In this document: piece after piece, positions 1-30,837 of the stretch
Position numbering within the stretch: the first letter of the stretch is position 1
Layout of the letters: the number at the start of each line of letters is the position of its first letter
Source: Solirubrobacteraceae bacterium
GTDB taxonomy: Bacteria > Actinomycetota > Thermoleophilia > Solirubrobacterales > Solirubrobacteraceae
Assembly: GCA_034665465.1 (NCBI GenBank)
Contig: JAXDFS010000040.1
Span: 1-30,837 of the forward strand
Reading direction: 5' to 3'
DNA: 30,837 nt
Position numbers and translations under genes: made by a program
The notes under the pieces: generated by a model
Told to the model about the DNA's origin: nothing
The model's database searches: none
What the model saw: the letters and a program-made list of their open reading frames with translations, nothing else

Positions 1-534
1 CCCGGTCGCCGCGCCGATCGCCTCCGCGAGCTGCGCCGCGTGACGCTCGGCGAGCTCGAACGGGGCGCCCGCGCGGGCGCGGACGTTTACGCGCAGCGCC
101 TCGCTGCCGGCGAGCGCGAGGTGAAGCTCCAAGCGCCCGAGCGTCGCCGACGCGTACGTCACCCGCAGCTCGTGGTGCTCGCGCGGCCCGCCGCCGGCGG
201 CGCCGTCGCGCTCGTCGACGTCGATGCGGGCGCTTGCACCGCCGGGAAGCGGCACCGCGACCGCGACCGGCGGCGGCACGGTCGCCGCGACCGACGGATC
301 GGCGATTCGCAGCACGACGCGCTCGGAGGTCGATTCGGCGACGACGAGGCGCAGGACGTCGCCGACCTGGACGCCGTCGGGCAGCTGCGCCGCCAGCGGC
401 GTTCCGGCGAGCACGATGATGCCCTTGGCGCCCGCGCGCTCGGCGACGCTCGCCACGACCCGCATGCCCTCGCGTAGTACGAGGTCGGGCAGCACCGCGC
501 GCAGCAGTGCGGCCTCGACGCGCAGCATGTCCAT
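1..534 (-). CDS. Partial CDS running off the left edge; hypothetical protein with a FliK-like (hook-length control) C-terminal region
   Basis: My translation from ATG 534 is open to base 1: MDMLRVEAALLRAVLPDLVLREGMRVVASVAERAGAKG...VTYASATLGRLELHLALAGSEALRVNVRA...LAEAIGAATG. It is absent from the ORF track because no stop lies in the window. Codon use is GC3-biased. The 'LGRLELHLAL..VNVRA' segment resembles the FliK T3S4 domain, and the context is flagellar. Confidence 0.55.
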   Translation of the reverse strand, partial: MDMLRVEAALLRAVLPDLVLREGMRVVASVAERAGAKGIIVLAGTPLAAQLPDGVQVGDVLRLVVAESTSERVVLRIADPSVAATVPPPVAVAVPLPGGASARIDVDERDGAAGGGPREHHELRVTYASATLGRLELHLALAGSEALRVNVRARAGAPFELAERHAAQLAEAIGAATG

Positions 535-537
535 GTC

Positions 538-564
538 TCAAGGATGACCGGTCGGAGCCGATGA
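538..564 (+). promoter_or_regulatory. sigma28 (FliA/WhiG/SigD-type) promoter for the flgF operon
   Basis: TCAA(538-541)-N15-GCCGATGA(557-564). ATG 573 lies 8 nt downstream, so the transcript is probably leaderless. Confidence 0.8.
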
Positions 565-572
565 CCTCCCCC

Positions 573-1262
573 ATGGAGCGTGGGCTGTACATCGCCGCAT
601 CCGGGATGCTCGCCGAGCAGGCCCGCCAGGACCTCATCGCCCACGACCTCGCCAACGCCTCGACGCCCGGCTACAAGCCCGACCGCGTCGCCAGCACGAG
701 CTTCGGCGACCTGCTGCTCAGCGACACCGCCAGCGGCCGGCCGATCGGCGCCCTCGGCCTCGGGACGCAGATCGACCGTCAGGTGACCGACACGAGCCCC
801 GGGCCGCTGCACGACACCGGCGAGCCGCTGGACTTCGCCGTCCAGGGCGACGGCTTCTTCGCCGTCCGCACCTCCGCCGGGGTGCGCTACACCCGCGACG
901 GCCAGTTCTCCGCGTCGGCTGGCGGCACGCTCGTCACCGCCGCCGGCGACGACGTCCTCGGCCCTGGCGGCGCACCCGTCCGGATCGGTGCGGGCGGCAC
1001 GGTGGCGCCCTCTGCGATCGGCGTCGTCGCGCTCACCAACGCCAGGCGCCAGGGCGACACCCTCTTCACCGGCACGCCGGGGGCCACCGCCACCGCCACC
1101 GGCACGGTCCGTGGCGGCGCGCTGGAGGGCAGCGCGGTCGACCCGGTCCACACGATGGTCGAGATGCTCGGATCGCTGCGCACCTTCGAGGCCGGCCAGC
1201 GCGTCATCACGACGATCGACTCGACGCTTGGCAAGGCCGCCAACCAGGTCGGTGCCGTCTGA
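573..1262 (+). CDS. flgF: Flagellar basal-body rod protein (FlgF/FlhO-like)
   Basis: MERGLYIAASGM...DLIAHDLANASTPGYK...TGEPLDFAVQGDGFF...YTRDGQF...LEGSAVDPVHTMVEM, the standard rod/hook N- and C-terminal motifs. Start taken at ATG 573 from the promoter position (561 is an alternative). Confidence 0.85.
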   Translation: MERGLYIAASGMLAEQARQDLIAHDLANASTPGYKPDRVASTSFGDLLLSDTASGRPIGALGLGTQIDRQVTDTSPGPLHDTGEPLDFAVQGDGFFAVRTSAGVRYTRDGQFSASAGGTLVTAAGDDVLGPGGAPVRIGAGGTVAPSAIGVVALTNARRQGDTLFTGTPGATATATGTVRGGALEGSAVDPVHTMVEMLGSLRTFEAGQRVITTIDSTLGKAANQVGAV

Positions 1263-1999
1263 TGCTCGAGGGCCTCAAGGCAGCCGCGACCGGCATGACC
1301 GCGCAGCAGACGCGGATGGACGCGCTGTCCAACGACATCGCGAACGTCAACACGACCGGCTACAAGCACGAGCGCGTCGCCTTCGGCGACCTCGTCGCCT
1401 CCGCGACCGGCCCCGGCTCCGCGCAGACCGTCGCCGCCGGCGCGGGCGTCGCCGTCGGTCCGGCGGGCCGCGGCACGGGCCAGGGCGCGCTGCACACGAC
1501 CGACCAGCCGCTCGACGTCGCCATCCAGGGCGACGGCTACCTGCAGGTCAAGCTCGCCGACGGCCGCACCGGGATGACCCGCGACGGCTCGCTGCACGTC
1601 GACGCGCGCGGGCGCCTGATGACCTCTTCGGGCGCGCTGCTGCAGCCGCCGGTCACCCTCCCGCGCGGCGTCTCCGCCAAGGACCTGACGATCCACCCCG
1701 ACGGGACACTCAATGCCCAGGGCAAGCCGATCGGCCGCATGGCGCTCGTCAACGTCGTCGCCCCGTCCAAGCTCGACGACGCCGGCAACGGCGTCTACAC
1801 GGCCAACGCCGCCAGCGGCCCGCCGCGGGTGGCCGGCACGAATACGACGCTCGTCCAGGGGGCGCTGGAGTCCTCCAACGTCGACATCGCCGACGCCATG
1901 GTCGATCTCATGGACGCCCAGCGCAGCTTCCAGATGGCAAGCCAGGCGGTCCGCACGCAGGATCAGATGCTGTCGATCGCCAACGGGCTGAAGACATGA
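1262..1999 (+). CDS. flgG: Flagellar distal rod protein (FlgG/FlhP-like)
   Basis: SNDIANVNTTGYK, LDVAIQGDGYLQV, TRDGSL, LESSNVDIADAMVDLM..AQRSFQM. TGATG overlap with the upstream gene. Confidence 0.88.
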   Translation: MLEGLKAAATGMTAQQTRMDALSNDIANVNTTGYKHERVAFGDLVASATGPGSAQTVAAGAGVAVGPAGRGTGQGALHTTDQPLDVAIQGDGYLQVKLADGRTGMTRDGSLHVDARGRLMTSSGALLQPPVTLPRGVSAKDLTIHPDGTLNAQGKPIGRMALVNVVAPSKLDDAGNGVYTANAASGPPRVAGTNTTLVQGALESSNVDIADAMVDLMDAQRSFQMASQAVRTQDQMLSIANGLKT

Positions 2000-2307
2000 C
2001 GAGCGCCGTGGACCTGCCGCCGCTGCCGGCCGGCACGGTGCTGCCACCCGAGGTGCGCGCGGGCGGCCCCGCCGCCCAGAAGGACTACCGCACCGCGCTC
2101 GCCTTCGAGCGCGAGCTCGTCGGCCAGCTCACGAAGGCGATGCAGGCCACGGTGCCCACCGACGAAGACGACGACGCCGGCGTTGGCGCCGCGACGAAGA
2201 CCTACCGCGACATGCTGCCCGGGACGATGGCCGACGCGCTCGTCGCCGGCGGCGGCATCGGCCTCGCATCCGACCTCATGCGCTCCCTGCGGACCGGTGG
2301 CCAGTGA
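1996..2307 (+). CDS. FlgJ-like rod-binding (rod cap) protein, no muramidase domain, 103 aa
   Basis: ATG 1996 (ATGA overlap). AFERELVGQLTKAMQAT...YRDML...MADALVAGGGIGLASDLMRSL matches the Rod-binding domain pattern. Confidence 0.75.
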   Translation: MTSAVDLPPLPAGTVLPPEVRAGGPAAQKDYRTALAFERELVGQLTKAMQATVPTDEDDDAGVGAATKTYRDMLPGTMADALVAGGGIGLASDLMRSLRTGGQ

Positions 2308-2834
2308 CCGTGGGCTTCGCGACGCCGATCGCCGAGGACGTGCTCGCGCACCTCGACGCCCAGCTGGGCTCCGCGCGCAGGCTGCTCGCCCAGGTGCTGC
2401 GCCAGAGCGGCGCGATCCGCCGCCGCGACGTCGACGGCGTCCTGGCGACGATGACCGACATCCAGAGCGAGATGGCCTCGCGCGGACGGCTGGAGAGCGA
2501 GCGCACCGAACTGCTCTGGCGCGCGGGCAGCGCGCTCGGCATCTCCGCCGAGGCGGTGACGCTCGCCGAGCTGACCAGCCTCATGGACGGGGCCGACGCC
2601 GACGACGCCCGCGCGCTCAGCGCCGAGCTGCGCGGCCTGCTCGGCGAAGTCGAGCGCGAGCACGCGATCAACCGCGCGCTCATGCGCCAGGAGCTGTCCT
2701 TCCTCGAGCACCTCACGCGGATGCTCGGCGGCGGCAGCGAGAGCTCCGGCTACCGCCCGCCCAACGGCCATCCCGCCGGGCGCCCCGGCGCGAGCTCCCG
2801 CTCCGCGCTGCACGTCCTCGACCTGGAGGCCTGA
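2304..2834 (+). CDS. flgN: FlgN export chaperone for FlgK/FlgL
   Basis: Helical protein immediately upstream of flgK. HAINRALMRQELSFLEHL resembles the FlgN 'N..N..L...L' pattern. GTGA overlap with the previous gene. Confidence 0.75.
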   Translation: MTVGFATPIAEDVLAHLDAQLGSARRLLAQVLRQSGAIRRRDVDGVLATMTDIQSEMASRGRLESERTELLWRAGSALGISAEAVTLAELTSLMDGADADDARALSAELRGLLGEVEREHAINRALMRQELSFLEHLTRMLGGGSESSGYRPPNGHPAGRPGASSRSALHVLDLEA

Positions 2835-2837
2835 CCC

Positions 2838-4151
2838 GTGCCGATCTCGACATTCATGGGGCTGCACACGTCGCTGCGGGGGCTGCTGGCAGAGCAGCGC
2901 GCGCTCGACGTCACCTCGCACAACGTCGCCAACGCCAACACGCAGGGCTACTCGCGCCAGGAGGCGCAGCTGCAGGCGACCGACGCCCTCGCGCTGCCGA
3001 CCGGCGGCCAGCTCGGCACCGGCATCGACGTCACCGCCTACAAGCGCATCCGCGACAGCTTCCTGGACCTGCAGTACCGCGCCCAGTCGATGCAGGTCGG
3101 CGCCGGCACGACCCGCGCCGACGGCCTCTCGCAGGCCGAGCTGCGCCTCGCCGAGCCCGGCGACAACGGCATCGCGGCGCGCCTGAGCAGCTTCTGGAGC
3201 TCGTGGGCGGACCTCGCCAACGCGCCCGACAGCGGCGCCGCCAAGCAGGCGCTGATCGAGAACGCCCGCACGCTGGCGAGCTCGGTCAACGCGCTCGACT
3301 CCGGCCTGGCCGGCGTCTCGACGCAGTCCGCCGACGAGCTCACGGCGATCACGGCGACGGGCGGCGAGCTGCAGCAGATCGGCAAGGAGCTCGCCGGCCT
3401 CAACGGCGCGATCCGCGACACCGAGCGCGTCGGCGGTCAGCCCAACGACCTGCTCGACCGCCGCGACGTCCTGCTCGACCGGCTCTCGCAACTCGCGCAG
3501 GTCTCCGTCGCCGACAACGGCGCAGGCTCGATCCGCGTCACGGTCGGGGGCGCCGGCGCCCCGCTCGTCGACGGCTCGGCGCTGACCTGGCCGCCGCCGG
3601 CGATGACGAGCCCGGGCGGCAAGCTCGGCGCGCTCATGGACCTCAGCTCCCCGACCGGCACGATCGCCTCCTACCGCGGCGACCTGGCGAACTTCGCGCA
3701 GGCGCTGACGACGCAGGTCAACGCGGTCTACAACCCTGCCGCGGGCGTCGACTTCCTCGCCTACAACGCGGGGACCGCGACGCTTACGGTGAATCCCGCC
3801 GTGACCGCCGCCAACGTCCGCGCCGGTGGCGGCGCGGCCGGTGACAACAGCGCCGCGCTCGCGCTCTCCGAGCTGCGCGGCCGATCCGGCGGCCCCGACG
3901 ACCTGTACTCCCGGCTCGTCACGCGGATCGGCACCGAGGTCGCCGACGCGCGGCGCGGTGAGCAGAACGCCACTGCGCTGTCGGAGTCGATCGAGGATCG
4001 CCGCCAGAGCACCGCCGGCGTCTCGCTCGACGAGGAGATGACGAACCTCATCCGCTTCCAGCGCGGCTACCAGGCCGCGGCGCGCGCGATGACGACGACC
4101 GACACGCTGCTGGACACGCTCATCAACCGCACCGGCCGCGTGGGGCTGTAG
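2838..4151 (+). CDS. flgK: Hook-associated protein 1
   Basis: LDVTSHNVANANTQGYSRQ, KRIRDSFLDLQYR, PNDLLDRRD, STAGVSLDEEMTNLIRFQRGYQAAARAM. Confidence 0.95.
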   Translation: MPISTFMGLHTSLRGLLAEQRALDVTSHNVANANTQGYSRQEAQLQATDALALPTGGQLGTGIDVTAYKRIRDSFLDLQYRAQSMQVGAGTTRADGLSQAELRLAEPGDNGIAARLSSFWSSWADLANAPDSGAAKQALIENARTLASSVNALDSGLAGVSTQSADELTAITATGGELQQIGKELAGLNGAIRDTERVGGQPNDLLDRRDVLLDRLSQLAQVSVADNGAGSIRVTVGGAGAPLVDGSALTWPPPAMTSPGGKLGALMDLSSPTGTIASYRGDLANFAQALTTQVNAVYNPAAGVDFLAYNAGTATLTVNPAVTAANVRAGGGAAGDNSAALALSELRGRSGGPDDLYSRLVTRIGTEVADARRGEQNATALSESIEDRRQSTAGVSLDEEMTNLIRFQRGYQAAARAMTTTDTLLDTLINRTGRVGL

Positions 4152-4154
4152 ACG

Positions 4155-5063
4155 ATGAGCACGCCCCGCATCACGAGCTCGATGATCTCTCGCAGCACGC
4201 TGGCCGACCTCAACGACGTCGCCACCCGGATCACCGACACGCAGCGCAAGATGTCAACGGGCAAGCAGCTCACGCGCCCGTCCGACGACCCCTTCGCGGT
4301 CGGCCGCGCCCTCGGGCTGCACACCGAGGTCGACGGCCTCGTGCAGTACCAGCGCAACTCCGCCGACGGCGAGTCCTGGACCGCCGCCAGCGACACCGCG
4401 CTGGGGACGCTCACCGACATCGCCCAGCGCGGCCGCGAGCTGCTGGTGCGCGGGGCCAACGGCACCGCGACGGCAGGCGAGCGCGCGGTCGTCGCCGACG
4501 AGATCGACCAGCTCATCGAGGCCGCCAAGCAGACCGCCAACAGCCAGCAGGGCGGGCGCTCGCTCTTCGCCGGGACGGCGACGGACGTCAAGCCCTACGC
4601 CGCCGGCTCGGACGTCTACGCCGGCGACGGCGGCGACGTCGTGCGCTCGATCGGCCCCGGCGTCGCGGTCGTCGTCAACGTCCGCGCGTCCGACATCCTT
4701 GGCAGCGGCGGCGGCGACGGCAAGATGCTCAGCGTCCTGCGCGACGTCTCCGCTCATCTGCGCGGCGGGACCTCCGCCGACCAGGCGGCGCTCGGCGGCG
4801 GCGACATCGCCGCGGTCGACCGCTCGATCGACGACCTGCTCGGCGCGCGCGCCCACATCGGCGCCGTCGCCAACCGGCTGTCGGCCGCCGACGACCGGCT
4901 CGCCGAGCTCGAGGGGGGCGCCCGCGAGCTGCTCTCGAAGACCGAGGACGCCGACATGGCGTCGACCCTCATCGACTACTCGATGCAGCAGTCCGTCTAC
5001 CAATCCGCGCTGAAGGCGGGCGCGGGCATCGTGCAATCTTCCCTGCTGGACTTCCTGCGCTGA
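4155..5063 (+). CDS. flgL: Hook-associated protein 3
   Basis: QRKMSTGKQLTRPSDDP, EDADMA...QQSVYQSALKAGA.IVQSSLLDFLR. Confidence 0.95.
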   Translation: MSTPRITSSMISRSTLADLNDVATRITDTQRKMSTGKQLTRPSDDPFAVGRALGLHTEVDGLVQYQRNSADGESWTAASDTALGTLTDIAQRGRELLVRGANGTATAGERAVVADEIDQLIEAAKQTANSQQGGRSLFAGTATDVKPYAAGSDVYAGDGGDVVRSIGPGVAVVVNVRASDILGSGGGDGKMLSVLRDVSAHLRGGTSADQAALGGGDIAAVDRSIDDLLGARAHIGAVANRLSAADDRLAELEGGARELLSKTEDADMASTLIDYSMQQSVYQSALKAGAGIVQSSLLDFLR

Positions 5064-5083
5064 CCCCCGAGGAGCCTTCTGAC

Positions 5084-5539
5084 ATGTCACTGACCGTAGA
5101 GAGCACACGCTTCGGCACCCTCGAGATCGAGCCGGAGGCCGTGCTGTCGTTCCCGCGCGGCCTGATCGGCCTGGGCGGCTCGCGCTACGCGCTGCTGAGC
5201 ACCGAGCCCGACAGCCCGTTCTCCTGGCTGCACTCCGTCGAAGATCCCGGCCTCGCGCTGCCGGTCACGCGGCCGTGGGGATTCTTCCCCGGCTACGAGG
5301 TCCTGCTGTCCGATGCCGAGGCCGCCTCGCTGGGCATCAGCGGTGAGGCCCCGACCGACGTCTGGGTCACCGTCCGCGCGACCGAGCGCGTCGAGGACTT
5401 CACGGTGAACCTGCGCGCGCCGATCATCGTCATCGCCGGCGCCACCGGCCCCGAGGCATTTCAGGTGATCAACGACGCCCCCGGCGCCGACGTGCGGGTC
5501 CCCCTGTTCGCCGCCGGCGCGGACGTCGCAGCCGCCTGA
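5084..5539 (+). CDS. fliW: Flagellar assembly factor FliW (CsrA antagonist)
   Basis: STRFGTLEI, FPRGLIGL, PFSWLHSVEDPGLALPVTRP, TVNLRAPIIV. GGAG RBS; lies directly before csrA. Confidence 0.92.
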   Translation: MSLTVESTRFGTLEIEPEAVLSFPRGLIGLGGSRYALLSTEPDSPFSWLHSVEDPGLALPVTRPWGFFPGYEVLLSDAEAASLGISGEAPTDVWVTVRATERVEDFTVNLRAPIIVIAGATGPEAFQVINDAPGADVRVPLFAAGADVAAA

Positions 5540-5603
5540 CCACCCCGGCGACCGGGCGGTTGCCGACCGATTGGCCGCCGCCGGGGGGCGGACACTAGTC
5601 TTG

Positions 5604-5635
5604 TCCTCCCTCGCAGACACCGGATCCAGGGAGGA
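5604..5635 (+). promoter_or_regulatory. Anti-SD hairpin sequestering the csrA ribosome-binding site
   Basis: TCCTCCCT(5604-5611) is the exact reverse complement of AGGGAGGA(5628-5635), which contains the SD 3 nt before GTG 5639. A TANNNT hexamer (TAGTCT) lies at 5596-5601. Confidence 0.5.
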
Positions 5636-5638
5636 ACC

Positions 5639-5866
5639 GTGCTCAGCATCACGCGCCGCGTCGGCGAGCGCATCGTCATCGGCGACGACATCGTCCTACA
5701 CGTCCAGGAGGTCAGCGGCAGCACGGTGCGCATCGGCATCGAGGCGCCGAAGGCGATGCCCGTCTACCGCGAGGAGATCTGGGCCGCCGTCAAGGAGGAG
5801 AACGCCGCTGCCGCGAGCGCGGCGAAGGACCTGCCGAGCGGGCCGCTGAAGCCGCCCGCCTCCTGA
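5639..5866 (+). CDS. csrA: Carbon storage regulator CsrA
   Basis: MLSITRRVGERIVIGDDI.L.VQEVSGSTVRIGIEAPKAMPVYREEI, with a GGAGG RBS. Confidence 0.95.
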   Translation: MLSITRRVGERIVIGDDIVLHVQEVSGSTVRIGIEAPKAMPVYREEIWAAVKEENAAAASAAKDLPSGPLKPPAS

Positions 5867-5913
5867 CGGCCCGCGAAAAATCAACCGCGGCGGGCCCGAG
5901 CCTGCCCACCCGC

Positions 5914-5941
5914 TAACCCGCCGCCGGACGCGAGCCGATGC
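5914..5941 (+). promoter_or_regulatory. Weaker candidate sigma28 promoter for the PAS-GGDEF-EAL gene
   Basis: TAAC(5914-5917)-N16-GCCGATGC(5934-5941). GTG 5948 lies 6 nt downstream and has no SD. Confidence 0.45.
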
Positions 5942-5947
5942 AGTCCC

Positions 5948-8900
5948 GTGGCCTGGCGCATCGACCTCGTGACAAACGCCGTGATCGCGGTTGCCTACTT
6001 CGGCATCTTCGCGGTGATCTTCAAGGGCCTGCGCCGCTCCGGCCAGCTGCACTCCAACCGCCTGGGCCTGGCGACGGCAGCGATCTTCTTCAGCTGCGGG
6101 ATGGGACACCTGCTGCACGTCGACCACCTGGTCGCGCCGTCGTTCGGCTGGGCGCTGGCGTCCGAGACGCGCGCGGGCGTCGACTGGCACCTGGCGCTGT
6201 GGGACGGGATCACGGCCGGCGTCGCGGTGACCTACTTCTGCCTGCGCAAGAGCTACGGCCAGCTGCTGCTCGGCCCGGCGATCTTCGACGACCTCGCCCG
6301 CGGCTCCGGCGAGCGCGCGCTGCGCAACGCCGAGCAGCTCTTTCGCACGGCCTTCGAGAACGCGCCGATCGGGATGGCGCTCGTGGGCCTCGACGGGCGC
6401 TTCAAGCGCGTCAATCGCTCGCTCTGCGAGATCGTCGGCCTCGACGCGGCCGCCCTGCTCGCACACACCTTCCAGGAGATCACCCACCCCGACGACCTCG
6501 ATGCCGACCTCGAGCTGCTGCGCGAGCTGATCGCCGGCGAGTGCCCGTCCTACTCGATCGAGAAGCGCTACGTCCACTCCACCGGCCGTTTCGTCTGGAT
6601 CGAGCTGCACGTCTCGCTCGTGCGCGACGAGGACGGCGAGCCCGTGCACCTCGTCTCCCAGATCCGCGACATCAGCTCCCAGAAGGCCGCGGAGGAGCAC
6701 CTCGGGCGCTACCTCGCGGTCGTCGAGTTCGCCGAGGACGCGGTCGTGGCGACCGATCTCGAGGGCCGGATCATGACCTGGAACCGCGGCGCCGAGCGCC
6801 TCTACGGCTACGCCTCCGATGCTGCGATGCAGCAGTCGATCGCGCTGCTGCAGCCGGCCGACCGCGTCGGCGAGGTCGACGTCATCAACGGCGAGATCGC
6901 CGCCGGGCGCACGGTCGAGCGCCTGGAGACCAGGCGGCGGCGCCAGGACGGCAGCCTCGTCGACGTGCAGATCACCGTGTCGCCGGTGCGCGACCGCGCC
7001 GGCCGCGTCGTCGGAGCCTCGACGATCGCCCGCGACGTCACGCAGGCGGTCCTCGCGGAGCGCTCTCGCACGCTGCTCGAGCGCGACCTCGCCAAGGCGC
7101 ACGACCGCTACGCCCACGTCCTCGCGGCGGCGACCGAGTGCGCGATCATCGGCACCGACTCCAAGGGCGTCGTCACCGTCTTCAACACCGGCGCCGAGCG
7201 GATGCTCGGCTACCGGGCCCGCGACCTCGTCGGCCACGCCACGCTCGAAGCGCTGCACGACGCCGGGGAGATCGCGGCGCGCGCCAGGGCGCTGGGCATC
7301 GGGCCGGGCTTCGAGGTGCTCGCGGCGACCGCGCGCGAGGGCGGCGCCGAGACCCGCGAGTGGACCTACCTGCGCCGGGACGGCAGCCACGTCGCCGTGA
7401 GCGTCACGGTGACCGCGCAGCGCGAGCGCGGCCTCATGACCGGCTTTCTGGCGATCGCGACCGACATCACCGACGTCAAGCGCGCCGAGCGGGCGCGGCG
7501 CGAGGCCGAGGAGCTCTTCCGCGGCGCCTTCGAGCACGCGCCGATCGGCGTGGCGCTCGTCGCCGCCGACGGCGCCGAGGCGGGAGCGATCGTCCGGGCC
7601 AACCACGCGCTTGCCGATCTCGTCGGCGGCGACCCGGCCACCCTGGCCGGCCGCGACCTCGTCGCGCTCGCCCGCCAGGAGGACCGCGCCGAGCTCGCCG
7701 CGACGCTCGCGCGGCTGCTCGACGGCGCCGAGAGTGTACACGGCGAGCAGCGGCTGATCGCCGCCGACGGGCACGACATCTGGACGCTGCTGTCGGGCTC
7801 GCTCGTGCAGGGCTCGGAGGGACGCGGGCGCCAGGCGGTCATCCAGGTGCTCGACATCACCGAGCGCAAGACGTTCGAGGGTCGCCTGCAGCACCTCGCC
7901 GACCACGACGCGCTGACCGGCCTCGTCAACCGCCGCCGCTTCGAGCACGAGCTCGACCGCGCGCTCGCGCACGCGGAGCGCTACGGCAGCCGCGGCGCGG
8001 TGCTGCTGCTGGACCTCGACGGCTTCAAGTACATCAACGACGCGCTCGGCCATTCCGTCGGCGACGAGCTGATCATGCGCATCGCGGGCGTCATCCGCGG
8101 GACGCTGCGCGAGACCGACCTCGTCGCCCGGATCGGCGGCGACGAGTTCGCGGCCATCCTGCCCGAGGCCGACGCGCAGACGGCGGCCGTGGTGGCCGAG
8201 AAGCTGCTGTCGGCGATCCGCCGCCAGGGCAGCGTCGAGACGAGCGCCAAGCGCCAGGCGCGGGTGACGACGTCGATCGGCGTCACGGTCTTCGACGGCG
8301 TCCGCGGGCTCACGGGCGAGGACCTGCTCGTGGAGGCCGACATCGCGATGTACGACGCCAAGGACGCCGGGCGCGACGGCGTCAAGGTCTACAGCGACGA
8401 GGAGCGCAGCCGCGAGCAGATCAACGTCCGCGCGACCTGGCTGGAGCGCCTGCGCTCGGCCGTCGCCGACGACCGCTTCCGCCTCGTCGCCCAGCCGATC
8501 GTGTCGCTCGGCGAGCCGGGCGTGCCATGGCTGGAGCTGCTGCTGCGCTACGAGGACGACGACGGCGACCTCGTCCCGCCCGGCGCGTTCCTGCCGATCG
8601 CCGAGCGCTTCGACCTCATCTGCGACATCGACCGCTGGGTGCTGCGCGAGGCCGTGCGGCTGCTGCACGACGAGCACGCCGCCGGCCGCGACGTCTCACT
8701 CGCGGTGAACCTCTCGGGCCGGACGATGAGCGACCCCGGACTCGGCGAGTACCTCGAGTCGCTGCTGGCCGCGCAGCCGATCCAGCCCGGGCGGCTCGTC
8801 ATCGAGGTCACCGAGACTGCCGCGATCGTGAACATCGACCGCGCGCGGCGCCTGGCCGAGCGCCTGCACGCGCTCGGCTGCCGCTTCGCGCTCGACGACT

Positions 8901-9205
8901 TCGGGGCGGGCTTCGCCTCCTTCTACTACCTCAAGCACCTCGCCTTCGACTATCTGAAGATCGACGGCGAGTTCGTCCGCCAGCTCGTGCACGACCCCAC
9001 CGACCAGCTCGTCATCCAGGCGGTGGTGAACATCGCGCGCGGCCTCGGCACGCGCACGGTGGCCGAGTTCGTGGGCGACGAGCCGACGGTCGAGCTGCTG
9101 CGCAGCCTCGGCGTCGACTACGGGCAGGGCTATCACCTCGGGATGCCGACGCCGATCGCGCAGGTGCTGGAGGCGGCGGCGCGCGAAGGCGTGTCCGGGC
9201 TCTAG
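5948..9205 (+). CDS. Membrane-anchored diguanylate cyclase/phosphodiesterase: ETR1-like N-terminal TM sensor, 4 PAS/PAC, GGDEF, EAL
   Basis: Four PAS repeats (FENAPIGMA..THPDD; WNRGAERLYGY; FNTGAERMLGY; FEHAPIGVA). GGDEF domain with DALTGLVNRR, DLDGFKYINDALGHSVGD, RETD I-site and RIGGDEF. EAL domain with ELLLR, VNLS, IEVTET, LDDFGAG, KIDGEFV, AEFVG and GQGYHLG. Confidence 0.93.
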   Translation: MAWRIDLVTNAVIAVAYFGIFAVIFKGLRRSGQLHSNRLGLATAAIFFSCGMGHLLHVDHLVAPSFGWALASETRAGVDWHLALWDGITAGVAVTYFCLRKSYGQLLLGPAIFDDLARGSGERALRNAEQLFRTAFENAPIGMALVGLDGRFKRVNRSLCEIVGLDAAALLAHTFQEITHPDDLDADLELLRELIAGECPSYSIEKRYVHSTGRFVWIELHVSLVRDEDGEPVHLVSQIRDISSQKAAEEHLGRYLAVVEFAEDAVVATDLEGRIMTWNRGAERLYGYASDAAMQQSIALLQPADRVGEVDVINGEIAAGRTVERLETRRRRQDGSLVDVQITVSPVRDRAGRVVGASTIARDVTQAVLAERSRTLLERDLAKAHDRYAHVLAAATECAIIGTDSKGVVTVFNTGAERMLGYRARDLVGHATLEALHDAGEIAARARALGIGPGFEVLAATAREGGAETREWTYLRRDGSHVAVSVTVTAQRERGLMTGFLAIATDITDVKRAERARREAEELFRGAFEHAPIGVALVAADGAEAGAIVRANHALADLVGGDPATLAGRDLVALARQEDRAELAATLARLLDGAESVHGEQRLIAADGHDIWTLLSGSLVQGSEGRGRQAVIQVLDITERKTFEGRLQHLADHDALTGLVNRRRFEHELDRALAHAERYGSRGAVLLLDLDGFKYINDALGHSVGDELIMRIAGVIRGTLRETDLVARIGGDEFAAILPEADAQTAAVVAEKLLSAIRRQGSVETSAKRQARVTTSIGVTVFDGVRGLTGEDLLVEADIAMYDAKDAGRDGVKVYSDEERSREQINVRATWLERLRSAVADDRFRLVAQPIVSLGEPGVPWLELLLRYEDDDGDLVPPGAFLPIAERFDLICDIDRWVLREAVRLLHDEHAAGRDVSLAVNLSGRTMSDPGLGEYLESLLAAQPIQPGRLVIEVTETAAIVNIDRARRLAERLHALGCRFALDDFGAGFASFYYLKHLAFDYLKIDGEFVRQLVHDPTDQLVIQAVVNIARGLGTRTVAEFVGDEPTVELLRSLGVDYGQGYHLGMPTPIAQVLEAAAREGVSGL

Positions 9206-9369
9206 CACGGGCCTGGGTGGCGCGGCGGGCGTACGCGCCATCTGCCGCCGCGTGGCGGCAGCGCCGAGGTGTCCTGCCCAGCGGTCGTCCTGCGACCAAT
9301 ATCCAGGACGCTGGGCGCGCCTCCCTCATCGATGCAGTCAACGCCCGGCTCTCCGACGCCGACTGCGGA

Positions 9370-9375
9370 TACCCT
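9370..9375 (+). promoter_or_regulatory. Housekeeping -10 hexamer (TACCCT), leaderless start
   Basis: TANNNT located 7 nt before ATG 9383, with no SD. Confidence 0.5.
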
Positions 9376-9382
9376 CGCCCCG

Positions 9383-9817
9383 ATGGCACGCGCGATCGGC
9401 ATCAATCACGTGGCACTCGACGTCGGCGACATCGACGAGGCGCTCGCCTGGTACGGGCGCTTCTTCGACTTCGAGCTGCGCGGCAGGCGCGCGACGATGG
9501 CGTGGATCGACCTCGGCGACCAGTTCCTCGCGCTCAGCTCGCCGCGCGAGCAGGCCGCCGACGACAGGCGTCACCTCGGGCTCGTCGTCGACGACAAGGA
9601 GGGCGTTCGCGCGGCGCTGGCGGCTGCCGGCGTCGATGTCGCGCCGTCGGGCGGGCTGCGCTTCCTCGATCCCTGGGGCAACGCGATCGAGGTCGTCGGC
9701 TACCGCGACGTGCAGTTCACCAAGGCGCCGGAGATCCTCGCGGCGCTCGTGCCCGAGGGTCTGGAGAAGTCGCCCGCCGCGCGCGAGGAGCTGGCCCGCA
9801 AGGGGCTCGGCGGCTGA
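9383..9817 (+). CDS. VOC (glyoxalase/bleomycin-resistance) family protein
   Basis: GINHVALDVGDIDEALAWYGRFF...RHLGLVVDD...RFLDPWGNAIEVV. Start taken at ATG 9383. Confidence 0.85.
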   Translation: MARAIGINHVALDVGDIDEALAWYGRFFDFELRGRRATMAWIDLGDQFLALSSPREQAADDRRHLGLVVDDKEGVRAALAAAGVDVAPSGGLRFLDPWGNAIEVVGYRDVQFTKAPEILAALVPEGLEKSPAAREELARKGLGG

Positions 9818-10063
9818 GGCCGGGTCTGTCACCTGCGACGGCTCGTGGGTGGTCCGCGCGGCCGCCGTGCTGCCACGGACGCGGTTCGGGATCACTCAGA
9901 GAGCTTCGTCGTCGCGGCCGGAGGGGGAGGGTGCCGCACGAGTGTCGCGTTTGAGTTCCGGTGTCAGTTGATGATGCGTAGCCTGCCAGCGTTCGGATGC
10001 GTCTCCGATGAGGCAGGCATGCGTGTGGGGGTGCGGGTAGCCACACCCCTGCGGGCGCGAGCC

Positions 10064-10744
10064 CTACCCCATGCGCACGTACCCCAGCGCGCTGTCGGCG
10101 GTGTGCACGCGGCGCGAGACGCGGTCTGAGGAGTTGCCCTCGATCGTGGCGACCGAGCCATCGGGGCGGACGCCCTCGACGACGCCGATGTGCTCGTCCC
10201 AGACGATGAGGTCGCCCGGGCGCGGGACGACCCCGGGGCCGTTTGGCACGGCGCGGCCCGCGCGCTGAGCCCACGCGTAGAGCGCGTCGACGGAGCCGAA
10301 GCCCTGGCCCTGCTCGCCGAGCGGCATGCCCGCCTCGCGCGCGGCCCAGGAGGTGAAGTAGGCGCACCACGGGCCGACGCCGCTGCCGGCGGTGGCCTGG
10401 CGGTACTGGGCGATCCGCGCGGAGTCGTTGGAGCCCGGCGGCTGCTCGGCCTGGCCGACCTCGCCCTGGACGGCGGCCAGCAGCGCCGCTCCACCGCCGG
10501 TGGCCGGGACCGGGCCGGTGGCGGCCGGCGGCAGGCTGGACGCGCCCAGCACCGAGCCGGGGGCGATGGCCGGAGCTGCGGCAGGCACAGGCGCCCCGGG
10601 GGTCGCGCCCGCGGCGCTCTGCAGCAGCTGGGAGAACGACGAGGGTCCGACGCCGGAGAGCGTCGCCGGGGGCGCGACAGCCGGCGGCGGCGCCAGGCTG
10701 CCCTGGATCTCGGCGATCCGGACGAGGACCTCCTGGATGCTCAT
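10064..10744 (-). CDS. CHAP-domain peptidoglycan amidase/endopeptidase with a flagellar-type N-terminus
   Basis: ATG 10744 (ATGA overlap). MSIQEVLVRIAEIQ...FSQLLQ, then a Pro/Ala linker, then PWCAYFTSW (Cys), GDLIVWDEHIGVV (His) and TIEGNS. Confidence 0.85.
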   Translation of the reverse strand: MSIQEVLVRIAEIQGSLAPPPAVAPPATLSGVGPSSFSQLLQSAAGATPGAPVPAAAPAIAPGSVLGASSLPPAATGPVPATGGGAALLAAVQGEVGQAEQPPGSNDSARIAQYRQATAGSGVGPWCAYFTSWAAREAGMPLGEQGQGFGSVDALYAWAQRAGRAVPNGPGVVPRPGDLIVWDEHIGVVEGVRPDGSVATIEGNSSDRVSRRVHTADSALGYVRMG

Positions 10745-11469
10745 GGCCGCTCGCACCGGCGCGTCGCCTGGGCGACGGCGGGGATCGGGGCGTCGGGGAC
10801 GGTCAGGCAGCGGGCCAGGCGCTCGCGGTCGTCGCGCGCGACCTCGTAGCGGCCCTCGTCGCGCAGGTACTCGAACTCCGCCAGCGAGTGACACGACCCC
10901 CCGGGCGGCTGTGGCGAGGCCGGCGGGCGCACACCGGCTGCCAGCCCGGGCAGCCGGCGCAGGAGGATCTCGCGCGCGGCGGCCTCGACGCGCTCGTAGA
11001 GGCGCCCGCCGTCGTCGGAGGGCAGGACCGCGACCGCACGCTGCTCGACGATCGGCCCCGCGTGCAGGCCCGCGGTGAGCTCGTGCAGCGTGGCGCCGGC
11101 AGGGGTCCCCTCCCAGAGCGCCCAGAAGACGGGGTGCGTCCCGCGGCCCCACGGCAGCAGCCCCGGATGCAGGTTCCAGATCGCGCCCTCGTAGCGCGCG
11201 ACGAAGCCGGCGCCGAGGACGAACGGGAAGCCCACCGACAGCGCGGCGGATCCGGGCGAGAACTCCTGCGCCTGCGGGTCACCGGCGAAGACGTCGTGCC
11301 CGAGGTCGACCGCGAGCGCGACCAGCGCGTCGTCGAGGCAGACGACCTGGCGCACGCGCGCGCGCGGCGCGCTGCGCAGCGCCCATGCGCCCAGCGGCCC
11401 GCCGACGAGCAGGTCGAGGCCGCGGCTGGTCGACGTGACGCCGGTCGGTGTTCGGAGGGATGCGCCCAT
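10741..11469 (-). CDS. Formyltransferase-family protein (candidate sugar N-formyltransferase)
   Basis: SVGFPFVL...WNLHPGLLPWGRGTHPVFWAL..GTPAGATLHELTAGLHAGPIVEQ, the Formyl_trans_N signature NxHxxLLPxxRG. Confidence 0.82.
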   Translation of the reverse strand: MGASLRTPTGVTSTSRGLDLLVGGPLGAWALRSAPRARVRQVVCLDDALVALAVDLGHDVFAGDPQAQEFSPGSAALSVGFPFVLGAGFVARYEGAIWNLHPGLLPWGRGTHPVFWALWEGTPAGATLHELTAGLHAGPIVEQRAVAVLPSDDGGRLYERVEAAAREILLRRLPGLAAGVRPPASPQPPGGSCHSLAEFEYLRDEGRYEVARDDRERLARCLTVPDAPIPAVAQATRRCERP

Positions 11470-11481
11470 CAGGTCTCGCGT

Positions 11482-11508
11482 TCATCGGCGCCGATCGCCG
11501 GGACTTGA
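11482..11508 (-). promoter_or_regulatory. sigma28-type promoter for the formyltransferase-CHAP operon
   Basis: Minus strand CTCAAG: TCAA-N15-GCCGATGA. ATG 11469 lies 12 nt downstream. Confidence 0.8.
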
Positions 11509-11529
11509 GCCGCCCTGGACGGGGGTCGT

Positions 11530-11556
11530 TCAAGAAGCGCCGCCAAGCGCCGACCA
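11530..11556 (+). promoter_or_regulatory. sigma28-type promoter for GT module 1
   Basis: TCAA-N15-GCCGACCA. GTG 11564 lies 7 nt downstream. Confidence 0.78.
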
Positions 11557-11563
11557 CACGGGC

Positions 11564-12358
11564 GTGACCAGCGCCCCACTCGCCGTCGTGCCCGCCTACC
11601 TGCGAACCGCCGATGACCTCGACGCGCTGCGCCGCTGCCTGCACTCGCTTGCGCAGACGGCGCCCCAGGCGCAGGTGCTCGTGGTCGACGACTGCAGCCC
11701 GGCGGGTGAGCTCGTCGCCATGCTCGAGGTGGCCGCCGCAGAGGACGGCTTCGAGCTCGAGCGCCGGCCCCTCAACGGGGGCTTCGCGGCGACCGTCAAC
11801 GCGGGGCTGCGCCGCGCCCTGGCGCAGGAGCGCGACGCGGTGCTCGTCAGCCCCGACGTCGAGTTCCATGCGGCCGGCTGGCTGGAGGCGATGCTCGCCC
11901 GCACCGGCACCGACGCCCGCCCGGCTGCGGTCGTCGGCGCGCGCCTGCTGTATCCCAACGGGCTGCTGGCGCACGCCGGCATCCTCTTCTCGCTGCTGCA
12001 CCGCGGCTTCGCGCACCGCTACAACCTCGGCCCGGGCGAGCTGCCCGAGGCGCTCGTGCCCTGGCGCTGCCCGGTCGCGGGCGCGCTGCAGCTCATCCGC
12101 CACGACTGCCTCGCCGAGGTCGGCGTCTACGACGAGGCCTTCAACCTCGGCTGGGAGGACGTCGACTACTGCCTGCGCGTGTTCGCCGCCGGGCGCGAGT
12201 GCATCTACGAGCCGGCCGCCTGCGCGACGCACAGCGGGTCGCTGTCTCGCTCGCGCACAGCCAAGGGCCAGGAGGACTGGGAGCGCCGGGCGCTCGAGGT
12301 CCTGCTCGCCAAGCACGCCGCCGCCGACCTGTCCGCGTTCGTTCCGGCCTACGCATGA
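11564..12358 (+). CDS. Family 2 glycosyltransferase (module 1)
   Basis: [54 protein letters not shown]. The DxD position reads SPD. Confidence 0.88.
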   Translation: MTSAPLAVVPAYLRTADDLDALRRCLHSLAQTAPQAQVLVVDDCSPAGELVAMLEVAAAEDGFELERRPLNGGFAATVNAGLRRALAQERDAVLVSPDVEFHAAGWLEAMLARTGTDARPAAVVGARLLYPNGLLAHAGILFSLLHRGFAHRYNLGPGELPEALVPWRCPVAGALQLIRHDCLAEVGVYDEAFNLGWEDVDYCLRVFAAGRECIYEPAACATHSGSLSRSRTAKGQEDWERRALEVLLAKHAAADLSAFVPAYA

Positions 12359-13404
12359 ACGCGCTCTTCATCGGCATCGGCACCTCGGCGCGCTGCTGGT
12401 ATCGCTGCGCGCTGCCCGCCCGCGCGCTCGGCGCCGACTGGATCGGCGTCGGCGGCCACCCGACGGCGCTCGTCATCCGCACGGGACAGTGCACGCGCGA
12501 CATCGGCGGCATCGACGACCTCGCGACCTACGACACGGTGGTGCTGCAGCAGCCCCACGGCCCGGCGTGGTCGAATGCGATCGCCGAGCTGCGCCGCCGC
12601 GGCACGCGCGTGCTCTTCGAGGTCGACGAGGACCCGCGCGGCGCTGCGAACGCGACCGATCGCGGCGAGCGCACGGGCGGCGCGAGCCCGGCCACGGTGC
12701 ATGCGCTCGAGCAGGCGATGAGCGCCTGCGACGGGATCATCTGCCCGACCCGGCCGCTCGCCGACGCGCTGCGGGGCTTCAACGAAGACGCCTGGGTCTG
12801 CCCCAACGGCATCGACCTCGGCCGCTACGCGCTGAGCCGCACGGCGCGCGAGACGGTGACGATCGGCTGGGCCGGGCGGGCGGCGGCGTCCGGCGCCGCG
12901 ATCGCGCCGTGGCGCCGAGAGCTCGAGGAGGTGCTCGCCTCGCGCCCGGCGACCTCGTTCATGAGCGTCGGCGCCGAGGGCGTCGCGTCGGCGCTCGCGG
13001 AGCGCTTCGGGCCGCGGCGCTGCCAGGGGCTGCCGTGGGGCCCGATCGAGACCTATCCGGCCGCGATGAGCTCGTTCGACATCGCGCTCGCACCCGCCGC
13101 GCCGACCACCTGCTTTCGCAGCCGCGGCGACCTGCAGTGGCTCGAGGCCGCGGCGCTCGCCATCCCGGTCGTCGCCGGCGCCGCGCTGCACCCCGAGATC
13201 GAGGACGGCGTCACCGGACTGCTCGCCGCGACACCCGCGCAGGCGCGGGCTGCCATTCTCGCGCTCGTCGACGACGAGGGACTGCGCGATCGCATCGGCC
13301 TCGCCGCGCGGGCGTATGTCCGCGAGCACCGCTGCATCGAGGCCGTCGCGCCCGCATGGGCGCGCGCGCTGGCCGGCGCATCCGCCGCGGCGCAGGCGGC
13401 CTGA
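12355..13404 (+). CDS. GT-B/GT4-like glycosyltransferase (module 1; motifs degenerate)
   Basis: ATG 12355 (ATGA overlap). CWYRCALPA, VCPNGID, TIGWAG, FDIALAP, WLEAAALAIPVV, IEDGVTGLL. Confidence 0.85.
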   Translation: MNALFIGIGTSARCWYRCALPARALGADWIGVGGHPTALVIRTGQCTRDIGGIDDLATYDTVVLQQPHGPAWSNAIAELRRRGTRVLFEVDEDPRGAANATDRGERTGGASPATVHALEQAMSACDGIICPTRPLADALRGFNEDAWVCPNGIDLGRYALSRTARETVTIGWAGRAAASGAAIAPWRRELEEVLASRPATSFMSVGAEGVASALAERFGPRRCQGLPWGPIETYPAAMSSFDIALAPAAPTTCFRSRGDLQWLEAAALAIPVVAGAALHPEIEDGVTGLLAATPAQARAAILALVDDEGLRDRIGLAARAYVREHRCIEAVAPAWARALAGASAAAQAA

Positions 13405-13418
13405 CCGGCTCAGGCCGC
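13396..13418. terminator. Inverted repeat built from the two convergent stop codons (possible bidirectional terminator or pause site)
   Basis: GCGGCCTGA-ccggc-TCAGGCCGC, a 9-bp stem with no U-tract. Confidence 0.35.
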
Positions 13419-13955
13419 GGGCGCGGCGACGGCAGTCTGCCCCTTGCGCAGGCGCAGCAGGGCGTTGACCCCGCCGCGGCGGCGCGGCCGTGTGCCGGGC
13501 ATGGCGGCCAGTGAACGGCGGGCCGCGACGTCGAGCGCCGGAAGCTCCTTGATCCGCGAGCTGCGCGGGTTGGTCAGGACCGAGCCGGTCGCGTCGAGGA
13601 AGCGCAGCTCGTCGGCGATCGCGACCTGCAGCAGGCCGGTGGTGTGCCCCGCCGCGCCGTCGACCGCCCGCGCGAGCGCGTTGACGCCGGCGAGCGCGTC
13701 GCGCGTCTGCAGCTGTGCGCGGCTCAGCCCGCGGGCCGGCGTGATCCGCACGAGCTGGGTGCGCACGCCCTGGTCGAAGTCGACAAGCCGCGCGTGGATG
13801 TAGTGGACGTCCTGCGGCGCGAGCCGGTGGTGGCGCATCGGGCCCGCGACGACGATCGCGGCTGCCGAGCCGAACAGCAGCACGATCGCGAGGGCGACCG
13901 TCAGGCGCACGATCGTCCGGGGCCGGGTGGATGGGGGGCGCGGCGGCGACAGCAT
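13410..13955 (-). CDS. Hypothetical membrane-anchored or secreted protein, 181 aa
   Basis: ATG 13955 preceded by GAGGGG. One hydrophobic stretch (LTVALAIVLLFGSAAAIVVAGP) followed by a helical soluble region. Confidence 0.6.
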   Translation of the reverse strand: MLSPPRPPSTRPRTIVRLTVALAIVLLFGSAAAIVVAGPMRHHRLAPQDVHYIHARLVDFDQGVRTQLVRITPARGLSRAQLQTRDALAGVNALARAVDGAAGHTTGLLQVAIADELRFLDATGSVLTNPRSSRIKELPALDVAARRSLAAMPGTRPRRRGGVNALLRLRKGQTAVAAPAA

Positions 13956-14043
13956 CGGCACGGAGATTCCCCTCGCAGGCCATCGCGCAAGCACGAGTTT
14001 GCGTGCAACTGTCCTTCTGAAGGGCCTGCCGGGCGCCGGAACG

Positions 14044-17000
14044 CTACGCCGCGGACCGCAGCGCCTGACGGATCCGCTTCGCGGACACCTGCCCGTTGAC
14101 GCCGAGCCCCTGCGCGAACTGGCTGACACGCAGCTCCTGCAGCATCCAGGCGATCTCGCGCGGCGCACCCGGCCGGCTGCGAAACTCGGCTTCGAGCTCG
14201 TGGATCGTGCCGAGCTTGTCGCGGTCGGCGGCGACCGCGTCGGGCAGCCGTGCCAGGCGCCGTGCCGCGGCCCGCAGGTAGCGCGCGATGTCGGGCAGGC
14301 GCTGGGCTCCGGCCGCGGTGACGAAGCCGGGATAGACGAGCCCGCCGAGCTGGGCGGCGACGTCCAGGCGAGCGGGCTGCAGCGCGGGGTCGGCGCCGAC
14401 CGCGTCCAGCTGCATCCGCAGCTCGCGCGCCGCGTCGAGGACCTCCACGACCTGTGCCGCGACGGCGGCCGTCTTCGCCGGCAGTCCGGCCGCCACGTGA
14501 TCGCGCAGCGTGGCGAAGCCGGCCGCGTCCCAGGCCGGTCCGCCGGCGTCGGCGACGAGCGCGTCGAGCGCCGCGGCGAGCAGGTCGTCGAGCACGCCCT
14601 CGTGCGGCGCGCCCGCGAGCGTCAGCGCGGCGGCGCCGGGAAGGCCGCGCTGGACGCTGCGCAGCGGCGAGGGCACGGTCAGCGCGAGCAGCCGGCGCGT
14701 CCCGGTGCGCATCGCGGCGTATTGCGCGCCGGGGGTCTCGAACGCGCGCACGCCGATCGTCTGCCCCTCGTCGACGAGCGCGGGATATGCGCGCACGGCG
14801 CTGCCGGCGCCCGGCAGCTCGACGAACCGCGGCAGGTCGCCGAGCGTCCACTCGCGCAGGCCGGTGCGCTCGAGCGACGCCGTGGCTGCGGCCAGCTCGG
14901 CGCGCAGCCGCGGGCGCACCTGCGCGCGCAGCGCGTCGAGGTCCTCCCCGGCCGCGATGATCGTGGCGGCGTCGTCCTCCACGCGGAACGTGACCCGCAG
15001 GTGCGCCGGCAGCCTGCTCCGGTCGAACAGCTGCGGATCGACGCGCACGCCGCGCAGGTGCTCGAGCTCGCGCGCGACCGCCGCCACCAGGGTGCCGCGG
15101 CGCGGGCGCAGGTGCTCGACGACCTCCTCGGCCACGTCGGGGATCGGCACGAGCGGCCGGCGCAGGTCCTTGGGCAGCGACCGGATGAGCGCGGTGACGA
15201 GCTCGGTGCGCAGCCCCGGCACGAGCCAGTCGAAGCCCTCGGGACGCAGGCTGCCGAGCGCCTTCAGCGGGACGTGGACGGTCACGCCGTCGTCGTCGCT
15301 GCCGGGCTCGAAGCGGTAGCTCAGCGCGAGCGTCTCCTCGCCCTGGCGCCAGGCGTCGGGCAGCGCCGCCGGATCGAGCAGCTGCGCGGCGTCGGGGGCG
15401 AGCAGCTTCTCGCGGGTGAACGTCAGCAGGTCGGGGTCGTCGCGGCGGGCGTGCTTGAACCAGCGGTCGAAGTGCGCGGCCGAGACGACGCAGTCCGAGA
15501 CGCGGGCGTCGTAGAAGGCGAAGATCGCCTCCTCGCCGGGCACGAGGTCGCGGCGGCGGACGCGGTGCTCGAGCTCGGCGAGCTCCTCGAGCAGCTGCTG
15601 GTTGGCCTCGGCGAAGCGGTGGCGCGTCGTCCACTCGCCCGCCACGAGGGCGTGGCGGATGAAGAGCTCGCGCGAGAGGACGGGGTCGATCGGCCCGTAG
15701 GCGACCCTGCGCCCGGCGATGACCGGCAGCCCGTAGAGGGTCGCGCGCTCGGTGGCCACGACGCTGCCGCGCTTGTGATCCCAGCGCGGCTCGGAGTACG
15801 TCCGCTCGAGCAGATGGCCGGCGAGCGGCTCGATCCACTCGGGTTGCACCTGCGCGGCGACACGGCCCCACAGCCGCGACGTCTCGACGAGCTCGGCGAC
15901 CATGACCCAGGCCGGCTGCCTGCGGTGCAGCGCCGAGCCGGGCGCGATCGCAAAGCGCGCGCCGCGCGGGCCGAGGTACTCGCGCCGGCCGGCGTCGCGC
16001 AGGCCCAGCTGCGACAGCAGGCCGGAGAGCAGCGCGACGTGGACGTGCTCGGGATCGCCGGGCTGCTGGTTGAGCGTCACGCCGACCGAGCGCGCGGCCT
16101 GGCGCAGCTGGGAGGCGAGGTCCTGCCATTCGCGCACGCGCATGTAGTGCAGGAACTCGGCGCGGCAGAGCCGGCGAAACGCGCTGCCCGACAGCTCGCG
16201 GCGGTGCTCGCGCAGGTGCCGCCACAGGTTGATGTAGGAGAGGAAGTCCGAGCGCTCGTCGGCGAAGCGCGCGTGCTGCTCGTCGGCGGCGGCGCGCTCG
16301 TCGGTGGGACGCACGCGCGGGTCCTGGATCGACAGCGCGGCGGCGATGACGATGACCTCGTCGGCGCAGCCCAGGCGATCGGCCTCCAGGACCATCCGGC
16401 CCAGCCGCGGGTCGACGGGCAGTTGGGCCAGGCGCCGGCCCAGCGGCGTGAGGCGCTCGCGCGGCTCGCGGGCGGCCGGATCGAAGGCGCCGAGCTCGTG
16501 CAGCAGCGCCTTGCCGTCGCGGATCTGCCGTGCGTCGGGCGGGTCGAGGAAGCCGAAGTCCTCGACCTCCCCCAGGCCCAGGGCGGCCATCTGCAGGATG
16601 ACCGAGGCGAGGCTCGTGCGCAGGATCTCGGGATCGGTGTAGACGGGCCGGGCGGCGAAGTCCTCCTCGTCGTAGAGACGGATGCAGATGCCGTCCGAGG
16701 TGCGCCCGCAGCGGCCCTTGCGCTGCTCGGCGGAGGCCTGGGAGATCGGCTCGATCGGCAGGCGCTGGACCTTCAGCCGCGTGCTGTAGCGGCTGATGCG
16801 GGCAGTGCCGGGATCGACGACAGAGCCGATGCCGGGGACCGTCAGCGAGGTCTCGGCGACGTTCGTCGCCAGCACGACGCGGCGCGCCTCATGGACCTTG
16901 AAGACGCGCTGCTGCTCGGCGGGCGACAGGCGCGCGTAGAGCGGCAGGATCTCGGTCTCGGCGGGCAGTCGCCCGGTCAGCGCCTCGGCGGCGTCGCGGA

Positions 17001-17904
17001 TCTCGCGCTCGCCGCTGAGGAAGACGAGCACGTCCCCGGGTCCGTCCTGCAGCAGCTCCTCGACGGCGTCGCCGATCGCGTCGACCGGATCGCCCTCGTC
17101 GGCGACCGGGCGGTTGCGCACCTCTACGGGGAAGGTGCGCCCGGAGACCTCGACGATCGGCGCGCCACCGAAGTGGCGGCTGAAGCGCTCGGGGTCGATC
17201 GTGGCGCTCGTGATGACGAGCTTGAGGTCGGGGCGCTGGGGCAGCAGCCCCTTGAGGTAGCCGAGTAGGAAGTCGATGTTCAGGCTGCGCTCGTGCGCCT
17301 CGTCGACGATGATCGTGTCGTAGCGGCGCAGCAGGCCGTCGTGCTGGATTTCCGCAAGCAGCAGGCCGTCGGTGACGAGGCGCACGAGCGTGTCCGCGCG
17401 CGAGCGGTCGTCGAAGCGCACGGCGTAGCCGACGGCCTCGCCGAGCTCGGCGCCGAGCTCCTCGGCGATCCGCACGGCCACCGTGCGGGCGGCGAGCCGG
17501 CGCGGCTGGGTGTGGGCGATCGCGCCGCGCACGCCGCGGCCGAGCTCGAGGCAGATCTTCGGCAGCTGCGTCGTCTTGCCCGAGCCGGTCTCGCCCGCCA
17601 CGACGACGACCTGGTTGTCGCGGATGGCCGCCAGCAGGTCCTCGCGGCGCGCGCTGACCGGCAGCTGCTCGGGATAGCTGACCTCCGGGACGGCGGCCCG
17701 CCGCAGGGCGATGCGCTCCTCGGCGCGGGCGATCTCGCCGGCGATGCGGGCCGGCGCATCGCCGCCGTCGCGGATGGCGCGGTCCAGCCGCCGCGCGAGG
17801 CGGTGCTCGTCGCGAATCGTCAGCTCGCGCAGGCGCGCCCGCAGCTCGGCGGACTGCGGGTCGGCCGCGCCACGCCGCCGGGTCTGCTCGGAGGACGTAG
17901 CCAT
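14044..17904 (-). CDS. hrpA: ATP-dependent DEAH-box RNA helicase HrpA
   Basis: GETGSGKTTQLPK, TQPRRLAA, DEAHERSLNIDFLLG, SAT, TNVAETSLT, QRKGRCGR, and a long HrpA-type C-terminus. Start taken at ATG 17904 (MATSSEQ). Confidence 0.95.
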   Translation of the reverse strand: MATSSEQTRRRGAADPQSAELRARLRELTIRDEHRLARRLDRAIRDGGDAPARIAGEIARAEERIALRRAAVPEVSYPEQLPVSARREDLLAAIRDNQVVVVAGETGSGKTTQLPKICLELGRGVRGAIAHTQPRRLAARTVAVRIAEELGAELGEAVGYAVRFDDRSRADTLVRLVTDGLLLAEIQHDGLLRRYDTIIVDEAHERSLNIDFLLGYLKGLLPQRPDLKLVITSATIDPERFSRHFGGAPIVEVSGRTFPVEVRNRPVADEGDPVDAIGDAVEELLQDGPGDVLVFLSGEREIRDAAEALTGRLPAETEILPLYARLSPAEQQRVFKVHEARRVVLATNVAETSLTVPGIGSVVDPGTARISRYSTRLKVQRLPIEPISQASAEQRKGRCGRTSDGICIRLYDEEDFAARPVYTDPEILRTSLASVILQMAALGLGEVEDFGFLDPPDARQIRDGKALLHELGAFDPAAREPRERLTPLGRRLAQLPVDPRLGRMVLEADRLGCADEVIVIAAALSIQDPRVRPTDERAAADEQHARFADERSDFLSYINLWRHLREHRRELSGSAFRRLCRAEFLHYMRVREWQDLASQLRQAARSVGVTLNQQPGDPEHVHVALLSGLLSQLGLRDAGRREYLGPRGARFAIAPGSALHRRQPAWVMVAELVETSRLWGRVAAQVQPEWIEPLAGHLLERTYSEPRWDHKRGSVVATERATLYGLPVIAGRRVAYGPIDPVLSRELFIRHALVAGEWTTRHRFAEANQQLLEELAELEHRVRRRDLVPGEEAIFAFYDARVSDCVVSAAHFDRWFKHARRDDPDLLTFTREKLLAPDAAQLLDPAALPDAWRQGEETLALSYRFEPGSDDDGVTVHVPLKALGSLRPEGFDWLVPGLRTELVTALIRSLPKDLRRPLVPIPDVAEEVVEHLRPRRGTLVAAVARELEHLRGVRVDPQLFDRSRLPAHLRVTFRVEDDAATIIAAGEDLDALRAQVRPRLRAELAAATASLERTGLREWTLGDLPRFVELPGAGSAVRAYPALVDEGQTIGVRAFETPGAQYAAMRTGTRRLLALTVPSPLRSVQRGLPGAAALTLAGAPHEGVLDDLLAAALDALVADAGGPAWDAAGFATLRDHVAAGLPAKTAAVAAQVVEVLDAARELRMQLDAVGADPALQPARLDVAAQLGGLVYPGFVTAAGAQRLPDIARYLRAAARRLARLPDAVAADRDKLGTIHELEAEFRSRPGAPREIAWMLQELRVSQFAQGLGVNGQVSAKRIRQALRSAA

Positions 17905-17944
17905 GCATGGCCGAGCATAGGCGGCTGCTGCGATCATCGACTGC

Positions 17945-18331
17945 GTGGGCGATGGCATGCGTGTGGACAAGTGGCTGTGGGCATCGCGCCTGCTGAAGAC
18001 CCGCACGCTCGCGGCGGAGGCGGTCAAGGGCGGGCGCGTGCAGGTCAACGGCGCGCGGGTGAAGCCCAGCCGCGAGGTCGGGGCCGGCGACGAGCTCGAG
18101 GTCACGATCGGCCGGGTTCGCCGAACGGTCGTCGTGCGCGGGGTCGCCGAGCGCCGCGGGCCCGCGAAGGAGGCCCAGCTGCTCTACGAGGAGACGGCGG
18201 AGAGCGTGGCCGCCCGCGAGCTGCAGCGCGAGCGCGACCGGCTGGCGTCGCCGCCGCCGGGAGCCGACCTCGGCGCGCGGCCGACGAAGCGCGACCGCCG
18301 GCGGCTGGACTCGACGCGGGGGCGGCGGTAG
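17945..18331 (+). CDS. hslR: S4-domain heat-shock protein 15 (ribosome-associated)
   Basis: MRVDKWLWASRLLKTRTLAAEAVKGGRVQVNG..KPS..V..GD...A.LLYEET...GARPTKRDRRRLD. Start is GTG 17945 or ATG 17957. Confidence 0.9.
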   Translation: MGDGMRVDKWLWASRLLKTRTLAAEAVKGGRVQVNGARVKPSREVGAGDELEVTIGRVRRTVVVRGVAERRGPAKEAQLLYEETAESVAARELQRERDRLASPPPGADLGARPTKRDRRRLDSTRGRR

Positions 18332-18373
18332 CGGGGCTCCGTGTTCGCCTGCGGCGCGAGCTTCACTGTGGGA

Positions 18374-18396
18374 TTTTGAGCGCATAACGCTCAAAA
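18374..18396. repeat. AT-rich perfect inverted repeat
   Basis: TTTTGAGCG-CATAA-CGCTCAAAA in the hslR to GT module 2 intergenic region. Confidence 0.85.
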
Positions 18397-18441
18397 GTCG
18401 CCAGCCGTCGCGGGATGGTGGCCGGGGGGCTCCGGCGTGCC

Positions 18442-18468
18442 TCAAGGCCGCGCTCGCCCGGACGATTA
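18442..18468 (+). promoter_or_regulatory. sigma28-type promoter for GT module 2
   Basis: CTCAAG: TCAA-N15-GACGATTA. GTG 18477 lies 8 nt downstream. Confidence 0.7.
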
Positions 18469-18476
18469 CCCTGGCC

Positions 18477-19271
18477 GTGACCTCCGACGCCGTGATCGGC
18501 ATCGTGCCGGCGTCCGCCCGCAGCCGGGAGGATCTGGAGCGCCTCGCCCGTTGCCTGACGTCCGCGCGGGCGACCGCGCCGGCGCTCGCGCTGCTCGTCG
18601 CCGAGACCGGCTGGTCGGAGCCGGCCCTCATGGGCGCCGTCGCCGCAGAGGCGACCGGCCGCGACCTCGTCCACGCGCCCTACGAGGGCGAGCAGCCCAG
18701 CGTGGGCGCCACCGTGGCCGCCGGCATGGGCGTCGCGCTGGAGCTGGGCTGCGCGGCGGTCGTCATCGACCCCGACGTCGAGTTCCGCGAGCCCGGCTGG
18801 CTCGAGCACATGCTCGCCCGCACCGACACCAAGGGGCGCCCCGCCGCCGTGGTCGGCGCGCGCACGGTGTACGCGGGTGCGATCGTCGAGCAGGCCGGCA
18901 TCTACTTCTCGCTGTTCGAGCGCCGCCTGCGCCCGCGCTATCGCTCGGCGCCGAGCGGCCTGCCGGCGGCGTCGACCCCGGCCTGCTGCCCGGTGGGCGC
19001 CGGCGTGGTGCTCGTGCGGCTGGACACGATGCAGGCCGTCGGGCGCTACGACGCGGCCTGCGCGGCCGGTCACGAGACGCTGGACTACTGCCTGCGCGCG
19101 TTCGGCGCGGGCCTGGAGTGCATCCTGGAGCCGGCGGCCGAGGCGGTGCGCCTGCGCTCGCCGGGAGCCGACTCGGCGTTGCCCGCGCGCGCCGTCGAGC
19201 GCTCCGAGCAGCACTTCAACGCCAAGCACCGCGCGACCGACATGTCCCCGTGGATTCCGGCCGTCCTGTGA
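18477..19271 (+). CDS. GT2-fold protein (module 2), catalytic motifs eroded
   Basis: Clear paralogue of the module 1 and 3 GT2s (DPDVEF.EPGWLEHMLART....[25 protein letters not shown]). VVDDCS is replaced by VAETGW and EDVD by ETLD. Confidence 0.82.
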   Translation: MTSDAVIGIVPASARSREDLERLARCLTSARATAPALALLVAETGWSEPALMGAVAAEATGRDLVHAPYEGEQPSVGATVAAGMGVALELGCAAVVIDPDVEFREPGWLEHMLARTDTKGRPAAVVGARTVYAGAIVEQAGIYFSLFERRLRPRYRSAPSGLPAASTPACCPVGAGVVLVRLDTMQAVGRYDAACAAGHETLDYCLRAFGAGLECILEPAAEAVRLRSPGADSALPARAVERSEQHFNAKHRATDMSPWIPAVL

Positions 19272-20323
19272 GCCTGCCGGACACGCTCTTCGTCGGCAAG
19301 GCGGGCAGCGGCATCTGCTGGTATCGCTGCACGCTGCCTGCGATGGCGCTGGGGCTGGACTGGGTGAGCGTCGCCGGCGACCCGCCGCAGGCCGCCGTCC
19401 GCACCGGGCTGACCCGCGAGCCGGTGGGGCTGGCGGACCTCTCGCGCTACGAGGTCGTCGTCCTGCAGCAGCCCTTCGCCACCGGCTGGAAGCAGGTCAT
19501 CCGCGACTTAAAGGCCGCGGGCACCACGGTGCTCTTCGAGATCGACGACTACGTGCACGCGGTGCGCAAGATGCACAGCCACGAGCTGCAGAAGTACTTC
19601 ACCAAGGAGCTGCTGGCGTCGGCCGAGTGCAACATGCGGCTCGCCGACGGCGTGATCTGCTCGACGCCCTACCTCGCGCGCCGGTACACGAGCCTGCACC
19701 GGCGCATCTGGGTCTGCACGAACGGCCTGGACCTCGCCCGCTACGACCTCGAGCCGCCGCCGCGCGACGGCGTGACGATCGGCTGGGCGGGCGGCATCGG
19801 CCACGACGAGGCGGTGCGCGCCTGGCTGCCGGCCGTCGCCGAGGTCCTGCGGGCGCGCCCGCAGGCGCGCTTCGTGACCGTCGGCGCCCCATTCGCGCAG
19901 CTGCTCGAGCGCGAGTTCGGCGCCGAGCGCTGCCAGAGCGTCCCGGGCGCCCCGCTGGAGATGTATCCCGCCGCGATGACGCGCTTCGACATCTCGATCG
20001 CGCCCGCGGCCCACAACAAGCTCTACCGCGGCAAGAGCGACCTGCGCTGGCTGGAGTCCTCGGCGCTGGGCACGCCTGTCGTCTGCGATCCGTTCACCTA
20101 CGCCGGCGTCGAAGACGGCGTCACCGGCTTTCACGCCCGCACCGGCGCCGAGGTGCGCGACGCGCTGATCGCACTCGTGGACGACCCGGCGCTGCGCAGC
20201 CGCGTCGGCGAGGCCGCCCGCGCCCACGTGCGCGAGCACCGCTCCGCGACCGTCGCTGCGCAGCAGTGGGCGCGGGTGCTGCGCGAGGTCGCCGAGCTGC
20301 GCGCCGTGGCGTCTGCCGCCTGA
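19268..20323 (+). CDS. GT-B/GT4-like glycosyltransferase (module 2)
   Basis: GTG 19268 (GTGA overlap). CWYRCTLPA, FEIDDY, DGVICST, GWAGGIGH, YRGKSDLRWLESSALGTPVV. Confidence 0.88.
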   Translation: MSLPDTLFVGKAGSGICWYRCTLPAMALGLDWVSVAGDPPQAAVRTGLTREPVGLADLSRYEVVVLQQPFATGWKQVIRDLKAAGTTVLFEIDDYVHAVRKMHSHELQKYFTKELLASAECNMRLADGVICSTPYLARRYTSLHRRIWVCTNGLDLARYDLEPPPRDGVTIGWAGGIGHDEAVRAWLPAVAEVLRARPQARFVTVGAPFAQLLEREFGAERCQSVPGAPLEMYPAAMTRFDISIAPAAHNKLYRGKSDLRWLESSALGTPVVCDPFTYAGVEDGVTGFHARTGAEVRDALIALVDDPALRSRVGEAARAHVREHRSATVAAQQWARVLREVAELRAVASAA

Positions 20324-20373
20324 CGCGGGCGCGCGTGCACGGGCTGCGGCGCGTCGCCATCTAGCCTCCGCTG

Positions 20374-21351
20374 ATGCTCGCAGCTTGGTACGAGCGGCCG
20401 GGACCGGCGTCCGAGGTCCTTCAGGTCGGTGAGATGGCGGTGCCGCAACCGGGCCCTGGGGAGGTCCGGGTACGCGTGACCGTCTCCGGCGTCAATCCCG
20501 GCGATACGAAGAAGCGCGCGGACTGGGTCGGCAGCGGGATGCCGTTTGCGCGGGTCGTTCCGCACAGCGACGGTGCGGGCGTGATCGAGGCCGTCGGCGA
20601 CGGCGTGGACCCTGCCCGTGTCGGCCGGCGCGTCTGGGTGTACGGCGCGCAGTCCTACCGGCCTTTCGGCACCGCCGCCCAGTTCACGACCGTGCCCGCC
20701 GAGCAGGCACGGGAGCTGCCGGACGCCGTCAGCGACGCGATCGGCGCCTGCCTGGGCATTCCCGGCATCACGGGCCACCGCGCGGTCTTCGCAGACGGGC
20801 CGGTGGCCGGGAAGACGATCCTGGTCCATGGCGTGCTCGGATCCGTCGGCCTGATGGCGGCGCAGCTTGCAGGCTGGGGCGGGGCGACCGTCATCGGGAC
20901 CGTGCGTCGCAGCAGCGACCTCGACCAGGTCGATGCGACGGTGGCACACGCCGTGGCGCTGGACGAGCCCGAGCCGGCCGCGGCGATCCGCGCGCTCGCC
21001 CCCGGCGGCGTGCAGCGAATCGTCGAGGTCTCGTTCTCCGACAACGCGGATCTCGATGCCGCGATCGCCGCGCCGGACGCGGTCATCGCCGCGTACGCGT
21101 CACGCGACGCGCGGCCGGACTTCCCGTTCTGGACCATGCTCTTCGCGAACGTCACGATCCGCCTGCTCGGCAGCGACGACTTCCCGCAGGACGCCAGGCG
21201 GCAGGCAGCCGAGGACCTCACGAGCGCGGCGCGCGACGGAGCGCTCTCGATCCCGATCGGCGAGCCGCTGGGCCTCGACCGCATCGCCGAGGCCCATGAC
21301 CGCGTGGACGCCGGGCCGCGACAGCGCGTGCTGGTGACGATCCCCGACTGA
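20374..21351 (+). CDS. NADPH:quinone reductase / zinc-independent MDR-family oxidoreductase
   Basis: GVNPGDTKKR, VPHSDGAGVIEAVGDGV, GRRVWVY, GTAAQF, ILVHGVLGSVG. TAGCCT -10 (20362-20367) lies 6 nt before the ATG. Confidence 0.9.
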   Translation: MLAAWYERPGPASEVLQVGEMAVPQPGPGEVRVRVTVSGVNPGDTKKRADWVGSGMPFARVVPHSDGAGVIEAVGDGVDPARVGRRVWVYGAQSYRPFGTAAQFTTVPAEQARELPDAVSDAIGACLGIPGITGHRAVFADGPVAGKTILVHGVLGSVGLMAAQLAGWGGATVIGTVRRSSDLDQVDATVAHAVALDEPEPAAAIRALAPGGVQRIVEVSFSDNADLDAAIAAPDAVIAAYASRDARPDFPFWTMLFANVTIRLLGSDDFPQDARRQAAEDLTSAARDGALSIPIGEPLGLDRIAEAHDRVDAGPRQRVLVTIPD

Positions 21352-21401
21352 ACTGAAAACCCGCCCGGCTGACGCCGCCGGCTCGCGGTAGCGTCCCCCG
21401 A

Positions 21402-22067
21402 ATGCGACGCACCCCCGCACAGCGGGCCCTGCGCCAGCTTCGTCGGGTGCGGTCGTACAAGCGCTACCACCGCCGAACGCGGCGGCGGGTGCCCTGGCTG
21501 CAGACGATCGCCGTGACCGCGTTGCTGCCGCTCCTGTCGCTGATCTCGCGAGTGCGGATCGCCGGGCGCGAGAACATCCCCGACGGCGGCTATATCGCAG
21601 CGGCCAACCATCGTTCGAATCTCGACGCGCTGTTCGTCGCGCTTGCGATCCGGCGGCGCATCAGGTTCATGGGAAAGAGCGAGCTCTTCGACGGGCGCTG
21701 GGGATGGCTGCTGAACCGCATGGGGGCCTTCCCGGTGCAGCGCGGCGTGTGGGACGTGGAGGCGTTCGAGACCGCGGCGACGGTGCTCAACCGCGGGCTG
21801 GTGATGAGCATCTTCCCGGAGGGCGGGATACACACCGGTCGCGTGGCGGCAAAGTCCGGCGTCGGGCACATCGCCCACCTCGCCGGCGCGACCGTCCTAC
21901 CGGTCCACCTGGACGGGACCCGCTCGCTGTACACGCCGTGGCGCTGGCCGAAGGTGCGGGTCGAGATCGGCGCCCCGTTGTACGTCGAGGAGCTCGCGCA
22001 GCCCTCCCGCGAGCAGTCACAGCGCACCGCGCAGCGCATCCTCGACGCGATCTACGACCTCGCTTGA
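21402..22067 (+). CDS. 1-acyl-sn-glycerol-3-phosphate acyltransferase (PlsC family)
   Basis: NHRSNLD (HxxxxD), FMGKSELF, GAFPVQRG, IFPEG. TAGCGT -10 (21389-21394) lies 7 nt before the ATG. Confidence 0.9.
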   Translation: MRRTPAQRALRQLRRVRSYKRYHRRTRRRVPWLQTIAVTALLPLLSLISRVRIAGRENIPDGGYIAAANHRSNLDALFVALAIRRRIRFMGKSELFDGRWGWLLNRMGAFPVQRGVWDVEAFETAATVLNRGLVMSIFPEGGIHTGRVAAKSGVGHIAHLAGATVLPVHLDGTRSLYTPWRWPKVRVEIGAPLYVEELAQPSREQSQRTAQRILDAIYDLA

Positions 22068-22099
22068 ACGACGTCGCCGGGGCCGGGCCCGCGACTCCA

Positions 22100-22915
22100 T
22101 CAACCGCCGGGAATCTCCGCGTCCAGAAACGGCGTGATCATCGCCATCAGCCACCCGGAGCGGTCCAGCAGACCGTGACCCGGCGGCACGAAGTGGCTGG
22201 TGCCGGGAAGCACCGCGAGCTGTGATCGGGGCAGGCCTTCGATGTCGCCCATCACCCCGCCTCCCAGCAGCCCGAAGAGCTCCACGGCGTGCTCGAGGCG
22301 GACCCCGTCGCTGTCGCCCAGGACGATCAGCGTGGGCGCTTCGATCCGGGGGATGTCCTCTCGCCAGCTGAAGTCGGTCGTGTCGAGTCGGGTGAGCTTC
22401 TCGACGAGCCTCGGGAAGTCGCCTGGGTTGGGCGCCGTGCGCAGGTACGCCTCCTCGATCGGCGAGCCCGCGAAGAGCTCGGGGGTGATCGACGGGAACA
22501 TCTCCAGCGCCACGGCGTGCATCCCGTCGGCGGCGAACGACGCGGCCGCCACGACGAGCCTGCGCACGAGATCGGGATGGCGGATCGCGAGCTGCAGGGC
22601 GATGGCGCCCCCCATGCTGTAGCCCACGACGTCGGCGGCGGGAATCTCCAGGTGGCGCAGCAGCGCGGCGGTGTCGTCGGCCATCTGCTCGTAGGTCAGC
22701 GGGCGGTCGATGTCGGCCGTCCGCCCGTGCCCCTGCTGCTCGACGGCGATGACCTGCCGGCCCTCGGCCAGCGCGGGCAGGATCGGGCCCATCAGGTCGA
22801 TCGTCATGTACGCGCCGTGCAGGAGCAGCAGCGGCCTGCCCTGGCCGTGGATCTCGTAGTACATGCGCAGGCCCTCGACCGGCGCGTAGCCGCTGTGCGG
22901 ATCACTGTTCGGCAT
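22100..22915 (-). CDS. Alpha/beta-fold hydrolase
   Basis: [32 protein letters not shown] (GxSxG), GDSDGV, LPGTSH. Start taken at ATG 22915, 7 nt after a minus-strand TAGCGT (22923-22928). Confidence 0.9.
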
Positions 22916-22964
22916 GCGGCGCACGCTATCGCGACCGGCCGGATCCCTCGACCCCCGGCGGGGC

Positions 22965-22991
22965 TCAAGAACGCCCTCCAGCGGCCGACCA
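22965..22991 (+). promoter_or_regulatory. sigma28-type promoter for GT module 3
   Basis: CTCAAG: TCAA-N15-GCCGACCA. GTG 22999 lies 7 nt downstream. Confidence 0.8.
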
Positions 22992-22998
22992 CCTGCGC

Positions 22999-23799
22999 GT
23001 GACGGATTCCCTCGCCTGTCTCGCCGTCGTGCCGACCTACCTGCGCACCGAGCAGGACCTCGACGTGGTCCTGCGCTGCCTGGTCTCCCTGCGCCAGACC
23101 GCCCCGGAGGTCGAGGTGCTCGTCGTCGACGACTGCAGCCCGGCCACGAAGCTGGCCGACCTCATCGAGATGGCCGCCGAGGAGCTCGAGATCGAGCTTT
23201 GCCGGCTGCCGCTCAACGGCGGCTACTCGCGCGCGGTCAACGCAGGCCTGCGGCGCGCCCGCGACGGGGGCCGCGACGCCCTGCTCGTCGACTCCGACGT
23301 CGTCTTCGACCACTCCGGCTGGCTCTCGCCGATGATCGCGCGCACCGGCACCGACGGCATGCCGGCGGCCGTCGTCGGCGCGCGGCTGCTCTTCCCCACC
23401 GGGATGCTCCAGCACGCCGGCCTGCACTACTCGACGCTCACGCGCGACTGGTCGCACCGCATGACGTTCGGCCCGGCCGACCTGCCCGAGGCGCTCGTGC
23501 CGTGCAGCTGCCCCGTGAGCGCCGCGCTGCAGCTCATCCGCCACGAGTGCCTCACCGCCGTCGGCCTCTACGACGAGAGCTTTCGCATGGGCTACGAGGA
23601 CGTCGACTACTGCCTGCGCGTGTTCGCCTCGGGCCGCGAGTGCGTCTACGAGCCCGCGGCCTGCGCCACCCACGCCGAGAAGACCTTCCGCGGGCGCCCC
23701 GGCGACGGCCAGGCCGACTGGGAGCAGCAGTCGCTGCGCGCGCTCAACACGAAGTATCCGACCATCGAGATGACGGGATTCCGGCCGTGCTACGAGTGA
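22999..23799 (+). CDS. Family 2 glycosyltransferase (module 3; motifs intact)
   Basis: [47 protein letters not shown]. Confidence 0.9.
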
Positions 23800-24854
23800 A
23801 CGAGACCGCGCCCAACGTCCTCTTCGCCGGCCTGGCCGCGACCCCCCTGTGCTGGTATCGCTGCGCGCTGCCCGCGCGCGCCCTCGGCGCCGACTGGACC
23901 GGCGTCAGCGGCGATCCGGACGCCATGATCTTCCACACCGGCCACGCCGGGCGCCCGCTGCGCGGCATCGAGGACTTCGCGACCTACGACATCGTCGTGC
24001 TCCAGCAGAAGCGCGGGTGCGCATGGGTGCGCGCGATCCGCGACCTCCAGGCCGCCGGCGTGAAGGTCCTCTACGAGATCGACGACTACGTGCACGGCGT
24101 CGCCAAGGCCAAGAACCACGACTTCGCCTCGCAGTTCGACCGCAGGCAGCTCACCGAGCACGAGCAGGCCATGCGCGCCTGCGACGGCGTCATCTGCTCG
24201 ACGCGCTACATCGCCACCCGCTACCGCGCCTTCAACGCCAACGTGTGGGTCTGCGAGAACGGCCTGGACATGGGCCGCTATGCGCTCACCCGGCCCGCGC
24301 GCGACACCGTCACGATCGGCTGGTCGGGCGGCACCGGGCACCGGCCCGCGCTCGCGCCCTGGCTGCGCGAGCTGCAGGCGGTCATGGACGCCCGGCCGAG
24401 CACCCGCTTCATGACGGTCGGCGATCGGGGTTACACGGCGCCGTTCGCCGCGCGCTACGGCGCCGGGCGCGCGATCGAGCTCGGCTGGGCCGCGCTCGAG
24501 GTCTACCCCGCCGCGATGACGCACTTCGACGTCGCGCTGGCCCCGGCTACCAACAGCGGCTTCTTTCGCGGCAAGAGCGACCTGCGCTGGCTGGAGGCCT
24601 CGGCCCTCGGAATCCCGATCGTCGCCGACCCCGCGCTGTACCCGGCGATCGAGCACGGCGTCACCGGCCTGCACGCCGCCTCGTCCGCCGCCGCCCGCGA
24701 GGCGATCCTCGCGCTCGTCGACGACCGCGCGCTGCGCGACCGCATCGGGACCGCAGCACGCGAGCACGTCGGCGAGCACCGCTCCAGCGCCGCCGTCGCC
24801 CCGCAATGGGCGGCCGCTTTCGCTCAGGCGCGCGCGATCGCCCGCGCCGCCTGA
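23796..24854 (+). CDS. GT-B/GT4-like glycosyltransferase (module 3)
   Basis: GTG 23796 (GTGA overlap). CWYRCALPA, YEIDDY, GWSGGTGH, FRGKSDLRWLEASALGIPIV. Confidence 0.88.
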   Translation: MNETAPNVLFAGLAATPLCWYRCALPARALGADWTGVSGDPDAMIFHTGHAGRPLRGIEDFATYDIVVLQQKRGCAWVRAIRDLQAAGVKVLYEIDDYVHGVAKAKNHDFASQFDRRQLTEHEQAMRACDGVICSTRYIATRYRAFNANVWVCENGLDMGRYALTRPARDTVTIGWSGGTGHRPALAPWLRELQAVMDARPSTRFMTVGDRGYTAPFAARYGAGRAIELGWAALEVYPAAMTHFDVALAPATNSGFFRGKSDLRWLEASALGIPIVADPALYPAIEHGVTGLHAASSAAAREAILALVDDRALRDRIGTAAREHVGEHRSSAAVAPQWAAAFAQARAIARAA

Positions 24855-25660
24855 CGCAGGATCAGGTCGTCGCGCACGCCGTCGCAGAGGCCGTCGCGCA
24901 GGTCGAACTCGGCCCATGAGCGAAACGTCGGCGCGTCGGCGCGACCGCGCGCCATCTTGACCGCGAACTCGCTGCGCGACTTGCTCCAGTAGTGATTCAG
25001 GCGCAGGCGCGCCACCGAGACCGTCGCGCTGAACGGCCCGTGCACCGGGCGCCCGAGCTCGTCGACCGCCGCGGCGCCGCCGGCGTACTGCAGGAAGTGG
25101 GGGTTCGAGCAGCCCGTGACCGCGCGCGGGTCGACGATGCTCTTGACGTGCGAGTTCAGCGGCCGGTGGCCGCCGCCCGCCAGCGCCAGGTGCGCGTAGG
25201 GCACGACGTGGTCCAGCGCGCCGCGTCGCGTGAAGTTCTCCAGCACGCCGCCGGGCGGGCGCTCGATGTGCCCGGAGGAGCCGAACGAGACCCAGTTGAC
25301 CACGAGCGCTGGGTGCGCCTCGTAGGCGGCGAGGACGTCGCGCAGGTCGGCGTCGGGCTCGGGGGCGAAGAGGAACTCGTCGACGTCGACGAACGCGATC
25401 CAGCGCGAGGCGCCGGCATGCGCGGCGGCACAATGGGCGTACGCGCGCATCTGCGCGACCGGCCCCGGCGCCTGGTAGAGCGTGACGAGGCCGGCGGCGA
25501 CGTAGGGCGCCAGCAGCGTCTCGGGCTCGTCGGCGCTGTCGTTGTCGTAGAGGTAGAAGTGCTCGACCCCCACGCCGAGGTGGAAGTCGATCCACTCGCG
25601 CAGGTACTCCCCCTCGTCGCGGAAGATCGCGCCGATCGAGAGGTAGCTCGCCGCATGCAT
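24824..25660 (-). CDS. GT92/DUF23-like glycosyltransferase
   Basis: YLSIGAIFRDEGEYLREWIDFHLGVGVEHFYLYDNDS...WIAFVDVDEFLF...KSIVDP...LNHYWSKSRSEF..K..RG. Start is ATG 25660 or GTG 25666. Confidence 0.85.
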   Translation of the reverse strand: MHAASYLSIGAIFRDEGEYLREWIDFHLGVGVEHFYLYDNDSADEPETLLAPYVAAGLVTLYQAPGPVAQMRAYAHCAAAHAGASRWIAFVDVDEFLFAPEPDADLRDVLAAYEAHPALVVNWVSFGSSGHIERPPGGVLENFTRRGALDHVVPYAHLALAGGGHRPLNSHVKSIVDPRAVTGCSNPHFLQYAGGAAAVDELGRPVHGPFSATVSVARLRLNHYWSKSRSEFAVKMARGRADAPTFRSWAEFDLRDGLCDGVRDDLILRQAARAIARA

Positions 25661-25670
25661 GCTCACGGAC

Positions 25671-27743
25671 TCACGCCGCCAGGCGGGTCGCCGTCCAGCG
25701 CCCGACGAGCTGCGCGAGCTCCTCGACGCCGTCCTCCGCGAACCGCGGCAGGTCGGCGAACGCGGCCCGCTCGCCGTGCACCGCGCTGAGCAGCCCGACC
25801 ATCCCCGACGCGACCGCCGCGTCGGCGCCGTCGACCGGCGCCTCGGGCGCGACCAGCAGCAGATCGGGGCCGCCCTCGTCGAGGCCCGCGGCCAGCAGCG
25901 CCTGTTCGAGGCGCTCGGCGACGTCGGGAGAGCCCGGCGCCGGCTCGTAGAGCACGAGCGTGACCGGGTCCTCGGCGCCGAAGCGCTGCCCATACGCGGC
26001 GAGCAGCGCGGGGTGGGCGATCGCCTCCTCGGCGAGCGCGAGCACGTGCGCGCGCTCGACGTGCAGGCGGTCGATCGCATGCGGGCCCATCGCCAGCTGC
26101 AGCTCGCCCTCCAGCGCCTCGAGCAGCTCGCGGCGCTGGTCGTCGAGCGGCATGCCGGCCAGCGCGAGCACATGGGCCGCGAAGTGCGACCCCGGCAGAT
26201 CGACCCAGGGGTCGGGCAGCTGCAGGCGGTTGTTGTCGGCGAAGTGCTGCAGCGTGCGGCGCAGCACGGCGTCCAGCGGCAGCGCGCCGCCGAGGTCCCA
26301 CTCCTCGTCGATGACCTGCCACTCGCCCGACTGCGGGGCGACGACGATGTTCCACCAGGTCGCGTCGAAGGCGGTGCCGCGCAGCAGCGCCACGCCGTCG
26401 TCGTCGGTCGTGCCGATGCCGTAGCGCTCGACCAGCCAGCGCGCATGCTCGGCGACGAGCAGAGCCAGGCGCGCCCCGACTCCCTGCGCCGTGAGCGCCT
26501 CGTGGGCGCGCAGCGCGAGCAGGTCGCCGCGGCGGAAGGGCTCGGTGCCCAGGCGCTGGCGCACCCCGCAGGCGGCCGCGACGCGGCGGCGCTCCTCGGA
26601 GGCCTCGCCGCCCTCGGCCAGCCACGCGGGCTCGTGCTCGACGACCGCCTCGCCGCTGCCCGTGCGACGCAGCGTGGCGCGCTTGGTGAACGCCGGGCGG
26701 CGCTCCAGCGACCAGTGCCGCGCGACCCAGTCCAGGTCGAGCCCGTGGCGCGCCGCCGACGCCTGCGCGTCGCCCGCGAAGGCGACGATGAGAAAGGAGT
26801 TGGCGACGTCGGCGAGCAGCCCCGCCTCGGCGAACTCGCGCGTGGCGAGCGTCTCGTTGAACGGCAGCCGGTTGCGCACGGCGCCGCGGTCGGGCGCGGG
26901 CGTGTCGACCCAGTTGTGGATGCGGTCGGACGGGAGCATCGCGTCGGCGTTGACGATCGTCTTGGCGAGCTTGTAGTCCGGGAACGGGAGCAGCAGCGCC
27001 TGCTCGGCGAAGCCGGCCTCGGCGACGAGCTCGCGCAGCTCGCGCGCGTTGAACGTCTGCGCCTGGCCGCCGCCGGCATAGCCGGTGATCGAGTCGTAGG
27101 GCCGCCCCGAGTGGTCCTCGCGGGCGCCGGCGATGTACTTCAGGCCGAGCCGGTTCTCGATCGCCAGCACGAGCATGCCGTCGTCGTGCAGCGCGCGCCG
27201 CGCGAGCGTGAGGTTGGCGAGCGCAGCGAGCCGCGGGTCGCTCGTGTCGGGGTGGTACTCGTGGCCGTACTCGAGCACCCCGATCAGGGTCACGAGGTCG
27301 AAGGCGTCGCGCTCGTCGAGCTGTGAGTAGTTGCCGACGTAGACCTCGACGTGCTCCTGGTCGCGGCAGCGCAGCCGGGTGACCCGCGCGCGCGCAGCGC
27401 TGCCCTCGATCGCGTGCACCTCGCCGCAGTGGTCGCCGAGCCAGCGCGTGATCGCGCCGCAGCCGGCGCCGAGCTCGAGCACCCGCGCGTCGCCGGCGTG
27501 CAGGCCCAGCGCGTCGAAGAGCGTCACCCGCAGCGGCGAGAGGTGGTAGGTCGTCACCCAGTCGCGGATGTGTCCCCGCATCTCGGCCGAGCCGATGGCG
27601 AGGTCGCGAGCGGAGGTGAAGATGCTCGCGAGATGCGCCTCGCCGCCGTCGAGGTAGCGAGACGGCTTGGCCTCGTGGGGCGCGAGCCGCAGCCCGGTGT
27701 GGCGATCGCGGCGAAACGCGTCGAGCGGGAAGGAATCGGACAT
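25671..27743 (-). CDS. Class I SAM methyltransferase fused to a kinase-like domain and an unknown C-terminal domain
   Basis: VLELGAGCGAITRWLG, AIEGS, FDLVTLIGVLEY, IENRLGLKY.AG..EDH, FPDYKL. Later EPFRRGDLL...DATWWNI...VIDEEW. Confidence 0.85.
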   Translation of the reverse strand: MSDSFPLDAFRRDRHTGLRLAPHEAKPSRYLDGGEAHLASIFTSARDLAIGSAEMRGHIRDWVTTYHLSPLRVTLFDALGLHAGDARVLELGAGCGAITRWLGDHCGEVHAIEGSAARARVTRLRCRDQEHVEVYVGNYSQLDERDAFDLVTLIGVLEYGHEYHPDTSDPRLAALANLTLARRALHDDGMLVLAIENRLGLKYIAGAREDHSGRPYDSITGYAGGGQAQTFNARELRELVAEAGFAEQALLLPFPDYKLAKTIVNADAMLPSDRIHNWVDTPAPDRGAVRNRLPFNETLATREFAEAGLLADVANSFLIVAFAGDAQASAARHGLDLDWVARHWSLERRPAFTKRATLRRTGSGEAVVEHEPAWLAEGGEASEERRRVAAACGVRQRLGTEPFRRGDLLALRAHEALTAQGVGARLALLVAEHARWLVERYGIGTTDDDGVALLRGTAFDATWWNIVVAPQSGEWQVIDEEWDLGGALPLDAVLRRTLQHFADNNRLQLPDPWVDLPGSHFAAHVLALAGMPLDDQRRELLEALEGELQLAMGPHAIDRLHVERAHVLALAEEAIAHPALLAAYGQRFGAEDPVTLVLYEPAPGSPDVAERLEQALLAAGLDEGGPDLLLVAPEAPVDGADAAVASGMVGLLSAVHGERAAFADLPRFAEDGVEELAQLVGRWTATRLAA

Positions 27744-27750
27744 GGGCTGG

Positions 27751-27777
27751 TGTTCGGCAGCAGCCGCGCGTCCTTGA
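27751..27777 (-). promoter_or_regulatory. sigma28-type promoter for the methyltransferase-GT92 operon
   Basis: Minus strand TTCAAG: TCAA-N15-GCCGAACA. ATG 27743 lies 7 nt downstream. Confidence 0.78.
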
Positions 27778-27800
27778 ACGAACGACGCAACGAGCGAGCG

Positions 27801-27834
27801 AACGCGAAACGGGCGGCCCCTGCGGGCCGCCCGT
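27801..27834 (-). terminator. Intrinsic terminator after fliC
   Basis: Minus strand CGGGCGGCCC-GCAG-GGGCCGCCCG followed by TTTCGCGTT, about 40 nt after the fliC stop. Confidence 0.75.
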
Positions 27835-27872
27835 CGCGTCGTGTCGGTCTGTGCGGACCGTTTTCGCTGTCG

Positions 27873-28778
27873 CTAGCGCAGCAGCGACAGGACCGACTGC
27901 GGAGCCTGGTTGGCCTGCGAGAGCATGCTCGTGCCGGCCTGCTGCAGGATCTGCGACTTCGTGAACTGGACCATCTCGTCCGCCATGTCGACGTCCCTGA
28001 TCCGGCTCTCCGCCGACACCAGGTTCTCCTGGTAGCTGGCGAGGTTGGCGATGCGGTGCTCGAGGCGGTTCTGGACGGAGCCGAACGTGGCCCGCGTGTC
28101 GGAGACCTCGGCGATCGCCTTGTCGATGTCGTCGAGCTTGACGGCCGCGAAATCGGCCACCGCGGCGCTCGAGCTGGCGTCGATGCTGGTGATCTTGCTC
28201 AGGCTGGTCGCCGACGCCGTCAGATCCGACGTCGAGATGGTGATGGTCTCACCGTCGTTGGCGCCGACCTGCAGGTTGATGGTGGAGGCGCTGCCGCCCC
28301 CGCCCACGACCGCGGATGCGCTGCCGGTGCCCGTAACGACCGGGGCACCGTCGATGTCGCCCTGGAAGAGCGCGATCCCGTTGAACTTGGTGTTCGTCCG
28401 GATGTCGCTGATCTCCTTGCCGAGCTGGCCGACCTCGGAGACGATCGCCTTCTTGTCGGTGTCGCTGAGCGTGTCGTTGCCGAACTGCGTGCGCAGCTCG
28501 CGGACGCGCTGCAGCATCGAGTGGACCTCGTTGAGCGCGCCCTCTCCCGTCTGCACGAGCGAGACGCCGTCCTGCGCGTTGCGCTGAGCCTGGCTGAGGC
28601 CGGTGATCTGGCCGCGCATCTTCTCGCTGATCGCGAGGCCGGCCGCGTCGTCGGCGGCGCGGTTGATGCGGTAGCCGGAGCTCAGGCGCTCCATCGACTT
28701 CGCCATCTTCTCGGAGTTGGCGACGAGCTGACGGTGGGTGTTGAAGGCTTCGACGTTGTTGTTGATACGAAGGGACAT
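27873..28778 (-). CDS. fliC: Flagellin, 301 aa
   Basis: MSLRINNNVEA, ERLSSGYRINRAADDAAGLAISEKMR, LQVGANDG, RATFGSVQNRLEH, ESRIRDVDMA, QANQAPQSVLSLLR. Confidence 0.98.
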   Translation of the reverse strand: MSLRINNNVEAFNTHRQLVANSEKMAKSMERLSSGYRINRAADDAAGLAISEKMRGQITGLSQAQRNAQDGVSLVQTGEGALNEVHSMLQRVRELRTQFGNDTLSDTDKKAIVSEVGQLGKEISDIRTNTKFNGIALFQGDIDGAPVVTGTGSASAVVGGGGSASTINLQVGANDGETITISTSDLTASATSLSKITSIDASSSAAVADFAAVKLDDIDKAIAEVSDTRATFGSVQNRLEHRIANLASYQENLVSAESRIRDVDMADEMVQFTKSQILQQAGTSMLSQANQAPQSVLSLLR

Positions 28779-28782
28779 GCGT

Positions 28783-28837
28783 TCATCTCCTTGATGACGT
28801 GTGGTGGATGTTGTCCCGAGGCGACTCCTTGTCGCCT
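28783..28837 (-). promoter_or_regulatory. Two AAGGA-loop hairpins in the fliC 5' UTR (candidate CsrA sites)
   Basis: AGGCGAC-AAGGA-GTCGCCT (28819-28837) and TCATC-AAGGA-GATGA (28783-28797). The second overlaps the SD. Confidence 0.72.
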
Positions 28838-28847
28838 GCGACCAAGG

Positions 28848-28874
28848 TCATCGGCCGCCCTGTCGGCAACTTGA
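28848..28874 (-). promoter_or_regulatory. sigma28 promoter of fliC
   Basis: Minus strand CTCAAG: TCAA-N15-GCCGATGA, 69 nt upstream of the fliC ATG. Confidence 0.88.
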
Positions 28875-28885
28875 GCGAAAATTCC

Positions 28886-29266
28886 TCAGCCGTCGGAGAC
28901 GGTCGCGGCGGCTGTCTGCTCGAGCTCCGCGAAGCGCGCGCGGACCTCGGCGATGACGAGCTGGCGGGCGACGGCGAGGGCGAGCGCCCAGACCGCGAGG
29001 TAGCCGGCGATGCCGCCGGCCAGGCCGCGCAGCATCCAGTCGAAGGCCGGGAGGTTCGCGCGCGACGCCAGCAGCGAGCACAGCACGGCGCCGGCGACGC
29101 CGCCCCAGCCCTTGGCCCGCCGCACCGCGCCGGCGTGGCGGGGATGTCGCGCGACGCAGACGCCCGCAACGACGGTCACCGCGGCCTCGTCCTTGCCCTT
29201 GCCCTTCTTCTCCTTCTTCTCCATCGGCGCCTTGGGCTCCTTGGGCTCCTTGGGCTCCTTGGCCAT
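28886..29266 (-). CDS. Hypothetical small membrane protein with a Lys-rich N-terminus
   Basis: ATG 29266, with a GGGAGG RBS and a TGATG overlap with the PilZ gene. KEPKEPKEPK..EKKEKKGKGK, then two hydrophobic segments. Confidence 0.7.
   Translation of the reverse strand: MAKEPKEPKEPKAPMEKKEKKGKGKDEAAVTVVAGVCVARHPRHAGAVRRAKGWGGVAGAVLCSLLASRANLPAFDWMLRGLAGGIAGYLAVWALALAVARQLVIAEVRARFAELEQTAAATVSDG
29230..29262. repeat. 9-bp tandem repeat (CCTTGGGCT)x3 plus a partial unit, encoding KEP repeats
   Basis: Read directly from the sequence. Confidence 0.85.
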
Positions 29267-29859
29267 CACAGCCTCCCGTGACGGCGGTCGAGGCGCTGTC
29301 GGTCGAAGACGAAGCGCACGATCCGCTCGCGGTCGGACTCGTTGATCTGCTCGAAGGTCACGGCCCGAAACTGCTCGTCGAACTCGCGCACGACGCGGCC
29401 GGTGATCTGCAGCGGCGGGTCGTAGGGCGCGAGCTGCAGCGAGAGCTGCACCTCGTCGCCGGCGCTCATGCCCGCCAGCCGCGAGATGACCGCGCCCGAG
29501 GCGCTGACGTTCACGACGGCGGCGGGAATCGGCTCACCGGTGCCCGCGGGTGTGACGACGACCTCCAGGAAGGCGTCCACGCGCGCGAACTGCCGGCGCT
29601 GGACGAGCTCGCTGCGGCCGGTCAGGCCGAGCTCGAGCACCTCGCCGCCGGGGGCGCTGACGACCTGCGCGTCGACGTGCAGCAGGCCGCGCTTGGTCGC
29701 GATGTCGATGCAGACCTCGCTGCCGACGGTGTCGGCGAGCGGCCGCAGGGGCCGGACGAGCAGATTCGCCGTCGCGTGCTCGTCGTCCATGTCGACGACG
29801 GCCGGGAAGCTCCCTACCTCCGGAACGATGACCGTCGCGTGTCGGCGCGCGCCGGTCAT
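29266..29859 (-). CDS. PilZ-domain c-di-GMP effector (YcgR/MotI-like flagellar brake candidate), 197 aa
   Basis: ATG 29859 (ATGA overlap). QRRQFARV (RxxxR) and VNVSASGA ([D/N]xSxxG), preceded by an N-terminal beta domain. Confidence 0.85.
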   Translation of the reverse strand: MTGARRHATVIVPEVGSFPAVVDMDDEHATANLLVRPLRPLADTVGSEVCIDIATKRGLLHVDAQVVSAPGGEVLELGLTGRSELVQRRQFARVDAFLEVVVTPAGTGEPIPAAVVNVSASGAVISRLAGMSAGDEVQLSLQLAPYDPPLQITGRVVREFDEQFRAVTFEQINESDRERIVRFVFDRQRLDRRHGRL

Positions 29860-30837
29860 GGCAGGAGGTGCGCGCAGAGCGCGGCGCGGTCGACGGGCGC
29901 GAGGCCGTCGGCGTCGCTGCAATAGGAGATGGCCAGGCCGCGCGCGATCGCGGCGTCGATGACCGGGCCGGCATGGTCGACCTCGTCGAGGTGCGTGAGC
30001 ACGATCGCCGCCGGCTTGACGGCGGCGAGGCCGTCGAGCAGGCGCCGGGCCGCGCCGGCACTGAGCGTCGCCGGAACCGCGACGTGGACCTCGCACGGCC
30101 CGGCGCGCCGAAGCCTGCGGGCGAGCGCCCGCGCGTCGGCGCCGGACGCCGGCGAGATCGCGGCCGTGTCGATCACCGTCAGGATCTGGTCGCCGGCGGC
30201 GGGCTCCGGGACCTGTTCCGCAGCGAGGTCGATCAGGCGCACGCCGAGGTCGCTCGCCGCGGCGTAGGCGGCGGCCAGTCGCGTCGCGCAGAGCGTCTTG
30301 CCGGCGCCGCCGGCGCCGACGAACGCGACCGCGCGGGGGCCCGCTGGGACCGGGGCGGCGACCGGGATGCGCGCGGCGAGCGCGTCGCGGACGAGGTGCT
30401 TGAGCGCGCGGCCGGGCGCGAACGGCACCGCGTGGGAGACCGTGGCGGCGATGATGTCGGCGGCCAGCGCCGGTGCGATCCCGGCCGCGACGAGCGTGCG
30501 CTCGTGGGCGGCGGCGGCGCCGGTGCGTGAGGCGGGCTCGGGCTCGGGCTCGGGCTCGGGCGTCGCGGCGGGCGCGACGGGCGCGACGCGCTCGATCTCC
30601 CGCCCGGCGGGCTCGACCGGCTCCGGCACCGCGGCGACCGGCTCGTCCGCCGGCTCCCAGCGCGGCGGCGGCTCGGGCTCGAGCTCCTGCTCGGCGCTCG
30701 CGCGTCCCTGCGCCTCGGCCTGCGCGGCCTGCAGCTGCTCGACGAACGGCGAGGCGACGCGCATGATCTCGCGGATGGCGGGCGGCTGCGGCTCGGGCTC
30801 GGGCGGCTCGGAGAAGGACTGCGCGGGAGGGCCGTCG
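29856..30837 (-). CDS. flhF: FlhF-like SRP-family GTPase with degenerate G motifs; 5' end lies beyond the window
   Basis: The frame is open to the right edge. Pro/Glu-rich linker, then VAFVGAGGAGKT.CATRLAAAY, VIDTAA, VHVAVPAT, IVLTHLDE, ISYC. Confidence 0.7.
   Translation of the reverse strand, partial: DGPPAQSFSEPPEPEPQPPAIREIMRVASPFVEQLQAAQAEAQGRASAEQELEPEPPPRWEPADEPVAAVPEPVEPAGREIERVAPVAPAATPEPEPEPEPASRTGAAAAHERTLVAAGIAPALAADIIAATVSHAVPFAPGRALKHLVRDALAARIPVAAPVPAGPRAVAFVGAGGAGKTLCATRLAAAYAAASDLGVRLIDLAAEQVPEPAAGDQILTVIDTAAISPASGADARALARRLRRAGPCEVHVAVPATLSAGAARRLLDGLAAVKPAAIVLTHLDEVDHAGPVIDAAIARGLAISYCSDADGLAPVDRAALCAHLLP
30534..30561. repeat. 6-bp tandem repeat (GGGCTC)x4 plus a partial unit, encoding an EP linker in FlhF
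   Basis: Read directly from the sequence. Confidence 0.8.

Follow-up and report, generated by a model that had tools for sequence, protein, structure and literature searches.

Predicted sigma-28-family promoters, many in leaderless position, upstream of flagellar and flagellin-modification genes in a Solirubrobacteraceae bacterium

Introduction

In Bacillus subtilis, the SigD regulon includes the flgM-flgN-flgK-flgL-fliW-csrA operon, the flagellin gene hag and the SigD-dependent flhO-flhP genes, which code for rod proteins of the FlgF/FlgG type. The mRNAs of this regulon are led by a Shine-Dalgarno (SD) sequence, and CsrA has two sites in the flagellin leader, the first in the loop of a hairpin and the second covering the SD; its antagonist is FliW.

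In Actinomycetota, the WhiG1/2 consensus consists of a -35 xT(C/A)Ax and a -10 GCCGA, WhiG1 and WhiG2 recognise similar promoters, WhiG1-type sigmas are found together with flagellar clusters, and multiple WhiG/FliA sites per flagellar cluster have been reported (PMC13595943). Denis et al. 2026, who predicted such promoters across the phylum, do not mention Thermoleophilia or Solirubrobacteraceae (PMC13595943), and leaderless transcripts are mentioned neither there nor in PMC8325347. Here, we describe promoters of this type in a stretch of 30,837 nucleotides, hereafter the window (contig JAXDFS010000040.1 of assembly GCA_034665465.1). The host is an uncultured soil Solirubrobacteraceae (class Thermoleophilia) whose genome has 74% G+C.

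Results

Promoter sites and genes of the window

The pattern TCAA-N15-GMCGA has exactly seven matches in the window, at 538(+), 11508(-), 11530(+), 18442(+), 22965(+), 27777(-) and 28874(-), against 0.26 expected from dinucleotide shuffles, which are blind to codon periodicity; none of 100 shuffles reached seven. The original prediction of seven TCAA-N15-G(C/A)CGAnnA promoters was thus reproduced at these positions, together with a TCAAG -35 and an exact 15-nt spacer at 7/7 sites and distances from the -10 end to the start codon of 8, 12, 7, 8, 7, 7 and 69 nt, the short ones being devoid of SD. All seven sites are intergenic, on the correct strand and immediately 5' of a gene start, and they display the bipartite build of sigma-28 promoters, that is a TAAA-like -35, a 15-nt spacer counted from the TAAA and a GCCGATAA-like -10 with a CGA core.

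The first site (538..564, +; TCAAG-N14-GCCGATGA) lies 8 nt 5' of the ATG at 573, in an intergenic gap that measures 38 nt in all, to the start of the divergent gene (534). Downstream, Pfam identifies on the plus strand flgF-like (573-1262), flgG-like (1262-1999), rod-binding FlgJ-like (1999-2307), FlgN-like (about 2304-2834), flgK (2838-4151), flgL (4155-5063), fliW (5084-5539; PF02623) and csrA (5639-5866; PF02599, 1.6e-21) genes, which, judged from their tight same-strand spacing only, likely form a single transcription unit (573..5866, +). A weaker site, also predicted originally, is present at 5914..5941 (+; TAAC-N16-GCCGATGC), 6 nt 5' of the GTG (5948) of a gene encoding a c-di-GMP enzyme with a PAS x4-GGDEF-EAL architecture (5948..9205, +; Pfam).

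The following sites precede genes of an island linked to flagellin modification, assigned by Pfam unless indicated. The site at 11482..11508 (-; TCAAG-N14-GCCGATGA) lies 12 nt 5' of the ATG (11469) of a formyltransferase gene (10741-11469, -), beside which is found a CHAP-domain hydrolase gene (10064 to about 10740, -). Divergent from it, the site at 11530..11556 (+; TCAAGAAG-N11-GCCGACCA) ends 7 nt 5' of the GTG (11564) of a GT2 glycosyltransferase gene (11564..12358, +) whose domain starts at residue 8. The site at 18442..18468 (+; TCAAG-N14-GACGATTA) is placed 8 nt 5' of the GTG (18477) of a GT2-like gene of 264 aa (18477-19271, +), for which no Pfam match was found; its N-terminus resembles that of a gene of the related genome G021, and this G021 gene shares 45% identity with the window GT2 at 11564. 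GT1/4-like (about 19268-20323), zinc-ADH (20374-21351) and acyltransferase (21402-22067) genes come next on the plus strand. A second copy of the GT2 glycosyltransferase gene (22999..23799, +) has its site at 22965..22991 (+; TCAAGAAC-N11-GCCGACCA), 7 nt 5' of the GTG at 22999, and the gene of a 690-aa SAM-methyltransferase-domain protein (25671..27743, -) has one at 27751..27777 (-; TCAAG-N14-GCCGAACA), 7 nt 5' of the ATG at 27743. Finally, the fliC promoter (28848..28874, -; CTCAAGTT-N11-GCCGATGA), which is the best match to the enteric TAAAGTTT-N11-GCCGATAA consensus, ends 69 nt from the start of the flagellin gene (27873..28778, -; Flagellin_N and Flagellin_C).

Conservation of the sites in related genomes

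Across as many as 13 relatives, orthologous positions retain the -35, the -10 and the distance to the start codon; the spacer sequences drift and the flanks diverge. The flgF promoter is kept in 13 relatives, another family with TAAA-N15-TCCGATTA among them, with a -10-to-start distance of 8, 9 or 10 nt; the claim that flgF-flgG is driven by a sigma-28-type promoter is supported. The TCAAG -35 proposed as a variant of this lineage is not peculiar to it, since T(C/A)A already belongs to the actinobacterial consensus (PMC13595943) and other Solirubrobacterales use TAAA at flgF.

The fliC promoter is kept at 12/14 flagellin loci of relatives. At GT2 loci, the motif is present at 13/14 and its -10 ends 7 nt 5' of the start in 12/13, and at methyltransferase loci both the promoter and the 7-nt distance are found in 3/3, the -10 of the G014 and G019 orthologues being identical to that of the window. 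The nucleotides between the -10 and the start vary between relatives although the distance is held. The divergent arrangement at the formyltransferase gene is kept in G014 (distance 13 nt), G030 and G034, and the G021 homologue of the 18442 site reads TCAA-N16-GACGACTA followed by 7 nt and GTG. As for the weak 5914 site, CTAAC-N16-G(T/C)CGATGC followed by 6 nt and GTG is kept at two orthologous loci, and a third one has a divergent version, TCAG...ACCGATAT, 7 nt 5' of GTG.

Placement of most window sites suits leaderless or near-leaderless mRNAs

In Campylobacter jejuni, dRNA-seq located the sigma-28 CGATwt motif 6-8 nt 5' of the transcription start (PMC3847290). At five sites of the window the -10 ends 7-8 nt 5' of the start codon, therefore +1 is expected at, or 1-2 nt before, the ATG/GTG. 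These five sites and the weak 5914 site, at 6 nt, show the placement of leaderless genes (SD absent and predicted +1 no more than about 2 nt from the start codon), which the formyltransferase (12-13 nt) and fliC (69 nt) sites do not. The start codons themselves appear to be the true ones, judged by the conserved N-terminus MERGLYIAASGM, whose first residue coincides with the start codon in every relative looked at, over about 30 loci, by Pfam domains starting at residues 5-10 of the window genes and by the aligned starts of the methyltransferase and GT2 orthologues. Moreover, 288/1776 long ORFs of the genome have a housekeeping-type TANNNT ending 6-9 nt 5' of their first start codon, for a background of about 3 per position, indicating that leaderless initiation is routine in this genome. 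Leaderless genes are thus a general habit of the genome rather than a trait of the sigma-28 regulon.

Another explanation could be that these are real sigma-28-type promoters whose short-distance genes are not truly leaderless, with +1 a few nt upstream, a start codon further downstream or expression mainly by read-through from promoters lying upstream. The distance at flgF, which differs between relatives, and the 12-13 nt found at the formyltransferase gene and at fliG speak for it; at the latter distance an mRNA would be neither strictly leaderless nor led by an SD, and the leader of the formyltransferase mRNA would be only about 5 nt long. We nevertheless consider this explanation unlikely in view of the 7 nt fixed at the GT2 and methyltransferase loci, a space too small for any SD, of start codons pinned by N-termini and domain starts, and of the like geometry of the TANNNT promoters; in addition, 1-2 nt leaders are counted as leaderless in Cappable-seq work on Actinoplanes missouriensis (PMC11064477). 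The 38-nt gap at flgF also supports a leaderless reading. That most window sites are positioned for leaderless or near-leaderless mRNAs is a well supported prediction.

The motif is not confined to the window: it also stands before flgB, fliG, two cheW genes and the gene of an SLT/M23 hydrolase, so that correctly oriented sites are found 5' of flagellar, chemotaxis and related genes, the glycosyltransferase and GGDEF-EAL genes included. Leaders are present at flgB (23 nt, with SD), at the two cheW genes (47-48 nt), at an FG-GAP protein gene (58 nt) and at the SLT/M23 hydrolase gene (60 nt). The claim of a largely leaderless regulon thus stands for most window sites but not genome-wide, where leaderless and leadered genes occur side by side in the regulon, fliC among the latter.

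Which sigma factor could read the sites

Two FliA_WhiG genes of the genome, with 275 and 203 bits, pass the cut-off of TIGR02479, hence at least two FliA/WhiG paralogues are encoded; G014 has three candidates, one of them just below the family cut-off. In G014, G019 and G034, a gene of the 203-bit type is found 1-3 kb upstream of flgF. The reading factor is most likely the FliA/WhiG paralogue encoded beside the flagellar cluster, as suggested by this gene order.

A WhiG2-like paralogue is under the control of c-di-GMP and RsiG in other Actinomycetota. That such a paralogue, or both, reads the motif rather than the flagellar-cluster FliA alone would agree with the two to three paralogues found, with the c-di-GMP enzyme gene among the targets, with the several -10 subtypes of the window (GCCGATGA, GCCGACCA, GCCGAACA and GACGATTA), which might be targets of different paralogues, and with the similar promoters of WhiG1 and WhiG2 (PMC13595943). 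We hold it to be quite improbable given the paralogue linked to the cluster and the company that WhiG1-type sigmas keep with flagellar clusters (PMC13595943), and it would alter the acting sigma only, not the kind of element.

Specificity of the motif

Genome-wide, the loose pattern has 83 matches, and it is by itself unspecific because control spacers in codon phase give 55-74. A weight matrix derived from the seven window sites, by contrast, is specific. The seven sites score 23.4-25.9 bits and the best other position of the window 16.2. In the whole genome, 16 matches reach at least 22 bits, against 1-2 for control spacers shifted by 3, 6 or 9 nt, and the excess is still 9 versus 1-2 when the seven training sites are left out. 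Some of the high-scoring matches lie within coding sequence (C3, C270 and C163). Chance or coding bias in a 74% G+C genome, for which the 55-83 loose matches obtained with any in-phase spacer could plead, is effectively refuted by the seven matches in 31 kb where genome-wide density predicts 0.76, by their uniformly intergenic and correctly oriented placement, by conservation at orthologous positions across genera while adjacent bases drift, and by a clearly bimodal distribution of matrix scores.

The fliC leader

Between its promoter and its start, fliC has a 5' leader of about 63 nt (28779..28841, -). It forms a hairpin, GGCGAC-AAGGA-GUCGCC, with AAGGA in the loop, and a second AAGGAG constitutes the SD, a strong one. 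The fold reaches -24.7 kcal/mol (z = -3.0), and the leader blocks are almost invariant in 12 relatives. In soil metatranscriptomes, assembled contigs, which carry no information on transcript starts, span fliC but reach only into the SD-proximal part of its leader. Judged from the sequence, the components of a CsrA-FliW checkpoint are all present, namely csrA, fliW and two GGA sites in the leader, one in the hairpin loop and one in the SD. These CsrA-type sites suggest that CsrA can restrain flagellin translation, and fliC may retain its long leader because it carries them. Bound there, CsrA would hold flagellin translation back until FliW releases it.

Discussion

We propose, with good though not full confidence, that the seven sites and the weaker one at 5914 are sigma-28-family promoters, leaderless at five of them, which co-express motility genes, with the fliC leader gated by CsrA. 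They would switch on the late flagellar operon flgF-flgG-flgJ'-flgN-flgK-flgL-fliW-csrA together with motility and co-express, within the same programme, flagellin, the c-di-GMP enzyme gene and the sugar-modification island (three GT2-led cassettes, the methyltransferase, and the formyltransferase with the CHAP hydrolase). The five short-distance mRNAs would be translated without SD, as is common in this genome.

More tentatively, and as a view that could well prove wrong, the alternative-sigma regulon of Solirubrobacteraceae could be split by mRNA architecture, genes requiring only transcriptional timing being leaderless and genes in need of high output or post-transcriptional gating being SD-leadered. 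The flagellin-modification enzymes, the rod and hook-junction operon and the c-di-GMP enzyme may stand on the leaderless side, and fliC (via CsrA and FliW), flgB and cheW on the other; the flgF promoter may have changed between both forms within Thermoleophilia. If true, this lineage would offer a natural system for studying leader gain and loss under an alternative sigma.

The present work provides a comparatively validated promoter map of flagellar and flagellin-modification genes for a Thermoleophilia lineage not named in the WhiG/FliA survey (PMC13595943). It fixes several start codons, places a glycan-modification island in the motility regulon along with a c-di-GMP enzyme, predicts that the leaderless geometry typical of housekeeping promoters in Actinobacteria also occurs with an alternative-sigma -10, and accounts for the exception of flagellin by a leader under putative CsrA regulation. 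The locus is a well-conserved extension of known actinobacterial habits; the mechanism itself is not new, and the understanding of sigma-28 and of leaderless translation is unchanged.

The flgN-flgK-flgL-fliW-csrA order and a sigma-28-type promoter are common to this locus and the B. subtilis SigD operon, and the proposed gating of fliC by CsrA and FliW resembles the hag checkpoint. Unlike in B. subtilis, rod genes lead the late operon here and most units except fliC are predicted to lack a leader; rod genes under sigma-28 have a precedent in flhO-flhP. With the WhiG/FliA systems of Streptomyces venezuelae and Rubrobacter radiotolerans (WhiG) and A. missouriensis (FliA1-3), the window sites share the bipartite motif, with -35 T(C/A)A and a -10 GCCGA whose first two bases are variable, a flagellar cluster holding several sites, frequent targets that include flagellin and c-di-GMP enzymes, and genomes that encode at least two FliA/WhiG paralogues (Denis et al. 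2026: PMC13595943; PMC8325347); a promoter of its own for each cassette of the flagellin-modification island sets this locus apart from them. As in the leaderless mRNAs of Mycobacterium, Streptomyces and Actinoplanes, the -10 lies 6-9 nt from ATG/GTG, SD is absent and leaderless genes make up a large fraction of the genome (PMC3160421, PMC11064477); the described cases mostly have a housekeeping TANNNT, whereas here a like geometry is found with the alternative-sigma -10 GCCGAnnA.

Sigma-28-type sites stand out from the background

A search of the window with the pattern TCAA-N15-GMCGA returned exactly seven matches, against 0.26 predicted from dinucleotide shuffles, and these are the seven sites and coordinates of the original prediction: 538(+), 11508(-), 11530(+), 18442(+), 22965(+), 27777(-) and 28874(-). 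All seven share the form (C/T)TCAAG-N14-G(C/A)CGAnnA, and the gap from the last base of the -10 octamer to the start codon is 8, 12, 7, 8, 7, 7 and 69 nt, respectively. The source genome (G000) is metagenome-assembled (3.38 Mb in 442 contigs, ~74% G+C, ~80% completeness), and the window is one entire 30.8-kb contig of it (C40). Across the genome, this loose pattern matched 83 times, and versions with a spacer shifted in codon phase matched 55-74 times. Since this enrichment is masked by the codon-periodic background of a 74% G+C genome, we used instead a weight matrix trained on the seven window sites, with codon-phase controls whose spacers were shifted by 3, 6 or 9 nt. In the window, the seven sites scored 23.4-25.9 bits and everything else at most 16.2 bits. 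Genome-wide, 24 matches reached ≥20 bits (3-7 in the controls), and 9 reached ≥22 bits when the training sites were left out (1-2 in the controls). With all sites included, 16 matches reached ≥22 bits against 1-2 in the shifted-spacer controls. Chance or a coding-bias artefact was considered as the source of the matches and rejected.

Genes behind the sites in the window

According to Pfam matches, the site at 538(+) precedes a flgF-like rod gene heading flgG, a rod-binding FlgJ-like gene, flgN, flgK, flgL, fliW and csrA (5639-5866, with a CsrA match). The site at 11508(-) lies ahead of a formyltransferase gene followed by a CHAP hydrolase gene. Those at 11530(+) and 22965(+) precede GT2 glycosyltransferase genes and that at 18442(+) a GT2-like gene, each with further sugar-modifying genes behind, while 27777(-) and 28874(-) precede a 690-aa methyltransferase and the flagellin, respectively. 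A weaker site, TAAC-N16-GCCGATGC at 5914-5941(+), ends 6 nt ahead of the GTG of a PAS-GGDEF-EAL gene. The window thus holds a late flagellar operon and a flagellin-linked modification island, with operon extents deduced from gene spacing only.

The 628-aa ORF at 18437-20323 corresponds to two genes in different frames, a 264-aa GT2-like gene (18477-19271) and a GT1/4-like gene (~19268-20323). At the left end, a gene of at least 178 aa (1-534(-)) diverges from flgF, and the 38 nt between its start codon (534) and the flgF ATG (573) are filled by the promoter. Neither a Pfam match nor a recognisable promoter motif was found for this gene; in relatives, its counterpart is located between the cluster fliA and flgF. 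Just past the csrA stop, about 60 nt 5' of the GGDEF-EAL start, the block GAAAAATCAACCG (5875-5887) is kept in all four orthologous loci with variable flanks, and may act as a regulator site or belong to a terminator.

Conservation of the promoters in relatives

flgF is present in 14 of 36 sampled congeners and in one genome of another family. Every orthologue carries CTCAAG(G/C)ATGAC-N8-G(C/T)CGAT(C/G/A)A followed by 8-10 variable nt and an ATG, and the other-family genome carries TAAA-N15-TCCGATTA followed by 8 nt and a GTG. At the GT2 loci, the motif was found in 13 of 14; the GTG or ATG follows after 7 nt in 12 of these and after 8 nt in the other, and the bases of the 7-nt gap differ from locus to locus. 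Both methyltransferase orthologues show GCCGAACA, then 7 nt and the start codon, and the weak site of the GGDEF-EAL gene is kept in three orthologous loci, at one of them in a divergent form. At the fliC loci, CTCAAG-N14-GCCGAT(G/C)A occurs in 12 of 14, 69 nt from the start (66 nt in one).

The flgF promoter is still recognisable in more distant Thermoleophilia. Its gap to the start is 8-10 nt in Solirubrobacteraceae and Conexibacter MAGs, and 38-55 nt in a set formed by a Gaiellales MAG and unclassified actinobacterial MAGs, several of which, in one group, have a GGGAG SD. Judged by sequence, the flgF promoter thus appears to interconvert between leader and no leader inside one class, the Thermoleophilia.

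Sites elsewhere in the genome and sigma genes

Outside the window, gene starts were called by a GC3 heuristic, and we consider here the high-scoring sites that lie outside coding sequence. Such sites precede flgB (23 nt from the start, with AAAGGAG), two copies of cheW (47-48 nt), fliG (13 nt), an FG-GAP protein (58 nt), an SLT/M23 hydrolase (60 nt), a C5-epimerase-like protein (7 nt), a CBM96 protein (8 nt) and several small ORFs (7 nt). A contiguous flagellar region of a related genome (G014) contains 12 sites over ~60 kb, of which five are 7-9 nt from a start. Two genes of the source genome exceed the FliA_WhiG cut-off, and three relatives encode the 203-bit FliA_WhiG type 1-3 kb upstream of flgF.

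One of the genome's best sites (C31:5070(+), 25.1 bits) is ahead of an SD-led 76-aa ORF without Pfam match. A start 8 nt past this promoter was rejected, the ATG 63 nt downstream having an SD. The size and position of the ORF would be compatible with an FlgM-like anti-sigma factor. An identical 20.7-bit site, CTCAAGTCGAGCAGGAAATTGCCGATGC, is found inside the 3' end of flhA in the source genome (C30:4367(+)) and in G014 (C3:105316(-)). As it sits within flhA, it was not counted as a leaderless promoter in spite of an apparent 7 nt to a start codon; it may serve, from within flhA, as promoter of the flhF-like and PilZ genes that follow and that lie at the right end of the window.

Probable leaderless placement and the published consensus

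Two features fix the start codons: the conserved N-terminus MERGLYIAASGM, and Pfam domains beginning at residues 5-10. According to C. jejuni dRNA-seq (PMC3847290), the TSS lies 6-8 nt downstream of the sigma-28 CGATwt motif; with gaps of 7-9 nt here, +1 is predicted to fall on the start codon or 1-2 nt ahead of it. For the formyltransferase and fliG genes, both at 12-13 nt, a short leader lacking an SD is predicted. In the source genome, 288 of 1776 long ORFs have a TANNNT that ends 6-9 nt ahead of their first start codon (background ~3 per position). This strong, housekeeping-type leaderless signature is comparable in size to the excess of SD-like motifs (roughly 340). Leaderless placement is therefore general in this lineage and extends here to an alternative sigma factor, rather than being a property of the regulon.

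For actinobacterial WhiG1/2 sites, Denis et al. 2026 (PMC13595943) give the consensus xT(C/A)Ax at -35 and GCCGA at -10; they find several sites in a flagellar cluster and name flagellin and c-di-GMP enzymes as frequent targets. The TCAAG -35, proposed earlier as a variant of this lineage, therefore already falls within a published T(C/A)A consensus. That study does not mention Thermoleophilia, Solirubrobacter or Conexibacter, and leaderless transcripts appear neither there nor in Schumacher et al. 2021. The proposal of a leaderless alternative-sigma regulon holds in part: the short gaps are kept in relatives, but flgB, cheW, the FG-GAP protein and the SLT/M23 hydrolase are leadered members elsewhere in the genome. 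The original interpretation is for the most part correct, but its novelty and generality were overstated.

Probable flagellin expression in soils and the fliC leader

The public runs that best match the source genome are soil metagenomes. Four soil metatranscriptome runs from four studies were compared with window 27600-29000. In all four, many contigs are 85-99% alike to the conserved flagellin gene ends (27882-28800). Expression of such flagellins in soils is therefore probable, with the caveat that libraries of this type can also contain DNA. Contigs of relatives span the fliC coding sequence together with 22 conserved nt 5' of the ATG; their ends fall in a variable stretch of the leader and are more likely breaks in the assembly than ends of RNA. 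Coverage of the methyltransferase start was zero in these four runs.

The 69-nt fliC leader is nearly invariant across the genus. It folds as GGCGAC-AAGGA-GUCGCC (-24.7 kcal/mol, z = -3.0), and a second AAGGAG is the SD. Both fliW and csrA are inside the window. A fliC leader with two AAGGA-type sites, together with fliW and csrA, matches the layout of the hag checkpoint in B. subtilis.

Follow-up and report, generated by a model that had tools for sequence, protein, structure and literature searches.

The analysed window, a 30,837-nucleotide stretch of DNA from a soil-derived Solirubrobacteraceae bacterium, encodes on its forward strand a 1085-aa protein (5948-9205) in which three N-terminal membrane helices are followed by four PAS domains, a GGDEF domain and an EAL domain. 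Upstream on the same strand lie rod genes (507-1999), a FlgJ-like rod-binding gene (1996-2307), flgN, flgK with a flgL-like hook-associated gene (2838-5063; Pfam FlgK_D1, Flagellin_N and Flagellin_C), fliW (5084-5539; Pfam FliW, 84.3 bits) and, directly before the sensor gene, csrA (5639-5866; Pfam CsrA, 76.4 bits). The initial annotation had placed the gene inside a flagellar locus, and these neighbors bear that out. An overlapping ORF at 5571-5849 was considered as csrA and rejected, having no Pfam match and lying in the wrong frame. On the reverse strand, the window also carries a flagellin gene (27873-28778) and, in the same flagellar region, a gene for a PilZ-domain protein (29266-30096; Pfam PilZ, 49.3 bits, residues 166-264), a candidate c-di-GMP receptor. 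The position of the sensor gene after fliW-csrA, together with the nearby PilZ protein, suggests flagellar motility as an output.

Orthologues of the sensor gene occur in four Actinomycetes MAGs at 84-88% identity. The flgK-flgL-fliW genes lie upstream in 2/4 of these loci, and flagellar neighbors are absent at 1/4. An ORF of csrA size precedes the orthologue in 3/4 loci; it is a Pfam-confirmed csrA in L010, while in L007 and L008 a 77-aa ORF of equal size, a candidate csrA, occupies the corresponding place. Alignment of the five orthologous loci revealed a conserved non-coding region upstream of the gene (5867-5947, forward strand) with the invariant blocks AAAATCAACCG (5877-5887), GAGCCT..CC.A, GCT(A/C)A and CGAT(G/A). 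Pattern searching and comparison with the fliC promoter picked out a sigma-28-like -10 element, GCCGAT (5934-5939), 8 nt before the GTG start, which may function as a promoter. Strict sigma-28 patterns gave a single match each, and since the -35 element upstream of the sensor gene is weak, sigma-28 control is only a lead. Scanning 5400-6100 for sigma-70 promoters and intrinsic terminators returned nothing.

Translation, Pfam matches, a GC3 of 0.97 and the orthologues all support the reading frame. Its GTG start at 5948 is backed by an in-frame TAA (5915-5917), and by the retention of Trp3 and the N-terminus in homologues. Four separate PAS stretches (about residues 128-640; 6329-7867, forward strand) are recovered both by Pfam PAS families and by TIGR00229. 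They precede a GGDEF domain (residues 651-810; 7898-8377, forward strand; PF00990, 157.5 bits, profile positions 1-160 of 161) and an EAL domain (residues 833-1067; 8444-9148, forward strand; PF00563, 221.6 bits, profile positions 2-236 of 236), in agreement with the 4xPAS-GGDEF-EAL architecture first assigned to the protein. As read from the translation, the GGDEF motif is intact with an RxxD (RETD) I-site five residues upstream, and the metal/GTP motifs D-x-D..N-D..G-H and K-x-x-G-R are present. The EAL motif is an ELL variant, and the metal and substrate residues are all found, in ELLLR, NLS, EVTE, DDFGAGFAS, KIDG, EFVG and GQGY. With GGDEF/RxxD and the ELL, N, ExxE, DD, K, E and Q residues in place, the earlier description of both catalytic domains as intact appears sound, and the protein is probably a bifunctional c-di-GMP enzyme.

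The N-terminal 110 residues (5948-6277, forward strand) hold the sensor domain. The string TNAVIAVAYFGI supplies N10 (5975-5977), Y17 (5996-5998) and I20 (6005-6007); AAIFFSCGMGH supplies C50 (6095-6097) and H54 (6107-6109); and DGITAGVAV spans D86-V94 (D86, 6203-6205). These strings and their spacings (N-to-Y 7, Y-to-C 33, C-to-H 4), from which the initial annotation had proposed a likeness to the plant ethylene receptor ETR1, are exact in the translation of 5948-9205, and the likeness itself stood up to profile and fold comparison. The Pfam profile ETR1_N (PF25487) matched at 30.5 bits with the whole protein, 36.2 bits (E 7.7e-9) with residues 1-125 and 35.9 bits in a genome scan, exceeding its curated gathering cut-off of 27 bits. 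Canonical ethylene-binding domains from the same phylum, in contrast, score about 100 bits, and the alignment here spans only profile positions 5-68 of 97, corresponding to helices 1 and 2. Using hhalign, a profile of the clade to which the domain belongs matched canonical bacterial ethylene-binding domains at 91% probability (E 1e-6), pairing N10/Y17/I20/C50/H54 with D25/Y32/I35/C65/H69 of ETR1. In an ungapped offset scan, a single register stood out both for helix 1 (score 20.4, runner-up 1.7) and for helix 2 (15.9, runner-up -0.8), while helix 3 gave three near-equal registers (-2.6 to -3.6). Helix 3 has no significant sequence similarity and is covered only by extended hhalign alignments and by the fold match.

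An AF2 model of the domain (pLDDT 82.7) consists of helices at residues 2-30, 38-62 and 71-108. The best 21 Foldseek matches in Swiss-Prot are all plant ethylene receptors, covering residues 4-108 with TM scores of 0.70-0.74 for the first 19, and the nearest ESM Atlas clusters carry ETR1_N. A fold search of the PDB gave no significant match and is uninformative, as the ETR1 membrane domain has no solved structure. Among AFDB clusters, the best match is a 195-aa member of the same clade (44% identity); GPCR fragments appear among the further matches, so the three-helix fold is by itself not specific. Taken by profile and fold together, residues 1-110 are a true but clearly divergent homologue of the ETR1 ethylene-binding domain. 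Homology in sequence extends over ETR1 helices 1-2, with the complete three-helix arrangement following from comparison of the predicted structure. Judged by its residues, the domain is not a canonical ethylene-binding domain, and as a divergent relative of ETR1_N it probably responds to a gas, a small molecule or a metal; the ligand need not be ethylene.

The sensor domain falls in a distinct clade, largely actinobacterial and comprising 364 clusters at 50% identity, that is set apart by Asn for Asp25, Phe for Ile62, the lack of Pro36 and the extra conserved histidines H57 (6116-6118), H60 (6125-6127) and H81 (6188-6190, all on the forward strand). We counted conservation over about 150 family representatives sharing at most 50% identity. 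N10 is kept in 83%, Y17 in 93%, I20 in 94%, H57 in 88%, H60 in 72%, H81 in 52% and D86 in 83%; C50 and H54, whose retention in homologues had been put forward as a check on the initial annotation, reach 95% and 97%. ETR1_N matched 36/63 long clade members at E <= 0.001, and the outputs of these 63 include GGDEF (32), EAL (20), HisKA (25) and REC (14). The clade proteins of Actinoplanes and Parafrankia join the N-terminal domain to PAS, histidine kinase and REC, and elsewhere in the Actinomycetota its partners are histidine kinases, GGDEF/EAL, a SpoIIE phosphatase or an HD domain. Short clade members stand alone, followed downstream by receiver genes. The clade domain is thus a portable input module. 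Two near-complete genomes from the genus of the analysed bacterium do not carry it. We found no description of this clade in the literature, nor of ethylene receptors from Frankia, Actinoplanes or Solirubrobacter, nor of ETR1-type domains with GGDEF/EAL.

The low Pfam score and the absence of significant sequence similarity in helix 3 would also fit helices that serve only as a membrane anchor or dimerization element, their likeness to ETR1 reflecting remote ancestry and sensing being left to the PAS domains, four of which are available. We consider this improbable. The membrane-buried polar and metal-binding residues N10, N37, C50, H54, H57 and D86 are kept in 83-97% of the representatives, and the recombination of the module with many outputs, as well as its occurrence alone beside receiver genes, is typical of input domains and not of anchors. 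Two other kinds of input were examined and rejected: an MHYT sensor, as there is no Pfam MHYT match to the whole protein or to residues 1-125 at E up to 10 and there are only three helices; and a haem-PAS sensor of the DosP type, as Pfam and NCBIfam are against it and the DosP match is limited to the GGDEF-EAL part.

We take seven ETR1 residues to be needed for ethylene binding: D25, Y32, I35, P36, I62, C65 and H69. At these positions the sensor domain reads N Y I F F C H against D Y I P I C H, keeping 4/7, and the clade as a whole follows the pattern N-Y-I-x-F-C-H. The Phe at the Ile62 position is invariant in the clade, whereas canonical bacterial domains invariably have Ile62 (52/52); these also carry Ser at the position of P36 in 50/52. 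The list is confirmed in part by published work (PMC6586836, PMC10266040). C50 and H54 align with Cys65 and His69, the Cu(I)-binding residues of ETR1, a protein in which Asp25 and Lys91 are coupled (PMC10266040, PMC11971883). The initial annotation had remarked that Asn in place of Asp25 might mean a different ligand or lower affinity. This was well judged: the ETR1 D25N variant still works as a receptor while binding ethylene about 100-fold more weakly, and Asn also occurs at this position in nature (PMC10266040, PMC11971883).

Loss of Lys91 leaves ethylene binding by ETR1 at 1-6% (PMC10266040), and no basic residue of this type is evident in helix 3 of the sensor domain, where the best register places Asp86. 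Hhalign puts Asp86 at the Lys91 position, and the minimal C-to-D spacing of 25-26 compares with 26 for C65-K91 in ETR1, in a register that is not unique. As the sequence does not fix the register of helix 3, the equivalence of Asp86 and Lys91 is only moderately supported. The pairs at positions 25/91 in the canonical set are D/K (38), N/L (6) and N/R (5), and never N/K. Within the clade, no covariation signal was readable between positions 10 and 86, both of which are too invariant to be informative.

These residues bear on the proposal that the protein is a true ethylene receptor, in which ethylene of soil or root origin binds to Cu(I) at Cys50/His54, thereby setting c-di-GMP levels and swimming. 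In essence this was the initial annotation's own reading, and it is a special case of the explanation that we prefer below. The part of it that stands is the ETR1_N homology with the Cys/His copper ligands retained, and it draws further support from the soil origin of the organism, from the presence of clade members in Parafrankia and Actinoplanes, two genera associated with plants, and from the Asn at Asp25 itself, a natural functional variant with faster release, a property suggested to be of use to motile bacteria (PMC10266040, PMC11971883). Bacterial ethylene receptors with an effect on motility or biofilm are likewise known (PMC6682694, PMC11819568). Against this, 3/7 binding residues are changed, including the otherwise invariant Ile62, Lys91 has no clear basic counterpart, and the extra conserved histidines point to a different metal chemistry. 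Moreover, the phylum has both the canonical and the divergent clade, as distinct families, which suggests different specificities. We therefore regard an ethylene receptor in the strict sense as possible, though on balance doubtful.

The extra histidines raise the alternative that the direct input to the domain is a metal ion (copper, zinc or nickel) or the redox or oxygen state, with a Cys-His-His-His ladder, His81 and Asp86 forming the sensing site. C50, H54 and H57 share one helix face (i, i+4, i+7) with H60 nearby, the predicted topology places the extra histidines near the outer membrane face, and H57, H60 and H81, for all their conservation in the clade, are not a feature of canonical domains. 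The short clade members have a still denser motif, C-x-x-H-H-x-x-H-x-x-H. Weighing on the other side, metal-homeostasis genes adjoin neither the sensor gene, near which no copper-handling genes were found, nor four other clade loci examined, and the family homologous to the domain is known for cofactor-dependent sensing of ligands. Direct metal or redox sensing is accordingly a tentative reading and, to our mind, somewhat unlikely.

Set beside Arabidopsis ETR1, the protein shares three N-terminal membrane helices (predicted fold match, TM 0.71-0.74) and the register of the helix 1 polar residue, Tyr and Ile and the helix 2 Cys-x3-His, including the Y-to-C distance of 33. It differs in having Asn, Phe and Phe for Asp25, Pro36 and Ile62, and probably Asp86 for Lys91. 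His57, His60, His81 and an N-R-L-G-x-A-T motif opening helix 2 are its own; the loop between helices 2 and 3 is longer and variable in length, and the N-terminal disulfide cysteines are absent. The output is likewise different, a GAF-histidine kinase in ETR1 and PAS-GGDEF-EAL here. The bacterial ethylene receptors SynEtr1 (Slr1212) and AzoEtr1, which affect motility or biofilm (PMC6682694, PMC11819568), resemble the protein in being bacterial and in their ETR1-type membrane domain, although control of surface behavior is only presumed for the protein here. Both have all seven residues, shown ethylene binding and a histidine kinase output, whereas the protein here keeps 4/7 and would act on c-di-GMP directly.

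Closer in architecture are three database proteins of uncultured Actinomycetota (P0161-P0163, 729-739 aa) with canonical ETR1_N followed by PAS, GGDEF and EAL, two of which (P0161 and P0162) also have Asn at Asp25. Because such canonical versions exist, the fusion of ETR1_N to PAS-GGDEF-EAL is not unique. Their membrane domains match the complete ETR1_N profile at about 99 bits and keep Ile62 and C-G-A-T-H; they are without the histidine ladder and have one PAS region as opposed to four. A profile of the divergent clade gave no match at E 1e-5 in the genomes of these three proteins. The MHYT enzymes MucR and NbdA of Pseudomonas and the haem-PAS proteins DosC/DosP are gas or redox sensors that couple a proposed membrane copper or a haem to GGDEF-EAL. 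They are alike in concept to the protein described here, but their folds and families are unrelated to it.

Our preferred explanation, to which we give a probability of roughly 70%, is a membrane-bound c-di-GMP enzyme with a divergent input domain of the ETR1_N superfamily, acting as a metal-cofactor sensor that tunes c-di-GMP and probably motility. In such an enzyme, the N-terminus would face outwards and the positively charged loop 26-38 inwards, while midway through the membrane Cys50/His54 would hold a metal cofactor, most probably Cu(I). A polar network of Asn10 (helix 1), His54 (helix 2) and Asp86 (helix 3) may replace Asp25-His69-Lys91 of ETR1, shifting the carboxylate from helix 1 to helix 3. 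Towards the outside of the membrane, His57, His60 and His81 could group together and provide either a second site or a route for loading metal. Helix 3 would then be shifted by binding of a small ligand, hydrophobic or gaseous, or by an altered metal or redox state, and this movement may pass through the four PAS domains to alter the balance between c-di-GMP synthesis and breakdown. Ethylene would be the leading ligand candidate, with fast, low-affinity kinetics; binding of both copper and ethylene by the domain is putative. A more far-reaching proposal is that the Asn10/Asp86 His-ladder clade as a whole is a functional copper-dependent sensor for ethylene, another alkene or a small gas, its carboxylate carried on helix 3, with fast reversible sensing wired to c-di-GMP and flagellar motility in soil Actinomycetota and to hybrid kinases in plant-associated Parafrankia and Actinoplanes. 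In this full form we hold it to be speculative and rather unlikely.

To our knowledge, only two receptors outside plants, both bacterial and both canonical histidine kinases, have been shown to perceive ethylene. If a gas is bound, the protein would provide a direct link from gas to c-di-GMP adjoining flagellar genes. Should the domain instead sense metal or redox state, it would mark a functional split inside a family labelled "ethylene receptor-like" and would call for caution in transferring annotation. In ETR1, the Asp25-Lys91 network sets affinity and signalling. A well-conserved clade that keeps the copper ligands while probably rearranging this network would therefore be a natural experiment on the tuning of affinity and specificity, and the occurrence of homologues in cultivable, plant-associated Actinoplanes and Parafrankia makes the idea testable.

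The 1085-residue protein encoded at 5948-9205 (+) begins with an ETR1-type domain, a conclusion on which four independent lines of evidence agree. The Pfam ETR1_N model (PF25487; curated cut-off 27 bits) matches the whole protein at 30.5 bits and residues 1-125 alone at 36.2 bits (E 7.7e-9), spanning profile positions 5-68 of 97; no NCBIfam model matches the N-terminus. An hhalign comparison of two profiles, one built from 61 members of the divergent, mostly actinobacterial clade of relatives and the other from 32 canonical bacterial ethylene-binding domains, aligned them across helices 1-2 with 91% probability (E 1.1e-6), pairing N10 with the canonical D/N, Y17 with Y, I20 with I, C50 with C and H54 with H. 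An ungapped offset scan gave a single clear register for each of these helices. The AlphaFold2 model of the domain (mean pLDDT 82.7) has helices at 2-30, 38-62 and 71-108, and plant ethylene receptors make up all 21 of its top Foldseek matches among 550,129 Swiss-Prot models, with TM scores by query of 0.70-0.74 in the first 19 and 0.55 in the last two, over alignments of ~105 residues at 18-23% identity. ETR1_N is also present in the nearest ESM Atlas clusters. The residue correspondences to ETR1 drawn in the initial annotation for helices 1-2 are thus confirmed, with profile (Pfam, hhalign) and fold (Foldseek) matches both found. Its interpretation stands in part: the protein joins a genuine ETR1_N-superfamily sensor to an apparently bifunctional c-di-GMP enzyme and is encoded among flagellar genes, but the domain is divergent and not a canonical ethylene-binding domain.

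Among 1.84 billion cluster representatives, a profile search recovered 364 clade relatives at E <= 0.001 (227 at E <= 1e-10), and conservation was taken over the best 150 of the 364 plus the query. C50 and H54, whose conservation the proposed copper site presupposed, are kept in 95% and 97% of these sequences. Otherwise, conservation is 83% for N10 (Ser 7%, Asp 2%), 93% for Y17, 94% for I20, 96-97% for N37, L39 and T43, 91-93% for A42 and I46, 97% for F47, 88% for H57 and 72% for H60; further on it is 65% for W80, 52% for H81, 83% for D86 and 92% for R100. Seven ETR1 residues are needed for ethylene binding: D25, Y32, I35, P36, I62, C65 and H69. Published work supports this role for I35, P36, I62, C65 and H69 (PMC6586836) and for D25 (PMC10266040). 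At these seven positions the clade reads N-Y-I-x-F-C-H; canonical bacterial domains (homologues of one actinobacterial domain) have Ile62 in 52/52 and Ser at the Pro36 position in 50/52. In two further Actinomycetota genomes, canonical domains reach 99-103 bits across ETR1_N profile positions 2-96, and at E 1e-5 the clade profile has no match in either genome. Because canonical domains score so highly, keep Ile62 and escape the clade profile, the two groups are separable families of one superfamily. The clade is patchy: 12 of the 401 Actinomycetota genomes sampled carry it. With the Pfam model, the domain was detected in 6 of 101 genomes from the source family; two 98%-complete genomes of the source genus gave no match.

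Among the 150 best listed representatives, 87 are <= 260 aa. Complete short members (L002-L004, L011:5935-6612, L012:5905-6582; P0018-P0042) are stand-alone proteins of ~190-250 aa in which the three-helix Cys/His domain is joined to a HisKA_3-like helical domain with Asn at the phospho-accepting His position (E-[IL]-N-D-N-[IV]-V-Q-G-L). The best AFDB cluster match is a member of this kind (44% identity). Receiver-domain genes directly follow the short clade genes in two loci examined, L011 and L012, and such neighbours may make up a signalling pair of an unusual split or pseudo-kinase kind. The outputs of 63 longer members include GGDEF (32), HisKA (25), HATPase (24), EAL (20) and REC (14), and more rarely GAF (3), SpoIIE (1) and HD (1). 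Hybrid kinases of Actinoplanes, Rugosimonospora and Parafrankia (N-domain-PAS-HisKA-HATPase-REC) share the layout of ETR1, but with PAS in place of GAF. The three helices might serve as a mere anchor, but the buried polar residues stay conserved while the outputs shuffle, which argues against this; the module's behaviour is that of an input domain. The outer loop joining helices 2 and 3 carries a long insertion rich in Gly, Thr and His in the Parafrankia homologues (L023, L025-L029), some of which contain T-G-T-S-T-G repeats there; Parafrankia sp. EUN1f has an identical gene start on two contigs (L023, L025), one cut by the contig end. Several ESM Atlas ETR1_N clusters of short (107-145 aa) hypothetical proteins nearest residues 1-110 are dominated by phage (Uroviricota) records, and phages may encode ETR1-like three-helix proteins.

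In ETR1, Asp25 forms a hydrogen bond to His69 and a bridge to Lys91; the D25N receptor still functions with ~100-fold lower affinity, natural Asn occurs in 3.67% of related sequences, and a non-basic residue for Lys91 brings ethylene binding down to 1-6% (PMC10266040, PMC11971883). These positions co-vary strictly in the canonical bacterial set (P0161-P0216; D/K 38, N/L 6, N/R 5, N/K 0), in agreement with the published coupling. In the clade, Asn10 is accompanied by the conserved Asp86, which lies in a W-D-x-x-T-A motif opening helix 3, and an N/D pair is present in 107 of 152 sequences. In extended hhalign alignments Asp86 shares a column with Lys91, and T89-A90 lines up with the canonical T-A. 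The loop preceding helix 3 varies in length, the Cys-to-Asp spacing being 25-26 in the shortest members, where C65-K91 of ETR1 has 26 and canonical bacterial domains have 23, and an offset scan of helix 3 gave three registers with no choice among them. Asp86 is probably the equivalent of Lys91. If so, the carboxylate would have shifted out of helix 1 into helix 3, from where it might still polarise the copper histidine, and the clade would present a natural rearrangement of the network that sets ethylene-receptor affinity.

Helix 2 presents C50, H54 and H57 on the same side (i, i+4, i+7), and H60 follows a step later. We infer a topology in which the N-terminus is outside and the positively charged loop 26-38, PAS, GGDEF and EAL are on the cytoplasmic side; this would place C50 close to mid-membrane, H54, N10 and D86 at like depth in the outer leaflet, and H57, H60 and H81 at the outer interface. 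Unlike the clade, canonical domains do not have these last three histidines as a feature, and they could serve as a path for loading the cofactor, form a second metal site or do the sensing themselves; for this reason direct sensing of a metal or redox state stays a serious rival reading. Cys50 and His54 likely hold a metal cofactor (about 0.65). Ethylene is a possible ligand, though a tentative one. It binds to the bacterial receptors SynEtr1 and AzoEtr1, which influence phototaxis, biofilm formation and the colonisation of roots (PMC6682694, PMC11819568). The protein is no less likely to respond to another small ligand, or to sense a metal or redox state.

Downstream of the sensor, Pfam identifies four PAS stretches and full-length GGDEF (residues 651-810) and EAL (833-1067) domains. 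Both look competent, as the initial annotation held, because their catalytic motifs can be read in the translation: the GGDEF motif with an RETD site five residues upstream, and ELLLR, NLS, EVTE, DDFGAG, KIDG, EFVG and GQGY. A gas-to-c-di-GMP link is possible. Bacterial ETR1-type domains on many output types have been mentioned in reviews (PMC7700396), and public data contain canonical ETR1_N-PAS-GGDEF-EAL proteins annotated as EAL or PAS proteins only; in a literature search of incomplete coverage we found no paper on the divergent clade or on an ETR1-type domain experimentally tied to c-di-GMP. Homologues occur in cultivable genera suited to testing.

The gene does lie inside a flagellar locus, preceded on the same strand by two rod genes (507-1999), a FlgJ-like rod-binding gene (1996-2307), flgN, flgK, a flgL-like gene, fliW (5084-5539) and csrA, a 75-aa ORF at 5639-5866; a 92-aa ORF at 5571-5849 was rejected as a wrong-frame artefact of high G+C. 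The gene is followed by ones for a glyoxalase-family protein and a CHAP hydrolase and, further on, by flagellin (27873-28778, -). The 276-aa product of 29266-30096 (-), encoded next to flagellin and an FlhF-like gene, ends in a PilZ domain; it is a candidate YcgR-type c-di-GMP-dependent flagellar regulator and could receive the signal of the enzyme. At four orthologous loci (L007-L010; 84-88% protein identity), flgK-flgL-fliW lies upstream in two and a csrA-sized 77-aa ORF in three, confirmed as CsrA by Pfam in L010 and assigned by size in L007 and L008; L009 has neither. The source genome is a MAG of 3.4 Mb in 442 contigs (completeness 80%), the labels of close relatives read Solirubrobacteraceae or uncultured Actinomycetes, and soil metagenomes contain the sequence.

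G+C content is 73.7% across the window, and GC3 is 0.97 for the ORF, whose reading frame follows a TAA at 5915-5917. The GTG at 5948, the earliest start codon thereafter, is accepted as the start because it and the V-A-W-R N-terminus are invariant across the four orthologous loci and Trp3 is kept throughout the wider family. The 80-nt upstream region (window 5867-5947; L007-L010 5903-6000) is strongly conserved in 5/5 loci, including L009 with its different upstream genes. Within it, AAAATCAACCG (5877-5887) is invariant in the five orthologous loci and GAGCCTGCCCA nearly so (9/11 positions unchanged), and a GCCGAT / CGAT(G/A) element 8 nt 5' of the GTG resembles the -10 element before fliC. 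This conserved region with its -10-like element suggests that the gene is transcribed from a promoter of its own, which may be of the sigma-28 type, and that its mRNA is perhaps leaderless.

Follow-up and report, generated by a model that had tools for sequence, protein, structure and literature searches.

Do glycan-type genes that lie scattered in small units beside a flagellin gene belong to one pathway, and is flagellin the molecule it modifies? Glycosyltransferases adjoining fliC commonly glycosylate flagellin. To our knowledge, no flagellin glycan has been characterised in Thermoleophilia, and a literature search found no paper combining flagellin, glycosyltransferase and Solirubrobacter. 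Here we analyse a contig of 30,837 nucleotides from a Solirubrobacteraceae soil actinobacterium (JAXDFS010000040.1, assembly GCA_034665465.1; referred to below as the window), in which the interval 10064-28778 presents this situation. We consider it likely that this island serves the cytoplasmic O-glycosylation of flagellin before its type III export.

Gene Content of the Island

Genes were called from a GC3 frame plot and Pfam matches (Table 1). As the initial annotation had proposed, the resulting map contains nine glycan-modifying-type genes in five small units: three paralogous GT2+GT4-like pairs, a GT92 gene, a three-domain methyltransferase fusion and a formyltransferase-fold gene. The unrelated housekeeping genes said to separate the units were also recovered by Pfam, namely hrpA with a small membrane protein (13410-18105) and Zn-ADH, PlsC acyltransferase and alpha/beta hydrolase genes (20374-22924). 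A CHAP gene, outside that count of nine, is part of the formyltransferase-fold unit; its start codon and the stop codon of the preceding gene form an ATGA overlap, by which it is translationally coupled. The long ORF 10064-11152 was rejected as a gene, as the reading frame switches at 10741-10744, where these two codons meet. Named homologues come from Solirubrobacteraceae and Thermoleophilia.

The reported absence of nucleotide-sugar synthesis, ABC exporter, Wzx flippase and Wzy polymerase genes held when the window was searched with Pfam, which gave no match to a polyprenyl-phosphate priming transferase either. Membrane or hydrophobic segments were found in none of the island enzymes.

Table 1. 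Promoters and genes of the island and its flanks (positions in the window)
Feature	Positions	Strand	Evidence and remarks
Sigma-28-type promoter, flgF	538..564	+	Exact motif; flgF starts 8 nt downstream; reference copy outside the interval
CHAP-domain protein, 226 aa	10064..10744	-	Pfam CHAP, 3.9e-11
Formyltransferase-fold protein, 242 aa	10741..11469	-	Pfam Formyl_trans_N, 6.1e-17, C-terminal half of profile only
Sigma-28-type promoter, formyltransferase-CHAP unit	11482..11508	-	Motif; back to back with GT2a promoter
Sigma-28-type promoter, GT2a-GT4a	11530..11556	+	Motif; start codon 7 nt downstream
GT2a, soluble family-2 glycosyltransferase, 264 aa	11564..12358	+	Pfam Glycos_transf_2
GT4-like a, GT-B enzyme	12355..13404	+	Glyco_trans_1_4 and 1_2 domains; start overlaps GT2a stop
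Variant sigma-28-type promoter, GT2b-GT4b	18442..18468	+	TCAAG-N14-GACGATTA; equal geometry, 8 nt before 18477
GT2b	18477..19271	+	Paralogue of GT2a/GT2c by alignment; without Pfam match
GT4-like b	19268..20323	+	Pfam and alignment
Sigma-28-type promoter, GT2c-GT4c	22965..22991	+	Motif; kept in G125 and G131
GT2c	22999..23799	+	Pfam Glycos_transf_2, 1.1e-14
GT4-like c	23796..24854	+	Pfam
GT92-family glycosyltransferase	24824..25660	-	Pfam Glyco_transf_92, 5.9e-20; second gene of the fusion unit
Methyltransferase fusion, 690 aa	25671..27743	-	Pfam, models, fold searches; three domains
Sigma-28-type promoter, methyltransferase-fusion/GT92 unit	27751..27777	-	Motif; kept in G125 and G143
Flagellin (fliC), 301 aa	27873..28778	-	Pfam Flagellin_N and Flagellin_C
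Sigma-28-type promoter, fliC	28848..28874	-	TCAAG-N14-GCCGATGA; then 69-nt leader

Promoters of the Units

It had been claimed that each unit possesses its own copy of the promoter standing before fliC and flgF, and that these repeated promoters, not one operon, co-ordinate the system. Both statements are supported. The window contains six exact copies of the motif TCAAG-N14-GCCGA, whereas 0.08 would be expected on the basis of shuffles; they precede flgF, the formyltransferase-fold gene, GT2a, GT2c, the methyltransferase fusion and fliC, while the copy before GT2b is a variant with a single G-to-A exchange. The motif is separated from the start codon by 7-12 nt in every copy but that of fliC (69 nt). 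Genome-wide, 19 matches were found (15 of them intergenic), and the motif precedes flgB, flgF, fliG, fliC, two cheW genes and four glyco units, as well as the gene of a 648-aa FG-GAP/collagen-repeat surface protein and several unknown genes. G125, a genome of the same genus, has 12 matches versus one for a control pattern; half of the 12 fall in the flgF-fliC/glyco stretch, and the divergent promoter pair of the formyltransferase and GT2a units is present there too. In four other genomes, from three genera, the motif is kept before GT2, methyltransferase fusion, CHAP and fliC genes although the spacers differ between genera, which excludes a recent duplication of the motif.

As to the nature of the motif, its full form, TCAA(G)-N15(14)-GCCGA[T/A/C]nA, resembles the two-box consensus of sigma-28, which is TAAA-N15-GCCGATAA, and two FliA/WhiG-family sigma genes are present in the genome (TIGR02479, 274.8 and 203.4 bits, both above the curated cut-off). 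We conclude that TCAA-N15-GCCGATGA is most likely a promoter of the sigma-28 (FliA/WhiG) type, and infer that the units depend on such a factor. The motif might instead be the binding site of another factor or a relic of duplication, the units being expressed independently of the flagellar programme. The -35 element, which reads TCAA and not TAAA, and the variability of the last three bases of the -10 element could be cited in favour of this; however, TAAAG replaces TCAAG before fliC of G143, and the match to the consensus, the narrow spacing to the start codons, the association with flagellar and chemotaxis genes, the retention across genera in spite of differing spacers, and the encoded FliA/WhiG factors together make it very unlikely.

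Distribution among Relatives

A synteny survey, suggested in the initial annotation, was run on a sample of 201 genomes of the order, and showed that the linkage with fliC is kept in relatives. Flagellin is encoded in 25 of these 201 genomes, related members of which are not independent. The methyltransferase fusion was found in four genomes and close orthologues of GT4-like c in four, all of them flagellated, the GT4-like genes lying within 10 kb of fliC in every case. Since the fusion enzyme is absent from 21 of the 25 flagellated genomes of the sample, flagella in this order do not require the system. The fusion gene is located inside a flagellar locus in six of the seven contexts inspected, and even orthologues at 43-44% identity are within such loci; the match in G137 is weak and partial and is on a different contig from the flagellins of that genome. 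Linkage of glycosyltransferases to fliC is kept in G125, G131, G173 and G143 and on four metagenomic contigs. Compact versions exist as well, such as fliC x4-CHAP-GT2-GT4 in G173 and fliC-fliC-x-GT4-GT2-GT4-CHAP-fusion-GT92 in another relative.

These data bear on the possibility that the product of the enzymes is a methylated oligo- or polysaccharide of the cytoplasm, unrelated to the filament, the proximity of their genes to fliC being historical. The polymethylated polysaccharides of mycobacteria are cytoplasmic methylated glycans of this kind, and soluble GT4-like enzymes accompanied by a methyltransferase, with no export genes, would suit such a product, as would a weak fold match of the C-terminal Rossmann domain of the fusion to the methylmannose-polysaccharide mannosyltransferase (Z 6.8). 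But this match is generic, all genomes in which the system was found are flagellated, almost every context inspected is a flagellar locus, and conserved sigma-28 promoters stand before each unit; we hold this origin to be extremely improbable.

Glycosyltransferases and the Methyltransferase Fusion

Among the glycosyltransferases, GT4-like a has distant similarity to PimB'/MshA. GT2b is 46% identical to GT2a, and in an alignment with GT2a and GT2c its VVDDCSP nucleotide-binding motif proves to be replaced; this protein may be non-catalytic. The GT92 gene adjoins the fusion gene in two distant relatives too.

The fusion protein, for which structure models with pLDDT of 90.6 and 87.3 were used, comprises a class I SAM methyltransferase domain (residues ~25-325), an APH/choline-kinase-like domain (~335-560) and a Rossmann domain (~561-690). 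The first is recognised by Pfam (Methyltransf_23/12/25/11) and matches many methyltransferases over 25-325 with a VIA Z of 18. Fold similarity of the second is moderate, both in Foldseek (RIO, macrolide phosphotransferase and Ack1 kinases, E 3e-4 to 1e-3) and in VIA (Bud32, Z 8.1; APH(3'), 7.4; amicoumacin kinase, 7.3; LicA, 6.8). Its D-x4-N (Brenner-type) and IDxE motifs are conserved, and in 30 homologues the kinase-like residues K354, D460, N465, D479 and E481 are kept in 27, 30, 28, 26 and 29, respectively. The third domain is similar to GT-B enzymes in their C-terminal half, with Gap1 matched at Z 9.8.

When the full model was submitted to Foldseek, WbdD (PDB entries 4AZS, 4AX8, 4AZT) was the sole high-ranking target spanning both the methyltransferase and kinase-like domains, aligned over 567-586 columns, and profile searches of PDB sequences detected no homology of the fusion to WbdD. 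Judged by the models, the architecture of the fusion resembles that of WbdD, with no sequence homology between the two. WbdD of E. coli O9a is described as a bifunctional methyltransferase-kinase by which the O-polysaccharide receives a methyl phosphate cap (Clarke et al., 2011, as cited in PMC6254364). In both proteins the methyltransferase precedes the kinase-like domain, and both are associated with glycosyltransferases. However, the fusion ends in the Rossmann domain whereas WbdD ends in a coiled coil, its molecular ruler, and WbdD acts in an ABC-transporter O-antigen pathway whereas the context of the fusion is a proposed protein-linked cytoplasmic glycan. Flagellin glycans with phosphate-containing and methylated decorations are known. 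Methyl, phosphate and formyl decorations had all been envisaged for this locus; methyl and possibly phosphate gain support from the class I methyltransferase and from the kinase-like domain with its two motifs.

Formyltransferase-Fold and CHAP Proteins

Sugar N-formyltransferases (the N-terminal domain of ArnA, WlaRD, VioF, Rv3404c) act after a DegT-type aminotransferase. The island protein shares with them the Formyl_trans_N fold and the N-x-H...LLP...G motif, but it fails the Asn-His-Asp triad: in the alignment N99 and H101 are present, and His135 occupies the position of the catalytic Asp, which varies across the family (D/H/N/C/S/T). An orthologue from the same genus has Lys at the Asn position, and all NCBIfam scores of the island protein are far below the cut-offs. 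The second difference is the missing coupled aminotransferase. In relatives (G125 and two metagenomic ones) a DegT/DnrJ/EryC1 gene precedes the formyltransferase-fold gene within one sigma-28 unit; such a partner is absent from the window, and a close orthologue of the G125 DegT was not found in the assembly (80% complete), the best DegT being 28-36% identical. The formyl claim is weak because of His135 and the missing DegT partner, and formyl decoration in this genome is doubtful. We suppose that the protein could be left over from an amino-sugar branch in which DegT is followed by an N-acylating enzyme, a branch still intact in relatives, and that here it has perhaps lost its activity or taken on another role.

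The SigmaD-dependent autolysins of Bacillus subtilis (LytC/LytD/LytF) and separate FlgJ-partner hydrolases such as SltF offer a comparison for the CHAP protein. Like them, it combines a cell-wall-hydrolase-type domain with a sigma-28-type promoter, and FlgJ of this organism consists of the rod-binding domain only. Unlike them, it has no signal peptide, nor was a hydrophobic segment found in it, and in the glyco/fliC islands of relatives, which also include it, CHAP is placed among glycan genes (DegT-MT/GT2-formyltransferase-CHAP or GT4-GT2-GT4-CHAP-fusion), not rod genes. It may hydrolyse the cell wall in association with the flagellum, or else belong to the glycan pathway as an enzyme acting on amide bonds.

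Flagellin as the Presumed Acceptor

The promoters, the orthologues confined to flagellated genomes, the synteny with fliC and the soluble enzymes support the flagellum-linked, sigma-28-co-ordinated glycosylation pathway put forward in the initial annotation. Flagellin, the central segment of which (residues ~140-215) is rich in Ser, Thr, Gly and Ala, is its presumed acceptor. As all the enzymes are soluble, and a flippase, polymerase, ABC exporter and priming transferase do not accompany them, O-glycosylation of flagellin in the cytoplasm is the best reading. In soil metatranscriptomes, only conserved flagellin fragments were matched.

Flagellin glycosylation with ordinary (non-nonulosonic) sugars is known from P. 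aeruginosa (FgtA) and from the type A locus of Clostridioides difficile, where the glycosylation genes follow fliC and are under SigD. In Pseudomonas syringae, fgt1/fgt2 and vio reportedly provide flagellin with rhamnose and an N-acylated, O-methylated 4-amino-4,6-dideoxyglucose. The type B locus of C. difficile is another island of this sort with ordinary sugars (PMC5207246). The island studied here shares with those of P. syringae, P. aeruginosa and C. difficile soluble glycosyltransferases adjoining fliC, sugar-decorating enzymes (methyltransferase, amino-sugar branch), the lack of export machinery and, here as a prediction, expression with late flagellar genes; it differs in its division into five separately promoted leaderless units among hrpA and metabolic genes and in the triplication of the GT2+GT4-like module. 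A further difference is that searches with Pfam and NCBIfam profiles recognised no sequence relative of FgtA/Fgt1, CD0240, Maf, FlmG or GmaR. In the window, Pfam detected neither an MptE-like/Maf domain nor the TPRs that the FlmG and GmaR types bear, and the assembly (80% complete) gave no match to PF01973.

The lack of a recognised flagellin-binding module (TPR, Maf) would also suit enzymes of the flagellar regulon that act on another acceptor, be it another exported protein under sigma-28 control, such as the FG-GAP/collagen-repeat protein or the hook-filament junction and cap proteins, or an envelope component remodelled at motility. The sigma-28 motif before the gene of that surface protein and several unknown genes, and the CHAP cell-wall-type hydrolase embedded in the island, point the same way. 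Nevertheless, it is with fliC itself that synteny is kept, across genera and in compact operons, and with soluble enzymes and neither flippase nor exporter, an envelope glycan would need unlinked export genes. A different acceptor is, in our opinion, unlikely.

Returning to flagellin, the pathway might operate as follows. When the late flagellar genes are switched on, the three GT2+GT4-like pairs and GT92 would be made alongside flagellin from five leaderless sigma-28 units, and, using nucleotide sugars from the general pool, would assemble an O-linked oligosaccharide on flagellin in the cytoplasm, at its central segment rich in Ser and Thr. Since flagellin would be glycosylated before it leaves by the flagellar type III system, the pathway would need no lipid carrier, flippase or polymerase. 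The kinase-like domain of the fusion could phosphorylate a sugar hydroxyl and the SAM domain could add a methyl group, perhaps to the phosphate as in WbdD, the enzyme thereby decorating or capping the chain. In a more specific version, which we find rather unlikely, heterodimer-like GT2+GT4 modules, of which one has a catalytically dead GT2 as scaffold, would build the chain, and the WbdD-like fusion would terminate or decorate it with methyl phosphate, the cytoplasmic CHAP protein performing an amide-bond-forming or -cleaving step of the pathway and not cell-wall hydrolysis. Were a methyl-phosphate-capped chain indeed carried by the filament, this would be the first O-antigen-type chain-capping enzyme acting on a cytoplasmic, protein-linked glycan.

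Implications

Much work has been done on the glycosylation of flagellin in Proteobacteria, Campylobacterota and Firmicutes; Thermoleophilia, a class of soil bacteria that is abundant but has hardly been cultured, have not received comparable study. If flagellin is the acceptor, then, as none of the known flagellin-directed transferases is present, one of the GT2, GT4-like and GT92 proteins must be a new enzyme that recognises flagellin. The fusion represents a candidate sugar kinase-methyltransferase family of several hundred proteins, none of which carries an annotation beyond "methyltransferase", and for this family the genomic context now predicts a function. The locus also makes a sigma-28 regulon cleanly readable: each genome has about a dozen sites, of which most are leaderless. 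Baekduia alba and Candidatus Solirubrobacter pratensis, the named carriers among the homologues, make the prediction testable.

Gene content and layout

The window represents an entire contig of 30.8 kb with a GC content of 74%. Its source genome, recovered from a soil metagenome, has a size of 3.4 Mb and a completeness of 80%, and named homologues assign it to the Solirubrobacteraceae (class Thermoleophilia). ORF lists being of no use at such a GC content, the genes were identified on a frame plot of third-position GC and verified by Pfam. The resulting map agrees with the initial annotation in placing nine glycan-type genes among unrelated separators, namely hrpA with a small membrane protein, and a Zn-dehydrogenase with a PlsC acyltransferase and an alpha/beta hydrolase (all by Pfam). 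The long ORF at 10064-11152, implied by the start of the region in that annotation, is not a gene, as it combines two genes that are read in different frames. The Zn-dehydrogenase and PlsC-type genes lie on the same strand downstream of GT4b, with 51-nt gaps, and neither has its own sigma-28-type motif; both may share a transcript with the GT2b-GT4b module or be unrelated to it. The 3' ends of the convergent GT4c and GT92 genes overlap by 31 nt (24824-24854).

Flagellar and glycan-type features of the window (motif, TCAAG-N14-GCCGA)
Feature	Coordinates	Strand	Motif upstream	Remarks
flgF, flgG, flgJ, flgN, flgK, flgL, fliW, csrA, PAS-GGDEF-EAL protein			exact (flgF)	left third
CHAP gene	10064-10744	minus		
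Formyltransferase-fold gene	10741-11469	minus	exact	coupled to CHAP gene
GT2a + GT4-like a	11564-13404	plus	exact	
GT2b + GT4-like b	18477-20323	plus	GACGATTA variant	
Zn-dehydrogenase + PlsC	20374-22067	plus		
GT2c + GT4-like c	22999-24854	plus	exact	
Methyltransferase fusion (690 aa), then GT92	27743-24824	minus	exact (fusion)	
fliC (flagellin)	27873-28778	minus	exact	right end
Small unknown gene, PilZ protein, FlhF-like NTPase				right end

Sigma-28-type promoters

The pattern TCAAG-N14-GCCGA occurs in six copies in the window versus 0.08 expected. Together with the like arrangement in front of GT2b, these copies bear out the proposal that each glycan unit carries its own copy of the fliC/flgF promoter. 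At all of the window sites except fliC (69 nt), the end of the -10 box is 7-12 nt from the start codon, so most of these mRNAs should be leaderless. An eighth motif-like site (TCAAG-N15-GCCGACGC, 24934-24960, minus strand), located within GT92 and pointing antisense into GT4c, has no gene downstream of it and is probably due to chance, or else an antisense site.

A stricter pattern gave 19 matches in the whole assembly (15 of them intergenic), its targets outside the window being flgB, fliG, two cheW genes, an FG-GAP/collagen-repeat protein and four small unknown genes. The assembly also contains two FliA/WhiG-family sigma factor genes scoring beyond the curated cut-off (G000:C25:2989-3669 and G000:C230:253-927). 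In G125, a nearly complete genome of the same genus, the pattern matched 12 times versus once for the reversed control, and 6 of the 12 sites lie within the flgF-to-fliC stretch. Upstream of the orthologous GT2, fusion, CHAP and fliC genes the sites are kept, with differing spacers, in G125, in the second same-genus genome G131, and in two further genomes of the order, G173 and G143, the last of which has the canonical TAAAG in front of fliC. The case for these promoters forming a sigma-28 regulon is thus as good as sequence evidence gets. As to expression, an RNA search for fliC retrieved only soil metatranscriptome contigs with at most 12% of words in common, probably originating from relatives, and a simple scan for terminators and sigma-70 promoters carries no information in DNA of 74% GC.

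The four small motif-bearing genes (C172, 4478-5137; C351, 8246-8678; C420, 6701-7145; C31, 5070-5390) are candidates for addition to the flagellar regulon. One of them is rich in zinc-ribbon-like Cys pairs, and the site on C420 is kept in G125 (C3:384329). An exact motif also precedes a gene (G000:C94, 1055-3086, minus strand) for a 648-aa protein with FG-GAP repeats, Ig-like domains and a collagen triple helix, which may be a motile-stage surface protein and an alternative acceptor of the glycan.

Linkage to flagella in relatives

The association with the flagellum, expected from the window, is supported by co-occurrence with flagellin and by fliC synteny among 201 evenly sampled genomes of the order, which are related to one another. 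Flagellin was found in 25 of these genomes. The fusion enzyme was found in four, all of them flagellated, and close orthologues of the GT4-like proteins (E < 1e-100) likewise in four flagellated genomes, each time no more than 10 kb from fliC. The dispersed layout, including hrpA within the island, is kept in relatives, while compact arrangements occur in G173 (four fliC copies-CHAP-GT2-GT4) and on one metagenomic contig (flhA-flhF-PilZ-x-fliC-fliC-x-GT4-GT2-GT4-CHAP-fusion-GT92). Fusion-enzyme orthologues of 43-44% identity reside within flagellar loci beside CHAP or GT92, the sole exception to this linkage being a weak partial match in G137, located on a contig other than that of its flagellins. 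In a distant relative (L057, 12296-15487), the fusion enzyme gene is followed, in a flagellar hook/motor locus, by a gene for a 1063-aa protein with Pkinase/APH, TPR and GT2 domains, which by its predicted domains is another flagellum-linked kinase-glycosyltransferase combination.

Glycosyltransferase modules

Within the window the GT2 proteins share 46-61% identity with one another and the GT4-like proteins 45-55%, which indicates that the triplication is old. Stop and start codons overlap within all three GT2-GT4-like pairs. In GT2b the nucleotide-binding motif VVDDCSP is gone (it reads LVAE--TGWSE) and there is no Pfam score, while DPDVEF and the later motifs are kept; GT2b may be a non-catalytic, pseudo-enzyme partner of GT4b. 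In G125 and G131, both of the same genus, no counterpart of the GT2b-GT4b module was detected. Profile searches against PDB sequences gave no informative match for the GT2 alignment and weak matches to PimB'/MshA, and no others, for the GT4-like one. A complex prediction for GT2c, GT4c and flagellin returned a score of 0.00 ('no answer') and counts neither way.

The methyltransferase fusion

The fusion enzyme was modelled from a 30-sequence alignment with a pLDDT of 90.6, and its residues 25-325 form a class I methyltransferase (VIA-align Z about 18). As VIA-align of the whole 690-residue model reported this domain only, the C-terminal part was folded alone (pLDDT 87.3). Residues 335-560 matched RIO kinases, macrolide phosphotransferases and Ack1 in Foldseek (E 3e-4 to 1e-3) and Bud32, APH(3'), amicoumacin kinase and the choline kinase LicA in VIA-align (Z 6.8-8.1); residues 561-690 form a Rossmann domain resembling the C-terminal half of GT-B enzymes (Z 9.8). 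Among the 30 homologues, the kinase-like motifs FDATWWN (D460 in 30, N465 in 28) and IDEEW (D479 in 26, E481 in 29), as well as K354 (27), are well kept and make up the Brenner/choline-kinase pattern, the fold scores being moderate and the motifs clear.

Among the top 50 Foldseek matches listed, WbdD (4AZS, 4AX8, 4AZT) was the sole target with more than 550 aligned columns covering both domains. WbdD is the bifunctional methyltransferase-kinase of Escherichia coli O9a, which caps the O-polysaccharide with methyl phosphate (Clarke et al. 2011, listed in PMC6254364; PDB titles). Profile searches of the kinase-like region and of the whole fusion against PDB sequences gave no informative match and no sequence homology to WbdD, whose coiled coil is, moreover, replaced in the fusion enzyme. 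For these reasons we liken the enzyme to WbdD in its working, and do not place it as a family member: according to the model, it would act as a WbdD-type sugar kinase-methyltransferase. That some members of the family are fused to GT2 domains speaks for an involvement in glycan synthesis.

The formyltransferase-fold and CHAP proteins

A formyl decoration had also been proposed, but in this organism it is uncertain. The Formyl_trans_N match of the window protein is confined to the C-terminal half of the profile, and all NCBIfam scores are far under the cut-offs; N99 and H101 are present, while the position of the catalytic Asp is occupied by His135. In the family this position is variable, and the G125 orthologue has Lys in place of Asn. 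G125 and two metagenomic relatives possess a unit promoter-DegT-(methyltransferase/GT2)-formyltransferase-(methyltransferase)-CHAP, divergent from GT2-GT4, which assigns the formyltransferase-fold gene to an amino-sugar branch. In G125 (L044, 12563-13790) a 395-aa DegT aminotransferase separates the sigma-28 promoter from the formyltransferase-fold gene; in the window DegT is missing and the promoter abuts this gene (11469-11530), nor was a close orthologue of the G125 DegT found in the source assembly. It is these absences, together with His135, that make the formyl decoration doubtful here.

The CHAP protein has no signal peptide, and its N-terminal 95 residues are Ala/Pro-rich. In almost all of the relatives inspected its gene accompanies the glycan genes, residing beside fliC, the fusion enzyme or the formyltransferase-fold gene in several genera, and the protein could be either a flagellar cell-wall hydrolase or an enzyme of the pathway. 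FlgJ of the window consists of the rod-binding domain only.

Flagellin as the probable acceptor

None of the enzymes of the island has membrane segments. As noted initially, the window lacks Wzx, Wzy and an ABC exporter, and Pfam revealed no polyprenyl-phosphate priming transferase there either. At 301 aa the flagellin is short, and its central segment is rich in Ser, Thr, Gly and Ala. A soluble pathway that is predicted to be expressed with flagellin and is encoded beside fliC in several genera fits cytoplasmic O-glycosylation ahead of type III export, a mechanism established in systems that depend on Maf or FlmG (PMC4065374, PMC7591256). Flagellin is therefore the likely acceptor, though we infer both it and the chemistry of the glycan from sequence. 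A nonulosonic-acid, Maf-type system was ruled out, since neither Maf nor a TPR-bearing transferase was found in the window (Pfam), nor PF01973 or NeuB (PF03102) in the 80%-complete assembly. The capacity to make dTDP-sugar and amino-sugar donors is indicated by genes elsewhere in the assembly, which encode RmlC and four aminotransferases of the DegT type.

Flagellin glycosylation islands as such are well known. In the Pfam and NCBIfam searches no relative of the known families of flagellin transferases (Maf, FlmG, GmaR, FgtA/Fgt1, CD0240) was recognised. What is new is the lineage, this lack of known transferase families, the triplicated GT2 + GT4-like module, the WbdD-like putative kinase-methyltransferase, and the conserved dispersal of the pathway into separately promoted, presumably leaderless sigma-28 units.
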